64,000 bases of DNA, from NCBI GenBank assembly GCA_034440275.1, contig JAWXBS010000136.1, forward strand, positions 8,152-72,151, given 5' to 3'. This document shows positions 1-64,000 of the stretch, one piece after another (the stretch's first letter is position 1; the number at the start of each line of letters is the position of its first letter). The stretch is from Alphaproteobacteria bacterium (GTDB lineage Bacteria; Pseudomonadota; Alphaproteobacteria; Caulobacterales; Aquidulcibacteraceae). A program made the translations under genes and the position numbers. The notes beneath the pieces were generated by a model. The model did not search any database and was not told the DNA's origin. It saw nothing but the letters and a program-made list of their open reading frames with translations.

Positions 1-669
1 GCATTCCTCGACGACCTTGAGCTTCTGCGACAGGAGGCGGGCGCGGTCGTTGAGTTCGTATTCCTCGGCGAGGGCCGCATGCAGGCGCTGCAGGTCCGGG
101 CGTTCCCACATCATGTCGGGCCGGTCGCTGACCTCGACGCCGCCGACGATGCGCGCCTGCGCGCTCAGCGCGTCGCCCATCATGGAGGCCAGCGTGCGGA
201 AGCGGATGCTCGACCCGCCGGTGAGGGAGAGATCGCGCGCGAACGGCTCGATGCGATCGAAAACGGTTGTCACCTGCTTCTCGTCCTGCGCGAGGGCGAC
301 GCTCTTGGCGAGCGCATCGGCCACGGTCAGCAGACGCTCGTCGGACATGTCGATGAGACCGATGAGATCGCCCGTCACCTGATCGCGCGCGAAGACGCCG
401 GCGGCGATCACCGCACTTTCCGTTTCGCGCACGGCGAACGGATCGACGACGCGCTCCTTGATGCTCTCGATGATCTCGATTTGCGCTGCGCCTTCCACGC
501 CGAAGAAAACGATGGCGCCGAACCGGAAGAGCGCGACGAGCTCGCCGGTCTGCGTGCGCCACGCGAGCGGCGCCGGACTCACCACGCCCTCGGGACGGAA
601 CCCCCGCAGGTCGATGCGCTCGCCCAGCAGAACGGCATGGACCATGAGGGCGTCTGTGGCTTCGGTCAT
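1..669 (-). CDS. RMD1/DUF155 family protein, partial (3' end lies beyond the window start)
   Basis: Mirror of the complete copy at 59998..60789. Only the first 223 codons are inside the window. Confidence 0.8.
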   Translation of the reverse strand, partial: MTEATDALMVHAVLLGERIDLRGFRPEGVVSPAPLAWRTQTGELVALFRFGAIVFFGVEGAAQIEIIESIKERVVDPFAVRETESAVIAAGVFARDQVTGDLIGLIDMSDERLLTVADALAKSVALAQDEKQVTTVFDRIEPFARDLSLTGGSSIRFRTLASMMGDALSAQARIVGGVEVSDRPDMMWERPDLQRLHAALAEEYELNDRARLLSQKLKVVEEC

Positions 670-724
670 GGGGCTGTTTAGCAGGCCCGCGTCACACGCG
701 CACGCACCTGCGGTGATGCGCGAT

Positions 725-2602
725 TCAGTCCCGCGGGTTTTCGGTCCCGGGCGTTCCCGCGACCGCGTCGCCCGGCCGGTGCGGCTTCTGGCGACCGCGT
801 CGGTCCTGGCGTCGCAGTTCCACGAGATAGGCGGCGAGGGCTGCGGAGTCCCCTGCGGTCAGACCCTGGTTGGGCATGGCGACGGTGTCGCCGAGCGATT
901 CCGGATCGGCCAGGAAGCGGGCGAGCGCGGCTTCGTTCCACGCACCGGGCGCGCGCTTCAAGGCGCTGGAATATTCAAAGCCGGCCTCGGCGCCGATATT
1001 GCGCTCGGCGACATTGCGCAGCTGCGGGCCTGCGCTCGCGCCGCCCACGAGGCTGTGGCACTCCGCGCACTGGGCGCCGAAAATCTCGGCGCCGTGACGC
1101 GCGAGCGCGAGGCGTTTCTTCGACAACCCGTTGTCGACGATGTGCGGCACGGTGGCGCTTTCGGCATCGTAGATGCGACCCTTGCCGTGGCCTGCGCCGT
1201 TGCGGAGCAGCACCATGGCGAACCGGTTGTCGAGCACGGCGATGCGGCCGTCCGGCAGCACCTCGATGTCGCGCACCGCGCGGCCCGCCATCCCGATCTG
1301 CTCGGCGTAGATGGCGTCGTTTCCTTCCAGGCGGATGCGGAAGAGACTGCTCGCACGCAGCGAGCCGACGAGAAGATCGCCGCGCCAGTTGGGGAATGCG
1401 TCGCCGGGCGCCTCGACGAGATTGGTGACGCCGATGGACGGCAACCATGCATAGACCGGCGGCTGAAATCCTTCGTGGCGCCCTTCCGTCGTCGCGCCCG
1501 GCCAGGGACGCATGTCGTAGTTCACGCCGTAGGTGACCTTCGGCCACCCGAGGTTCGAGCCTTCATGCACGAGATTGAGTTCGTCGCCGCCGTGCGGCCC
1601 GTGTTCTGTTTCCCAGATGCGACCGCGTGAATCGCGCAGGAGGCCCTGCGCGTTGCGTTCGCCCATGGCGAAGATCGAGGTCTCTCCCGTTTCCTTGTCG
1701 ACGAGCAGGATCTTTCCCATCGTCACCGTGGGGTCCTGCGAGACATCGACGGCGCGGCCTTCGAACACCCACTGATCGCCCACCGTCATCAGCAGATGCT
1801 GCGCGTCGAAATCGAGCATGCGCCCGCCCGAGAGGTGGCCGGCGAACGGGGCGATTTCCTTCGCGTGATCACCGAGGACCGGAAAGCACGGCGTGGCGGT
1901 GAAGATCTTTTTCCATGCACCGGTCTGGCGCACGAGCCCGCCATCGATCGTGATGTCGGTGCGGCTGAGGCGAAACTCCATGCACTCTGGCGTGAACCAG
2001 TGGTGCGTCGCGTAGAGCGTGTAGGCGCCCTCGCCGCGCTTCACTGCGAAGATGTCGTTGATGCGGAACCACTTGCGGTTGAGCCCCGGCGTGTTCCAGA
2101 GGGGGTGCGCCTTGAACGTGGCGAGGTTGATCGGCGAGGTGATCTCGGCGCGCGTGTGGGCGGCGGTGTTGGTGTCGAGGCCGATGAAGTCGCCCTCCCC
2201 CGTCGCCGCGAGCAGAAAGCCGCCATCGAGCTGCGTCATGGCGCCGGCGCGGGTGGGCGTCGGCGAGAGCGCGATGACGTTCATCTCCAGGTCCTGGAGC
2301 TCGGTCGGAAACTTGACCCACTCCTGCGCCTGGGCGCGCACGGCCGCATCGCCGCGTACCAGCCGGTCGGCCCAGTCGAAGGCGTGATCGACGACCGCCG
2401 TGCCGTAGGCGCGGATGCGTTCGGGTGTGGCCACCTGCCAGAGCGTGGCGCGGATCAGGAAATAGCCGCCGATCATGGCGGCGCCCGTGTAGGCCGCCAG
2501 ATAGAACGCCATCTTCCAGTAGCGTGCGACCATCCGGGGCGCCGCACGAAGCGCGCTGAGGGCTGCGGAGACCCGCAACCAGGATGGCAAACTGAATTTC
2601 AT
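725..2602 (-). CDS. Membrane-anchored PQQ-dependent sugar (sorbosone/aldose) dehydrogenase fused to a C-terminal c-type cytochrome domain
   Basis: 625-aa ORF. It has an N-terminal hydrophobic helix, beta-propeller dehydrogenase motifs (GGDELNLVHEGSNLGWP) and a C-terminal CAECH haem-binding site with a downstream Met-Pro ligand region. Confidence 0.8.
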   Translation of the reverse strand: MKFSLPSWLRVSAALSALRAAPRMVARYWKMAFYLAAYTGAAMIGGYFLIRATLWQVATPERIRAYGTAVVDHAFDWADRLVRGDAAVRAQAQEWVKFPTELQDLEMNVIALSPTPTRAGAMTQLDGGFLLAATGEGDFIGLDTNTAAHTRAEITSPINLATFKAHPLWNTPGLNRKWFRINDIFAVKRGEGAYTLYATHHWFTPECMEFRLSRTDITIDGGLVRQTGAWKKIFTATPCFPVLGDHAKEIAPFAGHLSGGRMLDFDAQHLLMTVGDQWVFEGRAVDVSQDPTVTMGKILLVDKETGETSIFAMGERNAQGLLRDSRGRIWETEHGPHGGDELNLVHEGSNLGWPKVTYGVNYDMRPWPGATTEGRHEGFQPPVYAWLPSIGVTNLVEAPGDAFPNWRGDLLVGSLRASSLFRIRLEGNDAIYAEQIGMAGRAVRDIEVLPDGRIAVLDNRFAMVLLRNGAGHGKGRIYDAESATVPHIVDNGLSKKRLALARHGAEIFGAQCAECHSLVGGASAGPQLRNVAERNIGAEAGFEYSSALKRAPGAWNEAALARFLADPESLGDTVAMPNQGLTAGDSAALAAYLVELRRQDRRGRQKPHRPGDAVAGTPGTENPRD

Positions 2603-3023
2603 GGCGATGACGATCCTGTGATCAGACTATCCACACAATGGGTCGTCGCCCACAGGTGATTCTTCGCGCGCGCGTTCAGGTGGGAGGAGATGCGCCAACG
2701 GAGACAGGCGTTGGATCATATTGGGGCGCAGCGGTGCGAATCGAACGCCGCGACGCCCCTCCCGCCGGTGTTTTCAGCAGCCGCGCCAGCAGCGCCCGAG
2801 GCGACTGCGATCGGCGCAGCGAGCCTTCCCGCCAATCGTTAACGCCTGTCCATGCGCCGTCCCGGCCGAAACGGGTGATGGGCTGCATGGGCATGGCGCC
2901 CCTCGCGCCGTTCAGATGTTTCCCGGGCGGGTTAACGTGTTTCCCAAGACCCTTCACACCTTGTTCACGAAAAAAACTGCCCACCCCCTCCAGGGCCGTT
3001 GACCGACTCTTAGGACACAGGGA

Positions 3024-3039
3024 TCACTATATGTAGCGG
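3024..3039 (+). promoter_or_regulatory. Candidate NrdR box upstream of the RNR gene
   Basis: tcaCTATATGTAGcgg matches 9 of 10 core positions of the NrdR-box consensus CwAtATaTwG. It lies 68 nt upstream of the RNR start codon. Confidence 0.35.
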
Positions 3040-3106
3040 TACAGACAAACACCGACCGCCGGATATAGCGCGTGCGCTCAACGCGACTCCGGTTAAGAAC
3101 AGGTTA

Positions 3107-4993
3107 ATGGAGAGACGGATGTTTCGTAACGAGGCGGTGGCTGCGGCTCCCACAAGACTGGCCGATCACCGTCGCGGGAAGCCCAAGGCGGTCAAGGATC
3201 GACTGGCCCTCGTCAAGAAGATCAAGACCGATCCGTCGCGCGACGCGCTGCTGACGGACTTCGGCAAGACCACGCTGGACGACCGCTATCTGCTGGTCGG
3301 CGAGACCTATCAGGACATGTTCGCCCGGGTCGCCACGGCCTATGCCGACGACCTCGAGCACGGCCAGCGCATCTACGACTACATCTCCCGCCTCTGGTTC
3401 ATGCCGGCGACGCCCGTCCTCTCCAATGGCGGCGCCGATCGCGGCCTGCCGATCTCGTGCTTTCTCAACAGCGTCGGCGACAGCCTCGACCACATCGTCG
3501 ACACTTGGAACGAAAATGTCTGGCTCGCCTCCAATGGCGGCGGCATCGGCACCTATTGGGGTGGCGTGCGCTCCATCGGCGAGAAGGTCGGCCAGAACGG
3601 CCAGACGTCCGGCATCATCCCGTTCATCCACGTGATGGACAGCCTCACGCTCGCCATCAGCCAGGGATCGCTCCGTCGCGGCTCGGCGGCCGTGTATCTC
3701 GACGTGCACCACCCCGAGATCGAGGAATTCCTCGAAATCCGGAAGCCGTCGGGCGATTTCAACCGCAAGTCGCTAAACCTGCACCACGGCATCAACATCT
3801 CCGACGAGTTCATGATCGCGGTGCGCGACGGCACGCCGTTCGGCCTGCGCTCGCCGAAGAACAACGAGGTCGTGAAGCTCACTGACGCCCGCAAGATCTG
3901 GCAGAAGATCATCGAGCTGCGCCTGCAAACGGGCGAGCCCTACATCATCTTCTCCGACACCGTGAACAACCAGATGCCGGCGCACCAGAAACGCCTGGGT
4001 CTGAAGGTCCGCCAAAGCAATCTCTGCTCCGAGATCATGCTCCACACCGGTGTCGACCATCTCGGTCGCGACCGGACGGCCGTGTGCTGCCTGTCTTCGC
4101 TCAACGCGGAGAAGTTCCTCGAATGGGAGAAGGAAGAGGGCTTCCTCGAAGACATCTTCCGCTTCCTCGACAACGTGCTGCAGGATTTCATCGAGCGCGC
4201 ACCGTCGGAAATGGAACGCGCGGTGTATGCGGCGTATCGCGAGCGCAGCGTGGGGCTGGGAGTCATGGGCTTCCACTCCTTCCTGCAGGCGCTGAACGTG
4301 CCGTTTGAATCCGCGATGGCGAAGTCGTGGAACATGAAGATCTTCAAGCATGTGCGCCGTGGCGCGGATGCGGCGAGCGTGAAGCTCGCGCAGGAACGCG
4401 GCCCCTGCCCCGACGCGCAGGAAGCGGGCGTCATGGCGCGCTTCTCCCACAAGCTCGCGATCGCGCCGACGGCGTCGATCTCGATCATCTGCGGCGGCAC
4501 GTCGGCGGGCATCGAACCGATCCCGGCCAACATCTACACGCACAAGACGCTCTCGGGCTCGTTCTCGGTGAAGAACCCCTATCTCGAGGCGCTCATCGAA
4601 TCGAAGGGCAAGAACACCGAGGACATCTGGAACTCGATCCTCGCGAACGAAGGCTCGGTGCAGCACCTGGAATTCCTGAACGACGACGAAAAGGCGGTGT
4701 TCAAGACCGCGTTCGAACTCGACCAGCGCTGGATCATCGAACTCGCCGCCGACCGCACGCCGCTCATCTGCCAGTCGCAGTCGCTCAACATCTTCCTGCC
4801 GGGCGATGTCGATAAGTGGGACCTGCACATGCTGCACTGGATGGCGTGGGAGCAGGGCGTGAAGAGCCTCTACTACTGCCGCTCCAAGAGCGTGCAACGC
4901 GCCGGCTTCGCGCAAGGCGAAGGCATGAAGGCCGAAGCCGCCGCCTATTCGTCGAACAAGACGGATTACGAGGAATGTCTGGCTTGCCAGTGA
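3107..4993 (+). CDS. nrdA: Ribonucleoside-diphosphate reductase large (alpha) subunit, class I type
   Basis: 628-aa ORF with the NLCSEI active-site motif and C-terminal YEECLACQ shuttle cysteines. The start could instead be the Met at 3119. No nrdB-like ORF occurs anywhere in the window. Confidence 0.85.
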   Translation: MERRMFRNEAVAAAPTRLADHRRGKPKAVKDRLALVKKIKTDPSRDALLTDFGKTTLDDRYLLVGETYQDMFARVATAYADDLEHGQRIYDYISRLWFMPATPVLSNGGADRGLPISCFLNSVGDSLDHIVDTWNENVWLASNGGGIGTYWGGVRSIGEKVGQNGQTSGIIPFIHVMDSLTLAISQGSLRRGSAAVYLDVHHPEIEEFLEIRKPSGDFNRKSLNLHHGINISDEFMIAVRDGTPFGLRSPKNNEVVKLTDARKIWQKIIELRLQTGEPYIIFSDTVNNQMPAHQKRLGLKVRQSNLCSEIMLHTGVDHLGRDRTAVCCLSSLNAEKFLEWEKEEGFLEDIFRFLDNVLQDFIERAPSEMERAVYAAYRERSVGLGVMGFHSFLQALNVPFESAMAKSWNMKIFKHVRRGADAASVKLAQERGPCPDAQEAGVMARFSHKLAIAPTASISIICGGTSAGIEPIPANIYTHKTLSGSFSVKNPYLEALIESKGKNTEDIWNSILANEGSVQHLEFLNDDEKAVFKTAFELDQRWIIELAADRTPLICQSQSLNIFLPGDVDKWDLHMLHWMAWEQGVKSLYYCRSKSVQRAGFAQGEGMKAEAAAYSSNKTDYEECLACQ

Positions 4994-5577
4994 TTGCTCG
5001 GCCTCTGCGCCTGTTCATAAGCCACTCGTGGGACCATGAAGGTCACCGTGACGGCCTCGCTGACCTGATCTCCGCAGAGTGGATGAATCCATTTTCTTGG
5101 ATCGATCTATCCGTTCCAAAGGATAACCCACTCCATGTGCGCGGAGACATGGAATTGGAGACCGCTCTAAGGCGGCGCATCGCTGCATCAGACGCGGTTT
5201 TGGCTTTTGCGGGAATATACTCTTCTCGAAGTGATTGGATCGAATTCGAGGTCAAAACCGCTTGGGCGCAATTCAAACCGATCATCGCGGTCCGGCCACG
5301 CGCTCAGCATAAACTGTCACGAGTAGTGATTGATCGTGCCGCTGAAATTGTCGGCTGGAATGGCAACTCTGCTCGAAATGCCATTCTCAAGCACCTCCCC
5401 GAGATCACCCTTGAAGCGGTGCTGCCTCGTCTGCGCCGAAGTGAGCTTGTCGCTAGGACTTTGGCCGCCCGGACCAGTACAGGCTCGCGTCACTTGTACC
5501 CGCTACACACGCACGTTGCGCCAAGATCGAACGGGAGTGCACTGAACGCCCTAAGTTCAAGGGCGCGCTATTGGTGA
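4975..5577 (+). CDS. TIR-like (DUF1863 / ThsB-like) domain protein
   Basis: RLFISHSWDHEGHRD ... SRSDWIEFEVKTAW ... KPIIAVRP ... EIVGWNGNSARNAI follows the layout of TIR-like DUF1863 proteins. The region is AT-richer than its flanks. An alternative GTG start at 4990 overlaps the nrdA TGA (GTGA). The C-terminal ~50 aa look low-complexity. Confidence 0.6.
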   Translation: MSGLPVIARPLRLFISHSWDHEGHRDGLADLISAEWMNPFSWIDLSVPKDNPLHVRGDMELETALRRRIAASDAVLAFAGIYSSRSDWIEFEVKTAWAQFKPIIAVRPRAQHKLSRVVIDRAAEIVGWNGNSARNAILKHLPEITLEAVLPRLRRSELVARTLAARTSTGSRHLYPLHTHVAPRSNGSALNALSSRARYW

Positions 5578-5627
5578 GGCATGGATTGCAGAGAGATTGA
5601 GCACTCTTTGCGAAGAAGATCGAAGTA

Positions 5628-6338
5628 TTACTTCAGCGGTAGCTCAGTTGTATCGGCGGGCGGTGCCTGCGATCCCGGCGCGGGACCGTAGGCGCGCTCG
5701 TACGCGGCCAGCTTGTCACGCAGTGCGCGCTGCGCACTGTCCGCCTCAGCAGACTTCTTCCGCGCCTCGGCGCGCAGGCGCCAATGGCGTTCCTTCACGA
5801 TGTTCTTCTCGTCCGGCTCCTGTCTGAAGAGAGAGTCGGCGTATCGTTCATTCATGACCGCATCCGCCGTCACGGTCAGCAGCGTCGGCCAGATCGACGG
5901 CGCGATGCGGAGGTAGGCCTCCGCCAGCCGTGCGAATTCCCGCGCGCGCGGATAATCGCCGTGCTGCAGCGCGATGCCCGACGCACCGAGCGTCAGATGA
6001 CCGAGTTCGGCCGCATCCGCGGGCGTGCCGTCGGGATCCCAGCGTATCGTCGCAAACGCGGCCTCGATGTCTTCGACCATCGCGCCGCGACGCGCGTCCG
6101 CGACGACCACGCGCGCGGCGTCCTCCGACACGCTCTCGCGCGCGATGGCTTCGGCGTTGTCGCGCTTGGTCCAGCCTCCGAGGCGCGCGTGACGATAGAT
6201 GCTGCTCGGCGAGACCTTCCACCGCTGCGCCAGCTTCCGCGCGGTCGCGCCGCGCTTGTAGGCCTCGCCGATCTCGGCCCAGGCTTCGGGCGTCAGGCGG
6301 TAATAGGTGGCGGGGGCTTGGGGATCGGCGTTGGCCAT
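5628..6338 (-). CDS. Hypothetical protein with an N-terminal helix-turn-helix
   Basis: 236-aa ORF. ATARKLAQRWKVSPSSIYRHARLGGW is an HTH-like segment. The rest is Ala/Arg-rich and helical, and I cannot assign it to a family. Confidence 0.55.
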   Translation of the reverse strand: MANADPQAPATYYRLTPEAWAEIGEAYKRGATARKLAQRWKVSPSSIYRHARLGGWTKRDNAEAIARESVSEDAARVVVADARRGAMVEDIEAAFATIRWDPDGTPADAAELGHLTLGASGIALQHGDYPRAREFARLAEAYLRIAPSIWPTLLTVTADAVMNERYADSLFRQEPDEKNIVKERHWRLRAEARKKSAEADSAQRALRDKLAAYERAYGPAPGSQAPPADTTELPLK

Positions 6339-6432
6339 GGGGGTGCTCCTCTGAAAGAGTGGAGCATGGCGCCGTGCGGGACCCGGTCGGATTGCGACGT
6401 GAGAATCCCCGTATTTCGACCTCTAAACTCCC

Positions 6433-6458
6433 CCTTCTCCCCCTCACGGGGGAGAAGG
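6433..6458. repeat. REP-like hairpin CCTTCTCCCCC-tcac-GGGGGAGAAGG
   Basis: 11-bp perfect stem read directly. It overlaps the stop of the 154-aa ORF and belongs to the CCCTCNCCC/GGGNGAGGG family seen at 13599, 13640, 13722 and 14926. Confidence 0.7.
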
Positions 6459-6908
6459 AACACTTCGCTTGGCTCTCGATTGAATGATCGAGCTTTCTTC
6501 ATCATCAGAATTCTGAAGGGACGACTTCAGCTTGTCCTCGGCGACGCCGGTCGCGAACTCCCCTGCAACATCAGCAGCATCTGGTCCTTCGCTGGTGGTC
6601 ACCTGCGAAGAAGTCGTCGTGGGCTTCTGCGCCAGCAGCCCACCACCGAGATCATCGGAAGATGTTGCTCCAGCTCGCTCAAGATCATCGAGTGGGCCTT
6701 TGGCGCCATTCTTGGCGCCGCGAATAACATCATCTGTTGCAGCAACTGCGCGCTCGGCGGGACGAACCAGATGCCGGCCCACGTCATCAACATGATGAGC
6801 GCCGAAAAAAAGCACCTTGATCGCAACTAAGCCAGCGATCGCGAACACCCCCGCTACGACCTTCCCAAGAATGGATTGGGACTCTTCAGCCACCCCCTCA
6901 ATCCTCAT
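6444..6908 (-). CDS. Hypothetical single-pass membrane protein with an acidic Ser/Thr/Asp-rich tail
   Basis: 154-aa ORF with one hydrophobic helix ([19 protein letters not shown]). The start overlaps the lepA stop by 11 nt. The sequence is AT-richer than the flanks. Confidence 0.45.
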
Positions 6909-8706
6909 CCATCTTCAACGCCGCGATGAACGCCTCTTGCGGAATATCCACCTTCCCGAATTGCCGCATCTTCTTCTTCCCCTCTTTCTGCTTGTCGAGG
7001 AGCTTGCGCTTGCGGGAGATGTCGCCGCCGTAGCATTTCGCGGTCACGTCCTTGCGCAGCGCTGAGATGGTTTCGCGCGCGATGATGCGGCCGCCAATCG
7101 CGGCTTGAATTGGTATTTTAAACAAATGCTGCGGGATCAGCTCCTTGAGCTTCTCGCACATCACGCGCCCGCGCTGTTCGGCGCGACCGGCGTGGACGAG
7201 CATGGAGAGCGCGTCGACCGGCTCGTCGTTCACGAGGATCGACATCTTCACGAGATTGCCGGGCTTGTAGTCCTCGATCGCGTAATCGAAGGAGGCATAG
7301 CCCTTCGAGACGCTCTTCAGCCGGTCATAGAAATCGAACACCACTTCGTTGAGCGGCAGTTCGTAGATCAGCATGGCGCGCGCGCCGACATAGGAGAGAT
7401 CGCGCTGTACGCCGCGGCGATCCTGGCAGAGCTTGAGGATGGCGCCGAGATATTCGTCGGGCGTGAGGATGGTGGCCTTGATCCACGGCTCGTGGATTTC
7501 GTTGATGCGCGTGGTGTCGGGCATGTCGGCGGGGTTGTGCAGTTCGCGGATTTCGCCGTCGTTCATGTGGACTTTGTAAACGACGCTCGGCGCGGTCGCG
7601 ATGAGGTCGAGATTGAACTCGCGTGTCAGCCGCTCCTGGATGATTTCCAGGTGCAGCAATCCAAGAAAGCCGCAGCGGAAGCCGAAGCCGAGCGCGGCGG
7701 ACGTCTCCATTTCATACGAGAAGCTCGCATCGTTGAGGCGCAAGCGGCCCATGGCGGCGCGCAGGTCTTCGAAATTCGCCGCATCCGTCGGGAAGAGGCC
7801 GCAGAAGACCACGGGTTGCGCGGGCTTGAAGCCCGAGAGCGCGGTCGTGACGCCGCCCTTCTCGAGGGTGATGGTGTCGCCCACGCGCGCGTCGGCGACT
7901 TCCTTGATGTTGGCGATGAGGAAGCCGATTTCGCCGGGGCCGAGATCGTCGACGTCCTGCGCCTTCGGGCGGAAGACGCCGACCTTGTCGACGCCGTAGG
8001 TGGAGTCGGTCTGCATCATCTTGATGCGCATGCCCTTCTTGAGCACGCCGTCGATGACGCGCACGAGCACGACGACGCCCATATACGCGTCGTACCAGGC
8101 GTCCACGAGCATGGCTTTCAGCGGCTTGGTCGCGTCGCCTTCCTTGGGCGGCGGCAGGCGCGTGACGATGGCTTCCAGCACGTCCTCGATGCCGATGCCG
8201 GTTTTCGCGGAGATGAGGACGGCGTTGGAGGCGTCGAGGCCGATGACGTCCTCGATCTGGTCGCGGATGCGATCGGGCTCGGCGGCGGGGAGATCGATCT
8301 TGTTGAGGACGGGGACGATTTCCAGATTGTTGTCGAGCGCTTGATAGACATTGGCCAGAGTCTGCGCTTCCACGCCCTGCGATGCATCGACGACAAGCAA
8401 TGCGCCTTCGCACGCGGCGAGGCTGCGGCTCACCTCATAGGCGAAGTCCACGTGGCCGGGGGTGTCGATGAGGTTCAGCACATAGTCGAGGCCGTCATGG
8501 GCCTTGTAGTCGAGGCGGACGGTCTGGGCCTTGATGGTGATGCCGCGCTCGCGCTCGATGTCCATCGAGTCGAGGACCTGCTCCTTCATCTCGCGCGCCT
8601 GCAGGCCGCCCGTGAACTGGATCAGCCGGTCCGACAGGGTCGATTTGCCGTGGTCGATGTGCGCCACGATCGAAAAATTGCGGATGCGGTCGATGGGAAA
8701 TGACAT
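6898..8706 (-). CDS. lepA: Elongation factor 4 (translational GTPase LepA)
   Basis: 602 aa counted from [28 protein letters not shown], with the GTPase motifs DTPGHVDF and NKID. The longer 875-aa track ORF is an upstream read-through. Confidence 0.95.
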
Positions 8707-8859
8707 GGCGCGGGAGGTAACACCGCCCCCCGCCCCCGCCAAGGCGGCGACGCCCAAGGGACATTGCGGCGGATTCACCTCCCCGCTGGCGCGCTCGCTC
8801 GCGTCCGCAGCAGCGCCCGTATAGGCTTCGGTCCGACTGTTTCCGTTCGAGGACCGCCC

Positions 8860-9489
8860 ATGCCGACCCGTCGCGACATCGCCCTTGGCCTGACCGTGGC
8901 ACTGCCTGCCGCCGCTCTCGGTATGGCGCATGCCCAGACGCCGGATCCCTACGCGACCACGACCACCACCTATCCCGCGCCACCCGCCCCCGCCCCGCAA
9001 CCGGACAACACCTTCTCCGAAGACGAAGTCGTGCAGGCGGCGGAGGACTTCTTCGACAGCGCCGCCGGCGGGGGCGCCGCCGTTGTCGCGCGCGTGTTCC
9101 GCGAACAGGGCCGGCCTGTCGGCTACATCACCGGTCGCGAAGGCGCCGGCGCCTGGCTCATCGGCCTGCGCTACGGCAAGGGCGATCTCTTCCTGAAAAC
9201 GGGCGAGCGCGCCGTCGTGAACTGGCAGGGCCCGTCTTTCGGCTTCGACTTCGGCGGCAACGCGTCGAAGGTCTTCACGCTCGTCTACGGCATGACCACC
9301 GCAGAGCAGATCTACAAGCGCTATCCCGGCGTCGAAGGGTCGGCCTACGTGATCGGGGGCCTTGGCGTGAACTATCAGGCGGCCGAAGGCGTGACGCTCG
9401 CGCCGATCCGGGCCGGCGTCGGCCTGCGCGGCGGGGCCAACGTCGGATATCTGGTCTACTCGCGCACCCGGCACATCCTTCCCTTCTGA
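8860..9489 (+). CDS. DUF1134-like exported protein, paralogue 1
   Basis: 209 aa counted from [26 protein letters not shown] (signal with twin Arg). The conserved core is FRE.GRP.GYI.G.E..GA...GLRYG.G.L..K....[21 protein letters not shown]. Confidence 0.65.
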
Positions 9490-9558
9490 AGATGCGCATC
9501 GGGAACCGCCGGCCGGCCGACGCATTTCCTCCCTGTCCCATCAAGGAGGCTTCAGGCC

Positions 9559-10176
9559 ATGTCCAACTACACACGCGCGCTGCTTGTAAGCGCGTCATTG
9601 CTTCTCGCGGTCGGCTGCGCGGGAACCAGTGACGGCAGAAACTCCAATGTTAGGAACACAAGCGCGACCAATACCAGCACCCCGGCCACGCAACCGACCT
9701 ACGAACAAAGCGAGATCGTCGACGCGGCAGCCGATTTCTTCGGCATCACGGCAGACGCCGCAGGTCAGGCCATCGAGCGCGTGTTCCGCGAAAACGGTCG
9801 CCCGACGGGCTATATCCGCGGCGAAGAAATTTCCGGTGCCATCGGCGTGGGTCTGCGCATCGGCGAAGGCGACCTGCGCCTGAAGAACGGCCAGGTGCGC
9901 AAGGTCTTCTGGCAGGGTCCGTCCATCGGCTTTGACACCGGCGCAAACGCCTCGAAGGTCTTCACGCTCGTGTACGGCCTCTCCGACAGCGACCAGATCT
10001 ACCAGCGCTTTCCTGGCGTTAGCGGCAGCGCCTATCTCGTCGGCGGCGTCGGTGTGAGCTATGCGCGCGCCAATGACATCACTCTCGCGCCCATGCGCTC
10101 CGGTGTCGGCCTCCGTCTCGGTGCGAATGTCGGCTACCAGTCCTACTCGCGCGAACGCCAGGCCTTGCCCTTCTAG
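9559..10176 (+). CDS. DUF1134-like lipoprotein, paralogue 2
   Basis: 205 aa with a lipobox LLLAVGC. The C-terminal 150 aa align with 8860..9489 (FRENGRPTGYIRGEE..., [23 protein letters not shown], ...ALPF). Confidence 0.65.
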   Translation: MSNYTRALLVSASLLLAVGCAGTSDGRNSNVRNTSATNTSTPATQPTYEQSEIVDAAADFFGITADAAGQAIERVFRENGRPTGYIRGEEISGAIGVGLRIGEGDLRLKNGQVRKVFWQGPSIGFDTGANASKVFTLVYGLSDSDQIYQRFPGVSGSAYLVGGVGVSYARANDITLAPMRSGVGLRLGANVGYQSYSRERQALPF

Positions 10177-10209
10177 AACCCGGCAAAGTTCTGGACTTTC
10201 ATCTCATCA

Positions 10210-10241
10210 GGATCGAGACGCGAAAGCGCCTCGATCCTTTT
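10210..10241 (+). terminator. Rho-independent terminator after DUF1134 paralogue 2
   Basis: GGATCGAG-acgcgaaagcgc-CTCGATCC followed by TTTT. The loop can extend the stem through a GAAA tetraloop. Confidence 0.6.
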
Positions 10242-10320
10242 GCGTTGAGAAAACTGGGCGGGAACAGCCTTTCACGTTGGACCGCTCCCGCCTGCGACGC
10301 TGGACGAGGGGGAAGGGAGT

Positions 10321-11361
10321 TCAGCGCCGCGTAGAAATCTGGTCGAACACGCCGCCTTCGGCGAAGTGCGTGCGTTGTGCATCCGCCCAACCGCCGAACG
10401 TATCGTCGATGGTGACGAGCGGAATGGATGGATACTTCTGTGCGTAGCGCGCGAGGATCGCAGCGTTGCGCGGCCGGAAGTGATGCTTGGCGGCCAGGTC
10501 CTGCGCGAAGTCCGCGTACAATAGTCGCAGATAGCTTTCCGCGATCGACCGCGTGCCTGCGCGATCGACGTTCTTGTCGACCACCGCCACCGTCGGCTCC
10601 GCGAGAATGCTCACGGACGGAATGATGATGTCGACTTCGTTCGGCCCGAGTTCGGCGCGCGCGAGGTGCGCCTCGTTTTCCCACGCCAGCAGCACATCGC
10701 CGATGCGGCGCTGCACGAACGTCGTCGTGGAGCCCCGCGCGCCCGTATCGAGCACCGGCACGTTGGCGAACAGTTTCTGCACGAAGGCTTTCGCGGTGTC
10801 AGGCGAACCACCCGGCTGGCGCAGCGCCCACGCCCATGCAGCAAGATAGTTCCAGCGTGCGCCGCCCGACGTCTTCGGGTTGGGCGTGATGACCTGTACG
10901 CCGTTGCGCACGAGATCGCCCCAGTCCCGAATGCGCCAGGGATTGCCCTTGCGCACGAGGAACACGATCGTCGACGTGTACGGCGCGCTGTTGTTGGGCA
11001 AACGTGTCTGCCAGTTGCGTGCGAGCAAACCCCGCGCCGCAATCTGGTCGATGTCGTGGGCGAGCGCGAGTGTCACGACGTCAGCGGCAAGCCCGTCGAT
11101 CATGGAGCGCGCCTGCTTGCCCGATCCGCCGTGCGACTGGCTGATCGTCACCTTGCGATCCGCCCCGACCTTGGCCCACTCGGCCTGGAAGAGCGTGTTG
11201 AATGCGGCGTAGAACTCGCGCGTGGGATCGAAGGACACGTTCAGCAGCTTTGCACCGCCGTCACCGCCGCCGCATCCCGAAAGCGCCAACCCCGCAGCGC
11301 CGGCCGCGAGGCTGGAAAGCGCGGTCCGACGCGTCATGTGCGATTTCATGTGTGCTCCCAC
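10321..11361 (-). CDS. sbp: Sulfate/thiosulfate ABC transporter substrate-binding protein
   Basis: 346-aa ORF with a signal or lipoprotein N-terminus (ALSGCGG). [12 protein letters not shown]...[27 protein letters not shown] is typical of Sbp/CysP. No cysTWA genes are adjacent. Confidence 0.85.
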
Positions 11362-11505
11362 GCAACGCCCAGAAACTGGCGCCCTGCCGTGTCCAAATCC
11401 TGTCGCTTAATCCTCACCAGAAACATCGGGATTATATGATGCGTCGGTTAAGCCCGACTTGAACCGCCGCCGAGCGACGATTTGGGCGATTTGACACCGC
11501 AATGT

Positions 11506-11532
11506 TATCTTGTAACGTTACGCTATCTTGTA
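11506..11532. promoter_or_regulatory. Direct repeat TATCTTGTA x2 (18-bp register) flanking the palindrome TAACGTTA; operator candidate
   Basis: Read directly at 11506..11514 and 11524..11532. It lies 18-44 nt upstream of the TonB-receptor start. A TTGACA hexamer sits at 11491..11496. Confidence 0.35.
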
Positions 11533-11549
11533 TGGCGATCGGAGCAGGC

Positions 11550-13598
11550 ATGTCGGCGCGCTGGATGATGATGATCGGAATGGTGGCGGCGAGCCCGGCG
11601 GCGGCGCTGGCGCAGCAGCTCCGCGCGGCGTCGGAAGAGGAAATCGTGGTCACCGCCCCGCTGGAAGGCTCGCGCATCGAAAGCCTGCAGGGCGTTGAGG
11701 TCCTCAACCGCGACGCCATCGTCGACACCATGGTGGGCGGCCTCGGCGAGACGGTCGCGCAGATCCCGGGCGTCGCCAGCACCTTCTACGGCGCCGGCGC
11801 CAGCCGCCCCATCATCCGCGGCCTCGGCGACGACCGCGTGCGCATCCTGCAGAACGGCATCGGCGCCATCGACGCGTCCTCCGCCTCCCCTGACCACGCC
11901 GTCACCGCAGACGGCCTCGACGCCGAACGCATCGAAGTGCTGCGCGGCGCAGCGGCGCTCGCCTATGGCGGCAACGCGGTGGGCGGCGTGATCAACGTCA
12001 TCGACGGTTCGATCCCGCGCACGTCGCCGGAGAACGGCTACCGCGTCGACGGACTGCTTGCGTACACCACTGGCGATCAGGGATTGCAGGGCGAGGTGTC
12101 GGGCAATTTCGCCGCCGGTGCGCTCGTGTTTCGCCTGGGTGTGGGCCACCGCGAAACGGAAAACTACGAGATTCCCGGCTTCACGCGCTCCGCCGCGCGA
12201 CGCGCTGCCGATCCGCTGCCGCCGGGCGAAACCGAAATCAGCGGCGAAGCGCCGAACTCCTTCACGCAACTCGACACCTACACCGGTGGCGTGTCGCTCG
12301 TGCGCGACTGGGGCTTTGCCGGCCTCGCCGTAAAGCGCTTCGAATCCGAATACGGCCTGCCGCCGGAAGACGCGGGCTCGCCCCTAGGCGGCAAGATCCA
12401 ACTCGAACAGACGCGCATCGAATCGCGCGGCGATTTCCGTGTGGCGCTCGGGCCGTTCGATCGCATCGACTACGGCCTGCAGTGGTCGGACTACACGCAC
12501 CAGGAAGTGGAAGACACGGGCGATGTCGCCACCACGTTCACGAACGAGGGCTACGAACTGCGCCTCGAGACGCACCACAACGGATTCGGCGACAAGCTCG
12601 ACGGCGCCGTCGGCATCCAGGGTTCGAGCACAGACTTCGCCGCCGTTGGCGACGAAGCATTCCTCACCGCCACCACGACCCGCGATCTCGGCGCCTTCGT
12701 CGTGGAGCGCTGGGATACCGGCGTGTGGGGCGTGGAAGGCGGTGCGCGCCTGGAACAGCGCAAGCTCGACAACGTGCTCGCCGGCGAATTCGACTTCACC
12801 GCCACCAGTGTTTCGGCCGGCGTCTTCATGCGTCCCGCGACGAACTGGTTCCTCGGCGCGACGCTTGCCCGCACGGAACGCGCGCCGACCGCCGTCGAAC
12901 TCTTCGCCGACGGCCCGCACATCGCCACAGAAGCCTACGAACTGGGCGGCACGACGCTCGACAAGGAAACCGCGACGACCATCGAGGCCTCCCTGCGCTA
13001 TGCGACGGCGCGCGCACGCTTCGAACTCAACCTCTATCGCGCCGACTACGCCGACTACATCGCGCTGGTCGACAGCGGCCTCGTCTTCGTGGAATCGACC
13101 GAGACCTTCGAGGACCCTGCCCTCGTCGCGCCCGGCGAAGGGACCCTGCCGCTCTTCACCTATGTCGCGCGCGACGCGGTGTTTACCGGCGGCGAAATAT
13201 CGGCCGGCGCCGATCTCTACACGCACGGCGACTTCACGCTCAGCGGCGACGCCGCGCTCGATCTGGTGCGCGCGGAATTCGACGGCGGCGGCAATCTCCC
13301 GCGCATCCCTCCGCGCACGCTGACGGTGGGGCTTGATGCAGACTGGCGTGCATTCGGCGCGCGCGTGGAAGCCGTTGATGTGGCGGAACAGGATCGCATC
13401 GCCGCTTTTGAATCTTCAACCGGCGGCTACACGCTCTACAACGCGCGTGTGACGTGGAAGGTGAGCGACGATGTCCGATTCGTGATCGACGGCCGCAACC
13501 TCACCGACGAGGAAGCCCGCGAACATGTGAGCTTTCTCAAGGACGTGCTGCCGCGTCCGGGGCGCAGCGTGAGGTTTGCAGTGAAAGCGGCGTTCTAA
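11550..13598 (+). CDS. TonB-dependent outer-membrane receptor
   Basis: 682 aa counted from MSARWMMMIGMVAASPAAALAQQ, with GGAG 5 nt upstream. It has plug-domain motifs (IVVTA...IEVLRGAAALAYGGNAVGGVINVI) and a C-terminal ...RFAVKAAF. The track ORF start at 11502 is probably too far upstream. Confidence 0.9.
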   Translation: MSARWMMMIGMVAASPAAALAQQLRAASEEEIVVTAPLEGSRIESLQGVEVLNRDAIVDTMVGGLGETVAQIPGVASTFYGAGASRPIIRGLGDDRVRILQNGIGAIDASSASPDHAVTADGLDAERIEVLRGAAALAYGGNAVGGVINVIDGSIPRTSPENGYRVDGLLAYTTGDQGLQGEVSGNFAAGALVFRLGVGHRETENYEIPGFTRSAARRAADPLPPGETEISGEAPNSFTQLDTYTGGVSLVRDWGFAGLAVKRFESEYGLPPEDAGSPLGGKIQLEQTRIESRGDFRVALGPFDRIDYGLQWSDYTHQEVEDTGDVATTFTNEGYELRLETHHNGFGDKLDGAVGIQGSSTDFAAVGDEAFLTATTTRDLGAFVVERWDTGVWGVEGGARLEQRKLDNVLAGEFDFTATSVSAGVFMRPATNWFLGATLARTERAPTAVELFADGPHIATEAYELGGTTLDKETATTIEASLRYATARARFELNLYRADYADYIALVDSGLVFVESTETFEDPALVAPGEGTLPLFTYVARDAVFTGGEISAGADLYTHGDFTLSGDAALDLVRAEFDGGGNLPRIPPRTLTVGLDADWRAFGARVEAVDVAEQDRIAAFESSTGGYTLYNARVTWKVSDDVRFVIDGRNLTDEEAREHVSFLKDVLPRPGRSVRFAVKAAF

Positions 13599-13745
13599 CC
13601 CTCTCCCGCTGGCGGGAGAGGGACAGATCGCGAAACGGTCAGGGTGAGGGCGCAGTGGTGCAGAACGAGTCTCGTCTTGTGAGACCGGGCCCTCACCCTG
13701 CTTTCGCTGCACTCAAGCCGTCCCTCCCCCGCTAACGGGGGAGGG
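13599..13745. repeat. Cluster of three REP-like hairpins between the convergent TonB-receptor and adhC genes
   Basis: Three hairpins: CCCTCTCCCGC-tg-GCGGGAGAGGG (13599..13622); CAGGGTGAGGGC...GCCCTCACCCTG (13640..13700), which carries a nested small hairpin; and CCCTCCCCCG-ctaa-CGGGGGAGGG (13722..13745). Confidence 0.75.
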
Positions 13746-13754
13746 CACTCGACC

Positions 13755-14867
<1,113 letters not shown>

Positions 14868-14925
14868 GGCGGTGATCCTTCCGAAATCGAGGACCGCTTT
14901 TCAACCGCGGCGCCCGCGCAATCAA

Positions 14926-14949
14926 CCCTCCCCCGCGAACGGGAGAGGG
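14926..14949. repeat. REP-like hairpin CCCTCCCCC-gcgaac-GGGAGAGGG (one mismatch)
   Basis: Read directly. It lies between adhC and the GST gene and belongs to the same motif family as 13599..13745. Confidence 0.6.
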
Positions 14950-14961
14950 TGGACGCGATGG

Positions 14962-15564
14962 CTACATCAACCCTTCGGCCTTCATCGCTTCCTGCACCTT
15001 CGGCCGCGCGCCGACGCGCTGCATGTAGGCGGCGATGTTGGGCCACTGCTTCAGGTCGATCTGGTGGTAGTTGGCCCAATTGATGACCGGGAACGCGTAG
15101 GCGTCGACCGCCGTGAATTGATCGCCCGCCATGTACTGCTGATTGGCGAGCGTCCCGTTGATCTCGTCAAAGCGCTTGCCGAGCCTTGTCTTGGCGGCGG
15201 CCTTCGTCTCCGCCGGCGCGGAGGGATCCCACAGCGGACCGAAGCCCTTGTGCAGTTCCGTCGCCACGAACGTGAGCGCCGACTTCATCTTTGTGCGACC
15301 GAGGCGATCCTTCGGCATGAGGCCGCTCTCGGGATTCTCGTCGGCGATATACTGGATGAGCACGTTGGCTTCGGTCAGGCGCGTGCCGTCGTCGAGCTCG
15401 AGCAGCGGCACGTAGCCGCGCGGATTGATGGCGTAGTAGTCGTCGCCGTTCTCGTTCTTGTGCGCGCGCAGGTCGACCTTCACGAGATCAAGCTTCACGC
15501 CCGATTCCGTGGCCGCGATGTGCGGCGCCATCGCGCACGATCCGGGTGAATAATAGAGCTTCAT
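14962..15564 (-). CDS. Glutathione S-transferase (beta class, GstA-like)
   Basis: 200 aa counted from MKLYYSPGSCAMAPHIAATESG..., with a GGAGGAG RBS upstream. It closely follows the E. coli GstA pattern (MKLFYKPGACSLASHI..., NGDDY.A.NP.G.VP.L). Confidence 0.88.
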   Translation of the reverse strand: MKLYYSPGSCAMAPHIAATESGVKLDLVKVDLRAHKNENGDDYYAINPRGYVPLLELDDGTRLTEANVLIQYIADENPESGLMPKDRLGRTKMKSALTFVATELHKGFGPLWDPSAPAETKAAAKTRLGKRFDEINGTLANQQYMAGDQFTAVDAYAFPVINWANYHQIDLKQWPNIAAYMQRVGARPKVQEAMKAEGLM

Positions 15565-15678
15565 GGGACGTCTCCTCCGCGCCTGTCGCGTACATCGCGA
15601 CTTAGGTCTCGCAGCACGCAGCTTCAAGCAACGGAGGTACCAATGACGGAAATGGACTGTTCCCCAAAAGACGCGAGT

Positions 15679-16956
15679 CTATTTGGCGTCTTCGTCCACG
15701 TCCTCGCGCTCGATCCGCATCGCGGCGATCGCGTTGCGGTTGCGGCGCAGAATTTCAAAGCGGTAGCCGTGATAGGTGAAGACCTGCCCCGGATCGGGAA
15801 TGGTCTGGCTTTCGTGGATCACGAGGCCCGCCACCGTGACGGCTTCGTCATCGGGCAGGTCCCAGTCCATCGCACGGTTGAGGTCGCGGATCGGCACTGT
15901 GCCATCGACGTTCACACTGCCGTCGGGCTGCGGGCGCACGCCAGTGAACGGCACGTCGTGCTCGTCCTTGATGTCGCCGACGATCTCTTCGATGATGTCT
16001 TCCAGCGTCACGAGGCCTTCCAGCGCGCCGAATTCGTCCACCACAATGGCGAAATGCTCGCGGCGCTTCAGAAACTCCGCGAGCTGGTCTTCCGCCCACG
16101 TGGTCTCGGGCACGAACCATACAGGTCGCAGCACCTCGTCGATGACGAGACCGTCGCGTCCCTTTTCGGAGATCGCGCGCAGAAGATCGCGCGCGTGCAG
16201 AACGCCGACGATGTTCTCCGGATTGTCGCGCCAGACCGGCAGACGCGTGTGCGAACTCGCCATCGCCTGCGCGAGGATTTCGCGCGCCGGCAGCGCCGCG
16301 TCGATGGTCTTCATCGACTTGCGGTGCACCATGACGTCCTCGACGGTGAGATCGCCGAGCGCAAATGCACCCTTCAAGCGATCGCGCACGTCGCTGTCGA
16401 CGGCGCCCTCTTCCGCATGAAGCTCCACGGTGCCGAGAATTTCTTCCCGCGCCGCAAGGACATCGATGCCCTCGGCGACTTTCACCCCCATCAGGCTCAG
16501 CGCCTGGCGTACGATCCACTGCACGCCCGTCACGATGGGCGAGAGGCCATGCACCATCCACGTCACCGGCGTCGACACGATGCGCGCGAGCTGGTCGGCG
16601 CTGGTGATCGCCCAGGTCTTGGGCAGCACCTCGCCGAAGATCAGCAGCAAGGGCGTCAGCACGAGCGTGGAAATCAACGGTCCGTACTCGGGGTACATGG
16701 CCGTGAAGATCGTCGCGGCGATGGCGGAGGCCGCGATCGTCACGAAGTTCGCGCCGAGCAGGATCGCGCCGATCATGCGCTCGCGGTTTTCCATGAGCGC
16801 GACGACGCGCTTGGCGGCCTTGTCGCCGTCCTTTTCGAGGCTGAGCATGCGCGCCCGCGACGCCGCCGTCAGCGCCGTCTCCGCCATGGAGAAAAACGCA
16901 TTGAGCAGGATGAGCACGGCGATGACCGTCGCCGCAATCGGGATCGCGGATAGCAT
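15679..16956 (-). CDS. HlyC/CorC (CNNM) family transporter: DUF21 membrane domain + CBS pair + CorC_HlyC domain
   Basis: 425 aa. It has an N-terminal 4-TM DUF21 pattern (FFSMAETALTA), a CBS region and a C-terminal transporter-associated domain. Confidence 0.88.
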   Translation of the reverse strand: MLSAIPIAATVIAVLILLNAFFSMAETALTAASRARMLSLEKDGDKAAKRVVALMENRERMIGAILLGANFVTIAASAIAATIFTAMYPEYGPLISTLVLTPLLLIFGEVLPKTWAITSADQLARIVSTPVTWMVHGLSPIVTGVQWIVRQALSLMGVKVAEGIDVLAAREEILGTVELHAEEGAVDSDVRDRLKGAFALGDLTVEDVMVHRKSMKTIDAALPAREILAQAMASSHTRLPVWRDNPENIVGVLHARDLLRAISEKGRDGLVIDEVLRPVWFVPETTWAEDQLAEFLKRREHFAIVVDEFGALEGLVTLEDIIEEIVGDIKDEHDVPFTGVRPQPDGSVNVDGTVPIRDLNRAMDWDLPDDEAVTVAGLVIHESQTIPDPGQVFTYHGYRFEILRRNRNAIAAMRIEREDVDEDAK

Positions 16957-16965
16957 TTTCTGTTC

Positions 16966-18084
16966 CTAGAGGCGTTCGCGCAGGAAAGCATGCACGTGTT
17001 CGGGGGCGACGTCGCGCGCGACGAAAGCCTCTCCGATGCCGCGTGCGAGAATGAAGGTCAGCGCGCCGCCTTCATTCTTCTTGTCGTGCATCATCGCGTC
17101 GACGAGGCGTTCGGCCGTGAACGGCGCGCCCGGCAGACGTGAAAGTTCCGTCTCGAAGCCGGTTGCGCGCAGGTGCGCGGTGACACGCTCCGCGACCGCC
17201 GTATCGCACAGACCGAGCTGCGCCGAAAAGCCGAAGGCGAGGCCCAGTCCGCAACCCACCGCTTCACCGTGCAGGATCGAACCGTCCATGCCCGATTCCA
17301 CTTCGATCGCGTGTGCAAACGTGTGGCCGAGATTGAGCAGCGCCCGCACGCCGCCTTCGCGTTCGTCCGCCGCGACGATCTTCGCCTTTGCATCGACAGC
17401 GATCTCGATGGCGTGTGCGGTGGCAAACACGCCGGCGTCGCCGCCCGCAATGACACGCGCGCCCTCGCGTTCGCACCAGTCGAAGAAGGGCGCATCGTTG
17501 ATCAGGCCGATCTTCACGATCTCCGCATAGCCCGCGCGTCGCTCACGTTCGGGCAGCGTCGCCAGCACGTCCTGATCGGCGAGCACCAGACGCGGCTGAT
17601 GGAAAAGGCCGACGAGGTTCTTGCCCGCCGCTGCGTTGATCGCCGTCTTGCCGCCGACGGAACTGTCCACCTGTGCGAGCAGCGTGGTCGGGATCTGCAC
17701 GAAGTCGAGGCCGCGTTTGAGAAGCCCTGCCGTAAGCCCCGCTAGATCGCCGATCACGCCGCCGCCGAAGGCGATGACGAGATCGCGGCGTTCAAGGCCA
17801 AGGGTCAGCAATCGATCCGACAGCAATTCGAGGCCGAGAAAGCTCTTTTGCCCTTCCCCGGCTGGGAGAACGATCGCGTGCGCGTCAATGCCACCCTGCT
17901 TCAAGCCTTCCAGCAACGCCGGCAGATGCAGGGCCGCCACCGTCTCGTCGACGACGACTGCCGCCTTTCGCCCCGGCGCAAACGGCGCGACGCGCACGCC
18001 AGCGTCCGCGAGCAGACCGCTGCCGATCACCACGTCATAGCTGCGCGCATCGAGCGCGACGCGCACCTTTCGTTCGCTGGTCAT
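16966..18084 (-). CDS. aroB: 3-dehydroquinate synthase
   Basis: 372 aa counted from MTSERKV, containing GGGVIGDLAG...IPTTLLAQVDSSVGGKTAIN and LNLGHTFAHA. The start overlaps the aroK stop (ATGA). The 606-aa track ORF is a read-through. Confidence 0.93.
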   Translation of the reverse strand: MTSERKVRVALDARSYDVVIGSGLLADAGVRVAPFAPGRKAAVVVDETVAALHLPALLEGLKQGGIDAHAIVLPAGEGQKSFLGLELLSDRLLTLGLERRDLVIAFGGGVIGDLAGLTAGLLKRGLDFVQIPTTLLAQVDSSVGGKTAINAAAGKNLVGLFHQPRLVLADQDVLATLPERERRAGYAEIVKIGLINDAPFFDWCEREGARVIAGGDAGVFATAHAIEIAVDAKAKIVAADEREGGVRALLNLGHTFAHAIEVESGMDGSILHGEAVGCGLGLAFGFSAQLGLCDTAVAERVTAHLRATGFETELSRLPGAPFTAERLVDAMMHDKKNEGGALTFILARGIGEAFVARDVAPEHVHAFLRERL

Positions 18085-18680
18085 GGCGCTGCGCCTGCAA
18101 CTGCAGCACGCGCCGCCAGCGCGCGGATCACGGCAGTCACCGCCGACGCGTGCGGACCGTTGTTGGAATCGACCACGAGGTCTGCTTCTCCGTAGATGGG
18201 ATAGCGCTCCGCCATGAGGCGTTCCATGGTGGCGCGGGGATCGCCCTGCTTGAGCAGCGGGCGGTTGTCGCGCTTCTCGACGCGCCGCATCAGCACGTCG
18301 AGGTCGGCGCGCAGCCACACCGAAGTCGCATGCGCCAGCACCAGTGCGCGCGTCTCGTCGTTCATGAAGGCGCCGCCGCCGGTGGCGAGCACCTGCGGCG
18401 GGCCGTGCAGGAGACGTGCGATCACGCGACGCTCGCCGCGCCGGAACTCTTCTTCCCCGTGCATCGCGAAGATTTCGGCGATCTTCAGACCCGCGGCTTT
18501 CTCGATTTCCTCGTCGGCGTCGACGAACGGCAGGCGCAACAACGCTGCGAGGCGACGCCCCACGGTGGTCTTGCCCGCGCCCATCAGGCCCACGAGCACG
18601 ATCGGGCGGTCCACCACGAGGGCGGACGCGACGCTGTGGATATCCCCGAGGGGTTCCGCCGTCCCGCCGCCGCCTGTCAC
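18081..18680 (-). CDS. aroK: Shikimate kinase
   Basis: 199 aa with a Walker A motif GLMGAGKTTVGR, and FVDADEEIE...I.EIF...GE..FR..E. Confidence 0.9.
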   Translation of the reverse strand: MTGGGGTAEPLGDIHSVASALVVDRPIVLVGLMGAGKTTVGRRLAALLRLPFVDADEEIEKAAGLKIAEIFAMHGEEEFRRGERRVIARLLHGPPQVLATGGGAFMNDETRALVLAHATSVWLRADLDVLMRRVEKRDNRPLLKQGDPRATMERLMAERYPIYGEADLVVDSNNGPHASAVTAVIRALAARAAVAGAAP

Positions 18681-18859
18681 GTTCTACTCCTGTTCTTTCC
18701 AGACCCATCGTCCGGCCCAACCTGCGCAAATGAGAGGCGCGGCTGGAAACTCGCCGCATTTTGCGGTCAATCTCGCTGCATCGCAACGTCGCCAGATTCG
18801 CGACGCGTTAAGCATGAGGAAGCGGGCACGTGAGACGACGCAGGCGCAGGGGGCCGGGC

Positions 18860-19006
18860 ATGAGCCCGCGCACCGGCATGATCCTCCTCGGCGTGGCCGG
18901 GATCGCGGTGGTTTTCGGCTTCGTCTATCTGATGAACGTGGCCGACAACGTCGATCCGCAGCGCAGCGAAAAGCGCATCGAGCTGCCTGATGCGTTCAAG
19001 AGCTAG
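18860..19006 (+). CDS. Possible 48-aa single-pass membrane peptide
   Basis: In-frame ATG..TAG read by hand: MSPRTGMILLGVAGIAVVFGFVYLMNVADNVDPQRSEKRIELPDAFKS. It is below the track's ORF size cutoff. Its 3' end overlaps the next ORF by 17 nt. Confidence 0.35.
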   Translation: MSPRTGMILLGVAGIAVVFGFVYLMNVADNVDPQRSEKRIELPDAFKS

Positions 19007-20591
19007 GCGCCTCTGCGGCGCGGCGATGGTTGCGTTGCTGGCGGGAGCAGCCATTGCAGCGCCGCACGCGGCCTCATCGCAATCCATCGAACAGGGTTCG
19101 CTCGCGGAGCTCGATCCGTGGGCCGTCGGCGCGGTTTCGCGCGATCAGGCGTTGCCGCGCGATCTCTGGCGCCAGAGCGATCCGACCGCGCTCGGCCTTC
19201 TATTCGACCGCGTGACCACCAACATCGGTTCGCCCGCCGGCGCGCGCCTCGCGCGACAGGCGCTCCTCTCCCCGTCACAGGCGCCGCCCGGCGACACGAT
19301 CATCGCGGCGCGCAAACGCTACGAAGCGCTGGCGCGGCTCGGGCTTGCCGACGAAATCGTTTCAATGGTGTCCGGCTCCGGCGAAGCCAAGCGCGATCCT
19401 GGCATCGTGCTCTACGCGACGCAGGCCGACCTCGCGCGCGGACGACTGAACGACGCATGCCGTCGCGCCGAAGGCATCAACGCCGATACGCCGCCGCCCT
19501 TCGTGCTGCGCCTGCGCGCGCTTTGCGTTGCAGCTGCAGGCGAAAAGGAGGCCGCCGACCTTGCGCTGGAAGTGGCGCGCGCGGCCGGCGCCAACGACGT
19601 GTGGTTCAATTCGGTGATCGCCACGATCAACGGCGTTCCGCCCGCGCGTGCGGCGGTTGCGCGCTACGACACCTCGCTGAACGCCGCCGCATCGCTTGCG
19701 GCGAAACTGCGCGCGCCGCCGCAGAACGGCCTTCTGAACGCATCGGCCTTTGCGCTGTCCATGGTCGCGCGCGACGAGAACGCCACGCCTGCGCTCCGGG
19801 TGCAAGCCGCCGCAAAAGCCCTGCGCCAGAACACGATCACGCCCACCATCGCCCGCGCCGCCGTGCGCGGTCAGGGCGCCGTGCGCGGCGCGGCGGTGAT
19901 CGCATCAGCCGTCGACGAAGTCGAAGCGGCGGCCAATCCCTACGCGCAGGCGCTCGCCATCGAGAGCGGGCTGAAGCGCGCCAAACCGCACGGCGAGTTC
20001 GCCGCCATGGCGCGTCTCTTCGCGCCGGAAATCGCCAACATGCGCGCCGAGGTCGGGACCGCGCCCGCCGCCGCGACGTTCACGCGCGCGGCCCTCGCCA
20101 CCGGTGACTATCGCACCGCGCAGACCTGGCGCGCGGCGGCCGATCTCGCCCCGGCCAACGTTCCGCTGCTCACCATTCTCGATCTCGCGCTCGCCGCCGG
20201 CACCAACGACACGACGAATGTCGCAGCGTTTGCGGACCGGCGCATCGAACTGGCGGGCCCCGCCGGCGCACGCCTGGCCAGCCGCGATCTGCGCGCGCTC
20301 GTCGCGCTCGGCATGCCGATCGGCGCGAATGCTGAAGCGTTCCTGGCGCGCACGCCTGCCGCCGTTGGACGCAAGCCCGATCCGGGTCTGATGGCGCAGC
20401 TTTCTGCGGCCTCCGCACGACGCGCCGCCGGCGAAGTCGCCATTCACGCCGCGCTGGCGCTCGGGGACGGCGCGGAGTCTCTCGACGCTACGGAACTCGT
20501 CATCGTCATCACCGCGATGCGGGATGCGGGCATAGGCGAAGCGGCGCGCGCGGTCGCGGTGGAAGCGATCATCGGCGGACAGGCGCGCTGA
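18990..20591 (+). CDS. Ala-rich secreted hypothetical protein
   Basis: 533-aa ORF with a signal peptide (MVALLAGAAIAAPHAASSQ). The body is helical-repeat-like and Ala/Leu/Arg-rich, and I recognise no family. Confidence 0.55.
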   Translation: MRSRARRLCGAAMVALLAGAAIAAPHAASSQSIEQGSLAELDPWAVGAVSRDQALPRDLWRQSDPTALGLLFDRVTTNIGSPAGARLARQALLSPSQAPPGDTIIAARKRYEALARLGLADEIVSMVSGSGEAKRDPGIVLYATQADLARGRLNDACRRAEGINADTPPPFVLRLRALCVAAAGEKEAADLALEVARAAGANDVWFNSVIATINGVPPARAAVARYDTSLNAAASLAAKLRAPPQNGLLNASAFALSMVARDENATPALRVQAAAKALRQNTITPTIARAAVRGQGAVRGAAVIASAVDEVEAAANPYAQALAIESGLKRAKPHGEFAAMARLFAPEIANMRAEVGTAPAAATFTRAALATGDYRTAQTWRAAADLAPANVPLLTILDLALAAGTNDTTNVAAFADRRIELAGPAGARLASRDLRALVALGMPIGANAEAFLARTPAAVGRKPDPGLMAQLSAASARRAAGEVAIHAALALGDGAESLDATELVIVITAMRDAGIGEAARAVAVEAIIGGQAR

Positions 20592-20595
20592 TCGC

Positions 20596-21540
20596 ATGGC
20601 CAAAGGCGCGATGACCGTCGGCGACGCGGGCCTCATCGACGCCTTTCTCGAAATGCTGTCCGCCGAACGCGGCGCGCGGAAGAACACGTTGCTCGCCTAT
20701 CGGCGCGATCTGGAGGACGCGGCCGCCGAAATACCCCGTGCGCTGCGCGACGCCGATGCGCGGGACCTCGAAAAGTACACCGCCGGTCTCTCGCGACGCG
20801 GGCTCTCCGCCGCCACGGCCGCACGGCGCATCTCGGCGCTCCGGCAGTTCTATCACTTCCTCCTGCTCGACCGGCATCGCGCGGACGATCCGACCACGCG
20901 CCTCGAAGCGCCGCGCCGCGGGCGCTCGCTGCCGAAGACGCTGTCGCTCGACGAAATCGAGCGCCTCATCGCCGCCACGACCGTGGAAAATCCCGCCGTC
21001 ACCCTGCGCGACCGCGCCATCGTGGAAATGCTCTACGCATCGGGATTGCGCGTCAGCGAACTCGTCGGACTTCCCTTGAAGTCCGCGCCTAAGCCGGGCG
21101 TGAATTTCATGATGGTGATGGGCAAGGGCGGCAAGGAACGCCTCGCGCCGCTACATGATCGTGCGGTCGCGGCTTTGCGTGAGTATCTCGCCGCTCGGGA
21201 AGGCCTGCTGCCGAAGGCGCCGGGCGCGCGCGAGCGGGCTCAGAAGTGGATGTTTCCTTCCCGCTCCGCCGCCGATGGAAAATTGACCCGCCACCGCATC
21301 GTGCAATTGCTGAAGGATTGCGCGCAGCGCGCCAATATAGATCCTGCGCGCGTGACGCCGCACGTGCTGCGTCACGCGTTTGCGACGCATCTTGTGGAAG
21401 GCGGCGCGGATCTGCGCACGGTGCAGACGCTGCTTGGCCATGCCGATATCGCCACGACACAAATCTACACGCACGTGGCCGAGGGTCGCCTGCGCGAACT
21501 CGTCGAGACCAAGCACCCGCTCGCGAAGAAGAAGCCCTAG
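20596..21540 (+). CDS. xerD: Site-specific tyrosine recombinase XerD
   Basis: 314 aa containing LLAYRRDLED, the catalytic region HVLRHAFATHL and LLGHADIATTQIYTHV. Confidence 0.92.
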   Translation: MAKGAMTVGDAGLIDAFLEMLSAERGARKNTLLAYRRDLEDAAAEIPRALRDADARDLEKYTAGLSRRGLSAATAARRISALRQFYHFLLLDRHRADDPTTRLEAPRRGRSLPKTLSLDEIERLIAATTVENPAVTLRDRAIVEMLYASGLRVSELVGLPLKSAPKPGVNFMMVMGKGGKERLAPLHDRAVAALREYLAAREGLLPKAPGARERAQKWMFPSRSAADGKLTRHRIVQLLKDCAQRANIDPARVTPHVLRHAFATHLVEGGADLRTVQTLLGHADIATTQIYTHVAEGRLRELVETKHPLAKKKP

Positions 21541-21953
21541 GCGTTGTTGTAGTGGACGTCGCGCCGCGTGGCGTAGATCATCACCATCGCGCCGGCCGTG
21601 AAGTCGATCAGCGTCATGATCATGATGGCGGCGAAATCCGTTGTGCCGAAGCCGCCGACGAGCAGGAAGAGGATCAGCTGCAGCGTGAAGAGCAGCAGCG
21701 CGAGCGCGTTTTCCACAAGCGAACTCGTCGCCGCGCGCGCGGACTTGACGATCTCGATCATCAGCAGCACGGCCGCCCCCGACGTAAGGATATGGCCCCA
21801 TTGCACGGACCAGACATCGCCGCTCGGCAGCGCCATGCTGAAGATCACGGCGTCGAGCGTCGAGCGCACGTCCTGCACGTTCATCGGGATCGCCATCAGC
21901 GCGTAGATCAGCGTCGGCAGCGCGAGAAGCGGTATGGAGCGAAATAGGATCAT
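21537..21953 (-). CDS. Small polytopic membrane protein, paralogue A
   Basis: 138 aa counted from MILFRSIPLLALPTLIY. It shares W..WGH, IEI.KS, FGTT.F and L.DF..G..VM motifs with 22025..22438. Confidence 0.6.
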   Translation of the reverse strand: MILFRSIPLLALPTLIYALMAIPMNVQDVRSTLDAVIFSMALPSGDVWSVQWGHILTSGAAVLLMIEIVKSARAATSSLVENALALLLFTLQLILFLLVGGFGTTDFAAIMIMTLIDFTAGAMVMIYATRRDVHYNNA

Positions 21954-22024
21954 GAGGCCTCGGGCGAACTGTCGCCCCGACAAACGCCTCAACCGCCGGG
22001 CGGTTTCATTCCCGGGGATTCCCC

Positions 22025-22438
22025 TCAGTGCTGGCCGTACTGCACCGTGCGCTGCGACACCCGCGTCATGATCACCGAGCCGGTCAGGAAATCGAGCAGG
22101 CTCATCAGCATGATGATGAAGAACTCGGTAGTGCCGAAGGGCTTCACCAGCAGGAACAGGATGAAACTGACGATGAAGACCGCGACCGCGAGGCCGTTGT
22201 CGACCATCTGCGCGCCAGAAGGCGTCGTGGACTTCAGGATCTCGATGAAGAGCGTGACCACCGCCACGAGCAGGATGAGATGCCCCCAGCTGAAGCTCCA
22301 CACCGCGCCCGACGCCAGCGGCATCGTGAACGCCACTGCCGCCATGGCCTGCGCCACGTTCTCGCCCGCCGGCACCGCGATCAGCGCGTAGAGCACGCTG
22401 GGAATCAGGAGCAGCGGAAAGATCTGCAGGCCGGGCAT
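22025..22438 (-). CDS. Small polytopic membrane protein, paralogue B
   Basis: 137 aa, MPGLQIFPLLLIPSVLY.... It is collinear with paralogue A. Confidence 0.6.
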   Translation of the reverse strand: MPGLQIFPLLLIPSVLYALIAVPAGENVAQAMAAVAFTMPLASGAVWSFSWGHLILLVAVVTLFIEILKSTTPSGAQMVDNGLAVAVFIVSFILFLLVKPFGTTEFFIIMLMSLLDFLTGSVIMTRVSQRTVQYGQH

Positions 22439-22502
22439 GGTGGTCCCTCGTGCTTGAACGTCTGCGCGATACTAGACACGCCTGCCGCAGCCCCGCAAAT
22501 CC

Positions 22503-23723
22503 TCACTCCCGCGCGGCGACGGCTCCCGCGCGCCGCAACGCCCGCAGCACATTGCCGCCGGCAAGCTTTGCCAGATCGGCGTCGCTCCAGCCGCGGCGCA
22601 TGAGTTCCACGAACAGCGCCGGATAGGTCTCCACGCCCTCCAGGCCCGTCGGCAGGTACGGCACGCCGTCGAAATCCGAACCGATGCCCACGTGATCGAC
22701 ACCCGCGACCTTTCGGATGTGCTCGATGTGATCGGCGACGAGCGCGATGTCCGTCGCCGGTCGCGCATTGGCCGCAGCCCACGCCACAAGCCCCGCCTTC
22801 ACCGCATCGGGATTGCCCGGATTGCGGGCCTTCAGCCGCGCTTCCTCGGCCGCGCGGCGCGAGGACCAGTCCCAGACCGCGTCGGAGAGAAACGCCGGAT
22901 AGAAGTTCACCATCACCACGCCGCCGTTCGCCGGCAGCAGGCGCAGGACGTCATCGGGCACATTGCGGGGATGCGATGCAACGCCGAAGGCCGAAGAGTG
23001 CGAGAAGATCACAGGAGCCTTCGTCACGCGCAAGGCATCGTGCATGGTTTCCGCCGAGACGTGGCTCAGATCGACGAGCATGCCGACCTTGTTCATCTCG
23101 CGGATGACGTCCTCGCCGAAGGGCGAGAGCCCGCCGTGCTTCGGCGCATCGGTGGCGCTGTCGGCCCAGTCCGTCGTCAACGAATGCGTGAGCGTCATGT
23201 AGAGCACGCCCGCGCGACGAAACTCCCGCAAGAGCGCGAGATTGCCGTTGATCGCCTCCCCGCCCTCGATACCGAACATAGACGCGATCCTGCCGCGACG
23301 ATGGATGCGGATGATGTCGTCGGCGCTGTTGGCGATCTCGAACGTCTCCGGATGCGCGGCGACGATGCGGCGCGTGAGATCGATCTGCTCGAAAACCTTT
23401 TCCGTCGCCTCGCGCCCCTTCAGCGACGCGGGCACATAGACCGACCAGAACTGCGCACCGAGGCGACCCGCGCGCAGGCGCGCGATGTCGGTGTGCAGCG
23501 GCGGCGTGAGCGTGCGTGTGTCTGCAGCGAGATCGACCTTCGAAAGATCGCCGCCAAAGGAATCCGCGATTTCCCACGGCAGATCATTGTGCCCGTCGAT
23601 GAGCGGCGTGCGCTTGAGGATGCGATCGACGCGCTGGAGTTCGGCGCGGGTCGGCGGCGCGGGCTGCGCGAAGGCGGGTGTGACGAGGGCGAGCATCGCG
23701 GCGATGACAATGACGTTGCGCAT
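22503..23723 (-). CDS. Exported membrane dipeptidase (peptidase family M19)
   Basis: 406 aa counted from MRNVIVIAAMLALVTPAFAQ, containing IDGHNDLPW, DLSHVS and IGSDFDG. The ATG lies 1 nt after the malyl-CoA lyase stop. Confidence 0.88.
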   Translation of the reverse strand: MRNVIVIAAMLALVTPAFAQPAPPTRAELQRVDRILKRTPLIDGHNDLPWEIADSFGGDLSKVDLAADTRTLTPPLHTDIARLRAGRLGAQFWSVYVPASLKGREATEKVFEQIDLTRRIVAAHPETFEIANSADDIIRIHRRGRIASMFGIEGGEAINGNLALLREFRRAGVLYMTLTHSLTTDWADSATDAPKHGGLSPFGEDVIREMNKVGMLVDLSHVSAETMHDALRVTKAPVIFSHSSAFGVASHPRNVPDDVLRLLPANGGVVMVNFYPAFLSDAVWDWSSRRAAEEARLKARNPGNPDAVKAGLVAWAAANARPATDIALVADHIEHIRKVAGVDHVGIGSDFDGVPYLPTGLEGVETYPALFVELMRRGWSDADLAKLAGGNVLRALRRAGAVAARE

Positions 23724-23724
23724 G

Positions 23725-24774
23725 TCAGAAGCCATAAACCGTCGCCATGTCCTTGTCCTTCGCCGCCACCTGGCGCGCGAGATCGACGATGACCTTGGCC
23801 TGCTTCCAGGTCGCGTCGTCCTGCATCTTGCCGTCGACCATCGCGACACCCGATCCGTCGGGCATGGCGGCAAGTATCTTCTTCGCGAACAGCACTTCGT
23901 CCACGTCTGGGCTGAATACTCTCTTGGCAATGGCGATCTGTGAGGGATGCAGTGTCCAGGCGCCGGCGCAGCCCATGAGATATGCGTTGCGGAACTGCTG
24001 CTCGCAGGCTTCGGGATCATCGAACGCACCGAACGGGCCGTAGAAGGGCTTGATGCCGTGCGTCACACACGCGTCCACCATGCGCGCGAACGTATAGTGC
24101 CAGAGGTCCTGCTGTGCGGATGCGCGGGCGCCGCCATCCTCGCGGGGGTCCTCGATGACGCGGTAGCCCGGATGACCGCCGCCGACGCGGGTTGTCTTCA
24201 TGGCTCGCGACGCAGCGAGATCGGCTGGACCAAGGGAGATGCCCTGCATGCGCGGACTAGCGCCGCAAATCGATTCCACGTTGACCACGCCTTGCGCGGT
24301 TTCCAGCAGCGCATGCAACAGGATCGGCCGCTTGACCTTGTGCCTCGCTTCCAGCGTTGCGAGAAGCTGGTCCATGTAGAAGATGTCCCAGGCGCCCTCC
24401 ACTTTCGGAATGATCATGACGTCGATCTTGTCGCCCGCCTCGGCGACGATCTCGCTCACCTCTTCCAGATGCCAGGGTGAGTTGAGACAATTGATCCGCG
24501 TCCAGTAGCCAACGCCCGCGCCGGCGAAGTCCACCGTCCGCGCCATCTCGATGAGACCGTGGCGCGCGTTGACTTTCTCATCGGCCGGAATCGCGTCCTC
24601 AAGATTGGCAAGCAACACGTCGCACTCGGCGAGCATGTCCTTGGCTTTTGCGCGCATCTTGGGGTTGTGTGCCGGGATGAAGTGAATCATCCGCTCGAGC
24701 TTCACCGGCAGGTCGCGGAACGGCTGCGGCGCACCGGCGGCGAGCGGGGCGAAGAACTGGCGCGGCGGCTTCAT
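23725..24774 (-). CDS. mcl: L-malyl-CoA/beta-methylmalyl-CoA lyase (HpcH/HpaI aldolase / citrate-lyase beta family)
   Basis: 349 aa. It resembles the ~348-aa Mcl type along its whole length ([77 protein letters not shown]). Confidence 0.85.
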
Positions 24775-24905
24775 GGGCGAACTCCTGTTGCGCCCGGTTT
24801 CGCCGCGATGCTGTGGTGCGTCAACGGCAATCCCGCGACGCGGAGGCCGCTTCTCTCACCGGGGGAGACCGTCTAGGACAGGGCCGATCTCAGGAGCGCC
24901 CGTCC

Positions 24906-26042
24906 ATGCCCGTCATGACCTTCCTCACCACCTGCCATTTCGATTTCGGGGCGCTGAAGCAGCTCGGGCCGGCGCTGAAGGCGCAGAAGGTCACGCGGCC
25001 GTTCATCGTCACCGATGCGGGGATCAAGGCGGCGGGGCTTCTTGATCGCGCGGTCGAGGCGCTGGGCATGGAGCCCGCCGGCATCTACGCGGACACGCCC
25101 TCCAACCCCACCGAAACCGCCGCTCGCGATGCGGCGGCGCAGTACAAGGCCGCCGGCGCGGACGGAATCGTGGCGCTCGGCGGCGGCTCGTCCATGGACA
25201 TGGGCAAGGCCGTCGGCCTGATGGTCACGCACGAGGGCCCTTGGGAAAAGTACGGCGGCACGCAGCGCGGCACGAAGCTCATCGGCGCGATCCCGCCGGT
25301 GATCGCCATTCCGACGACGGCGGGCACGGGCTCGGAAGTCTCGGTCGGCTTCGTGCTCATTCTCGACAACGGACGCAAGGAAACCTTCGTCAGCCCGAAG
25401 CTCATTCCGAGCGTCGCGATCTGCGATCCCGAACTCACGCTCGGTCTTCCGCCCGCGCTCACCGCCGCCACCGGCATGGATGCGATGACGCACTGCATCG
25501 AGGCGATCCTCTCGCCGGTGAACAATCCGCCCGCCGAAGCCATCGGCTATGACGGCGTGTGGCGCGGCATCGGTCAGGACATGCTCGAACGCGCGGTCGA
25601 AGACGGCTCAGACCGCGACGCGCGCTGGAACGTGATGATGTCGAGCTATGAAGGCGCTCTGGCGTTCGTGAAGGGCCTCGGCGCGGTGCACGGGCTCTCG
25701 CACGCGCTCGGCCGCATCAAGGATCTGCGCCTGCACCACGGCACGCTCAACGCCGTGATCCTCCCCCACTCGCTGCGCCAGATCCAGGAAGCGGGTGCGA
25801 TGAAGGAGAAGTTCGTGCGTCTGCGTCAGGTGATGGGCCTCGGCCCCAATGGCGACGTCGCCGACGCCATCGCCGACCTCAACCGCAAGATCGGCATCCC
25901 CGGCTCGCTCTCCGCCATCGGCGTGAAGGACGAACACCTCGCGCCGAGCCTCGACTACGCGGTGAGCGATCTCGCAACGGCGAGCAATGCGATCAAGGTG
26001 GGCCCGGCGGAGTATGAGAAGCTGTTTGCGATGAGTCTGTAG
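24906..26042 (+). CDS. Iron-containing (group III) alcohol dehydrogenase
   Basis: 378 aa counted from MPVMTFLTTCHFDFGA, containing GGGSSMDMGKAVG, PTTAGTGSE and metal-site His residues (MTHCIEA, HGLSHALG). Confidence 0.85.
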   Translation: MPVMTFLTTCHFDFGALKQLGPALKAQKVTRPFIVTDAGIKAAGLLDRAVEALGMEPAGIYADTPSNPTETAARDAAAQYKAAGADGIVALGGGSSMDMGKAVGLMVTHEGPWEKYGGTQRGTKLIGAIPPVIAIPTTAGTGSEVSVGFVLILDNGRKETFVSPKLIPSVAICDPELTLGLPPALTAATGMDAMTHCIEAILSPVNNPPAEAIGYDGVWRGIGQDMLERAVEDGSDRDARWNVMMSSYEGALAFVKGLGAVHGLSHALGRIKDLRLHHGTLNAVILPHSLRQIQEAGAMKEKFVRLRQVMGLGPNGDVADAIADLNRKIGIPGSLSAIGVKDEHLAPSLDYAVSDLATASNAIKVGPAEYEKLFAMSL

Positions 26043-26069
26043 CGCCCTCGAACCCGCCGACACTTTCGT

Positions 26070-27011
26070 TCAGTTCACCCGTGCCAGGAAATCCACGATC
26101 GGCAGCCATGCGCTGGGCTCTTCCAGCGTCGGCGCGTGGCCGACATTGGGGACTTCAGCGACTTCCAGATCGTCCTTGATCGCCAACATCTCGCGCACGC
26201 CGTCGCGGGAGAGAATGTCGCTCAACGCGCCGCGCACGACGAGCGTAGGGATCGGCTCCAGCGCCTTGAACACGGGACGCATGTCCGGTGTCGGGGCACC
26301 CGGCGCGACGGGTTGTGAGATCGCGGGATCGTAGTCGAGTTCGAGACGGCCGTCGGCGCGCTTGCGGAAGGTACGCTTCGCAAAGGTCATCCAGAAATCC
26401 GCATCGGCGCCCGGAAACGCCTGGCCTTGCAGGTTGGCGACGGCGGCGGCGGCGTCTTCCCAGGTCGTGCGCGGTTCGCTCTTGCCGACATAGGCGAGGA
26501 TGCGCGCGATGCCGCGCGGATCGATCACGGGCCCGATGTCGTTGAGGATCGCGGCCTCCACGCGGTCAGGCGTCGTCGCCGCCGCGATCATCGTGATGAG
26601 CCCGCCCATCGAAGTGCCGAGCCACACGGCGCGGTCAACGCCGAGCTGATCAAGCACCTTCACCGCATCCTGCGCGTAGGTCAGCGGCGTGTAGCGCGCG
26701 GGCGTCGCGTCCCAGTCGGAACGGCCGCGACCGCGCACGTCCATGGCGATCACGCGACGGCCAAGCTCGGCGATGCGCGGCGCAACCACTTCGAAATCCG
26801 ATGAGTTGCGCGTCAATCCGTGCAGGCACAGCACCGGCAATCCGAGATCCGGCTGCAGCGGCGCGTAATCGCGCACGAACAGGCCCAAACCATCCGCCGA
26901 TCGCACCGTATGCTCGCGCGCCATGCCGTATCCTTCGTCCGAAAGCGCGCCTTCGTGCATCGCATCGCGCGTCGCGTAAAGCGGGCTCGCCTCCGAATGG
27001 TCCTGGGACAT
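26070..27011 (-). CDS. Alpha/beta-fold hydrolase
   Basis: 313 aa counted from MSQDHSEASPLY, with the oxyanion region LCLHGLTRNSSDF, the nucleophile elbow GTSMGG and a C-terminal VGHAP. Confidence 0.8.
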   Translation of the reverse strand: MSQDHSEASPLYATRDAMHEGALSDEGYGMAREHTVRSADGLGLFVRDYAPLQPDLGLPVLCLHGLTRNSSDFEVVAPRIAELGRRVIAMDVRGRGRSDWDATPARYTPLTYAQDAVKVLDQLGVDRAVWLGTSMGGLITMIAAATTPDRVEAAILNDIGPVIDPRGIARILAYVGKSEPRTTWEDAAAAVANLQGQAFPGADADFWMTFAKRTFRKRADGRLELDYDPAISQPVAPGAPTPDMRPVFKALEPIPTLVVRGALSDILSRDGVREMLAIKDDLEVAEVPNVGHAPTLEEPSAWLPIVDFLARVN

Positions 27012-27018
27012 GAAGCGC

Positions 27019-27603
27019 TTACCGCGCGTCGACGTCGGCGATGACGTTGGCGTCGGCGTATTGCACGCCGCGCATCGCACGGATCTTGCGGATCCATCGG
27101 TCCGAGGTGCGCTGTACCTGCGCGCGTGAAACCCGCCTGCAGTGTGCGAACACGATCTCCGATCCGCCGAGCGTGAAGCGCGAGAAGCAGAGGCCCGCGA
27201 ATTCGCTGCGCTGACGCAGCGTCGTGCGCACGAACGCCTCCGCTTCCGCCTGCCGGCCCTGCTGCCAGAGCTGATGCGCACGGTGCATGGGATGGCGATC
27301 GTCGAAGCGCACGAGGAATTCGAGATTGGGATTCTGCGGAACCTCACTCGCCTTCGGGGGCGCAGGCTTCACCACGGCCATGGGCGGCGGGCCTTCTGCA
27401 GAGGCTGCCTCCACGGAGGGGATCGATGCGGTTGCGCTGACGGAGGGCGTAGTGGTCACCGTGCTCGTGGCGACCGGCGGATCGGCCGCTGGCTCCGTCG
27501 GGGCCGGCGCGTTGTCGTCCCCGGCGAAGGCGAGCGCCAACGCGACGAGAAGCGCGGTGCCCCCCCCGGCAATTCCCAGTGTCCGCACCTGATTGTCATC
27601 CAT
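27019..27603 (-). CDS. Hypothetical membrane-anchored protein (N-terminal TM helix, Pro/Ala/Thr linker, ~95-aa C-terminal globular domain)
   Basis: 194-aa ORF, co-directional with the S8 protease and 87 nt downstream of it, and 7 nt upstream of the hydrolase gene. Confidence 0.5.
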   Translation of the reverse strand: MDDNQVRTLGIAGGGTALLVALALAFAGDDNAPAPTEPAADPPVATSTVTTTPSVSATASIPSVEAASAEGPPPMAVVKPAPPKASEVPQNPNLEFLVRFDDRHPMHRAHQLWQQGRQAEAEAFVRTTLRQRSEFAGLCFSRFTLGGSEIVFAHCRRVSRAQVQRTSDRWIRKIRAMRGVQYADANVIADVDAR

Positions 27604-27690
27604 GACGGCGCGCTCCTGATCGCCCGCGACCGAAGGTGCGAGCGTGACCGTTCATCGTCCGCACGTCCAGTGCGCCCGCGCGCAACGCGA

Positions 27691-29760
27691 TCAGCGCCCC
27701 GCCGGCGGCGCGGCTGCCGGACTGACCGACGGCGCAGCGCGTGCGAGATCGAGCATGCCGCGGCCGCACTGGCGCATGCACTTGCCCGCCTGCCCGGCGA
27801 TGGGCGTGGCGTTGGCGTTGCGGGCGCAATCGATGGAACACTGCGCGTTGGCGTCGATAGGCCCGAGCGCGCGGGTCAGCAACAGCGCCTCCAGCTCCTG
27901 GCCGCGCACATTGTATTGCGACTGCAAGAGCGCCAGCGCCGCCGCCACGTGGGGCGCCGCCATCGAGGTGCCTTGCAGGAAGCCGTAGTGGCAGGTCTGC
28001 GCGGGCTGGCGGGTTTCGGGATCGTAGCAGTCCTTCGTGGTCGTGCGCGTCGACAGCACGCCGTCCGGGCGGCCGTCGCCGTCGGAGTCCGCGAACACGT
28101 CCCCGCCCGGCGCGAGCACGTCCACGCCGGGACCGAAGTTCGAATAGAAGGCGATGTTGCCGCGCGCATCGTTCGCCGCAACCACGAGCACGTTGTTGCA
28201 GTTCGCCGGCGCGTAGTTCGCCACCGCGTTCGACTTGTTGCCCGCCGCGACCACGATCACCGCGCCGCGCGCCACGGCCGCATCGATGGCCGACTGCATG
28301 GAAGCGGGACACGGAATCATCACCGACAAGCTCATGTTGATGATGTCGGCGGGATTGGCGTTGACGATTTGCTCGCCGGTTTCCGTCGCCGCCGGGGCGA
28401 TGCCCGCGGCCCAGCGGATCGCGTTGACGATGTCCTCGAGTTCGCCGCCGCAGCGTCCGATCGCGCGGATCGGCACCACGGTGACGTTCCACGCGCCGCC
28501 CGCGACGCCGCGCTTGTCATTCGTCACCGCCGCGCCGACCGTGCCGGCCACGTGCGTGCCGTGATAGGAGTTTTCCTTGCCCGCCCCGCACGCATCGCCG
28601 ACGTCATTGGCGTCACGGTCGATGCCGTTGCCGTCACCGGCGCGATCATAATCGACGATGAGATCGATGCCCGGCGCGATATTGGCGTTGTTGCGCATGT
28701 CCGGGTGCGCGAGTTCGACGCCGGTATCGATCACCGCCACGCGCACCGCGCGGCGTCCCACTTGGCGCGCATTGGTCCAGAAGGTCTCGAAACCCGCGCC
28801 GCCCGGCGATTGTCCGGCGCCCGTACCGCGCGGACGCATGTCCCACTGGAACGTGAAGAGCGGATCGTTCGGCAGCGCGCCCGTCGCGACGATCTCGGCG
28901 TTCGGATTGACCGGCGGCTTCGGCGCCGTCGTGCCGGGCGTCGTGGAGGTCGGCGTGGTCGTGCCGTCCTTTTTCTTTGAAAAGAACGGCAGGCGATCGA
29001 ATTCCACGTTGATGACGTAGTTCTTCTCGACGAACTCGAACTGGCGCGACGCCTGCAGGCGCTCAAGCGCGCAGATGGTCTTCACCGTGAGATCGGCATC
29101 GAGTTGCGCGGTCGTCACGTTGCGCGGGCAGCGCGCGCCGGTTTCGGCGACCGCGTTCGGTTCGGAGACGACGCCCGCATCGGGCGCCTCGGCGCCGGGG
29201 GGCGTAGTCGCTGCGGCTTCGGCGCCGGCGACTTGTGCGAAGCGGGAAAGACCAGTCGGGCTCGCGGTGTTGGTGGGCGTCAGGTCGATCTTCACCATGC
29301 CCGACGGGTTCACCTGGATTTCCCCGTCGACCTTGAGGCGATCCAGCACCGTACGCGCATCGCGCGTGGCTTCCTCCACCGCATTCTCCACGGCCTTGGC
29401 TTCCAGCCGCTGGTCGAGCATCTGCGGCGAACCATCGGGCGCCAGACGCGACATCATCCGCATGCCGAGTTCGTTGGCCGCTGTGGCGAGTTCGTCGTCG
29501 ACCTTCGCGCCGATCAGGATCTCGCCCGGCACGAACATCACCGGCTGCGGCGCCGTCACGAGCGCCATCGCCGCTTCCGGCATCAGCGCGGCGCCGCCGA
29601 AGGAGCGCGCATCGGGTTCCACCGACGACAGCGCCACCGGTCCCGCAACTTCCGGCGCGCCCACCTTCTCCAGCACACGACCGATCTGGTCGCAGGCCAT
29701 GAGCGCGATGATCGGCGCGAGAGCGAGAGCGAAGCGCGCAGCGCGAAATTTCCCGGACAT
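27691..29760 (-). CDS. Subtilisin-like serine protease (peptidase S8) lipoprotein
   Basis: 689 aa counted from MSGKFRAARFALALAPIIALMAC (lipobox). The catalytic triad contexts are VAVIDTGV (Asp), HGTHVAGTVGA (His) and GTSMAAPHVAAA (Ser). The 1039-aa track ORF adds an artefactual 350-aa extension across the palindrome axis. Confidence 0.9.
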   Translation of the reverse strand: MSGKFRAARFALALAPIIALMACDQIGRVLEKVGAPEVAGPVALSSVEPDARSFGGAALMPEAAMALVTAPQPVMFVPGEILIGAKVDDELATAANELGMRMMSRLAPDGSPQMLDQRLEAKAVENAVEEATRDARTVLDRLKVDGEIQVNPSGMVKIDLTPTNTASPTGLSRFAQVAGAEAAATTPPGAEAPDAGVVSEPNAVAETGARCPRNVTTAQLDADLTVKTICALERLQASRQFEFVEKNYVINVEFDRLPFFSKKKDGTTTPTSTTPGTTAPKPPVNPNAEIVATGALPNDPLFTFQWDMRPRGTGAGQSPGGAGFETFWTNARQVGRRAVRVAVIDTGVELAHPDMRNNANIAPGIDLIVDYDRAGDGNGIDRDANDVGDACGAGKENSYHGTHVAGTVGAAVTNDKRGVAGGAWNVTVVPIRAIGRCGGELEDIVNAIRWAAGIAPAATETGEQIVNANPADIINMSLSVMIPCPASMQSAIDAAVARGAVIVVAAGNKSNAVANYAPANCNNVLVVAANDARGNIAFYSNFGPGVDVLAPGGDVFADSDGDGRPDGVLSTRTTTKDCYDPETRQPAQTCHYGFLQGTSMAAPHVAAALALLQSQYNVRGQELEALLLTRALGPIDANAQCSIDCARNANATPIAGQAGKCMRQCGRGMLDLARAAPSVSPAAAPPAGR

Positions 29761-29928
29761 GATCGCTCCCAGACAGGTGGACGGGATAGAAATGGACGGC
29801 CTGTCTTTACCCCTGACGGCCTGCATGACAAGCCAACATCCACTTGAGCCGGATTTGTGACGGTCCGCGGACGCCTTTCCGGCATGACGGCTACGGTTCC
29901 GCGAAGTTTTTGCTGTAGTGTCAGGGAC

Positions 29929-30333
29929 ATGACCGCCTACCCCATCGCTCCGACCGCCGCAGCGGCGCTCGCCGAAGGCGCGCCCATCGCGCGGACGGCG
30001 GTCGCTGCGGCCGAGAAATCGGGCGGGCTGGTGTTCCTGGCGTCGGAGGAACTTCCGGGCGCGTTTGCGGGCATCGCGGACGCCGAAGCTGCGGTTCCCG
30101 GCCTTTACGGCGACGGGCGATTCGAACTGATCTGGCGAGATGACGCCTGGCGCGTGGTCATCCGCTACTGGCGCCCTGCCCCGCCCGCGCCGGTCGCGCG
30201 CAATATCGCCGCCGCCGCACGCCGGCCCATCGGCGTGGCGCGCACGCCCGAAGACGCCCAGCGCATTCTCGACGCTCCCGCCGAACTCGTCGCCGAGCCG
30301 CTGCCCAAGCTCTATCGCAACGTGGTGCGCGCG
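29929..30333 (+). CDS. Hypothetical protein, 3'-truncated at codon 135 by the palindrome axis
   Basis: ATG at 29929 (MTAYPIAPTAAAALAEG...FELIWRDDAWRVVIRYWRP...LPKLYRNVVRAR). Third-position G/C bias is strong. There is no stop codon before the axis. Confidence 0.6.
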
Positions 30334-30340
30334 CGCGCGC
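30327..30340. repeat. (GC)7 self-complementary tract centred exactly on the symmetry axis 30333|30334
   Basis: Read directly: gtg gcgcgcgcgcgcgc acc, with 7 nt on each side of the axis. Confidence 0.95.
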
Positions 30341-30738
30341 ACCACGTTGCGATAGAGCTTGGGCAGCGGCTCGGCGACGAGTTCGGCGGGAGCGTCGAGA
30401 ATGCGCTGGGCGTCTTCGGGCGTGCGCGCCACGCCGATGGGCCGGCGTGCGGCGGCGGCGATATTGCGCGCGACCGGCGCGGGCGGGGCAGGGCGCCAGT
30501 AGCGGATGACCACGCGCCAGGCGTCATCTCGCCAGATCAGTTCGAATCGCCCGTCGCCGTAAAGGCCGGGAACCGCAGCTTCGGCGTCCGCGATGCCCGC
30601 AAACGCGCCCGGAAGTTCCTCCGACGCCAGGAACACCAGCCCGCCCGATTTCTCGGCCGCAGCGACCGCCGTCCGCGCGATGGGCGCGCCTTCGGCGAGC
30701 GCCGCTGCGGCGGTCGGAGCGATGGGGTAGGCGGTCAT
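30334..30738 (-). CDS. Mirror copy of the axis-truncated hypothetical CDS
   Basis: Exact mirror of 29929..30333. Confidence 0.6.
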
Positions 30739-30906
30739 GTCCCTGACACTACAGCAAAAACTTCGCGGAACCGTAGCCGTCATGCCGGAAAGGCGTCCGC
30801 GGACCGTCACAAATCCGGCTCAAGTGGATGTTGGCTTGTCATGCAGGCCGTCAGGGGTAAAGACAGGCCGTCCATTTCTATCCCGTCCACCTGTCTGGGA
30901 GCGATC

Positions 30907-32976
30907 ATGTCCGGGAAATTTCGCGCTGCGCGCTTCGCTCTCGCTCTCGCGCCGATCATCGCGCTCATGGCCTGCGACCAGATCGGTCGTGTGCTGGAGA
31001 AGGTGGGCGCGCCGGAAGTTGCGGGACCGGTGGCGCTGTCGTCGGTGGAACCCGATGCGCGCTCCTTCGGCGGCGCCGCGCTGATGCCGGAAGCGGCGAT
31101 GGCGCTCGTGACGGCGCCGCAGCCGGTGATGTTCGTGCCGGGCGAGATCCTGATCGGCGCGAAGGTCGACGACGAACTCGCCACAGCGGCCAACGAACTC
31201 GGCATGCGGATGATGTCGCGTCTGGCGCCCGATGGTTCGCCGCAGATGCTCGACCAGCGGCTGGAAGCCAAGGCCGTGGAGAATGCGGTGGAGGAAGCCA
31301 CGCGCGATGCGCGTACGGTGCTGGATCGCCTCAAGGTCGACGGGGAAATCCAGGTGAACCCGTCGGGCATGGTGAAGATCGACCTGACGCCCACCAACAC
31401 CGCGAGCCCGACTGGTCTTTCCCGCTTCGCACAAGTCGCCGGCGCCGAAGCCGCAGCGACTACGCCCCCCGGCGCCGAGGCGCCCGATGCGGGCGTCGTC
31501 TCCGAACCGAACGCGGTCGCCGAAACCGGCGCGCGCTGCCCGCGCAACGTGACGACCGCGCAACTCGATGCCGATCTCACGGTGAAGACCATCTGCGCGC
31601 TTGAGCGCCTGCAGGCGTCGCGCCAGTTCGAGTTCGTCGAGAAGAACTACGTCATCAACGTGGAATTCGATCGCCTGCCGTTCTTTTCAAAGAAAAAGGA
31701 CGGCACGACCACGCCGACCTCCACGACGCCCGGCACGACGGCGCCGAAGCCGCCGGTCAATCCGAACGCCGAGATCGTCGCGACGGGCGCGCTGCCGAAC
31801 GATCCGCTCTTCACGTTCCAGTGGGACATGCGTCCGCGCGGTACGGGCGCCGGACAATCGCCGGGCGGCGCGGGTTTCGAGACCTTCTGGACCAATGCGC
31901 GCCAAGTGGGACGCCGCGCGGTGCGCGTGGCGGTGATCGATACCGGCGTCGAACTCGCGCACCCGGACATGCGCAACAACGCCAATATCGCGCCGGGCAT
32001 CGATCTCATCGTCGATTATGATCGCGCCGGTGACGGCAACGGCATCGACCGTGACGCCAATGACGTCGGCGATGCGTGCGGGGCGGGCAAGGAAAACTCC
32101 TATCACGGCACGCACGTGGCCGGCACGGTCGGCGCGGCGGTGACGAATGACAAGCGCGGCGTCGCGGGCGGCGCGTGGAACGTCACCGTGGTGCCGATCC
32201 GCGCGATCGGACGCTGCGGCGGCGAACTCGAGGACATCGTCAACGCGATCCGCTGGGCCGCGGGCATCGCCCCGGCGGCGACGGAAACCGGCGAGCAAAT
32301 CGTCAACGCCAATCCCGCCGACATCATCAACATGAGCTTGTCGGTGATGATTCCGTGTCCCGCTTCCATGCAGTCGGCCATCGATGCGGCCGTGGCGCGC
32401 GGCGCGGTGATCGTGGTCGCGGCGGGCAACAAGTCGAACGCGGTGGCGAACTACGCGCCGGCGAACTGCAACAACGTGCTCGTGGTTGCGGCGAACGATG
32501 CGCGCGGCAACATCGCCTTCTATTCGAACTTCGGTCCCGGCGTGGACGTGCTCGCGCCGGGCGGGGACGTGTTCGCGGACTCCGACGGCGACGGCCGCCC
32601 GGACGGCGTGCTGTCGACGCGCACGACCACGAAGGACTGCTACGATCCCGAAACCCGCCAGCCCGCGCAGACCTGCCACTACGGCTTCCTGCAAGGCACC
32701 TCGATGGCGGCGCCCCACGTGGCGGCGGCGCTGGCGCTCTTGCAGTCGCAATACAATGTGCGCGGCCAGGAGCTGGAGGCGCTGTTGCTGACCCGCGCGC
32801 TCGGGCCTATCGACGCCAACGCGCAGTGTTCCATCGATTGCGCCCGCAACGCCAACGCCACGCCCATCGCCGGGCAGGCGGGCAAGTGCATGCGCCAGTG
32901 CGGCCGCGGCATGCTCGATCTCGCACGCGCTGCGCCGTCGGTCAGTCCGGCAGCCGCGCCGCCGGCGGGGCGCTGA
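30907..32976 (+). CDS. Subtilisin-like serine protease (peptidase S8) lipoprotein, mirror copy
   Basis: Exact mirror of 27691..29760. The ATG at 30907 was read directly (atgtccgggaaatttcgc). Confidence 0.9.
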   Translation: MSGKFRAARFALALAPIIALMACDQIGRVLEKVGAPEVAGPVALSSVEPDARSFGGAALMPEAAMALVTAPQPVMFVPGEILIGAKVDDELATAANELGMRMMSRLAPDGSPQMLDQRLEAKAVENAVEEATRDARTVLDRLKVDGEIQVNPSGMVKIDLTPTNTASPTGLSRFAQVAGAEAAATTPPGAEAPDAGVVSEPNAVAETGARCPRNVTTAQLDADLTVKTICALERLQASRQFEFVEKNYVINVEFDRLPFFSKKKDGTTTPTSTTPGTTAPKPPVNPNAEIVATGALPNDPLFTFQWDMRPRGTGAGQSPGGAGFETFWTNARQVGRRAVRVAVIDTGVELAHPDMRNNANIAPGIDLIVDYDRAGDGNGIDRDANDVGDACGAGKENSYHGTHVAGTVGAAVTNDKRGVAGGAWNVTVVPIRAIGRCGGELEDIVNAIRWAAGIAPAATETGEQIVNANPADIINMSLSVMIPCPASMQSAIDAAVARGAVIVVAAGNKSNAVANYAPANCNNVLVVAANDARGNIAFYSNFGPGVDVLAPGGDVFADSDGDGRPDGVLSTRTTTKDCYDPETRQPAQTCHYGFLQGTSMAAPHVAAALALLQSQYNVRGQELEALLLTRALGPIDANAQCSIDCARNANATPIAGQAGKCMRQCGRGMLDLARAAPSVSPAAAPPAGR

Positions 32977-33063
32977 TCGCGTTGCGCGCGGGCGCACTGG
33001 ACGTGCGGACGATGAACGGTCACGCTCGCACCTTCGGTCGCGGGCGATCAGGAGCGCGCCGTC

Positions 33064-33648
33064 ATGGATGACAATCAGGTGCGGACACTGGGAATTGCCG
33101 GGGGGGGCACCGCGCTTCTCGTCGCGTTGGCGCTCGCCTTCGCCGGGGACGACAACGCGCCGGCCCCGACGGAGCCAGCGGCCGATCCGCCGGTCGCCAC
33201 GAGCACGGTGACCACTACGCCCTCCGTCAGCGCAACCGCATCGATCCCCTCCGTGGAGGCAGCCTCTGCAGAAGGCCCGCCGCCCATGGCCGTGGTGAAG
33301 CCTGCGCCCCCGAAGGCGAGTGAGGTTCCGCAGAATCCCAATCTCGAATTCCTCGTGCGCTTCGACGATCGCCATCCCATGCACCGTGCGCATCAGCTCT
33401 GGCAGCAGGGCCGGCAGGCGGAAGCGGAGGCGTTCGTGCGCACGACGCTGCGTCAGCGCAGCGAATTCGCGGGCCTCTGCTTCTCGCGCTTCACGCTCGG
33501 CGGATCGGAGATCGTGTTCGCACACTGCAGGCGGGTTTCACGCGCGCAGGTACAGCGCACCTCGGACCGATGGATCCGCAAGATCCGTGCGATGCGCGGC
33601 GTGCAATACGCCGACGCCAACGTCATCGCCGACGTCGACGCGCGGTAA
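33064..33648 (+). CDS. Hypothetical membrane-anchored 194-aa protein, mirror copy
   Basis: Exact mirror of 27019..27603, with identical translation in the track. Confidence 0.5.
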   Translation: MDDNQVRTLGIAGGGTALLVALALAFAGDDNAPAPTEPAADPPVATSTVTTTPSVSATASIPSVEAASAEGPPPMAVVKPAPPKASEVPQNPNLEFLVRFDDRHPMHRAHQLWQQGRQAEAEAFVRTTLRQRSEFAGLCFSRFTLGGSEIVFAHCRRVSRAQVQRTSDRWIRKIRAMRGVQYADANVIADVDAR

Positions 33649-33655
33649 GCGCTTC

Positions 33656-34597
33656 ATGTCCCAGGACCATTCGGAGGCGAGCCCGCTTTACGCGACGCGC
33701 GATGCGATGCACGAAGGCGCGCTTTCGGACGAAGGATACGGCATGGCGCGCGAGCATACGGTGCGATCGGCGGATGGTTTGGGCCTGTTCGTGCGCGATT
33801 ACGCGCCGCTGCAGCCGGATCTCGGATTGCCGGTGCTGTGCCTGCACGGATTGACGCGCAACTCATCGGATTTCGAAGTGGTTGCGCCGCGCATCGCCGA
33901 GCTTGGCCGTCGCGTGATCGCCATGGACGTGCGCGGTCGCGGCCGTTCCGACTGGGACGCGACGCCCGCGCGCTACACGCCGCTGACCTACGCGCAGGAT
34001 GCGGTGAAGGTGCTTGATCAGCTCGGCGTTGACCGCGCCGTGTGGCTCGGCACTTCGATGGGCGGGCTCATCACGATGATCGCGGCGGCGACGACGCCTG
34101 ACCGCGTGGAGGCCGCGATCCTCAACGACATCGGGCCCGTGATCGATCCGCGCGGCATCGCGCGCATCCTCGCCTATGTCGGCAAGAGCGAACCGCGCAC
34201 GACCTGGGAAGACGCCGCCGCCGCCGTCGCCAACCTGCAAGGCCAGGCGTTTCCGGGCGCCGATGCGGATTTCTGGATGACCTTTGCGAAGCGTACCTTC
34301 CGCAAGCGCGCCGACGGCCGTCTCGAACTCGACTACGATCCCGCGATCTCACAACCCGTCGCGCCGGGTGCCCCGACACCGGACATGCGTCCCGTGTTCA
34401 AGGCGCTGGAGCCGATCCCTACGCTCGTCGTGCGCGGCGCGTTGAGCGACATTCTCTCCCGCGACGGCGTGCGCGAGATGTTGGCGATCAAGGACGATCT
34501 GGAAGTCGCTGAAGTCCCCAATGTCGGCCACGCGCCGACGCTGGAAGAGCCCAGCGCATGGCTGCCGATCGTGGATTTCCTGGCACGGGTGAACTGA
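33656..34597 (+). CDS. Alpha/beta-fold hydrolase, mirror copy
   Basis: Exact mirror of 26070..27011. Confidence 0.8.
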   Translation: MSQDHSEASPLYATRDAMHEGALSDEGYGMAREHTVRSADGLGLFVRDYAPLQPDLGLPVLCLHGLTRNSSDFEVVAPRIAELGRRVIAMDVRGRGRSDWDATPARYTPLTYAQDAVKVLDQLGVDRAVWLGTSMGGLITMIAAATTPDRVEAAILNDIGPVIDPRGIARILAYVGKSEPRTTWEDAAAAVANLQGQAFPGADADFWMTFAKRTFRKRADGRLELDYDPAISQPVAPGAPTPDMRPVFKALEPIPTLVVRGALSDILSRDGVREMLAIKDDLEVAEVPNVGHAPTLEEPSAWLPIVDFLARVN

Positions 34598-34624
34598 ACG
34601 AAAGTGTCGGCGGGTTCGAGGGCG

Positions 34625-35761
34625 CTACAGACTCATCGCAAACAGCTTCTCATACTCCGCCGGGCCCACCTTGATCGCATTGCTCGCCGTTGCGAGATCG
34701 CTCACCGCGTAGTCGAGGCTCGGCGCGAGGTGTTCGTCCTTCACGCCGATGGCGGAGAGCGAGCCGGGGATGCCGATCTTGCGGTTGAGGTCGGCGATGG
34801 CGTCGGCGACGTCGCCATTGGGGCCGAGGCCCATCACCTGACGCAGACGCACGAACTTCTCCTTCATCGCACCCGCTTCCTGGATCTGGCGCAGCGAGTG
34901 GGGGAGGATCACGGCGTTGAGCGTGCCGTGGTGCAGGCGCAGATCCTTGATGCGGCCGAGCGCGTGCGAGAGCCCGTGCACCGCGCCGAGGCCCTTCACG
35001 AACGCCAGAGCGCCTTCATAGCTCGACATCATCACGTTCCAGCGCGCGTCGCGGTCTGAGCCGTCTTCGACCGCGCGTTCGAGCATGTCCTGACCGATGC
35101 CGCGCCACACGCCGTCATAGCCGATGGCTTCGGCGGGCGGATTGTTCACCGGCGAGAGGATCGCCTCGATGCAGTGCGTCATCGCATCCATGCCGGTGGC
35201 GGCGGTGAGCGCGGGCGGAAGACCGAGCGTGAGTTCGGGATCGCAGATCGCGACGCTCGGAATGAGCTTCGGGCTGACGAAGGTTTCCTTGCGTCCGTTG
35301 TCGAGAATGAGCACGAAGCCGACCGAGACTTCCGAGCCCGTGCCCGCCGTCGTCGGAATGGCGATCACCGGCGGGATCGCGCCGATGAGCTTCGTGCCGC
35401 GCTGCGTGCCGCCGTACTTTTCCCAAGGGCCCTCGTGCGTGACCATCAGGCCGACGGCCTTGCCCATGTCCATGGACGAGCCGCCGCCGAGCGCCACGAT
35501 TCCGTCCGCGCCGGCGGCCTTGTACTGCGCCGCCGCATCGCGAGCGGCGGTTTCGGTGGGGTTGGAGGGCGTGTCCGCGTAGATGCCGGCGGGCTCCATG
35601 CCCAGCGCCTCGACCGCGCGATCAAGAAGCCCCGCCGCCTTGATCCCCGCATCGGTGACGATGAACGGCCGCGTGACCTTCTGCGCCTTCAGCGCCGGCC
35701 CGAGCTGCTTCAGCGCCCCGAAATCGAAATGGCAGGTGGTGAGGAAGGTCATGACGGGCAT
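34625..35761 (-). CDS. Iron-containing alcohol dehydrogenase, mirror copy
   Basis: Exact mirror of 24906..26042. Confidence 0.85.
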   Translation of the reverse strand: MPVMTFLTTCHFDFGALKQLGPALKAQKVTRPFIVTDAGIKAAGLLDRAVEALGMEPAGIYADTPSNPTETAARDAAAQYKAAGADGIVALGGGSSMDMGKAVGLMVTHEGPWEKYGGTQRGTKLIGAIPPVIAIPTTAGTGSEVSVGFVLILDNGRKETFVSPKLIPSVAICDPELTLGLPPALTAATGMDAMTHCIEAILSPVNNPPAEAIGYDGVWRGIGQDMLERAVEDGSDRDARWNVMMSSYEGALAFVKGLGAVHGLSHALGRIKDLRLHHGTLNAVILPHSLRQIQEAGAMKEKFVRLRQVMGLGPNGDVADAIADLNRKIGIPGSLSAIGVKDEHLAPSLDYAVSDLATASNAIKVGPAEYEKLFAMSL

Positions 35762-35892
35762 GGACGGGCGCTCCTGAGATCGGCCCTGTCCTAGACGGTC
35801 TCCCCCGGTGAGAGAAGCGGCCTCCGCGTCGCGGGATTGCCGTTGACGCACCACAGCATCGCGGCGAAACCGGGCGCAACAGGAGTTCGCCC

Positions 35893-36942
35893 ATGAAGCC
35901 GCCGCGCCAGTTCTTCGCCCCGCTCGCCGCCGGTGCGCCGCAGCCGTTCCGCGACCTGCCGGTGAAGCTCGAGCGGATGATTCACTTCATCCCGGCACAC
36001 AACCCCAAGATGCGCGCAAAAGCCAAGGACATGCTCGCCGAGTGCGACGTGTTGCTTGCCAATCTTGAGGACGCGATTCCGGCCGATGAGAAAGTCAACG
36101 CGCGCCACGGTCTCATCGAGATGGCGCGGACGGTGGACTTCGCCGGCGCGGGCGTTGGCTACTGGACGCGGATCAATTGTCTCAACTCACCCTGGCATCT
36201 GGAAGAGGTGAGCGAGATCGTCGCCGAGGCGGGCGACAAGATCGACGTCATGATCATTCCGAAAGTGGAGGGCGCCTGGGACATCTTCTACATGGACCAG
36301 CTTCTCGCAACGCTGGAAGCGAGGCACAAGGTCAAGCGGCCGATCCTGTTGCATGCGCTGCTGGAAACCGCGCAAGGCGTGGTCAACGTGGAATCGATTT
36401 GCGGCGCTAGTCCGCGCATGCAGGGCATCTCCCTTGGTCCAGCCGATCTCGCTGCGTCGCGAGCCATGAAGACAACCCGCGTCGGCGGCGGTCATCCGGG
36501 CTACCGCGTCATCGAGGACCCCCGCGAGGATGGCGGCGCCCGCGCATCCGCACAGCAGGACCTCTGGCACTATACGTTCGCGCGCATGGTGGACGCGTGT
36601 GTGACGCACGGCATCAAGCCCTTCTACGGCCCGTTCGGTGCGTTCGATGATCCCGAAGCCTGCGAGCAGCAGTTCCGCAACGCATATCTCATGGGCTGCG
36701 CCGGCGCCTGGACACTGCATCCCTCACAGATCGCCATTGCCAAGAGAGTATTCAGCCCAGACGTGGACGAAGTGCTGTTCGCGAAGAAGATACTTGCCGC
36801 CATGCCCGACGGATCGGGTGTCGCGATGGTCGACGGCAAGATGCAGGACGACGCGACCTGGAAGCAGGCCAAGGTCATCGTCGATCTCGCGCGCCAGGTG
36901 GCGGCGAAGGACAAGGACATGGCGACGGTTTATGGCTTCTGA
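35893..36942 (+). CDS. mcl: L-malyl-CoA/beta-methylmalyl-CoA lyase, mirror copy
   Basis: Exact mirror of 23725..24774. Confidence 0.85.
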
Positions 36943-36943
36943 C

Positions 36944-38164
36944 ATGCGCAACGTCATTGTCATCGCCGCGATGCTCGCCCTCGTCACACCCGCCTTCGCG
37001 CAGCCCGCGCCGCCGACCCGCGCCGAACTCCAGCGCGTCGATCGCATCCTCAAGCGCACGCCGCTCATCGACGGGCACAATGATCTGCCGTGGGAAATCG
37101 CGGATTCCTTTGGCGGCGATCTTTCGAAGGTCGATCTCGCTGCAGACACACGCACGCTCACGCCGCCGCTGCACACCGACATCGCGCGCCTGCGCGCGGG
37201 TCGCCTCGGTGCGCAGTTCTGGTCGGTCTATGTGCCCGCGTCGCTGAAGGGGCGCGAGGCGACGGAAAAGGTTTTCGAGCAGATCGATCTCACGCGCCGC
37301 ATCGTCGCCGCGCATCCGGAGACGTTCGAGATCGCCAACAGCGCCGACGACATCATCCGCATCCATCGTCGCGGCAGGATCGCGTCTATGTTCGGTATCG
37401 AGGGCGGGGAGGCGATCAACGGCAATCTCGCGCTCTTGCGGGAGTTTCGTCGCGCGGGCGTGCTCTACATGACGCTCACGCATTCGTTGACGACGGACTG
37501 GGCCGACAGCGCCACCGATGCGCCGAAGCACGGCGGGCTCTCGCCCTTCGGCGAGGACGTCATCCGCGAGATGAACAAGGTCGGCATGCTCGTCGATCTG
37601 AGCCACGTCTCGGCGGAAACCATGCACGATGCCTTGCGCGTGACGAAGGCTCCTGTGATCTTCTCGCACTCTTCGGCCTTCGGCGTTGCATCGCATCCCC
37701 GCAATGTGCCCGATGACGTCCTGCGCCTGCTGCCGGCGAACGGCGGCGTGGTGATGGTGAACTTCTATCCGGCGTTTCTCTCCGACGCGGTCTGGGACTG
37801 GTCCTCGCGCCGCGCGGCCGAGGAAGCGCGGCTGAAGGCCCGCAATCCGGGCAATCCCGATGCGGTGAAGGCGGGGCTTGTGGCGTGGGCTGCGGCCAAT
37901 GCGCGACCGGCGACGGACATCGCGCTCGTCGCCGATCACATCGAGCACATCCGAAAGGTCGCGGGTGTCGATCACGTGGGCATCGGTTCGGATTTCGACG
38001 GCGTGCCGTACCTGCCGACGGGCCTGGAGGGCGTGGAGACCTATCCGGCGCTGTTCGTGGAACTCATGCGCCGCGGCTGGAGCGACGCCGATCTGGCAAA
38101 GCTTGCCGGCGGCAATGTGCTGCGGGCGTTGCGGCGCGCGGGAGCCGTCGCCGCGCGGGAGTGA
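36944..38164 (+). CDS. Membrane dipeptidase M19, mirror copy
   Basis: Exact mirror of 22503..23723. Confidence 0.88.
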   Translation: MRNVIVIAAMLALVTPAFAQPAPPTRAELQRVDRILKRTPLIDGHNDLPWEIADSFGGDLSKVDLAADTRTLTPPLHTDIARLRAGRLGAQFWSVYVPASLKGREATEKVFEQIDLTRRIVAAHPETFEIANSADDIIRIHRRGRIASMFGIEGGEAINGNLALLREFRRAGVLYMTLTHSLTTDWADSATDAPKHGGLSPFGEDVIREMNKVGMLVDLSHVSAETMHDALRVTKAPVIFSHSSAFGVASHPRNVPDDVLRLLPANGGVVMVNFYPAFLSDAVWDWSSRRAAEEARLKARNPGNPDAVKAGLVAWAAANARPATDIALVADHIEHIRKVAGVDHVGIGSDFDGVPYLPTGLEGVETYPALFVELMRRGWSDADLAKLAGGNVLRALRRAGAVAARE

Positions 38165-38228
38165 GGATTTGCGGGGCTGCGGCAGGCGTGTCTAGTATCG
38201 CGCAGACGTTCAAGCACGAGGGACCACC

Positions 38229-38642
38229 ATGCCCGGCCTGCAGATCTTTCCGCTGCTCCTGATTCCCAGCGTGCTCTACGCGCTGATCGCGGTGCCGGCG
38301 GGCGAGAACGTGGCGCAGGCCATGGCGGCAGTGGCGTTCACGATGCCGCTGGCGTCGGGCGCGGTGTGGAGCTTCAGCTGGGGGCATCTCATCCTGCTCG
38401 TGGCGGTGGTCACGCTCTTCATCGAGATCCTGAAGTCCACGACGCCTTCTGGCGCGCAGATGGTCGACAACGGCCTCGCGGTCGCGGTCTTCATCGTCAG
38501 TTTCATCCTGTTCCTGCTGGTGAAGCCCTTCGGCACTACCGAGTTCTTCATCATCATGCTGATGAGCCTGCTCGATTTCCTGACCGGCTCGGTGATCATG
38601 ACGCGGGTGTCGCAGCGCACGGTGCAGTACGGCCAGCACTGA
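38229..38642 (+). CDS. Small polytopic membrane protein paralogue B, mirror copy
   Basis: Exact mirror of 22025..22438. Confidence 0.6.
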   Translation: MPGLQIFPLLLIPSVLYALIAVPAGENVAQAMAAVAFTMPLASGAVWSFSWGHLILLVAVVTLFIEILKSTTPSGAQMVDNGLAVAVFIVSFILFLLVKPFGTTEFFIIMLMSLLDFLTGSVIMTRVSQRTVQYGQH

Positions 38643-38713
38643 GGGGAATCCCCGGGAATGAAACCGCCCGGCGGTTGAGGCGTTTGTCGGGGCGACAGTT
38701 CGCCCGAGGCCTC

Positions 38714-39130
38714 ATGATCCTATTTCGCTCCATACCGCTTCTCGCGCTGCCGACGCTGATCTACGCGCTGATGGCGATCCCGATGAACGTGCAGGACGTG
38801 CGCTCGACGCTCGACGCCGTGATCTTCAGCATGGCGCTGCCGAGCGGCGATGTCTGGTCCGTGCAATGGGGCCATATCCTTACGTCGGGGGCGGCCGTGC
38901 TGCTGATGATCGAGATCGTCAAGTCCGCGCGCGCGGCGACGAGTTCGCTTGTGGAAAACGCGCTCGCGCTGCTGCTCTTCACGCTGCAGCTGATCCTCTT
39001 CCTGCTCGTCGGCGGCTTCGGCACAACGGATTTCGCCGCCATCATGATCATGACGCTGATCGACTTCACGGCCGGCGCGATGGTGATGATCTACGCCACG
39101 CGGCGCGACGTCCACTACAACAACGCCTAG
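38714..39130 (+). CDS. Small polytopic membrane protein paralogue A, mirror copy
   Basis: Exact mirror of 21537..21953. Confidence 0.6.
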   Translation: MILFRSIPLLALPTLIYALMAIPMNVQDVRSTLDAVIFSMALPSGDVWSVQWGHILTSGAAVLLMIEIVKSARAATSSLVENALALLLFTLQLILFLLVGGFGTTDFAAIMIMTLIDFTAGAMVMIYATRRDVHYNNA

Positions 39131-40071
39131 GGCTTCTTCTTCGCGAGCGGGTGCTTGGTCTCGACGAGTTCGCGCAGGCGACCCTCGGCCACGTGCGTGT
39201 AGATTTGTGTCGTGGCGATATCGGCATGGCCAAGCAGCGTCTGCACCGTGCGCAGATCCGCGCCGCCTTCCACAAGATGCGTCGCAAACGCGTGACGCAG
39301 CACGTGCGGCGTCACGCGCGCAGGATCTATATTGGCGCGCTGCGCGCAATCCTTCAGCAATTGCACGATGCGGTGGCGGGTCAATTTTCCATCGGCGGCG
39401 GAGCGGGAAGGAAACATCCACTTCTGAGCCCGCTCGCGCGCGCCCGGCGCCTTCGGCAGCAGGCCTTCCCGAGCGGCGAGATACTCACGCAAAGCCGCGA
39501 CCGCACGATCATGTAGCGGCGCGAGGCGTTCCTTGCCGCCCTTGCCCATCACCATCATGAAATTCACGCCCGGCTTAGGCGCGGACTTCAAGGGAAGTCC
39601 GACGAGTTCGCTGACGCGCAATCCCGATGCGTAGAGCATTTCCACGATGGCGCGGTCGCGCAGGGTGACGGCGGGATTTTCCACGGTCGTGGCGGCGATG
39701 AGGCGCTCGATTTCGTCGAGCGACAGCGTCTTCGGCAGCGAGCGCCCGCGGCGCGGCGCTTCGAGGCGCGTGGTCGGATCGTCCGCGCGATGCCGGTCGA
39801 GCAGGAGGAAGTGATAGAACTGCCGGAGCGCCGAGATGCGCCGTGCGGCCGTGGCGGCGGAGAGCCCGCGTCGCGAGAGACCGGCGGTGTACTTTTCGAG
39901 GTCCCGCGCATCGGCGTCGCGCAGCGCACGGGGTATTTCGGCGGCCGCGTCCTCCAGATCGCGCCGATAGGCGAGCAACGTGTTCTTCCGCGCGCCGCGT
40001 TCGGCGGACAGCATTTCGAGAAAGGCGTCGATGAGGCCCGCGTCGCCGACGGTCATCGCGCCTTTGGCCAT
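39127..40071 (-). CDS. xerD: Tyrosine recombinase XerD, mirror copy
   Basis: Exact mirror of 20596..21540. Confidence 0.92.
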   Translation of the reverse strand: MAKGAMTVGDAGLIDAFLEMLSAERGARKNTLLAYRRDLEDAAAEIPRALRDADARDLEKYTAGLSRRGLSAATAARRISALRQFYHFLLLDRHRADDPTTRLEAPRRGRSLPKTLSLDEIERLIAATTVENPAVTLRDRAIVEMLYASGLRVSELVGLPLKSAPKPGVNFMMVMGKGGKERLAPLHDRAVAALREYLAAREGLLPKAPGARERAQKWMFPSRSAADGKLTRHRIVQLLKDCAQRANIDPARVTPHVLRHAFATHLVEGGADLRTVQTLLGHADIATTQIYTHVAEGRLRELVETKHPLAKKKP

Positions 40072-40075
40072 GCGA

Positions 40076-41677
40076 TCAGCGCGCCTGTCCGCCGATGATC
40101 GCTTCCACCGCGACCGCGCGCGCCGCTTCGCCTATGCCCGCATCCCGCATCGCGGTGATGACGATGACGAGTTCCGTAGCGTCGAGAGACTCCGCGCCGT
40201 CCCCGAGCGCCAGCGCGGCGTGAATGGCGACTTCGCCGGCGGCGCGTCGTGCGGAGGCCGCAGAAAGCTGCGCCATCAGACCCGGATCGGGCTTGCGTCC
40301 AACGGCGGCAGGCGTGCGCGCCAGGAACGCTTCAGCATTCGCGCCGATCGGCATGCCGAGCGCGACGAGCGCGCGCAGATCGCGGCTGGCCAGGCGTGCG
40401 CCGGCGGGGCCCGCCAGTTCGATGCGCCGGTCCGCAAACGCTGCGACATTCGTCGTGTCGTTGGTGCCGGCGGCGAGCGCGAGATCGAGAATGGTGAGCA
40501 GCGGAACGTTGGCCGGGGCGAGATCGGCCGCCGCGCGCCAGGTCTGCGCGGTGCGATAGTCACCGGTGGCGAGGGCCGCGCGCGTGAACGTCGCGGCGGC
40601 GGGCGCGGTCCCGACCTCGGCGCGCATGTTGGCGATTTCCGGCGCGAAGAGACGCGCCATGGCGGCGAACTCGCCGTGCGGTTTGGCGCGCTTCAGCCCG
40701 CTCTCGATGGCGAGCGCCTGCGCGTAGGGATTGGCCGCCGCTTCGACTTCGTCGACGGCTGATGCGATCACCGCCGCGCCGCGCACGGCGCCCTGACCGC
40801 GCACGGCGGCGCGGGCGATGGTGGGCGTGATCGTGTTCTGGCGCAGGGCTTTTGCGGCGGCTTGCACCCGGAGCGCAGGCGTGGCGTTCTCGTCGCGCGC
40901 GACCATGGACAGCGCAAAGGCCGATGCGTTCAGAAGGCCGTTCTGCGGCGGCGCGCGCAGTTTCGCCGCAAGCGATGCGGCGGCGTTCAGCGAGGTGTCG
41001 TAGCGCGCAACCGCCGCACGCGCGGGCGGAACGCCGTTGATCGTGGCGATCACCGAATTGAACCACACGTCGTTGGCGCCGGCCGCGCGCGCCACTTCCA
41101 GCGCAAGGTCGGCGGCCTCCTTTTCGCCTGCAGCTGCAACGCAAAGCGCGCGCAGGCGCAGCACGAAGGGCGGCGGCGTATCGGCGTTGATGCCTTCGGC
41201 GCGACGGCATGCGTCGTTCAGTCGTCCGCGCGCGAGGTCGGCCTGCGTCGCGTAGAGCACGATGCCAGGATCGCGCTTGGCTTCGCCGGAGCCGGACACC
41301 ATTGAAACGATTTCGTCGGCAAGCCCGAGCCGCGCCAGCGCTTCGTAGCGTTTGCGCGCCGCGATGATCGTGTCGCCGGGCGGCGCCTGTGACGGGGAGA
41401 GGAGCGCCTGTCGCGCGAGGCGCGCGCCGGCGGGCGAACCGATGTTGGTGGTCACGCGGTCGAATAGAAGGCCGAGCGCGGTCGGATCGCTCTGGCGCCA
41501 GAGATCGCGCGGCAACGCCTGATCGCGCGAAACCGCGCCGACGGCCCACGGATCGAGCTCCGCGAGCGAACCCTGTTCGATGGATTGCGATGAGGCCGCG
41601 TGCGGCGCTGCAATGGCTGCTCCCGCCAGCAACGCAACCATCGCCGCGCCGCAGAGGCGCCTAGCTCTTGAACGCAT
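40076..41677 (-). CDS. Ala-rich secreted hypothetical protein, mirror copy
   Basis: Exact mirror of 18990..20591. Confidence 0.55.
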   Translation of the reverse strand: MRSRARRLCGAAMVALLAGAAIAAPHAASSQSIEQGSLAELDPWAVGAVSRDQALPRDLWRQSDPTALGLLFDRVTTNIGSPAGARLARQALLSPSQAPPGDTIIAARKRYEALARLGLADEIVSMVSGSGEAKRDPGIVLYATQADLARGRLNDACRRAEGINADTPPPFVLRLRALCVAAAGEKEAADLALEVARAAGANDVWFNSVIATINGVPPARAAVARYDTSLNAAASLAAKLRAPPQNGLLNASAFALSMVARDENATPALRVQAAAKALRQNTITPTIARAAVRGQGAVRGAAVIASAVDEVEAAANPYAQALAIESGLKRAKPHGEFAAMARLFAPEIANMRAEVGTAPAAATFTRAALATGDYRTAQTWRAAADLAPANVPLLTILDLALAAGTNDTTNVAAFADRRIELAGPAGARLASRDLRALVALGMPIGANAEAFLARTPAAVGRKPDPGLMAQLSAASARRAAGEVAIHAALALGDGAESLDATELVIVITAMRDAGIGEAARAVAVEAIIGGQAR

Positions 41678-41807
41678 CAGGCAGCTCGATGCGCTTTTCG
41701 CTGCGCTGCGGATCGACGTTGTCGGCCACGTTCATCAGATAGACGAAGCCGAAAACCACCGCGATCCCGGCCACGCCGAGGAGGATCATGCCGGTGCGCG
41801 GGCTCAT
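41661..41807 (-). CDS. Possible 48-aa membrane peptide, mirror copy
   Basis: Exact mirror of 18860..19006. Confidence 0.35.
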   Translation of the reverse strand: MSPRTGMILLGVAGIAVVFGFVYLMNVADNVDPQRSEKRIELPDAFKS

Positions 41808-41986
41808 GCCCGGCCCCCTGCGCCTGCGTCGTCTCACGTGCCCGCTTCCTCATGCTTAACGCGTCGCGAATCTGGCGACGTTGCGATGCAGCGAGATTGA
41901 CCGCAAAATGCGGCGAGTTTCCAGCCGCGCCTCTCATTTGCGCAGGTTGGGCCGGACGATGGGTCTGGAAAGAACAGGAGTAGAAC

Positions 41987-42586
41987 GTGACAGGCGGCGG
42001 CGGGACGGCGGAACCCCTCGGGGATATCCACAGCGTCGCGTCCGCCCTCGTGGTGGACCGCCCGATCGTGCTCGTGGGCCTGATGGGCGCGGGCAAGACC
42101 ACCGTGGGGCGTCGCCTCGCAGCGTTGTTGCGCCTGCCGTTCGTCGACGCCGACGAGGAAATCGAGAAAGCCGCGGGTCTGAAGATCGCCGAAATCTTCG
42201 CGATGCACGGGGAAGAAGAGTTCCGGCGCGGCGAGCGTCGCGTGATCGCACGTCTCCTGCACGGCCCGCCGCAGGTGCTCGCCACCGGCGGCGGCGCCTT
42301 CATGAACGACGAGACGCGCGCACTGGTGCTGGCGCATGCGACTTCGGTGTGGCTGCGCGCCGACCTCGACGTGCTGATGCGGCGCGTCGAGAAGCGCGAC
42401 AACCGCCCGCTGCTCAAGCAGGGCGATCCCCGCGCCACCATGGAACGCCTCATGGCGGAGCGCTATCCCATCTACGGAGAAGCAGACCTCGTGGTCGATT
42501 CCAACAACGGTCCGCACGCGTCGGCGGTGACTGCCGTGATCCGCGCGCTGGCGGCGCGTGCTGCAGTTGCAGGCGCAGCGCCATGA
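41987..42586 (+). CDS. aroK: Shikimate kinase, mirror copy
   Basis: Exact mirror of 18081..18680. Confidence 0.9.
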   Translation: MTGGGGTAEPLGDIHSVASALVVDRPIVLVGLMGAGKTTVGRRLAALLRLPFVDADEEIEKAAGLKIAEIFAMHGEEEFRRGERRVIARLLHGPPQVLATGGGAFMNDETRALVLAHATSVWLRADLDVLMRRVEKRDNRPLLKQGDPRATMERLMAERYPIYGEADLVVDSNNGPHASAVTAVIRALAARAAVAGAAP

Positions 42587-43701
42587 CCAGCGAACGAAAG
42601 GTGCGCGTCGCGCTCGATGCGCGCAGCTATGACGTGGTGATCGGCAGCGGTCTGCTCGCGGACGCTGGCGTGCGCGTCGCGCCGTTTGCGCCGGGGCGAA
42701 AGGCGGCAGTCGTCGTCGACGAGACGGTGGCGGCCCTGCATCTGCCGGCGTTGCTGGAAGGCTTGAAGCAGGGTGGCATTGACGCGCACGCGATCGTTCT
42801 CCCAGCCGGGGAAGGGCAAAAGAGCTTTCTCGGCCTCGAATTGCTGTCGGATCGATTGCTGACCCTTGGCCTTGAACGCCGCGATCTCGTCATCGCCTTC
42901 GGCGGCGGCGTGATCGGCGATCTAGCGGGGCTTACGGCAGGGCTTCTCAAACGCGGCCTCGACTTCGTGCAGATCCCGACCACGCTGCTCGCACAGGTGG
43001 ACAGTTCCGTCGGCGGCAAGACGGCGATCAACGCAGCGGCGGGCAAGAACCTCGTCGGCCTTTTCCATCAGCCGCGTCTGGTGCTCGCCGATCAGGACGT
43101 GCTGGCGACGCTGCCCGAACGTGAGCGACGCGCGGGCTATGCGGAGATCGTGAAGATCGGCCTGATCAACGATGCGCCCTTCTTCGACTGGTGCGAACGC
43201 GAGGGCGCGCGTGTCATTGCGGGCGGCGACGCCGGCGTGTTTGCCACCGCACACGCCATCGAGATCGCTGTCGATGCAAAGGCGAAGATCGTCGCGGCGG
43301 ACGAACGCGAAGGCGGCGTGCGGGCGCTGCTCAATCTCGGCCACACGTTTGCACACGCGATCGAAGTGGAATCGGGCATGGACGGTTCGATCCTGCACGG
43401 TGAAGCGGTGGGTTGCGGACTGGGCCTCGCCTTCGGCTTTTCGGCGCAGCTCGGTCTGTGCGATACGGCGGTCGCGGAGCGTGTCACCGCGCACCTGCGC
43501 GCAACCGGCTTCGAGACGGAACTTTCACGTCTGCCGGGCGCGCCGTTCACGGCCGAACGCCTCGTCGACGCGATGATGCACGACAAGAAGAATGAAGGCG
43601 GCGCGCTGACCTTCATTCTCGCACGCGGCATCGGAGAGGCTTTCGTCGCGCGCGACGTCGCCCCCGAACACGTGCATGCTTTCCTGCGCGAACGCCTCTA
43701 G
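42583..43701 (+). CDS. aroB: 3-dehydroquinate synthase, mirror copy
   Basis: Exact mirror of 16966..18084. Confidence 0.93.
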   Translation: MTSERKVRVALDARSYDVVIGSGLLADAGVRVAPFAPGRKAAVVVDETVAALHLPALLEGLKQGGIDAHAIVLPAGEGQKSFLGLELLSDRLLTLGLERRDLVIAFGGGVIGDLAGLTAGLLKRGLDFVQIPTTLLAQVDSSVGGKTAINAAAGKNLVGLFHQPRLVLADQDVLATLPERERRAGYAEIVKIGLINDAPFFDWCEREGARVIAGGDAGVFATAHAIEIAVDAKAKIVAADEREGGVRALLNLGHTFAHAIEVESGMDGSILHGEAVGCGLGLAFGFSAQLGLCDTAVAERVTAHLRATGFETELSRLPGAPFTAERLVDAMMHDKKNEGGALTFILARGIGEAFVARDVAPEHVHAFLRERL

Positions 43702-43710
43702 GAACAGAAA

Positions 43711-44988
43711 ATGCTATCCGCGATCCCGATTGCGGCGACGGTCATCGCCGTGCTCATCCTGCTCAATGCGTTTTTCTCCATGGCGGAGACGGCGCTGACG
43801 GCGGCGTCGCGGGCGCGCATGCTCAGCCTCGAAAAGGACGGCGACAAGGCCGCCAAGCGCGTCGTCGCGCTCATGGAAAACCGCGAGCGCATGATCGGCG
43901 CGATCCTGCTCGGCGCGAACTTCGTGACGATCGCGGCCTCCGCCATCGCCGCGACGATCTTCACGGCCATGTACCCCGAGTACGGACCGTTGATTTCCAC
44001 GCTCGTGCTGACGCCCTTGCTGCTGATCTTCGGCGAGGTGCTGCCCAAGACCTGGGCGATCACCAGCGCCGACCAGCTCGCGCGCATCGTGTCGACGCCG
44101 GTGACGTGGATGGTGCATGGCCTCTCGCCCATCGTGACGGGCGTGCAGTGGATCGTACGCCAGGCGCTGAGCCTGATGGGGGTGAAAGTCGCCGAGGGCA
44201 TCGATGTCCTTGCGGCGCGGGAAGAAATTCTCGGCACCGTGGAGCTTCATGCGGAAGAGGGCGCCGTCGACAGCGACGTGCGCGATCGCTTGAAGGGTGC
44301 ATTTGCGCTCGGCGATCTCACCGTCGAGGACGTCATGGTGCACCGCAAGTCGATGAAGACCATCGACGCGGCGCTGCCGGCGCGCGAAATCCTCGCGCAG
44401 GCGATGGCGAGTTCGCACACGCGTCTGCCGGTCTGGCGCGACAATCCGGAGAACATCGTCGGCGTTCTGCACGCGCGCGATCTTCTGCGCGCGATCTCCG
44501 AAAAGGGACGCGACGGTCTCGTCATCGACGAGGTGCTGCGACCTGTATGGTTCGTGCCCGAGACCACGTGGGCGGAAGACCAGCTCGCGGAGTTTCTGAA
44601 GCGCCGCGAGCATTTCGCCATTGTGGTGGACGAATTCGGCGCGCTGGAAGGCCTCGTGACGCTGGAAGACATCATCGAAGAGATCGTCGGCGACATCAAG
44701 GACGAGCACGACGTGCCGTTCACTGGCGTGCGCCCGCAGCCCGACGGCAGTGTGAACGTCGATGGCACAGTGCCGATCCGCGACCTCAACCGTGCGATGG
44801 ACTGGGACCTGCCCGATGACGAAGCCGTCACGGTGGCGGGCCTCGTGATCCACGAAAGCCAGACCATTCCCGATCCGGGGCAGGTCTTCACCTATCACGG
44901 CTACCGCTTTGAAATTCTGCGCCGCAACCGCAACGCGATCGCCGCGATGCGGATCGAGCGCGAGGACGTGGACGAAGACGCCAAATAG
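43711..44988 (+). CDS. HlyC/CorC family transporter, mirror copy
   Basis: Exact mirror of 15679..16956. Confidence 0.88.
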   Translation: MLSAIPIAATVIAVLILLNAFFSMAETALTAASRARMLSLEKDGDKAAKRVVALMENRERMIGAILLGANFVTIAASAIAATIFTAMYPEYGPLISTLVLTPLLLIFGEVLPKTWAITSADQLARIVSTPVTWMVHGLSPIVTGVQWIVRQALSLMGVKVAEGIDVLAAREEILGTVELHAEEGAVDSDVRDRLKGAFALGDLTVEDVMVHRKSMKTIDAALPAREILAQAMASSHTRLPVWRDNPENIVGVLHARDLLRAISEKGRDGLVIDEVLRPVWFVPETTWAEDQLAEFLKRREHFAIVVDEFGALEGLVTLEDIIEEIVGDIKDEHDVPFTGVRPQPDGSVNVDGTVPIRDLNRAMDWDLPDDEAVTVAGLVIHESQTIPDPGQVFTYHGYRFEILRRNRNAIAAMRIEREDVDEDAK

Positions 44989-45102
44989 ACTCGCGTCTTT
45001 TGGGGAACAGTCCATTTCCGTCATTGGTACCTCCGTTGCTTGAAGCTGCGTGCTGCGAGACCTAAGTCGCGATGTACGCGACAGGCGCGGAGGAGACGTC
45101 CC

Positions 45103-45705
45103 ATGAAGCTCTATTATTCACCCGGATCGTGCGCGATGGCGCCGCACATCGCGGCCACGGAATCGGGCGTGAAGCTTGATCTCGTGAAGGTCGACCTGCG
45201 CGCGCACAAGAACGAGAACGGCGACGACTACTACGCCATCAATCCGCGCGGCTACGTGCCGCTGCTCGAGCTCGACGACGGCACGCGCCTGACCGAAGCC
45301 AACGTGCTCATCCAGTATATCGCCGACGAGAATCCCGAGAGCGGCCTCATGCCGAAGGATCGCCTCGGTCGCACAAAGATGAAGTCGGCGCTCACGTTCG
45401 TGGCGACGGAACTGCACAAGGGCTTCGGTCCGCTGTGGGATCCCTCCGCGCCGGCGGAGACGAAGGCCGCCGCCAAGACAAGGCTCGGCAAGCGCTTTGA
45501 CGAGATCAACGGGACGCTCGCCAATCAGCAGTACATGGCGGGCGATCAATTCACGGCGGTCGACGCCTACGCGTTCCCGGTCATCAATTGGGCCAACTAC
45601 CACCAGATCGACCTGAAGCAGTGGCCCAACATCGCCGCCTACATGCAGCGCGTCGGCGCGCGGCCGAAGGTGCAGGAAGCGATGAAGGCCGAAGGGTTGA
45701 TGTAG
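45103..45705 (+). CDS. Glutathione S-transferase (GstA-like), mirror copy
   Basis: Exact mirror of 14962..15564. Confidence 0.88.
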   Translation: MKLYYSPGSCAMAPHIAATESGVKLDLVKVDLRAHKNENGDDYYAINPRGYVPLLELDDGTRLTEANVLIQYIADENPESGLMPKDRLGRTKMKSALTFVATELHKGFGPLWDPSAPAETKAAAKTRLGKRFDEINGTLANQQYMAGDQFTAVDAYAFPVINWANYHQIDLKQWPNIAAYMQRVGARPKVQEAMKAEGLM

Positions 45706-45717
45706 CCATCGCGTCCA

Positions 45718-45741
45718 CCCTCTCCCGTTCGCGGGGGAGGG
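45718..45741. repeat. REP-like hairpin, mirror copy
   Basis: Exact mirror of 14926..14949 (ccctctcccgttcgcgggggaggg read directly). Confidence 0.6.
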
Positions 45742-45799
45742 TTGATTGCGCGGGCGCCGCGGTTGAAAAGCGGTCCTCGATTTCGGAAGGATCACCGCC

Positions 45800-46912
<1,113 letters not shown>

Positions 46913-46921
46913 GGTCGAGTG

Positions 46922-47068
46922 CCCTCCCCCGTTAGCGGGGGAGGGACGGCTTGAGTGCAGCGAAAGCAGGGTGAGGGCCCGGTCTCACAAGACGAGACTC
47001 GTTCTGCACCACTGCGCCCTCACCCTGACCGTTTCGCGATCTGTCCCTCTCCCGCCAGCGGGAGAGGG
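46922..47068. repeat. REP-like hairpin cluster, mirror copy
   Basis: Exact mirror of 13599..13745. Confidence 0.75.
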
Positions 47069-49117
47069 TTAGAACGCCGCTTTCACTGCAAACCTCACGC
47101 TGCGCCCCGGACGCGGCAGCACGTCCTTGAGAAAGCTCACATGTTCGCGGGCTTCCTCGTCGGTGAGGTTGCGGCCGTCGATCACGAATCGGACATCGTC
47201 GCTCACCTTCCACGTCACACGCGCGTTGTAGAGCGTGTAGCCGCCGGTTGAAGATTCAAAAGCGGCGATGCGATCCTGTTCCGCCACATCAACGGCTTCC
47301 ACGCGCGCGCCGAATGCACGCCAGTCTGCATCAAGCCCCACCGTCAGCGTGCGCGGAGGGATGCGCGGGAGATTGCCGCCGCCGTCGAATTCCGCGCGCA
47401 CCAGATCGAGCGCGGCGTCGCCGCTGAGCGTGAAGTCGCCGTGCGTGTAGAGATCGGCGCCGGCCGATATTTCGCCGCCGGTAAACACCGCGTCGCGCGC
47501 GACATAGGTGAAGAGCGGCAGGGTCCCTTCGCCGGGCGCGACGAGGGCAGGGTCCTCGAAGGTCTCGGTCGATTCCACGAAGACGAGGCCGCTGTCGACC
47601 AGCGCGATGTAGTCGGCGTAGTCGGCGCGATAGAGGTTGAGTTCGAAGCGTGCGCGCGCCGTCGCATAGCGCAGGGAGGCCTCGATGGTCGTCGCGGTTT
47701 CCTTGTCGAGCGTCGTGCCGCCCAGTTCGTAGGCTTCTGTGGCGATGTGCGGGCCGTCGGCGAAGAGTTCGACGGCGGTCGGCGCGCGTTCCGTGCGGGC
47801 AAGCGTCGCGCCGAGGAACCAGTTCGTCGCGGGACGCATGAAGACGCCGGCCGAAACACTGGTGGCGGTGAAGTCGAATTCGCCGGCGAGCACGTTGTCG
47901 AGCTTGCGCTGTTCCAGGCGCGCACCGCCTTCCACGCCCCACACGCCGGTATCCCAGCGCTCCACGACGAAGGCGCCGAGATCGCGGGTCGTGGTGGCGG
48001 TGAGGAATGCTTCGTCGCCAACGGCGGCGAAGTCTGTGCTCGAACCCTGGATGCCGACGGCGCCGTCGAGCTTGTCGCCGAATCCGTTGTGGTGCGTCTC
48101 GAGGCGCAGTTCGTAGCCCTCGTTCGTGAACGTGGTGGCGACATCGCCCGTGTCTTCCACTTCCTGGTGCGTGTAGTCCGACCACTGCAGGCCGTAGTCG
48201 ATGCGATCGAACGGCCCGAGCGCCACACGGAAATCGCCGCGCGATTCGATGCGCGTCTGTTCGAGTTGGATCTTGCCGCCTAGGGGCGAGCCCGCGTCTT
48301 CCGGCGGCAGGCCGTATTCGGATTCGAAGCGCTTTACGGCGAGGCCGGCAAAGCCCCAGTCGCGCACGAGCGACACGCCACCGGTGTAGGTGTCGAGTTG
48401 CGTGAAGGAGTTCGGCGCTTCGCCGCTGATTTCGGTTTCGCCCGGCGGCAGCGGATCGGCAGCGCGTCGCGCGGCGGAGCGCGTGAAGCCGGGAATCTCG
48501 TAGTTTTCCGTTTCGCGGTGGCCCACACCCAGGCGAAACACGAGCGCACCGGCGGCGAAATTGCCCGACACCTCGCCCTGCAATCCCTGATCGCCAGTGG
48601 TGTACGCAAGCAGTCCGTCGACGCGGTAGCCGTTCTCCGGCGACGTGCGCGGGATCGAACCGTCGATGACGTTGATCACGCCGCCCACCGCGTTGCCGCC
48701 ATAGGCGAGCGCCGCTGCGCCGCGCAGCACTTCGATGCGTTCGGCGTCGAGGCCGTCTGCGGTGACGGCGTGGTCAGGGGAGGCGGAGGACGCGTCGATG
48801 GCGCCGATGCCGTTCTGCAGGATGCGCACGCGGTCGTCGCCGAGGCCGCGGATGATGGGGCGGCTGGCGCCGGCGCCGTAGAAGGTGCTGGCGACGCCCG
48901 GGATCTGCGCGACCGTCTCGCCGAGGCCGCCCACCATGGTGTCGACGATGGCGTCGCGGTTGAGGACCTCAACGCCCTGCAGGCTTTCGATGCGCGAGCC
49001 TTCCAGCGGGGCGGTGACCACGATTTCCTCTTCCGACGCCGCGCGGAGCTGCTGCGCCAGCGCCGCCGCCGGGCTCGCCGCCACCATTCCGATCATCATC
49101 ATCCAGCGCGCCGACAT
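47069..49117 (-). CDS. TonB-dependent receptor, mirror copy
   Basis: Exact mirror of 11550..13598. Confidence 0.9.
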   Translation of the reverse strand: MSARWMMMIGMVAASPAAALAQQLRAASEEEIVVTAPLEGSRIESLQGVEVLNRDAIVDTMVGGLGETVAQIPGVASTFYGAGASRPIIRGLGDDRVRILQNGIGAIDASSASPDHAVTADGLDAERIEVLRGAAALAYGGNAVGGVINVIDGSIPRTSPENGYRVDGLLAYTTGDQGLQGEVSGNFAAGALVFRLGVGHRETENYEIPGFTRSAARRAADPLPPGETEISGEAPNSFTQLDTYTGGVSLVRDWGFAGLAVKRFESEYGLPPEDAGSPLGGKIQLEQTRIESRGDFRVALGPFDRIDYGLQWSDYTHQEVEDTGDVATTFTNEGYELRLETHHNGFGDKLDGAVGIQGSSTDFAAVGDEAFLTATTTRDLGAFVVERWDTGVWGVEGGARLEQRKLDNVLAGEFDFTATSVSAGVFMRPATNWFLGATLARTERAPTAVELFADGPHIATEAYELGGTTLDKETATTIEASLRYATARARFELNLYRADYADYIALVDSGLVFVESTETFEDPALVAPGEGTLPLFTYVARDAVFTGGEISAGADLYTHGDFTLSGDAALDLVRAEFDGGGNLPRIPPRTLTVGLDADWRAFGARVEAVDVAEQDRIAAFESSTGGYTLYNARVTWKVSDDVRFVIDGRNLTDEEAREHVSFLKDVLPRPGRSVRFAVKAAF

Positions 49118-49134
49118 GCCTGCTCCGATCGCCA

Positions 49135-49161
49135 TACAAGATAGCGTAACGTTACAAGATA
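49135..49161. promoter_or_regulatory. TATCTTGTA direct-repeat operator candidate, mirror copy
   Basis: Exact mirror of 11506..11532. Confidence 0.35.
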
Positions 49162-49305
49162 ACATTGCGGTGTCAAATCGCCCAAATCGTCGCTCGGCGG
49201 CGGTTCAAGTCGGGCTTAACCGACGCATCATATAATCCCGATGTTTCTGGTGAGGATTAAGCGACAGGATTTGGACACGGCAGGGCGCCAGTTTCTGGGC
49301 GTTGC

Positions 49306-50346
49306 GTGGGAGCACACATGAAATCGCACATGACGCGTCGGACCGCGCTTTCCAGCCTCGCGGCCGGCGCTGCGGGGTTGGCGCTTTCGGGATGCGGCGG
49401 CGGTGACGGCGGTGCAAAGCTGCTGAACGTGTCCTTCGATCCCACGCGCGAGTTCTACGCCGCATTCAACACGCTCTTCCAGGCCGAGTGGGCCAAGGTC
49501 GGGGCGGATCGCAAGGTGACGATCAGCCAGTCGCACGGCGGATCGGGCAAGCAGGCGCGCTCCATGATCGACGGGCTTGCCGCTGACGTCGTGACACTCG
49601 CGCTCGCCCACGACATCGACCAGATTGCGGCGCGGGGTTTGCTCGCACGCAACTGGCAGACACGTTTGCCCAACAACAGCGCGCCGTACACGTCGACGAT
49701 CGTGTTCCTCGTGCGCAAGGGCAATCCCTGGCGCATTCGGGACTGGGGCGATCTCGTGCGCAACGGCGTACAGGTCATCACGCCCAACCCGAAGACGTCG
49801 GGCGGCGCACGCTGGAACTATCTTGCTGCATGGGCGTGGGCGCTGCGCCAGCCGGGTGGTTCGCCTGACACCGCGAAAGCCTTCGTGCAGAAACTGTTCG
49901 CCAACGTGCCGGTGCTCGATACGGGCGCGCGGGGCTCCACGACGACGTTCGTGCAGCGCCGCATCGGCGATGTGCTGCTGGCGTGGGAAAACGAGGCGCA
50001 CCTCGCGCGCGCCGAACTCGGGCCGAACGAAGTCGACATCATCATTCCGTCCGTGAGCATTCTCGCGGAGCCGACGGTGGCGGTGGTCGACAAGAACGTC
50101 GATCGCGCAGGCACGCGGTCGATCGCGGAAAGCTATCTGCGACTATTGTACGCGGACTTCGCGCAGGACCTGGCCGCCAAGCATCACTTCCGGCCGCGCA
50201 ACGCTGCGATCCTCGCGCGCTACGCACAGAAGTATCCATCCATTCCGCTCGTCACCATCGACGATACGTTCGGCGGTTGGGCGGATGCACAACGCACGCA
50301 CTTCGCCGAAGGCGGCGTGTTCGACCAGATTTCTACGCGGCGCTGA
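49306..50346 (+). CDS. sbp: Sulfate/thiosulfate-binding protein, mirror copy
   Basis: Exact mirror of 10321..11361. Confidence 0.85.
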
Positions 50347-50425
50347 ACTCCCTTCCCCCTCGTCCAGCGTCGCAGGCGGGAGCGGTCCAACGTGAAAGGC
50401 TGTTCCCGCCCAGTTTTCTCAACGC

Positions 50426-50457
50426 AAAAGGATCGAGGCGCTTTCGCGTCTCGATCC
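50426..50457 (-). terminator. Rho-independent terminator, mirror copy
   Basis: Exact mirror of 10210..10241. Confidence 0.6.
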
Positions 50458-50490
50458 TGATGAGATGAAAGTCCAGAACTTTGCCGGGTT

Positions 50491-51108
50491 CTAGAAGGGC
50501 AAGGCCTGGCGTTCGCGCGAGTAGGACTGGTAGCCGACATTCGCACCGAGACGGAGGCCGACACCGGAGCGCATGGGCGCGAGAGTGATGTCATTGGCGC
50601 GCGCATAGCTCACACCGACGCCGCCGACGAGATAGGCGCTGCCGCTAACGCCAGGAAAGCGCTGGTAGATCTGGTCGCTGTCGGAGAGGCCGTACACGAG
50701 CGTGAAGACCTTCGAGGCGTTTGCGCCGGTGTCAAAGCCGATGGACGGACCCTGCCAGAAGACCTTGCGCACCTGGCCGTTCTTCAGGCGCAGGTCGCCT
50801 TCGCCGATGCGCAGACCCACGCCGATGGCACCGGAAATTTCTTCGCCGCGGATATAGCCCGTCGGGCGACCGTTTTCGCGGAACACGCGCTCGATGGCCT
50901 GACCTGCGGCGTCTGCCGTGATGCCGAAGAAATCGGCTGCCGCGTCGACGATCTCGCTTTGTTCGTAGGTCGGTTGCGTGGCCGGGGTGCTGGTATTGGT
51001 CGCGCTTGTGTTCCTAACATTGGAGTTTCTGCCGTCACTGGTTCCCGCGCAGCCGACCGCGAGAAGCAATGACGCGCTTACAAGCAGCGCGCGTGTGTAG
51101 TTGGACAT
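50491..51108 (-). CDS. DUF1134-like lipoprotein paralogue 2, mirror copy
   Basis: Exact mirror of 9559..10176. Confidence 0.65.
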   Translation of the reverse strand: MSNYTRALLVSASLLLAVGCAGTSDGRNSNVRNTSATNTSTPATQPTYEQSEIVDAAADFFGITADAAGQAIERVFRENGRPTGYIRGEEISGAIGVGLRIGEGDLRLKNGQVRKVFWQGPSIGFDTGANASKVFTLVYGLSDSDQIYQRFPGVSGSAYLVGGVGVSYARANDITLAPMRSGVGLRLGANVGYQSYSRERQALPF

Positions 51109-51177
51109 GGCCTGAAGCCTCCTTGATGGGACAGGGAGGAAATGCGTCGGCCGGCCGGCGGTTCCCGATGCGCATCT

Positions 51178-51807
51178 TCAGAAGGGAAGGATGTGCCGGG
51201 TGCGCGAGTAGACCAGATATCCGACGTTGGCCCCGCCGCGCAGGCCGACGCCGGCCCGGATCGGCGCGAGCGTCACGCCTTCGGCCGCCTGATAGTTCAC
51301 GCCAAGGCCCCCGATCACGTAGGCCGACCCTTCGACGCCGGGATAGCGCTTGTAGATCTGCTCTGCGGTGGTCATGCCGTAGACGAGCGTGAAGACCTTC
51401 GACGCGTTGCCGCCGAAGTCGAAGCCGAAAGACGGGCCCTGCCAGTTCACGACGGCGCGCTCGCCCGTTTTCAGGAAGAGATCGCCCTTGCCGTAGCGCA
51501 GGCCGATGAGCCAGGCGCCGGCGCCTTCGCGACCGGTGATGTAGCCGACAGGCCGGCCCTGTTCGCGGAACACGCGCGCGACAACGGCGGCGCCCCCGCC
51601 GGCGGCGCTGTCGAAGAAGTCCTCCGCCGCCTGCACGACTTCGTCTTCGGAGAAGGTGTTGTCCGGTTGCGGGGCGGGGGCGGGTGGCGCGGGATAGGTG
51701 GTGGTCGTGGTCGCGTAGGGATCCGGCGTCTGGGCATGCGCCATACCGAGAGCGGCGGCAGGCAGTGCCACGGTCAGGCCAAGGGCGATGTCGCGACGGG
51801 TCGGCAT
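51178..51807 (-). CDS. DUF1134-like exported protein paralogue 1, mirror copy
   Basis: Exact mirror of 8860..9489. Confidence 0.65.
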
Positions 51808-51960
51808 GGGCGGTCCTCGAACGGAAACAGTCGGACCGAAGCCTATACGGGCGCTGCTGCGGACGCGAGCGAGCGCGCCAGCGGGGAGGTGAATCCGCCG
51901 CAATGTCCCTTGGGCGTCGCCGCCTTGGCGGGGGCGGGGGGCGGTGTTACCTCCCGCGCC

Positions 51961-53769
51961 ATGTCATTTCCCATCGACCGCATCCGCAATTTTTCGATCG
52001 TGGCGCACATCGACCACGGCAAATCGACCCTGTCGGACCGGCTGATCCAGTTCACGGGCGGCCTGCAGGCGCGCGAGATGAAGGAGCAGGTCCTCGACTC
52101 GATGGACATCGAGCGCGAGCGCGGCATCACCATCAAGGCCCAGACCGTCCGCCTCGACTACAAGGCCCATGACGGCCTCGACTATGTGCTGAACCTCATC
52201 GACACCCCCGGCCACGTGGACTTCGCCTATGAGGTGAGCCGCAGCCTCGCCGCGTGCGAAGGCGCATTGCTTGTCGTCGATGCATCGCAGGGCGTGGAAG
52301 CGCAGACTCTGGCCAATGTCTATCAAGCGCTCGACAACAATCTGGAAATCGTCCCCGTCCTCAACAAGATCGATCTCCCCGCCGCCGAGCCCGATCGCAT
52401 CCGCGACCAGATCGAGGACGTCATCGGCCTCGACGCCTCCAACGCCGTCCTCATCTCCGCGAAAACCGGCATCGGCATCGAGGACGTGCTGGAAGCCATC
52501 GTCACGCGCCTGCCGCCGCCCAAGGAAGGCGACGCGACCAAGCCGCTGAAAGCCATGCTCGTGGACGCCTGGTACGACGCGTATATGGGCGTCGTCGTGC
52601 TCGTGCGCGTCATCGACGGCGTGCTCAAGAAGGGCATGCGCATCAAGATGATGCAGACCGACTCCACCTACGGCGTCGACAAGGTCGGCGTCTTCCGCCC
52701 GAAGGCGCAGGACGTCGACGATCTCGGCCCCGGCGAAATCGGCTTCCTCATCGCCAACATCAAGGAAGTCGCCGACGCGCGCGTGGGCGACACCATCACC
52801 CTCGAGAAGGGCGGCGTCACGACCGCGCTCTCGGGCTTCAAGCCCGCGCAACCCGTGGTCTTCTGCGGCCTCTTCCCGACGGATGCGGCGAATTTCGAAG
52901 ACCTGCGCGCCGCCATGGGCCGCTTGCGCCTCAACGATGCGAGCTTCTCGTATGAAATGGAGACGTCCGCCGCGCTCGGCTTCGGCTTCCGCTGCGGCTT
53001 TCTTGGATTGCTGCACCTGGAAATCATCCAGGAGCGGCTGACACGCGAGTTCAATCTCGACCTCATCGCGACCGCGCCGAGCGTCGTTTACAAAGTCCAC
53101 ATGAACGACGGCGAAATCCGCGAACTGCACAACCCCGCCGACATGCCCGACACCACGCGCATCAACGAAATCCACGAGCCGTGGATCAAGGCCACCATCC
53201 TCACGCCCGACGAATATCTCGGCGCCATCCTCAAGCTCTGCCAGGATCGCCGCGGCGTACAGCGCGATCTCTCCTATGTCGGCGCGCGCGCCATGCTGAT
53301 CTACGAACTGCCGCTCAACGAAGTGGTGTTCGATTTCTATGACCGGCTGAAGAGCGTCTCGAAGGGCTATGCCTCCTTCGATTACGCGATCGAGGACTAC
53401 AAGCCCGGCAATCTCGTGAAGATGTCGATCCTCGTGAACGACGAGCCGGTCGACGCGCTCTCCATGCTCGTCCACGCCGGTCGCGCCGAACAGCGCGGGC
53501 GCGTGATGTGCGAGAAGCTCAAGGAGCTGATCCCGCAGCATTTGTTTAAAATACCAATTCAAGCCGCGATTGGCGGCCGCATCATCGCGCGCGAAACCAT
53601 CTCAGCGCTGCGCAAGGACGTGACCGCGAAATGCTACGGCGGCGACATCTCCCGCAAGCGCAAGCTCCTCGACAAGCAGAAAGAGGGGAAGAAGAAGATG
53701 CGGCAATTCGGGAAGGTGGATATTCCGCAAGAGGCGTTCATCGCGGCGTTGAAGATGGATGAGGATTGA
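51961..53769 (+). CDS. lepA: Elongation factor 4 (LepA), mirror copy
   Basis: Exact mirror of 6898..8706. The ATG at 51961 was read directly (atgtcatttcccatcgac). Confidence 0.95.
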
Positions 53770-54223
53770 GGGGGTGGCTGAAGAGTCCCAATCCATTCTT
53801 GGGAAGGTCGTAGCGGGGGTGTTCGCGATCGCTGGCTTAGTTGCGATCAAGGTGCTTTTTTTCGGCGCTCATCATGTTGATGACGTGGGCCGGCATCTGG
53901 TTCGTCCCGCCGAGCGCGCAGTTGCTGCAACAGATGATGTTATTCGCGGCGCCAAGAATGGCGCCAAAGGCCCACTCGATGATCTTGAGCGAGCTGGAGC
54001 AACATCTTCCGATGATCTCGGTGGTGGGCTGCTGGCGCAGAAGCCCACGACGACTTCTTCGCAGGTGACCACCAGCGAAGGACCAGATGCTGCTGATGTT
54101 GCAGGGGAGTTCGCGACCGGCGTCGCCGAGGACAAGCTGAAGTCGTCCCTTCAGAATTCTGATGATGAAGAAAGCTCGATCATTCAATCGAGAGCCAAGC
54201 GAAGTGTTCCTTCTCCCCCGTGA
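53759..54223 (+). CDS. Hypothetical single-pass membrane protein, mirror copy
   Basis: Exact mirror of 6444..6908. Confidence 0.45.
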
Positions 54224-54234
54224 GGGGGAGAAGG
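54209..54234. repeat. REP-like hairpin, mirror copy
   Basis: Exact mirror of 6433..6458. Confidence 0.7.
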
Positions 54235-54328
54235 GGGAGTTTAGAGGTCGAAATACGGGGATTCTCACGTCGCAATCCGACCGGGTCCCGCACGGCGCCA
54301 TGCTCCACTCTTTCAGAGGAGCACCCCC

Positions 54329-55039
54329 ATGGCCAACGCCGATCCCCAAGCCCCCGCCACCTATTACCGCCTGACGCCCGAAGCCTGGGCCGAGATCGGC
54401 GAGGCCTACAAGCGCGGCGCGACCGCGCGGAAGCTGGCGCAGCGGTGGAAGGTCTCGCCGAGCAGCATCTATCGTCACGCGCGCCTCGGAGGCTGGACCA
54501 AGCGCGACAACGCCGAAGCCATCGCGCGCGAGAGCGTGTCGGAGGACGCCGCGCGCGTGGTCGTCGCGGACGCGCGTCGCGGCGCGATGGTCGAAGACAT
54601 CGAGGCCGCGTTTGCGACGATACGCTGGGATCCCGACGGCACGCCCGCGGATGCGGCCGAACTCGGTCATCTGACGCTCGGTGCGTCGGGCATCGCGCTG
54701 CAGCACGGCGATTATCCGCGCGCGCGGGAATTCGCACGGCTGGCGGAGGCCTACCTCCGCATCGCGCCGTCGATCTGGCCGACGCTGCTGACCGTGACGG
54801 CGGATGCGGTCATGAATGAACGATACGCCGACTCTCTCTTCAGACAGGAGCCGGACGAGAAGAACATCGTGAAGGAACGCCATTGGCGCCTGCGCGCCGA
54901 GGCGCGGAAGAAGTCTGCTGAGGCGGACAGTGCGCAGCGCGCACTGCGTGACAAGCTGGCCGCGTACGAGCGCGCCTACGGTCCCGCGCCGGGATCGCAG
55001 GCACCGCCCGCCGATACAACTGAGCTACCGCTGAAGTAA
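54329..55039 (+). CDS. HTH-containing hypothetical protein, mirror copy
   Basis: Exact mirror of 5628..6338. Confidence 0.55.
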   Translation: MANADPQAPATYYRLTPEAWAEIGEAYKRGATARKLAQRWKVSPSSIYRHARLGGWTKRDNAEAIARESVSEDAARVVVADARRGAMVEDIEAAFATIRWDPDGTPADAAELGHLTLGASGIALQHGDYPRAREFARLAEAYLRIAPSIWPTLLTVTADAVMNERYADSLFRQEPDEKNIVKERHWRLRAEARKKSAEADSAQRALRDKLAAYERAYGPAPGSQAPPADTTELPLK

Positions 55040-55089
55040 TACTTCGATCTTCTTCGCAAAGAGTGCTCAATCTCTCTGCAATCCATGCC

Positions 55090-55692
55090 TCACCAATAGC
55101 GCGCCCTTGAACTTAGGGCGTTCAGTGCACTCCCGTTCGATCTTGGCGCAACGTGCGTGTGTAGCGGGTACAAGTGACGCGAGCCTGTACTGGTCCGGGC
55201 GGCCAAAGTCCTAGCGACAAGCTCACTTCGGCGCAGACGAGGCAGCACCGCTTCAAGGGTGATCTCGGGGAGGTGCTTGAGAATGGCATTTCGAGCAGAG
55301 TTGCCATTCCAGCCGACAATTTCAGCGGCACGATCAATCACTACTCGTGACAGTTTATGCTGAGCGCGTGGCCGGACCGCGATGATCGGTTTGAATTGCG
55401 CCCAAGCGGTTTTGACCTCGAATTCGATCCAATCACTTCGAGAAGAGTATATTCCCGCAAAAGCCAAAACCGCGTCTGATGCAGCGATGCGCCGCCTTAG
55501 AGCGGTCTCCAATTCCATGTCTCCGCGCACATGGAGTGGGTTATCCTTTGGAACGGATAGATCGATCCAAGAAAATGGATTCATCCACTCTGCGGAGATC
55601 AGGTCAGCGAGGCCGTCACGGTGACCTTCATGGTCCCACGAGTGGCTTATGAACAGGCGCAGAGGCCGAGCAATCACTGGCAAGCCAGACAT
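55090..55692 (-). CDS. TIR-like (DUF1863 / ThsB-like) protein, mirror copy
   Basis: Exact mirror of 4975..5577. Confidence 0.6.
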   Translation of the reverse strand: MSGLPVIARPLRLFISHSWDHEGHRDGLADLISAEWMNPFSWIDLSVPKDNPLHVRGDMELETALRRRIAASDAVLAFAGIYSSRSDWIEFEVKTAWAQFKPIIAVRPRAQHKLSRVVIDRAAEIVGWNGNSARNAILKHLPEITLEAVLPRLRRSELVARTLAARTSTGSRHLYPLHTHVAPRSNGSALNALSSRARYW

Positions 55693-57560
55693 TCCTCGTA
55701 ATCCGTCTTGTTCGACGAATAGGCGGCGGCTTCGGCCTTCATGCCTTCGCCTTGCGCGAAGCCGGCGCGTTGCACGCTCTTGGAGCGGCAGTAGTAGAGG
55801 CTCTTCACGCCCTGCTCCCACGCCATCCAGTGCAGCATGTGCAGGTCCCACTTATCGACATCGCCCGGCAGGAAGATGTTGAGCGACTGCGACTGGCAGA
55901 TGAGCGGCGTGCGGTCGGCGGCGAGTTCGATGATCCAGCGCTGGTCGAGTTCGAACGCGGTCTTGAACACCGCCTTTTCGTCGTCGTTCAGGAATTCCAG
56001 GTGCTGCACCGAGCCTTCGTTCGCGAGGATCGAGTTCCAGATGTCCTCGGTGTTCTTGCCCTTCGATTCGATGAGCGCCTCGAGATAGGGGTTCTTCACC
56101 GAGAACGAGCCCGAGAGCGTCTTGTGCGTGTAGATGTTGGCCGGGATCGGTTCGATGCCCGCCGACGTGCCGCCGCAGATGATCGAGATCGACGCCGTCG
56201 GCGCGATCGCGAGCTTGTGGGAGAAGCGCGCCATGACGCCCGCTTCCTGCGCGTCGGGGCAGGGGCCGCGTTCCTGCGCGAGCTTCACGCTCGCCGCATC
56301 CGCGCCACGGCGCACATGCTTGAAGATCTTCATGTTCCACGACTTCGCCATCGCGGATTCAAACGGCACGTTCAGCGCCTGCAGGAAGGAGTGGAAGCCC
56401 ATGACTCCCAGCCCCACGCTGCGCTCGCGATACGCCGCATACACCGCGCGTTCCATTTCCGACGGTGCGCGCTCGATGAAATCCTGCAGCACGTTGTCGA
56501 GGAAGCGGAAGATGTCTTCGAGGAAGCCCTCTTCCTTCTCCCATTCGAGGAACTTCTCCGCGTTGAGCGAAGACAGGCAGCACACGGCCGTCCGGTCGCG
56601 ACCGAGATGGTCGACACCGGTGTGGAGCATGATCTCGGAGCAGAGATTGCTTTGGCGGACCTTCAGACCCAGGCGTTTCTGGTGCGCCGGCATCTGGTTG
56701 TTCACGGTGTCGGAGAAGATGATGTAGGGCTCGCCCGTTTGCAGGCGCAGCTCGATGATCTTCTGCCAGATCTTGCGGGCGTCAGTGAGCTTCACGACCT
56801 CGTTGTTCTTCGGCGAGCGCAGGCCGAACGGCGTGCCGTCGCGCACCGCGATCATGAACTCGTCGGAGATGTTGATGCCGTGGTGCAGGTTTAGCGACTT
56901 GCGGTTGAAATCGCCCGACGGCTTCCGGATTTCGAGGAATTCCTCGATCTCGGGGTGGTGCACGTCGAGATACACGGCCGCCGAGCCGCGACGGAGCGAT
57001 CCCTGGCTGATGGCGAGCGTGAGGCTGTCCATCACGTGGATGAACGGGATGATGCCGGACGTCTGGCCGTTCTGGCCGACCTTCTCGCCGATGGAGCGCA
57101 CGCCACCCCAATAGGTGCCGATGCCGCCGCCATTGGAGGCGAGCCAGACATTTTCGTTCCAAGTGTCGACGATGTGGTCGAGGCTGTCGCCGACGCTGTT
57201 GAGAAAGCACGAGATCGGCAGGCCGCGATCGGCGCCGCCATTGGAGAGGACGGGCGTCGCCGGCATGAACCAGAGGCGGGAGATGTAGTCGTAGATGCGC
57301 TGGCCGTGCTCGAGGTCGTCGGCATAGGCCGTGGCGACCCGGGCGAACATGTCCTGATAGGTCTCGCCGACCAGCAGATAGCGGTCGTCCAGCGTGGTCT
57401 TGCCGAAGTCCGTCAGCAGCGCGTCGCGCGACGGATCGGTCTTGATCTTCTTGACGAGGGCCAGTCGATCCTTGACCGCCTTGGGCTTCCCGCGACGGTG
57501 ATCGGCCAGTCTTGTGGGAGCCGCAGCCACCGCCTCGTTACGAAACATCCGTCTCTCCAT
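55674..57560 (-). CDS. nrdA: Ribonucleoside-diphosphate reductase alpha subunit, mirror copy
   Basis: Exact mirror of 3107..4993. Confidence 0.85.
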   Translation of the reverse strand: MERRMFRNEAVAAAPTRLADHRRGKPKAVKDRLALVKKIKTDPSRDALLTDFGKTTLDDRYLLVGETYQDMFARVATAYADDLEHGQRIYDYISRLWFMPATPVLSNGGADRGLPISCFLNSVGDSLDHIVDTWNENVWLASNGGGIGTYWGGVRSIGEKVGQNGQTSGIIPFIHVMDSLTLAISQGSLRRGSAAVYLDVHHPEIEEFLEIRKPSGDFNRKSLNLHHGINISDEFMIAVRDGTPFGLRSPKNNEVVKLTDARKIWQKIIELRLQTGEPYIIFSDTVNNQMPAHQKRLGLKVRQSNLCSEIMLHTGVDHLGRDRTAVCCLSSLNAEKFLEWEKEEGFLEDIFRFLDNVLQDFIERAPSEMERAVYAAYRERSVGLGVMGFHSFLQALNVPFESAMAKSWNMKIFKHVRRGADAASVKLAQERGPCPDAQEAGVMARFSHKLAIAPTASISIICGGTSAGIEPIPANIYTHKTLSGSFSVKNPYLEALIESKGKNTEDIWNSILANEGSVQHLEFLNDDEKAVFKTAFELDQRWIIELAADRTPLICQSQSLNIFLPGDVDKWDLHMLHWMAWEQGVKSLYYCRSKSVQRAGFAQGEGMKAEAAAYSSNKTDYEECLACQ

Positions 57561-57627
57561 TAACCTGTTCTTAACCGGAGTCGCGTTGAGCGCACGCGCT
57601 ATATCCGGCGGTCGGTGTTTGTCTGTA

Positions 57628-57643
57628 CCGCTACATATAGTGA
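57628..57643 (-). promoter_or_regulatory. Candidate NrdR box, mirror copy
   Basis: Exact mirror of 3024..3039. Confidence 0.35.
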
Positions 57644-58064
57644 TCCCTGTGTCCTAAGAGTCGGTCAACGGCCCTGGAGGGGGTGGGCAGTTTTTTTCGT
57701 GAACAAGGTGTGAAGGGTCTTGGGAAACACGTTAACCCGCCCGGGAAACATCTGAACGGCGCGAGGGGCGCCATGCCCATGCAGCCCATCACCCGTTTCG
57801 GCCGGGACGGCGCATGGACAGGCGTTAACGATTGGCGGGAAGGCTCGCTGCGCCGATCGCAGTCGCCTCGGGCGCTGCTGGCGCGGCTGCTGAAAACACC
57901 GGCGGGAGGGGCGTCGCGGCGTTCGATTCGCACCGCTGCGCCCCAATATGATCCAACGCCTGTCTCCGTTGGCGCATCTCCTCCCACCTGAACGCGCGCG
58001 CGAAGAATCACCTGTGGGCGACGACCCATTGTGTGGATAGTCTGATCACAGGATCGTCATCGCC

Positions 58065-59942
58065 ATGAAATTCAGTTTGCCATCCTGGTTGCGGGTCTCC
58101 GCAGCCCTCAGCGCGCTTCGTGCGGCGCCCCGGATGGTCGCACGCTACTGGAAGATGGCGTTCTATCTGGCGGCCTACACGGGCGCCGCCATGATCGGCG
58201 GCTATTTCCTGATCCGCGCCACGCTCTGGCAGGTGGCCACACCCGAACGCATCCGCGCCTACGGCACGGCGGTCGTCGATCACGCCTTCGACTGGGCCGA
58301 CCGGCTGGTACGCGGCGATGCGGCCGTGCGCGCCCAGGCGCAGGAGTGGGTCAAGTTTCCGACCGAGCTCCAGGACCTGGAGATGAACGTCATCGCGCTC
58401 TCGCCGACGCCCACCCGCGCCGGCGCCATGACGCAGCTCGATGGCGGCTTTCTGCTCGCGGCGACGGGGGAGGGCGACTTCATCGGCCTCGACACCAACA
58501 CCGCCGCCCACACGCGCGCCGAGATCACCTCGCCGATCAACCTCGCCACGTTCAAGGCGCACCCCCTCTGGAACACGCCGGGGCTCAACCGCAAGTGGTT
58601 CCGCATCAACGACATCTTCGCAGTGAAGCGCGGCGAGGGCGCCTACACGCTCTACGCGACGCACCACTGGTTCACGCCAGAGTGCATGGAGTTTCGCCTC
58701 AGCCGCACCGACATCACGATCGATGGCGGGCTCGTGCGCCAGACCGGTGCATGGAAAAAGATCTTCACCGCCACGCCGTGCTTTCCGGTCCTCGGTGATC
58801 ACGCGAAGGAAATCGCCCCGTTCGCCGGCCACCTCTCGGGCGGGCGCATGCTCGATTTCGACGCGCAGCATCTGCTGATGACGGTGGGCGATCAGTGGGT
58901 GTTCGAAGGCCGCGCCGTCGATGTCTCGCAGGACCCCACGGTGACGATGGGAAAGATCCTGCTCGTCGACAAGGAAACGGGAGAGACCTCGATCTTCGCC
59001 ATGGGCGAACGCAACGCGCAGGGCCTCCTGCGCGATTCACGCGGTCGCATCTGGGAAACAGAACACGGGCCGCACGGCGGCGACGAACTCAATCTCGTGC
59101 ATGAAGGCTCGAACCTCGGGTGGCCGAAGGTCACCTACGGCGTGAACTACGACATGCGTCCCTGGCCGGGCGCGACGACGGAAGGGCGCCACGAAGGATT
59201 TCAGCCGCCGGTCTATGCATGGTTGCCGTCCATCGGCGTCACCAATCTCGTCGAGGCGCCCGGCGACGCATTCCCCAACTGGCGCGGCGATCTTCTCGTC
59301 GGCTCGCTGCGTGCGAGCAGTCTCTTCCGCATCCGCCTGGAAGGAAACGACGCCATCTACGCCGAGCAGATCGGGATGGCGGGCCGCGCGGTGCGCGACA
59401 TCGAGGTGCTGCCGGACGGCCGCATCGCCGTGCTCGACAACCGGTTCGCCATGGTGCTGCTCCGCAACGGCGCAGGCCACGGCAAGGGTCGCATCTACGA
59501 TGCCGAAAGCGCCACCGTGCCGCACATCGTCGACAACGGGTTGTCGAAGAAACGCCTCGCGCTCGCGCGTCACGGCGCCGAGATTTTCGGCGCCCAGTGC
59601 GCGGAGTGCCACAGCCTCGTGGGCGGCGCGAGCGCAGGCCCGCAGCTGCGCAATGTCGCCGAGCGCAATATCGGCGCCGAGGCCGGCTTTGAATATTCCA
59701 GCGCCTTGAAGCGCGCGCCCGGTGCGTGGAACGAAGCCGCGCTCGCCCGCTTCCTGGCCGATCCGGAATCGCTCGGCGACACCGTCGCCATGCCCAACCA
59801 GGGTCTGACCGCAGGGGACTCCGCAGCCCTCGCCGCCTATCTCGTGGAACTGCGACGCCAGGACCGACGCGGTCGCCAGAAGCCGCACCGGCCGGGCGAC
59901 GCGGTCGCGGGAACGCCCGGGACCGAAAACCCGCGGGACTGA
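58065..59942 (+). CDS. PQQ-dependent sugar dehydrogenase-cytochrome c fusion, mirror copy
   Basis: Exact mirror of 725..2602. Confidence 0.8.
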   Translation: MKFSLPSWLRVSAALSALRAAPRMVARYWKMAFYLAAYTGAAMIGGYFLIRATLWQVATPERIRAYGTAVVDHAFDWADRLVRGDAAVRAQAQEWVKFPTELQDLEMNVIALSPTPTRAGAMTQLDGGFLLAATGEGDFIGLDTNTAAHTRAEITSPINLATFKAHPLWNTPGLNRKWFRINDIFAVKRGEGAYTLYATHHWFTPECMEFRLSRTDITIDGGLVRQTGAWKKIFTATPCFPVLGDHAKEIAPFAGHLSGGRMLDFDAQHLLMTVGDQWVFEGRAVDVSQDPTVTMGKILLVDKETGETSIFAMGERNAQGLLRDSRGRIWETEHGPHGGDELNLVHEGSNLGWPKVTYGVNYDMRPWPGATTEGRHEGFQPPVYAWLPSIGVTNLVEAPGDAFPNWRGDLLVGSLRASSLFRIRLEGNDAIYAEQIGMAGRAVRDIEVLPDGRIAVLDNRFAMVLLRNGAGHGKGRIYDAESATVPHIVDNGLSKKRLALARHGAEIFGAQCAECHSLVGGASAGPQLRNVAERNIGAEAGFEYSSALKRAPGAWNEAALARFLADPESLGDTVAMPNQGLTAGDSAALAAYLVELRRQDRRGRQKPHRPGDAVAGTPGTENPRD

Positions 59943-59997
59943 ATCGCGCATCACCGCAGGTGCGTGCGCGTGTGACGCGGGCCTGCTAAACAGCCCC

Positions 59998-60789
59998 ATG
60001 ACCGAAGCCACAGACGCCCTCATGGTCCATGCCGTTCTGCTGGGCGAGCGCATCGACCTGCGGGGGTTCCGTCCCGAGGGCGTGGTGAGTCCGGCGCCGC
60101 TCGCGTGGCGCACGCAGACCGGCGAGCTCGTCGCGCTCTTCCGGTTCGGCGCCATCGTTTTCTTCGGCGTGGAAGGCGCAGCGCAAATCGAGATCATCGA
60201 GAGCATCAAGGAGCGCGTCGTCGATCCGTTCGCCGTGCGCGAAACGGAAAGTGCGGTGATCGCCGCCGGCGTCTTCGCGCGCGATCAGGTGACGGGCGAT
60301 CTCATCGGTCTCATCGACATGTCCGACGAGCGTCTGCTGACCGTGGCCGATGCGCTCGCCAAGAGCGTCGCCCTCGCGCAGGACGAGAAGCAGGTGACAA
60401 CCGTTTTCGATCGCATCGAGCCGTTCGCGCGCGATCTCTCCCTCACCGGCGGGTCGAGCATCCGCTTCCGCACGCTGGCCTCCATGATGGGCGACGCGCT
60501 GAGCGCGCAGGCGCGCATCGTCGGCGGCGTCGAGGTCAGCGACCGGCCCGACATGATGTGGGAACGCCCGGACCTGCAGCGCCTGCATGCGGCCCTCGCC
60601 GAGGAATACGAACTCAACGACCGCGCCCGCCTCCTGTCGCAGAAGCTCAAGGTCGTCGAGGAATGCGCGAGCGCGCTGGTGGGATTTGCCGACGCGCGGC
60701 GGGCCTATCACCTGGAATGGACGATCATCATCCTGATCGCGTTCGAGATCATTCTCACTTTGCTGGAAAAGGCGGGGGTGATTAGCTGA
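59998..60789 (+). CDS. RMD1/DUF155 family protein (complete copy; crosses the end of the mirrored region at 60666)
   Basis: 263 aa with a DUF155-like body and a C-terminal TM helix (HLEWTIIILIAFEIILTLL). Its last 41 codons lie in the single-copy flank. Confidence 0.8.
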   Translation: MTEATDALMVHAVLLGERIDLRGFRPEGVVSPAPLAWRTQTGELVALFRFGAIVFFGVEGAAQIEIIESIKERVVDPFAVRETESAVIAAGVFARDQVTGDLIGLIDMSDERLLTVADALAKSVALAQDEKQVTTVFDRIEPFARDLSLTGGSSIRFRTLASMMGDALSAQARIVGGVEVSDRPDMMWERPDLQRLHAALAEEYELNDRARLLSQKLKVVEECASALVGFADARRAYHLEWTIIILIAFEIILTLLEKAGVIS

Positions 60790-60914
60790 GATGGTGTCTG
60801 GAGCGTGGGCCACCCCGTCCACGTGCTTGTGTCTAAGGCTCGACGCGGACGAGGTCGTCCGCGCTCCAATGCGGCTCCCTTGCTTTTGCGTGCGGACGTC
60901 CCTTCAACAACCTG

Positions 60915-61790
60915 ATGTCCCAATCCTCCGCCCAACGCACCCGCGCGATCCTTTCCGTCGCGACGGGCGCGGCCATCATCGGTCTCGCGCCCGTCGGCAT
61001 GCGGCTTTCCGAACTCGGGCCGCAGGCCACGGCGTTCTGGCGGTTTGCGTTTGCGATCCCGATGCTGGCGCTCATAGCGCTGCTGCTGAAGGCGCCGGCG
61101 TCTTCGATGCGCGACACGCGGTTGCTCGTCGTCGCGGGCGCGTGTTTTGCGCTCGACATGGCGCTGTGGCACGCAGCCCTCGGCTACACGACGGTGGCGA
61201 ATGCGACGCTGTTTTCCAACATGACGCCGATCCTTGCGGCGGCGGCGGGATGGCTCCTGTTCAAGGAGCGCATCGGCCGCGGCTGGCTTGCGGGCGCGGG
61301 CATTGCGGTTATCGGCGCGGCGTTGATGTCGCTGTCGCGCGCGCAGGAGGGGCAGGGGACGTTCGGCGGCGATCTCTTGGGGATGGCGTCGGCGGTCTGG
61401 TACGCGGCGTATCTGCTGGTGTTGCGCGGCGTGCGCGATCGCGTGGGCGCGGCGATCGCGATGCTGTCGACGACGGCGGCGGCGATGGTCGTGGCGGCGG
61501 TTGTGACGGCAGTGATGGGCGAGCCGTTCGTCGTGCCGGACATGACGTGGCGCGGCTGGCTCGTGCTGATCTTCCTCGGCGTGTTCGTGCACACGTTCGG
61601 CCAGGGGCTGATCGCCTACGGCCTCGGACAGTTGCCGATCACGCTGTCGACGGTGCTGCTGTGGGTGCAACCCGTTTCGGCGGCGGCGTTCGGCTGGGTG
61701 CTGTTCGGCGAAAACCTCAACGCCGCCGGCATTCTCGGCGCCGCCATGATTCTGGCGGGCGTCTTCGTCGTGCAGCGCGCGCGCAGCTAG
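60915..61790 (+). CDS. DMT (EamA-type) family transporter
   Basis: 291 aa, about 10 TM segments and a duplicated EamA-like architecture. Its stop shares the tetranucleotide CTAG with the convergent lepB stop. Confidence 0.8.
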   Translation: MSQSSAQRTRAILSVATGAAIIGLAPVGMRLSELGPQATAFWRFAFAIPMLALIALLLKAPASSMRDTRLLVVAGACFALDMALWHAALGYTTVANATLFSNMTPILAAAAGWLLFKERIGRGWLAGAGIAVIGAALMSLSRAQEGQGTFGGDLLGMASAVWYAAYLLVLRGVRDRVGAAIAMLSTTAAAMVVAAVVTAVMGEPFVVPDMTWRGWLVLIFLGVFVHTFGQGLIAYGLGQLPITLSTVLLWVQPVSAAAFGWVLFGENLNAAGILGAAMILAGVFVVQRARS

Positions 61791-62593
61791 TCACGACGCG
61801 TCAGCGGCTGAAACCAGCGTGGCGCGGCGGTCTCCACGCCCGTGCGCTTTTTCCCGAACTGCGGCATCGCGAAGTACACCGTCTCTGCGCGGCCGATGAG
61901 ATTGTCCATCGGCACGGGCCCCATGCCGTCCCAGCGGCTGTCGAGGGAGTTGTCGCGATTGTCGCCCATCGCGAAGACGTGGCGCGGCGGCACGACGTAG
62001 GGGCCGAAATCGTCGAAGGCCTCGAAGTCGGAGAATTCGTGGATTGCATGCGTGACGCCGCCGGGCAGATCCTCGGTGTAGCGCGCGGCGGTTTCCAGCG
62101 CGCCGCCCTGCGCCACGCGCACGATGGAACGACCGTCCAGTCGTGCGAGCTTTTCGCCGTTGATCCAGAGCACGCCGTCGCGCACGGCGATCTCGTCGCC
62201 AGGCAGACCGATAAGCCGCTTGATCATCACCTTGTCTTCCTGCGGGTGCATGAAGACGGCCACGTCGCCGCGCTTCGGCGCCTGTTCGAGGAAGCGCTTG
62301 CGGCCCGGCGGCATCAGTGCGCCGATGTTCAACGGCAATGACTGGCGGCTGTAGCCGTAGGCGAATTTTGAAACGATGACGCGGTCTCCCACCTCCATCG
62401 CCGGCACCATGCTCTCCGACGGGATGTGATAGGCCGCGAACGCCACCGTCGTGAACGCGAGATAGACGGGCACCGCGACGAGCAGGAAGCGGAACAGCTC
62501 GCGCGCCTCGCCGATCAGGCGCTGCGGCAGCGAAGCGGGCGCTTCGGCGACGGCTTCCTTCTCTTCTACGGGCGGATCGGTGAGGTCGGTCAT
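61787..62593 (-). CDS. lepB: Signal peptidase I
   Basis: 268 aa with the Ser box IPSESMVPAM, the Lys box KRLIGLPGD and GDNRDNSLDSRW. Confidence 0.92.
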   Translation of the reverse strand: MTDLTDPPVEEKEAVAEAPASLPQRLIGEARELFRFLLVAVPVYLAFTTVAFAAYHIPSESMVPAMEVGDRVIVSKFAYGYSRQSLPLNIGALMPPGRKRFLEQAPKRGDVAVFMHPQEDKVMIKRLIGLPGDEIAVRDGVLWINGEKLARLDGRSIVRVAQGGALETAARYTEDLPGGVTHAIHEFSDFEAFDDFGPYVVPPRHVFAMGDNRDNSLDSRWDGMGPVPMDNLIGRAETVYFAMPQFGKKRTGVETAAPRWFQPLTRRD

Positions 62594-63333
62594 CGGCGTG
62601 GCTCCTCGCGCCAGTAGTCGTAGGAATAGACCGTTTTGAAGGCGGCCGCCCCGTAGAGCGCGATTGCCGGGGTGTTGGAAGCCTCCACCTGCAGGAAGGC
62701 GTCCGTCGCGCCGTTGTCACGCGCCCAGCGCAGGAGGGCGGCGAGGATGCGGCGCGCGTGGCCCTTGCGGCGCTGCGCGGGATGCGTGCGCATGAGGAAA
62801 ATGCCGGCCTTGCCCTCGACGATGACGCAGAGACCTACCGCTTCGTCGCCCGCCAGCGCGAAGGCACGCGGGGAGGGCGTGCGCTGCGCGAGGCCGCGCC
62901 GTTCTTCGTATTCGGCCGGCGTTGGGGATGTCTCGCGCAGGATCGCATCGACGGCGTCGGGATAGTCGGCGCCGAGCGTGACGCCTGTCGACTCCGGAAG
63001 TGTGGCGAGCGCCGCACCGATCGGCGCGGCCATCACCAGCGTCTGCGTTGACGGCATCCAGCCGCGCGCCGCCAGCGCTTCCGGCAGGTCGACCGGTGCA
63101 CACGCGCCGCGCGCGATGCGGAACGTCGGACGCATGTTGCGGGATTGGTAGTGCTTCTGCACGTCGATGATCGCCGCGCCGAGCGCGCCGTCGAATTTGA
63201 GCGGCGTCACCGCGTTCGCACGACCCGTCACGCCGCCGTCTGTGAGCAGCGTCCAGCCGTGCAGCGTCTCACTCGCGCGCGCGGGCCAGGCGGCGAGGAG
63301 GAGGCGTTCGAGGTGCGCGAAATCCGCAATCAC
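62590..63333 (-). CDS. GNAT family N-acetyltransferase
   Basis: About 247 aa counted from a GTG at 63333 that overlaps the upstream gene's TGA (GTGA). The acetyl-CoA motif is HPAQRRKGHARRILAALLRWA. The stop overlaps the lepB ATG (ATGA). The 468-aa track ORF is a read-through. Confidence 0.75.
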   Translation of the reverse strand: MIADFAHLERLLLAAWPARASETLHGWTLLTDGGVTGRANAVTPLKFDGALGAAIIDVQKHYQSRNMRPTFRIARGACAPVDLPEALAARGWMPSTQTLVMAAPIGAALATLPESTGVTLGADYPDAVDAILRETSPTPAEYEERRGLAQRTPSPRAFALAGDEAVGLCVIVEGKAGIFLMRTHPAQRRKGHARRILAALLRWARDNGATDAFLQVEASNTPAIALYGAAAFKTVYSYDYWREEPRR

Positions 63334-64000
63334 AAGTTCGCCTTCTCGACCACCTTCACCACATCGCCCATGATTCCGGTGATCCGGAAATCCTTCGGCG
63401 TGTAGACGCCGGCGACGCCCATCTGCGTCAGCGCGAGCGCGTCGGCGGGCGGGATGATGCCGCCGACGACGACGGGCGTTTTTTCCAGGCCCGCTTCGCG
63501 CAGCAAACGCACCACATCGCGCACGAGATCGAGGTGCGAGCCCGAGAGGATCGAGAGGCCGATGACGTGCGCGCGCTTTTCCTGCGCGGCGGCGACGATT
63601 TCGGCGGGCGTCAGGCGGATGCCTTCGTACACCACGTCCATGCCCACCGCGCGACCGCGCGCGGCGATCTGTTCGGCGCCGTTGGAGTGGCCGTCGAGGC
63701 CGGGCTTGCCGACGAGGAAGGTGAGATTGCGGCCAAGCTTTTCCGACAACGCCGTGACATCGGCCTTCACCCTCTCGATGTCCACGTCGCCGTCGCTCGA
63801 CACGACGAGCGCCACGCCCGTGGGCGCGCGGAATTCGCCATACACCTTGCGCAGCGCCTCGCCCCATTCGCCGGTGGTCACGCCCGCTTTTGCACACGCG
63901 ATGGACGGCTCCATGACGTTGCGGTCTTCGCGTGCAGCGGCCGCGAGGTCTTCCAGCGCCTTCGCCGCAGCGCCCGCATCGCGTTGCGCGCGCCACGCTT
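63330..64000 (-). CDS. B12-dependent acyl-CoA mutase, C-terminal part (5' end beyond the window); methylmalonyl-CoA mutase family, possibly ethylmalonyl-CoA mutase
   Basis: The cobalamin-binding domain is present (GKPGLDGHSNGAEQIA, VIGLSILSGSH). The frame stays open from 63914 to the window end (AWRAQRDAGAAAKALEDLAAAAREDRNVMEPSI...). The AKAGVTTGEWG segment and the nearby malyl-CoA lyase suggest an Ecm/MeaA type. Confidence 0.75.
   Translation of the reverse strand, partial: AWRAQRDAGAAAKALEDLAAAAREDRNVMEPSIACAKAGVTTGEWGEALRKVYGEFRAPTGVALVVSSDGDVDIERVKADVTALSEKLGRNLTFLVGKPGLDGHSNGAEQIAARGRAVGMDVVYEGIRLTPAEIVAAAQEKRAHVIGLSILSGSHLDLVRDVVRLLREAGLEKTPVVVGGIIPPADALALTQMGVAGVYTPKDFRITGIMGDVVKVVEKANL

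Follow-up and report, generated by a model that had tools for sequence, protein, structure and literature searches.

The first 60,666 bp of the 64,000-bp stretch of DNA analysed here (the window) form a perfect palindrome. We consider this palindrome, with a probability of about 0.93, to be an artefact in which one single-copy chromosomal segment has been written twice, with a false junction centred on a native 16-bp palindrome inside a gene. The host is an uncultivated Caulobacterales bacterium of the Lake Vanda microbial mats. An earlier note on this DNA had also named an artefact as the most likely origin. The native continuation found in independent assemblies and in related species supports that view.

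The symmetry was confirmed by a base-by-base test, in which none of the 30,333 mirrored pairs was mismatched. Base x is complementary to base 60667-x over positions 1..60666, and there is no spacer, just as the earlier note had claimed. The self-blastn check that it proposed gave the predicted result, a single reverse-strand match of 1..60666 against 60666..1 with 100 % identity and 0 gaps. The mirrored ORF pairs that it quoted have correct coordinates, but its mirror of 3001..3020 was misplaced by one base (57647..57666 in our self-comparison, not 57648..57667). Chance cannot generate a symmetry of 60,666 bp. The left arm (1..30333) is the exact reverse complement of the right arm (30334..60666). 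It is limited only by the start of the window, as had been pointed out before. The boundary at 60666 therefore mirrors window position 1 and is not biological. The right arm is collinear with a native single-copy chromosome segment and runs on into an unmirrored tail (60667..64000), which is an ordinary chromosome continuation and is 100 % identical to many native contigs. The axis between 30333 and 30334 reads ...AACGTGGTGCGCGCG/CGCGCGCACCACGTT... (here and below, the slash marks the axis), and the fold-back junction sequence is GCAACGTGGTGCGCGCG/CGCGCGCACCACGTTGC. It is the sole non-native adjacency within the window. No second inversion junction or return to a native flank is found within the window, where the left arm runs off the start.

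The native arrangement was derived from contigs of the same organism, independently assembled from many Lake Vanda (Antarctica) mat metagenomes and 99.99–100 % identical to the window at the nucleotide level. Contigs L019 and L021 match the window from 30326 to 46942 and 40011, respectively. The left arm is matched in reverse orientation (e.g. by L019, L021, and L001). At the other end, L001 and L009–L012 match 50915/51787..64000 and are unbroken across 60666/60667. Native contigs that reach the axis match the right arm down to 30326, and complete divergence follows. These contigs are from JGI 3300020195 (L019/L023) and Logan SRR6448206 (L021), which represent different samples and different assemblers. 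The native junction sequence is GTTCGCGCCAT/TGCGCGCGCGCGCGCACC, and the native continuation reads GCGCCAT-TGCGCGCGCGCGCGCA. An intact gene for a 229-aa protein is called at the axis site in L019/L023, L021, and L024–L028. The native genes beyond it encode a short-chain dehydrogenase (adh_short), a GNAT acetyltransferase, a glyoxalase-family protein, and a PBP1-type protein. All of these are absent from the window.

We also looked up the subtilisin-family (S8) protease gene that lies next to the axis. Among the matches listed, every contig with this gene that reaches the site carries the intact 229-aa gene, and none has non-native neighbours beside the S8 gene; the look-up was repeated with flanks of 1000 and 2500 bp, and its collapsed 'similar places' could hide a palindromic contig. 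The junction 34-mer has no match in genome_contigs, metagenome_contigs, or viral_contigs. The metagenome_contigs result is uninformative, because the native 36-mer used as a positive control is unmatched there too; that collection is evidently without these Lake Vanda samples.

Across the axis site, three GTDB genomes that belong to other species of Caulobacterales show the native gene order as well. In one of these (L030), collinearity extends over 11.7 kb, with 83 % nucleotide identity. Orthologues of the 229-aa protein, with 86–90 % identity, continue ...VRARAQWREQLAN, and the native downstream codons are common to the three relatives. Among its three points against a real duplication, the earlier note had named a truncated CDS at 29929 that continues into different sequence in relatives or alternative assemblies. 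This CDS does so in the independent assemblies as well as in the related species. On these alignments, we show that the join at the axis is not native, as it is missing from every independent assembly inspected and from all three relatives. The native order in other samples may, formally, be compatible with an event specific to the source sample.

The continuation of the chromosome past the axis bears directly on the possibility that a linear replicon ends here in a covalently closed hairpin telomere, or that the axis is a replicated dimer junction or a pair of joined terminal inverted repeats. Read-through of a hairpin end would yield a perfect spacer-less palindrome, and hairpin telomeres are present in some Alphaproteobacteria (Agrobacterium). 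However, native contigs and relatives have the site inside a conserved CDS, with at least 10 kb of chromosome beyond it. The surrounding genes are chromosomal housekeeping genes. A Pfam search of the window's 20 main ORFs found no telomere resolvase of the TelA/ResT/TelN type, and the only tyrosine recombinase among them has the XerC/D architecture. We rejected a telomere or joined terminal repeats at this site and regard this explanation as having almost no chance of being correct.

The native 16-bp perfect palindrome, TGCGCGCG/CGCGCGCA, occupies positions 30326..30341, and the fold-back axis lies at its exact centre. The same 16-mer is present in the native contigs L019 and L021, which diverge completely from the window leftward of it. 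Reading of the native sequence shows that its symmetry ends at ±8 bp, with none at positions ±9 to ±14. Palindromes with 8-bp arms occur three times in 43,094 bp, this one included, and longer ones do not occur. Of the other two, one is located at window position 56939 and one at coordinate 25987 of the native frame, within the native flank to the left of the axis. The probability that the axis would coincide with a 16-bp palindrome by chance is approximately 7e-5, thus suggesting that the fold-back began there and disfavouring a random fragment end. The single-stranded 16-mer is predicted to form a hairpin of −6.9 kcal/mol, with 6 bp in the stem and 4 nt in the loop. The 36-nt native context gives a competing structure without a significant z-score, so the hairpin energy speaks for plausibility only and is not evidence.

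Fold-backs at fragment ends are not expected to strike a 16-bp palindrome to the base, whereas the axis of the window does. Of the routes to an artefact suggested earlier, a missed hairpin adapter and template-complement read-through are therefore disfavoured, while the artefact itself stands. The palindrome-centred axis favours self-priming or self-annealing followed by a mirrored assembler walk. In library preparation or in amplification, a single strand whose end lies in or near this self-complementary 16-mer could anneal to itself or to a sister strand. Polymerase extension of the annealed strands would give chimeric molecules whose sequence enters the palindrome and leaves it on the opposite strand. 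The k-mers of these molecules would create an inverted loop in the assembly graph. An assembler that walks this loop would return along the same path, so that the arms could reach any length and would not diverge at all. A long-read or multiple-displacement amplification (MDA) fold-back read nucleated at the same palindrome could produce the same artefact.

A purely in-silico inverted loop, arising from the native sequence at k of at least 21, was also considered and rejected. Such a loop needs a perfect palindrome of k-1 bases, whereas the native one in the window is only 16 bp long and loses its symmetry beyond ±8 bp. Chimeric molecules would therefore have to supply extra fold-back k-mers. 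One point against the artefact is that the assembler would have taken a fold-back edge, which is presumably rare, over the native continuation.

The data that could be retrieved for this organism consist entirely of Illumina 2x151 short reads. The SRR64482xx runs come from a Lake Vanda mat data set that was generated from KAPA HyperPrep libraries, sequenced as Illumina 2x151 reads, and assembled with MEGAHIT (PMC11080526). If the window was likewise built from short reads, then the 30-kb arm length arises from the assembly graph and is uninformative about any molecule. De Bruijn-graph assemblers yield 'lonely inverted loops' and palindromic unitigs, the latter emitted in full by both SPAdes and MEGAHIT (Rahman & Medvedev 2022, PMC9528984), and the assemblers behind the retrievable data are of the MEGAHIT or SPAdes type, as in these precedents. 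In SPAdes assemblies of M. bovis, a high-GC organism, 81 whole-contig palindromes were judged to be assembly errors (PMC9455707). High G+C content is shared by those contigs and the window. Palindromic contigs from de Bruijn graphs also resemble the window in their build: a sequence is followed by its reverse complement, the two strands have the same set of genes, and the copies do not diverge.

Chimeric reads that arise in library preparation and are centred on natural palindromes or inverted repeats have been described under the PDSM model (Chen et al. 2024, PMC10908179). As in the window, the original strand is followed by its inverted complement, and the switch occurs at a naturally occurring palindrome. 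The PDSM chimeras are, however, single short reads from human capture libraries, whereas the product here is a contig of more than 60 kb.

By another route, the same artefact could stem from a single ONT or PacBio fold-back long read, or from an inverted chimera produced by MDA through self-priming at the 16-bp palindrome, that was then assembled and polished. Both arms would be corrected by the same reads and would thus be identical. In ONT reads of genomic DNA, fold-back artefacts that arise in library preparation make up as much as 0.61 % (Heinz, Meyerson & Li 2026, PMC12870357). Whole-genome amplification produces artificial palindromic long reads (Pacasus, PMC6218980). Such reads resemble the window in that they join the two strands of a single locus end to end with near-perfect symmetry, and an axis on a native palindrome fits self-priming. 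However, every retrievable data set is Illumina short-read, and the window is 100 % identical to the assemblies made from these data. Moreover, a molecule with arms of at least 30 kb would have to be a chimera longer than 60 kb. We therefore consider the long-read or MDA route unlikely, though it deserves some weight.

A real structure would imply that, in a sub-population, the (CG)-rich 16-bp palindrome very recently nucleated a snap-back inverted duplication in vivo, by symmetrical tandem inversion duplication or by ODIRA. The former has reportedly been described in Salmonella by Kugelberg and colleagues in 2010. Long spacer-less palindromes are not stably maintained in bacteria (SbcCD), which counts against such a duplication. 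In yeast ODIRA, junctions lie at short native palindromes, as snap-back and template-switch models predict (PMC4689423). A junction at a short native palindrome is thus also predicted by in-vivo snap-back, and the position of the axis does not separate in-vitro from in-vivo origins. The Salmonella and ODIRA cases reportedly also resemble the window in their perfect symmetry before remodelling. Zero divergence fits a very recent event, and the window by itself holds nothing to the contrary.

The comparison with these cases breaks down elsewhere. The Salmonella and ODIRA rearrangements were reportedly demonstrated in genomic DNA and have two junctions with the native flanks kept. The window has one visible junction, its native flank (including the PBP1-type gene) is missing, and neither a second junction nor a return to native sequence is visible. 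The native junction is found in all independent assemblies of the same population that show the site, and in the three related species. Arms of 30 kb would carry no information about real molecules if the data are short reads. A real duplication is therefore highly improbable. If it were nevertheless true, the structure in the window would be either a symmetrical tandem inversion duplication or a replication intermediate capped by a hairpin, sampled from a natural Antarctic community before it was remodelled. Such a natural record of the unstable precursor that has been proposed for inverted duplications would be rare.

Under the fold-back artefact, which we prefer, several genes are distorted by the mirror. 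The gene cut at the axis is represented by the first 135 codons of the conserved 229-aa protein (29929..30333, plus strand), with a mirror copy at 30334..30738 on the minus strand. The truncated protein has no family match in Pfam. The adjacent S8 protease gene (30907..32976, plus strand; 689 aa; Pfam Peptidase_S8, E = 6e-50) is a real gene, and an identical version of its product is present on 23 contigs. Its mirror copy lies at 27691..29760 on the minus strand. A 1039-aa ORF at 29857..32976 (plus strand) is a chimera: it starts with the truncated gene, reads on through the antisense strand of that gene, and is fused in frame to the S8 protease. The mirror counterpart of this ORF occupies 27691..30810 (minus strand), and both are annotation artefacts. 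For the three possible starts of this chimeric ORF, we found no record of a gene product of 1015, 1030, or 1039 aa.

In all, the artefact doubles approximately 30 kb of single-copy housekeeping genes. The lepA gene (51961..53769, plus strand; 602 aa) has a Pfam match and is called as a gene in L001. It is a single-copy housekeeping gene that is doubled by the mirror alone, its twin being at 6898..8706 on the minus strand. Pfam likewise bore out the doubling of the other housekeeping genes named previously, namely the xerC/D-type recombinase, aroK/aroB, and the ribonucleotide reductase large subunit. The two 1039-aa fusion ORFs are fictitious, and the true neighbours of the truncated gene are masked. 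If the mirror is kept in a genome bin, then estimates of contamination and duplication and counts of accessory genes would be inflated, as reported for M. bovis (PMC9455707).

The main value of the finding thus lies in quality control. Comparison of the axis with a native assembly is a simple diagnostic, and here it places the axis, to the exact base, on a 16-bp palindrome that occurs naturally. This position favours chimeras primed at the palindrome over random fragment ends.

Neither an Rfam scan (30000..64000) nor a tRNA scan (the entire window) gave a hit. A DUF155 gene (59998..60789) ends inside the unmirrored tail (60667..64000), which also contains an EamA transporter gene, a signal peptidase I gene, and a GNAT gene. 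The sole further repeat in the self-BLAST is a weak one of 247 bp with 74 % identity.

The base-by-base test showed that all 30,333 of the 30,333 pairs formed by base x and base 60667-x are complementary, with zero mismatches and no spacer at the axis (30333|30334), which reads ...AACGTGGTGCGCGCG|CGCGCGCACCACGTT.... Self-BLAST of the window gave a single reverse-strand match (1..60666 / 60666..1, 100 % identity, gap-free) and no other notable match. The perfect spacer-less palindrome over 1..60666 described in the earlier note is therefore real as an observation. The mirrored ORF pairs cited there have the right coordinates; the pairing of 3001..3020 with 57648..57667 was off by one, the true mirror being 57647..57666. 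Identity between the left and right copies of the arm is complete. The right limit at 60666 is merely the mirror image of the window start and so does not fix the arm length. We conclude that the palindrome is almost certainly a fold-back artefact and not a feature of the genome.

By exact-protein look-up, each of the window genes queried occurs on 16 to 23 contigs from many samples (JGI 3300020195, 3300020219, 3300015360, 3300020057, 3300020186, 3300021515 and 3300022222; ENA ERZ505514; Logan assemblies of SRR6448204-19 and SRR6831528). The window is 99.99-100 % identical to these loci by BLAST. A study of the pinnacles in benthic mats of Lake Vanda (Antarctica) cites run SRR6448204; its libraries were made with KAPA HyperPrep, sequenced on an Illumina HiSeq (2x151) and assembled with MEGAHIT (PMC11080526).

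The join at the axis is not native. Other assemblies of the same organism supply contigs L019/L023 (JGI 3300020195, 31.4 kb) and L021 (Logan SRR6448206), which align with the right arm from 46942 and 40011, respectively, to 30326, eight bases beyond the axis. Left of 30326 they have nothing in common with the window. The window truncates the gene at 29929..30333 after 135 codons; the same gene is complete, at 229 aa, in L019/L023, L021, L024-L028 and L033-L037. It is followed natively by genes for a short-chain dehydrogenase, a GNAT acetyltransferase, a 192-aa ORF, a glyoxalase-family protein and a PBP1-type protein, none of which is present in the window. Three other species keep the native order across the axis site, and their downstream codons are likewise the native ones (...VVRARAQWREQLAN); L030, from a related species, is collinear over 11.7 kb at 83 % nucleotide identity. 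Continuation of the CDS at 29929 into different sequence, as found in independent assemblies and relatives, is one of the three findings that the earlier note had named as together refuting a real duplication. That an authentic snap-back inverted duplication, of the ODIRA type or a symmetrical tandem inversion duplication, arose here very recently is very improbable, since the native junction occurs in all independent same-population assemblies that show the site and in relatives, and since the window contains neither a second junction nor the native flank. Long spacer-less palindromes are also unstable in bacteria, which further counts against such a duplication. Two further readings, a telomere with a hairpin end and terminal repeats joined to each other, are refuted: the gene that contains the site is conserved, and natively the chromosome runs on past it.

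The exact-protein look-up found no record of the chimeric 1039-aa ORF across the axis (29857..32976, +). The 34-mer of the fold-back junction had zero matches in three searchable contig collections. For one of these, metagenome_contigs, this negative is uninformative because the native 36-mer, which JGI contigs carry, is equally missing from it; this collection and the look-up resource differ in the samples they cover, so negatives from metagenome_contigs need a positive control. In a single assembly, L035 (1..63; JGI 3300021515, Ga0163145_1000064, 48.7 kb), the short-chain dehydrogenase adjoining the 229-aa gene has a called length of 154 aa and not 308 aa. A frameshift, a sequence variant or a further local misassembly roughly 1 kb away from the site of the axis could account for this.

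The native sequence at the site, ...GCGCCAT TGCGCGCG|CGCGCGCA CCACGTT..., contains a perfect 16-bp palindrome (window 30326..30341; L019 4434..4449; L021 1036..1051) whose centre is the window axis, to the base. In a native reference of 43,094 bp (L023, right arm and tail), perfect palindromes reach arms of 8 bp at most, and just three are of that size; the chance of a random breakpoint at the centre of such a palindrome is about 7e-5. The position of the axis exactly on so rare an element argues that the fold-back was nucleated by it. Routes that break at arbitrary fragment ends are thereby disfavoured, among them the missed hairpin (SMRTbell) adapter and the template-complement read-through named in the earlier note. 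A short palindrome at the junction is likewise predicted for a real snap-back duplication (PMC4689423), and this feature does not discriminate between the two. As single-stranded DNA, the 16-mer is predicted to fold into a hairpin (6-bp stem, 4-nt loop; -6.9 kcal/mol), a value that speaks to plausibility only. The element is (CG)-rich and falls within the codons for V-R-A-R-A-Q of the conserved 229-aa protein, which has no Pfam family. One or two substitutions in the same codons disrupt it in related species (GCGCGCGCGCGCAC in L030, GCGCGCCCGCGCGC in L031/L032).

The artefact probably began with chimeras, which would have arisen when strands annealed to themselves or to a sister strand at the palindrome and were filled in by a polymerase. 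Such chimeras at natural palindromes have been documented for Illumina libraries, both those fragmented by sonication and those fragmented by enzymes (PMC10908179). Their k-mers would put an inverted loop into the de Bruijn graph. Given such a loop, SPAdes and MEGAHIT emit palindromic unitigs whole and ABySS splits them (PMC9528984); 81 whole-palindrome contigs in SPAdes assemblies of high-GC M. bovis were judged assembly errors by their authors (PMC9455707). Symmetry of the native sequence ends at +/-8 bp around the axis, so the native palindrome alone makes no loop at k >=21 and extra fold-back k-mers are required. If the source was short reads, a read would span the axis by a few hundred bases at most, and the 30-kb arms would be a return walk on the same graph path, uninformative on any molecule; this would account for their zero divergence. 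An alternative, less probable route to the artefact is fold-back at the same palindrome in long reads (PMC12870357) or during MDA (PMC6218980). The known data sets of this organism are all Illumina short-read. The sole use of the palindrome is as a quality-control flag.

The main ORFs represent ordinary chromosomal content by Pfam scans: S8 protease, Fe-alcohol dehydrogenase, HpcH-type aldolase, M19 dipeptidase, XerC/D-type recombinase, aroK/aroB, CNNM/CorC transporter, Zn-alcohol dehydrogenase, TonB-dependent receptor, lepA, ribonucleotide reductase large subunit, PQQ-type dehydrogenase with a cytochrome c domain, DUF155 protein, EamA transporter and signal peptidase I. The arm has a G+C content of 65.7 %. 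The tRNA scan found no tRNA gene in the window, and the Rfam scan no family in 30000..64000. The nearest GTDB genomes are metagenome-assembled, labelled Hyphomonadaceae and Caulobacteraceae, with 86-90 % identity for the protein at the axis. A 533-aa ORF without a Pfam match (40076..41677, -), kept in all assemblies of the organism, lies directly upstream of the recombinase gene (39127..40071, -) on the same strand. Two neighbouring genes of the EipA family (PF06577) have a direct repeat of 247 bp in common, at 74 % identity (50515..50758 and 51202..51445; mirrors 9909..10152 and 9222..9465), and both contigs of JGI 3300020195 over this region stop at about 51,684, within the second paralogue.

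Over 16.6 kb, the window differs from L019 at only two positions, 45212 and 45588 (A/C, T/C; mirrors 15455 and 15079), with the same allele on both arms. Both lie within the glutathione S-transferase gene and so represent sample-level polymorphism; L020 likewise differs at two positions. At least five independent assemblies (Ga0163146_10000037, Ga0163150_10005000, ERZ505514 NODE_114, Ga0163144_10000546 and Ga0163151_10001020) stop within about 180 bp of one another, some 4.9-5.0 kb past the window end (window-equivalent 68,850..69,030, derived from contig look-ups and BLAST), which suggests a repeat or strain-variable region just beyond the window.
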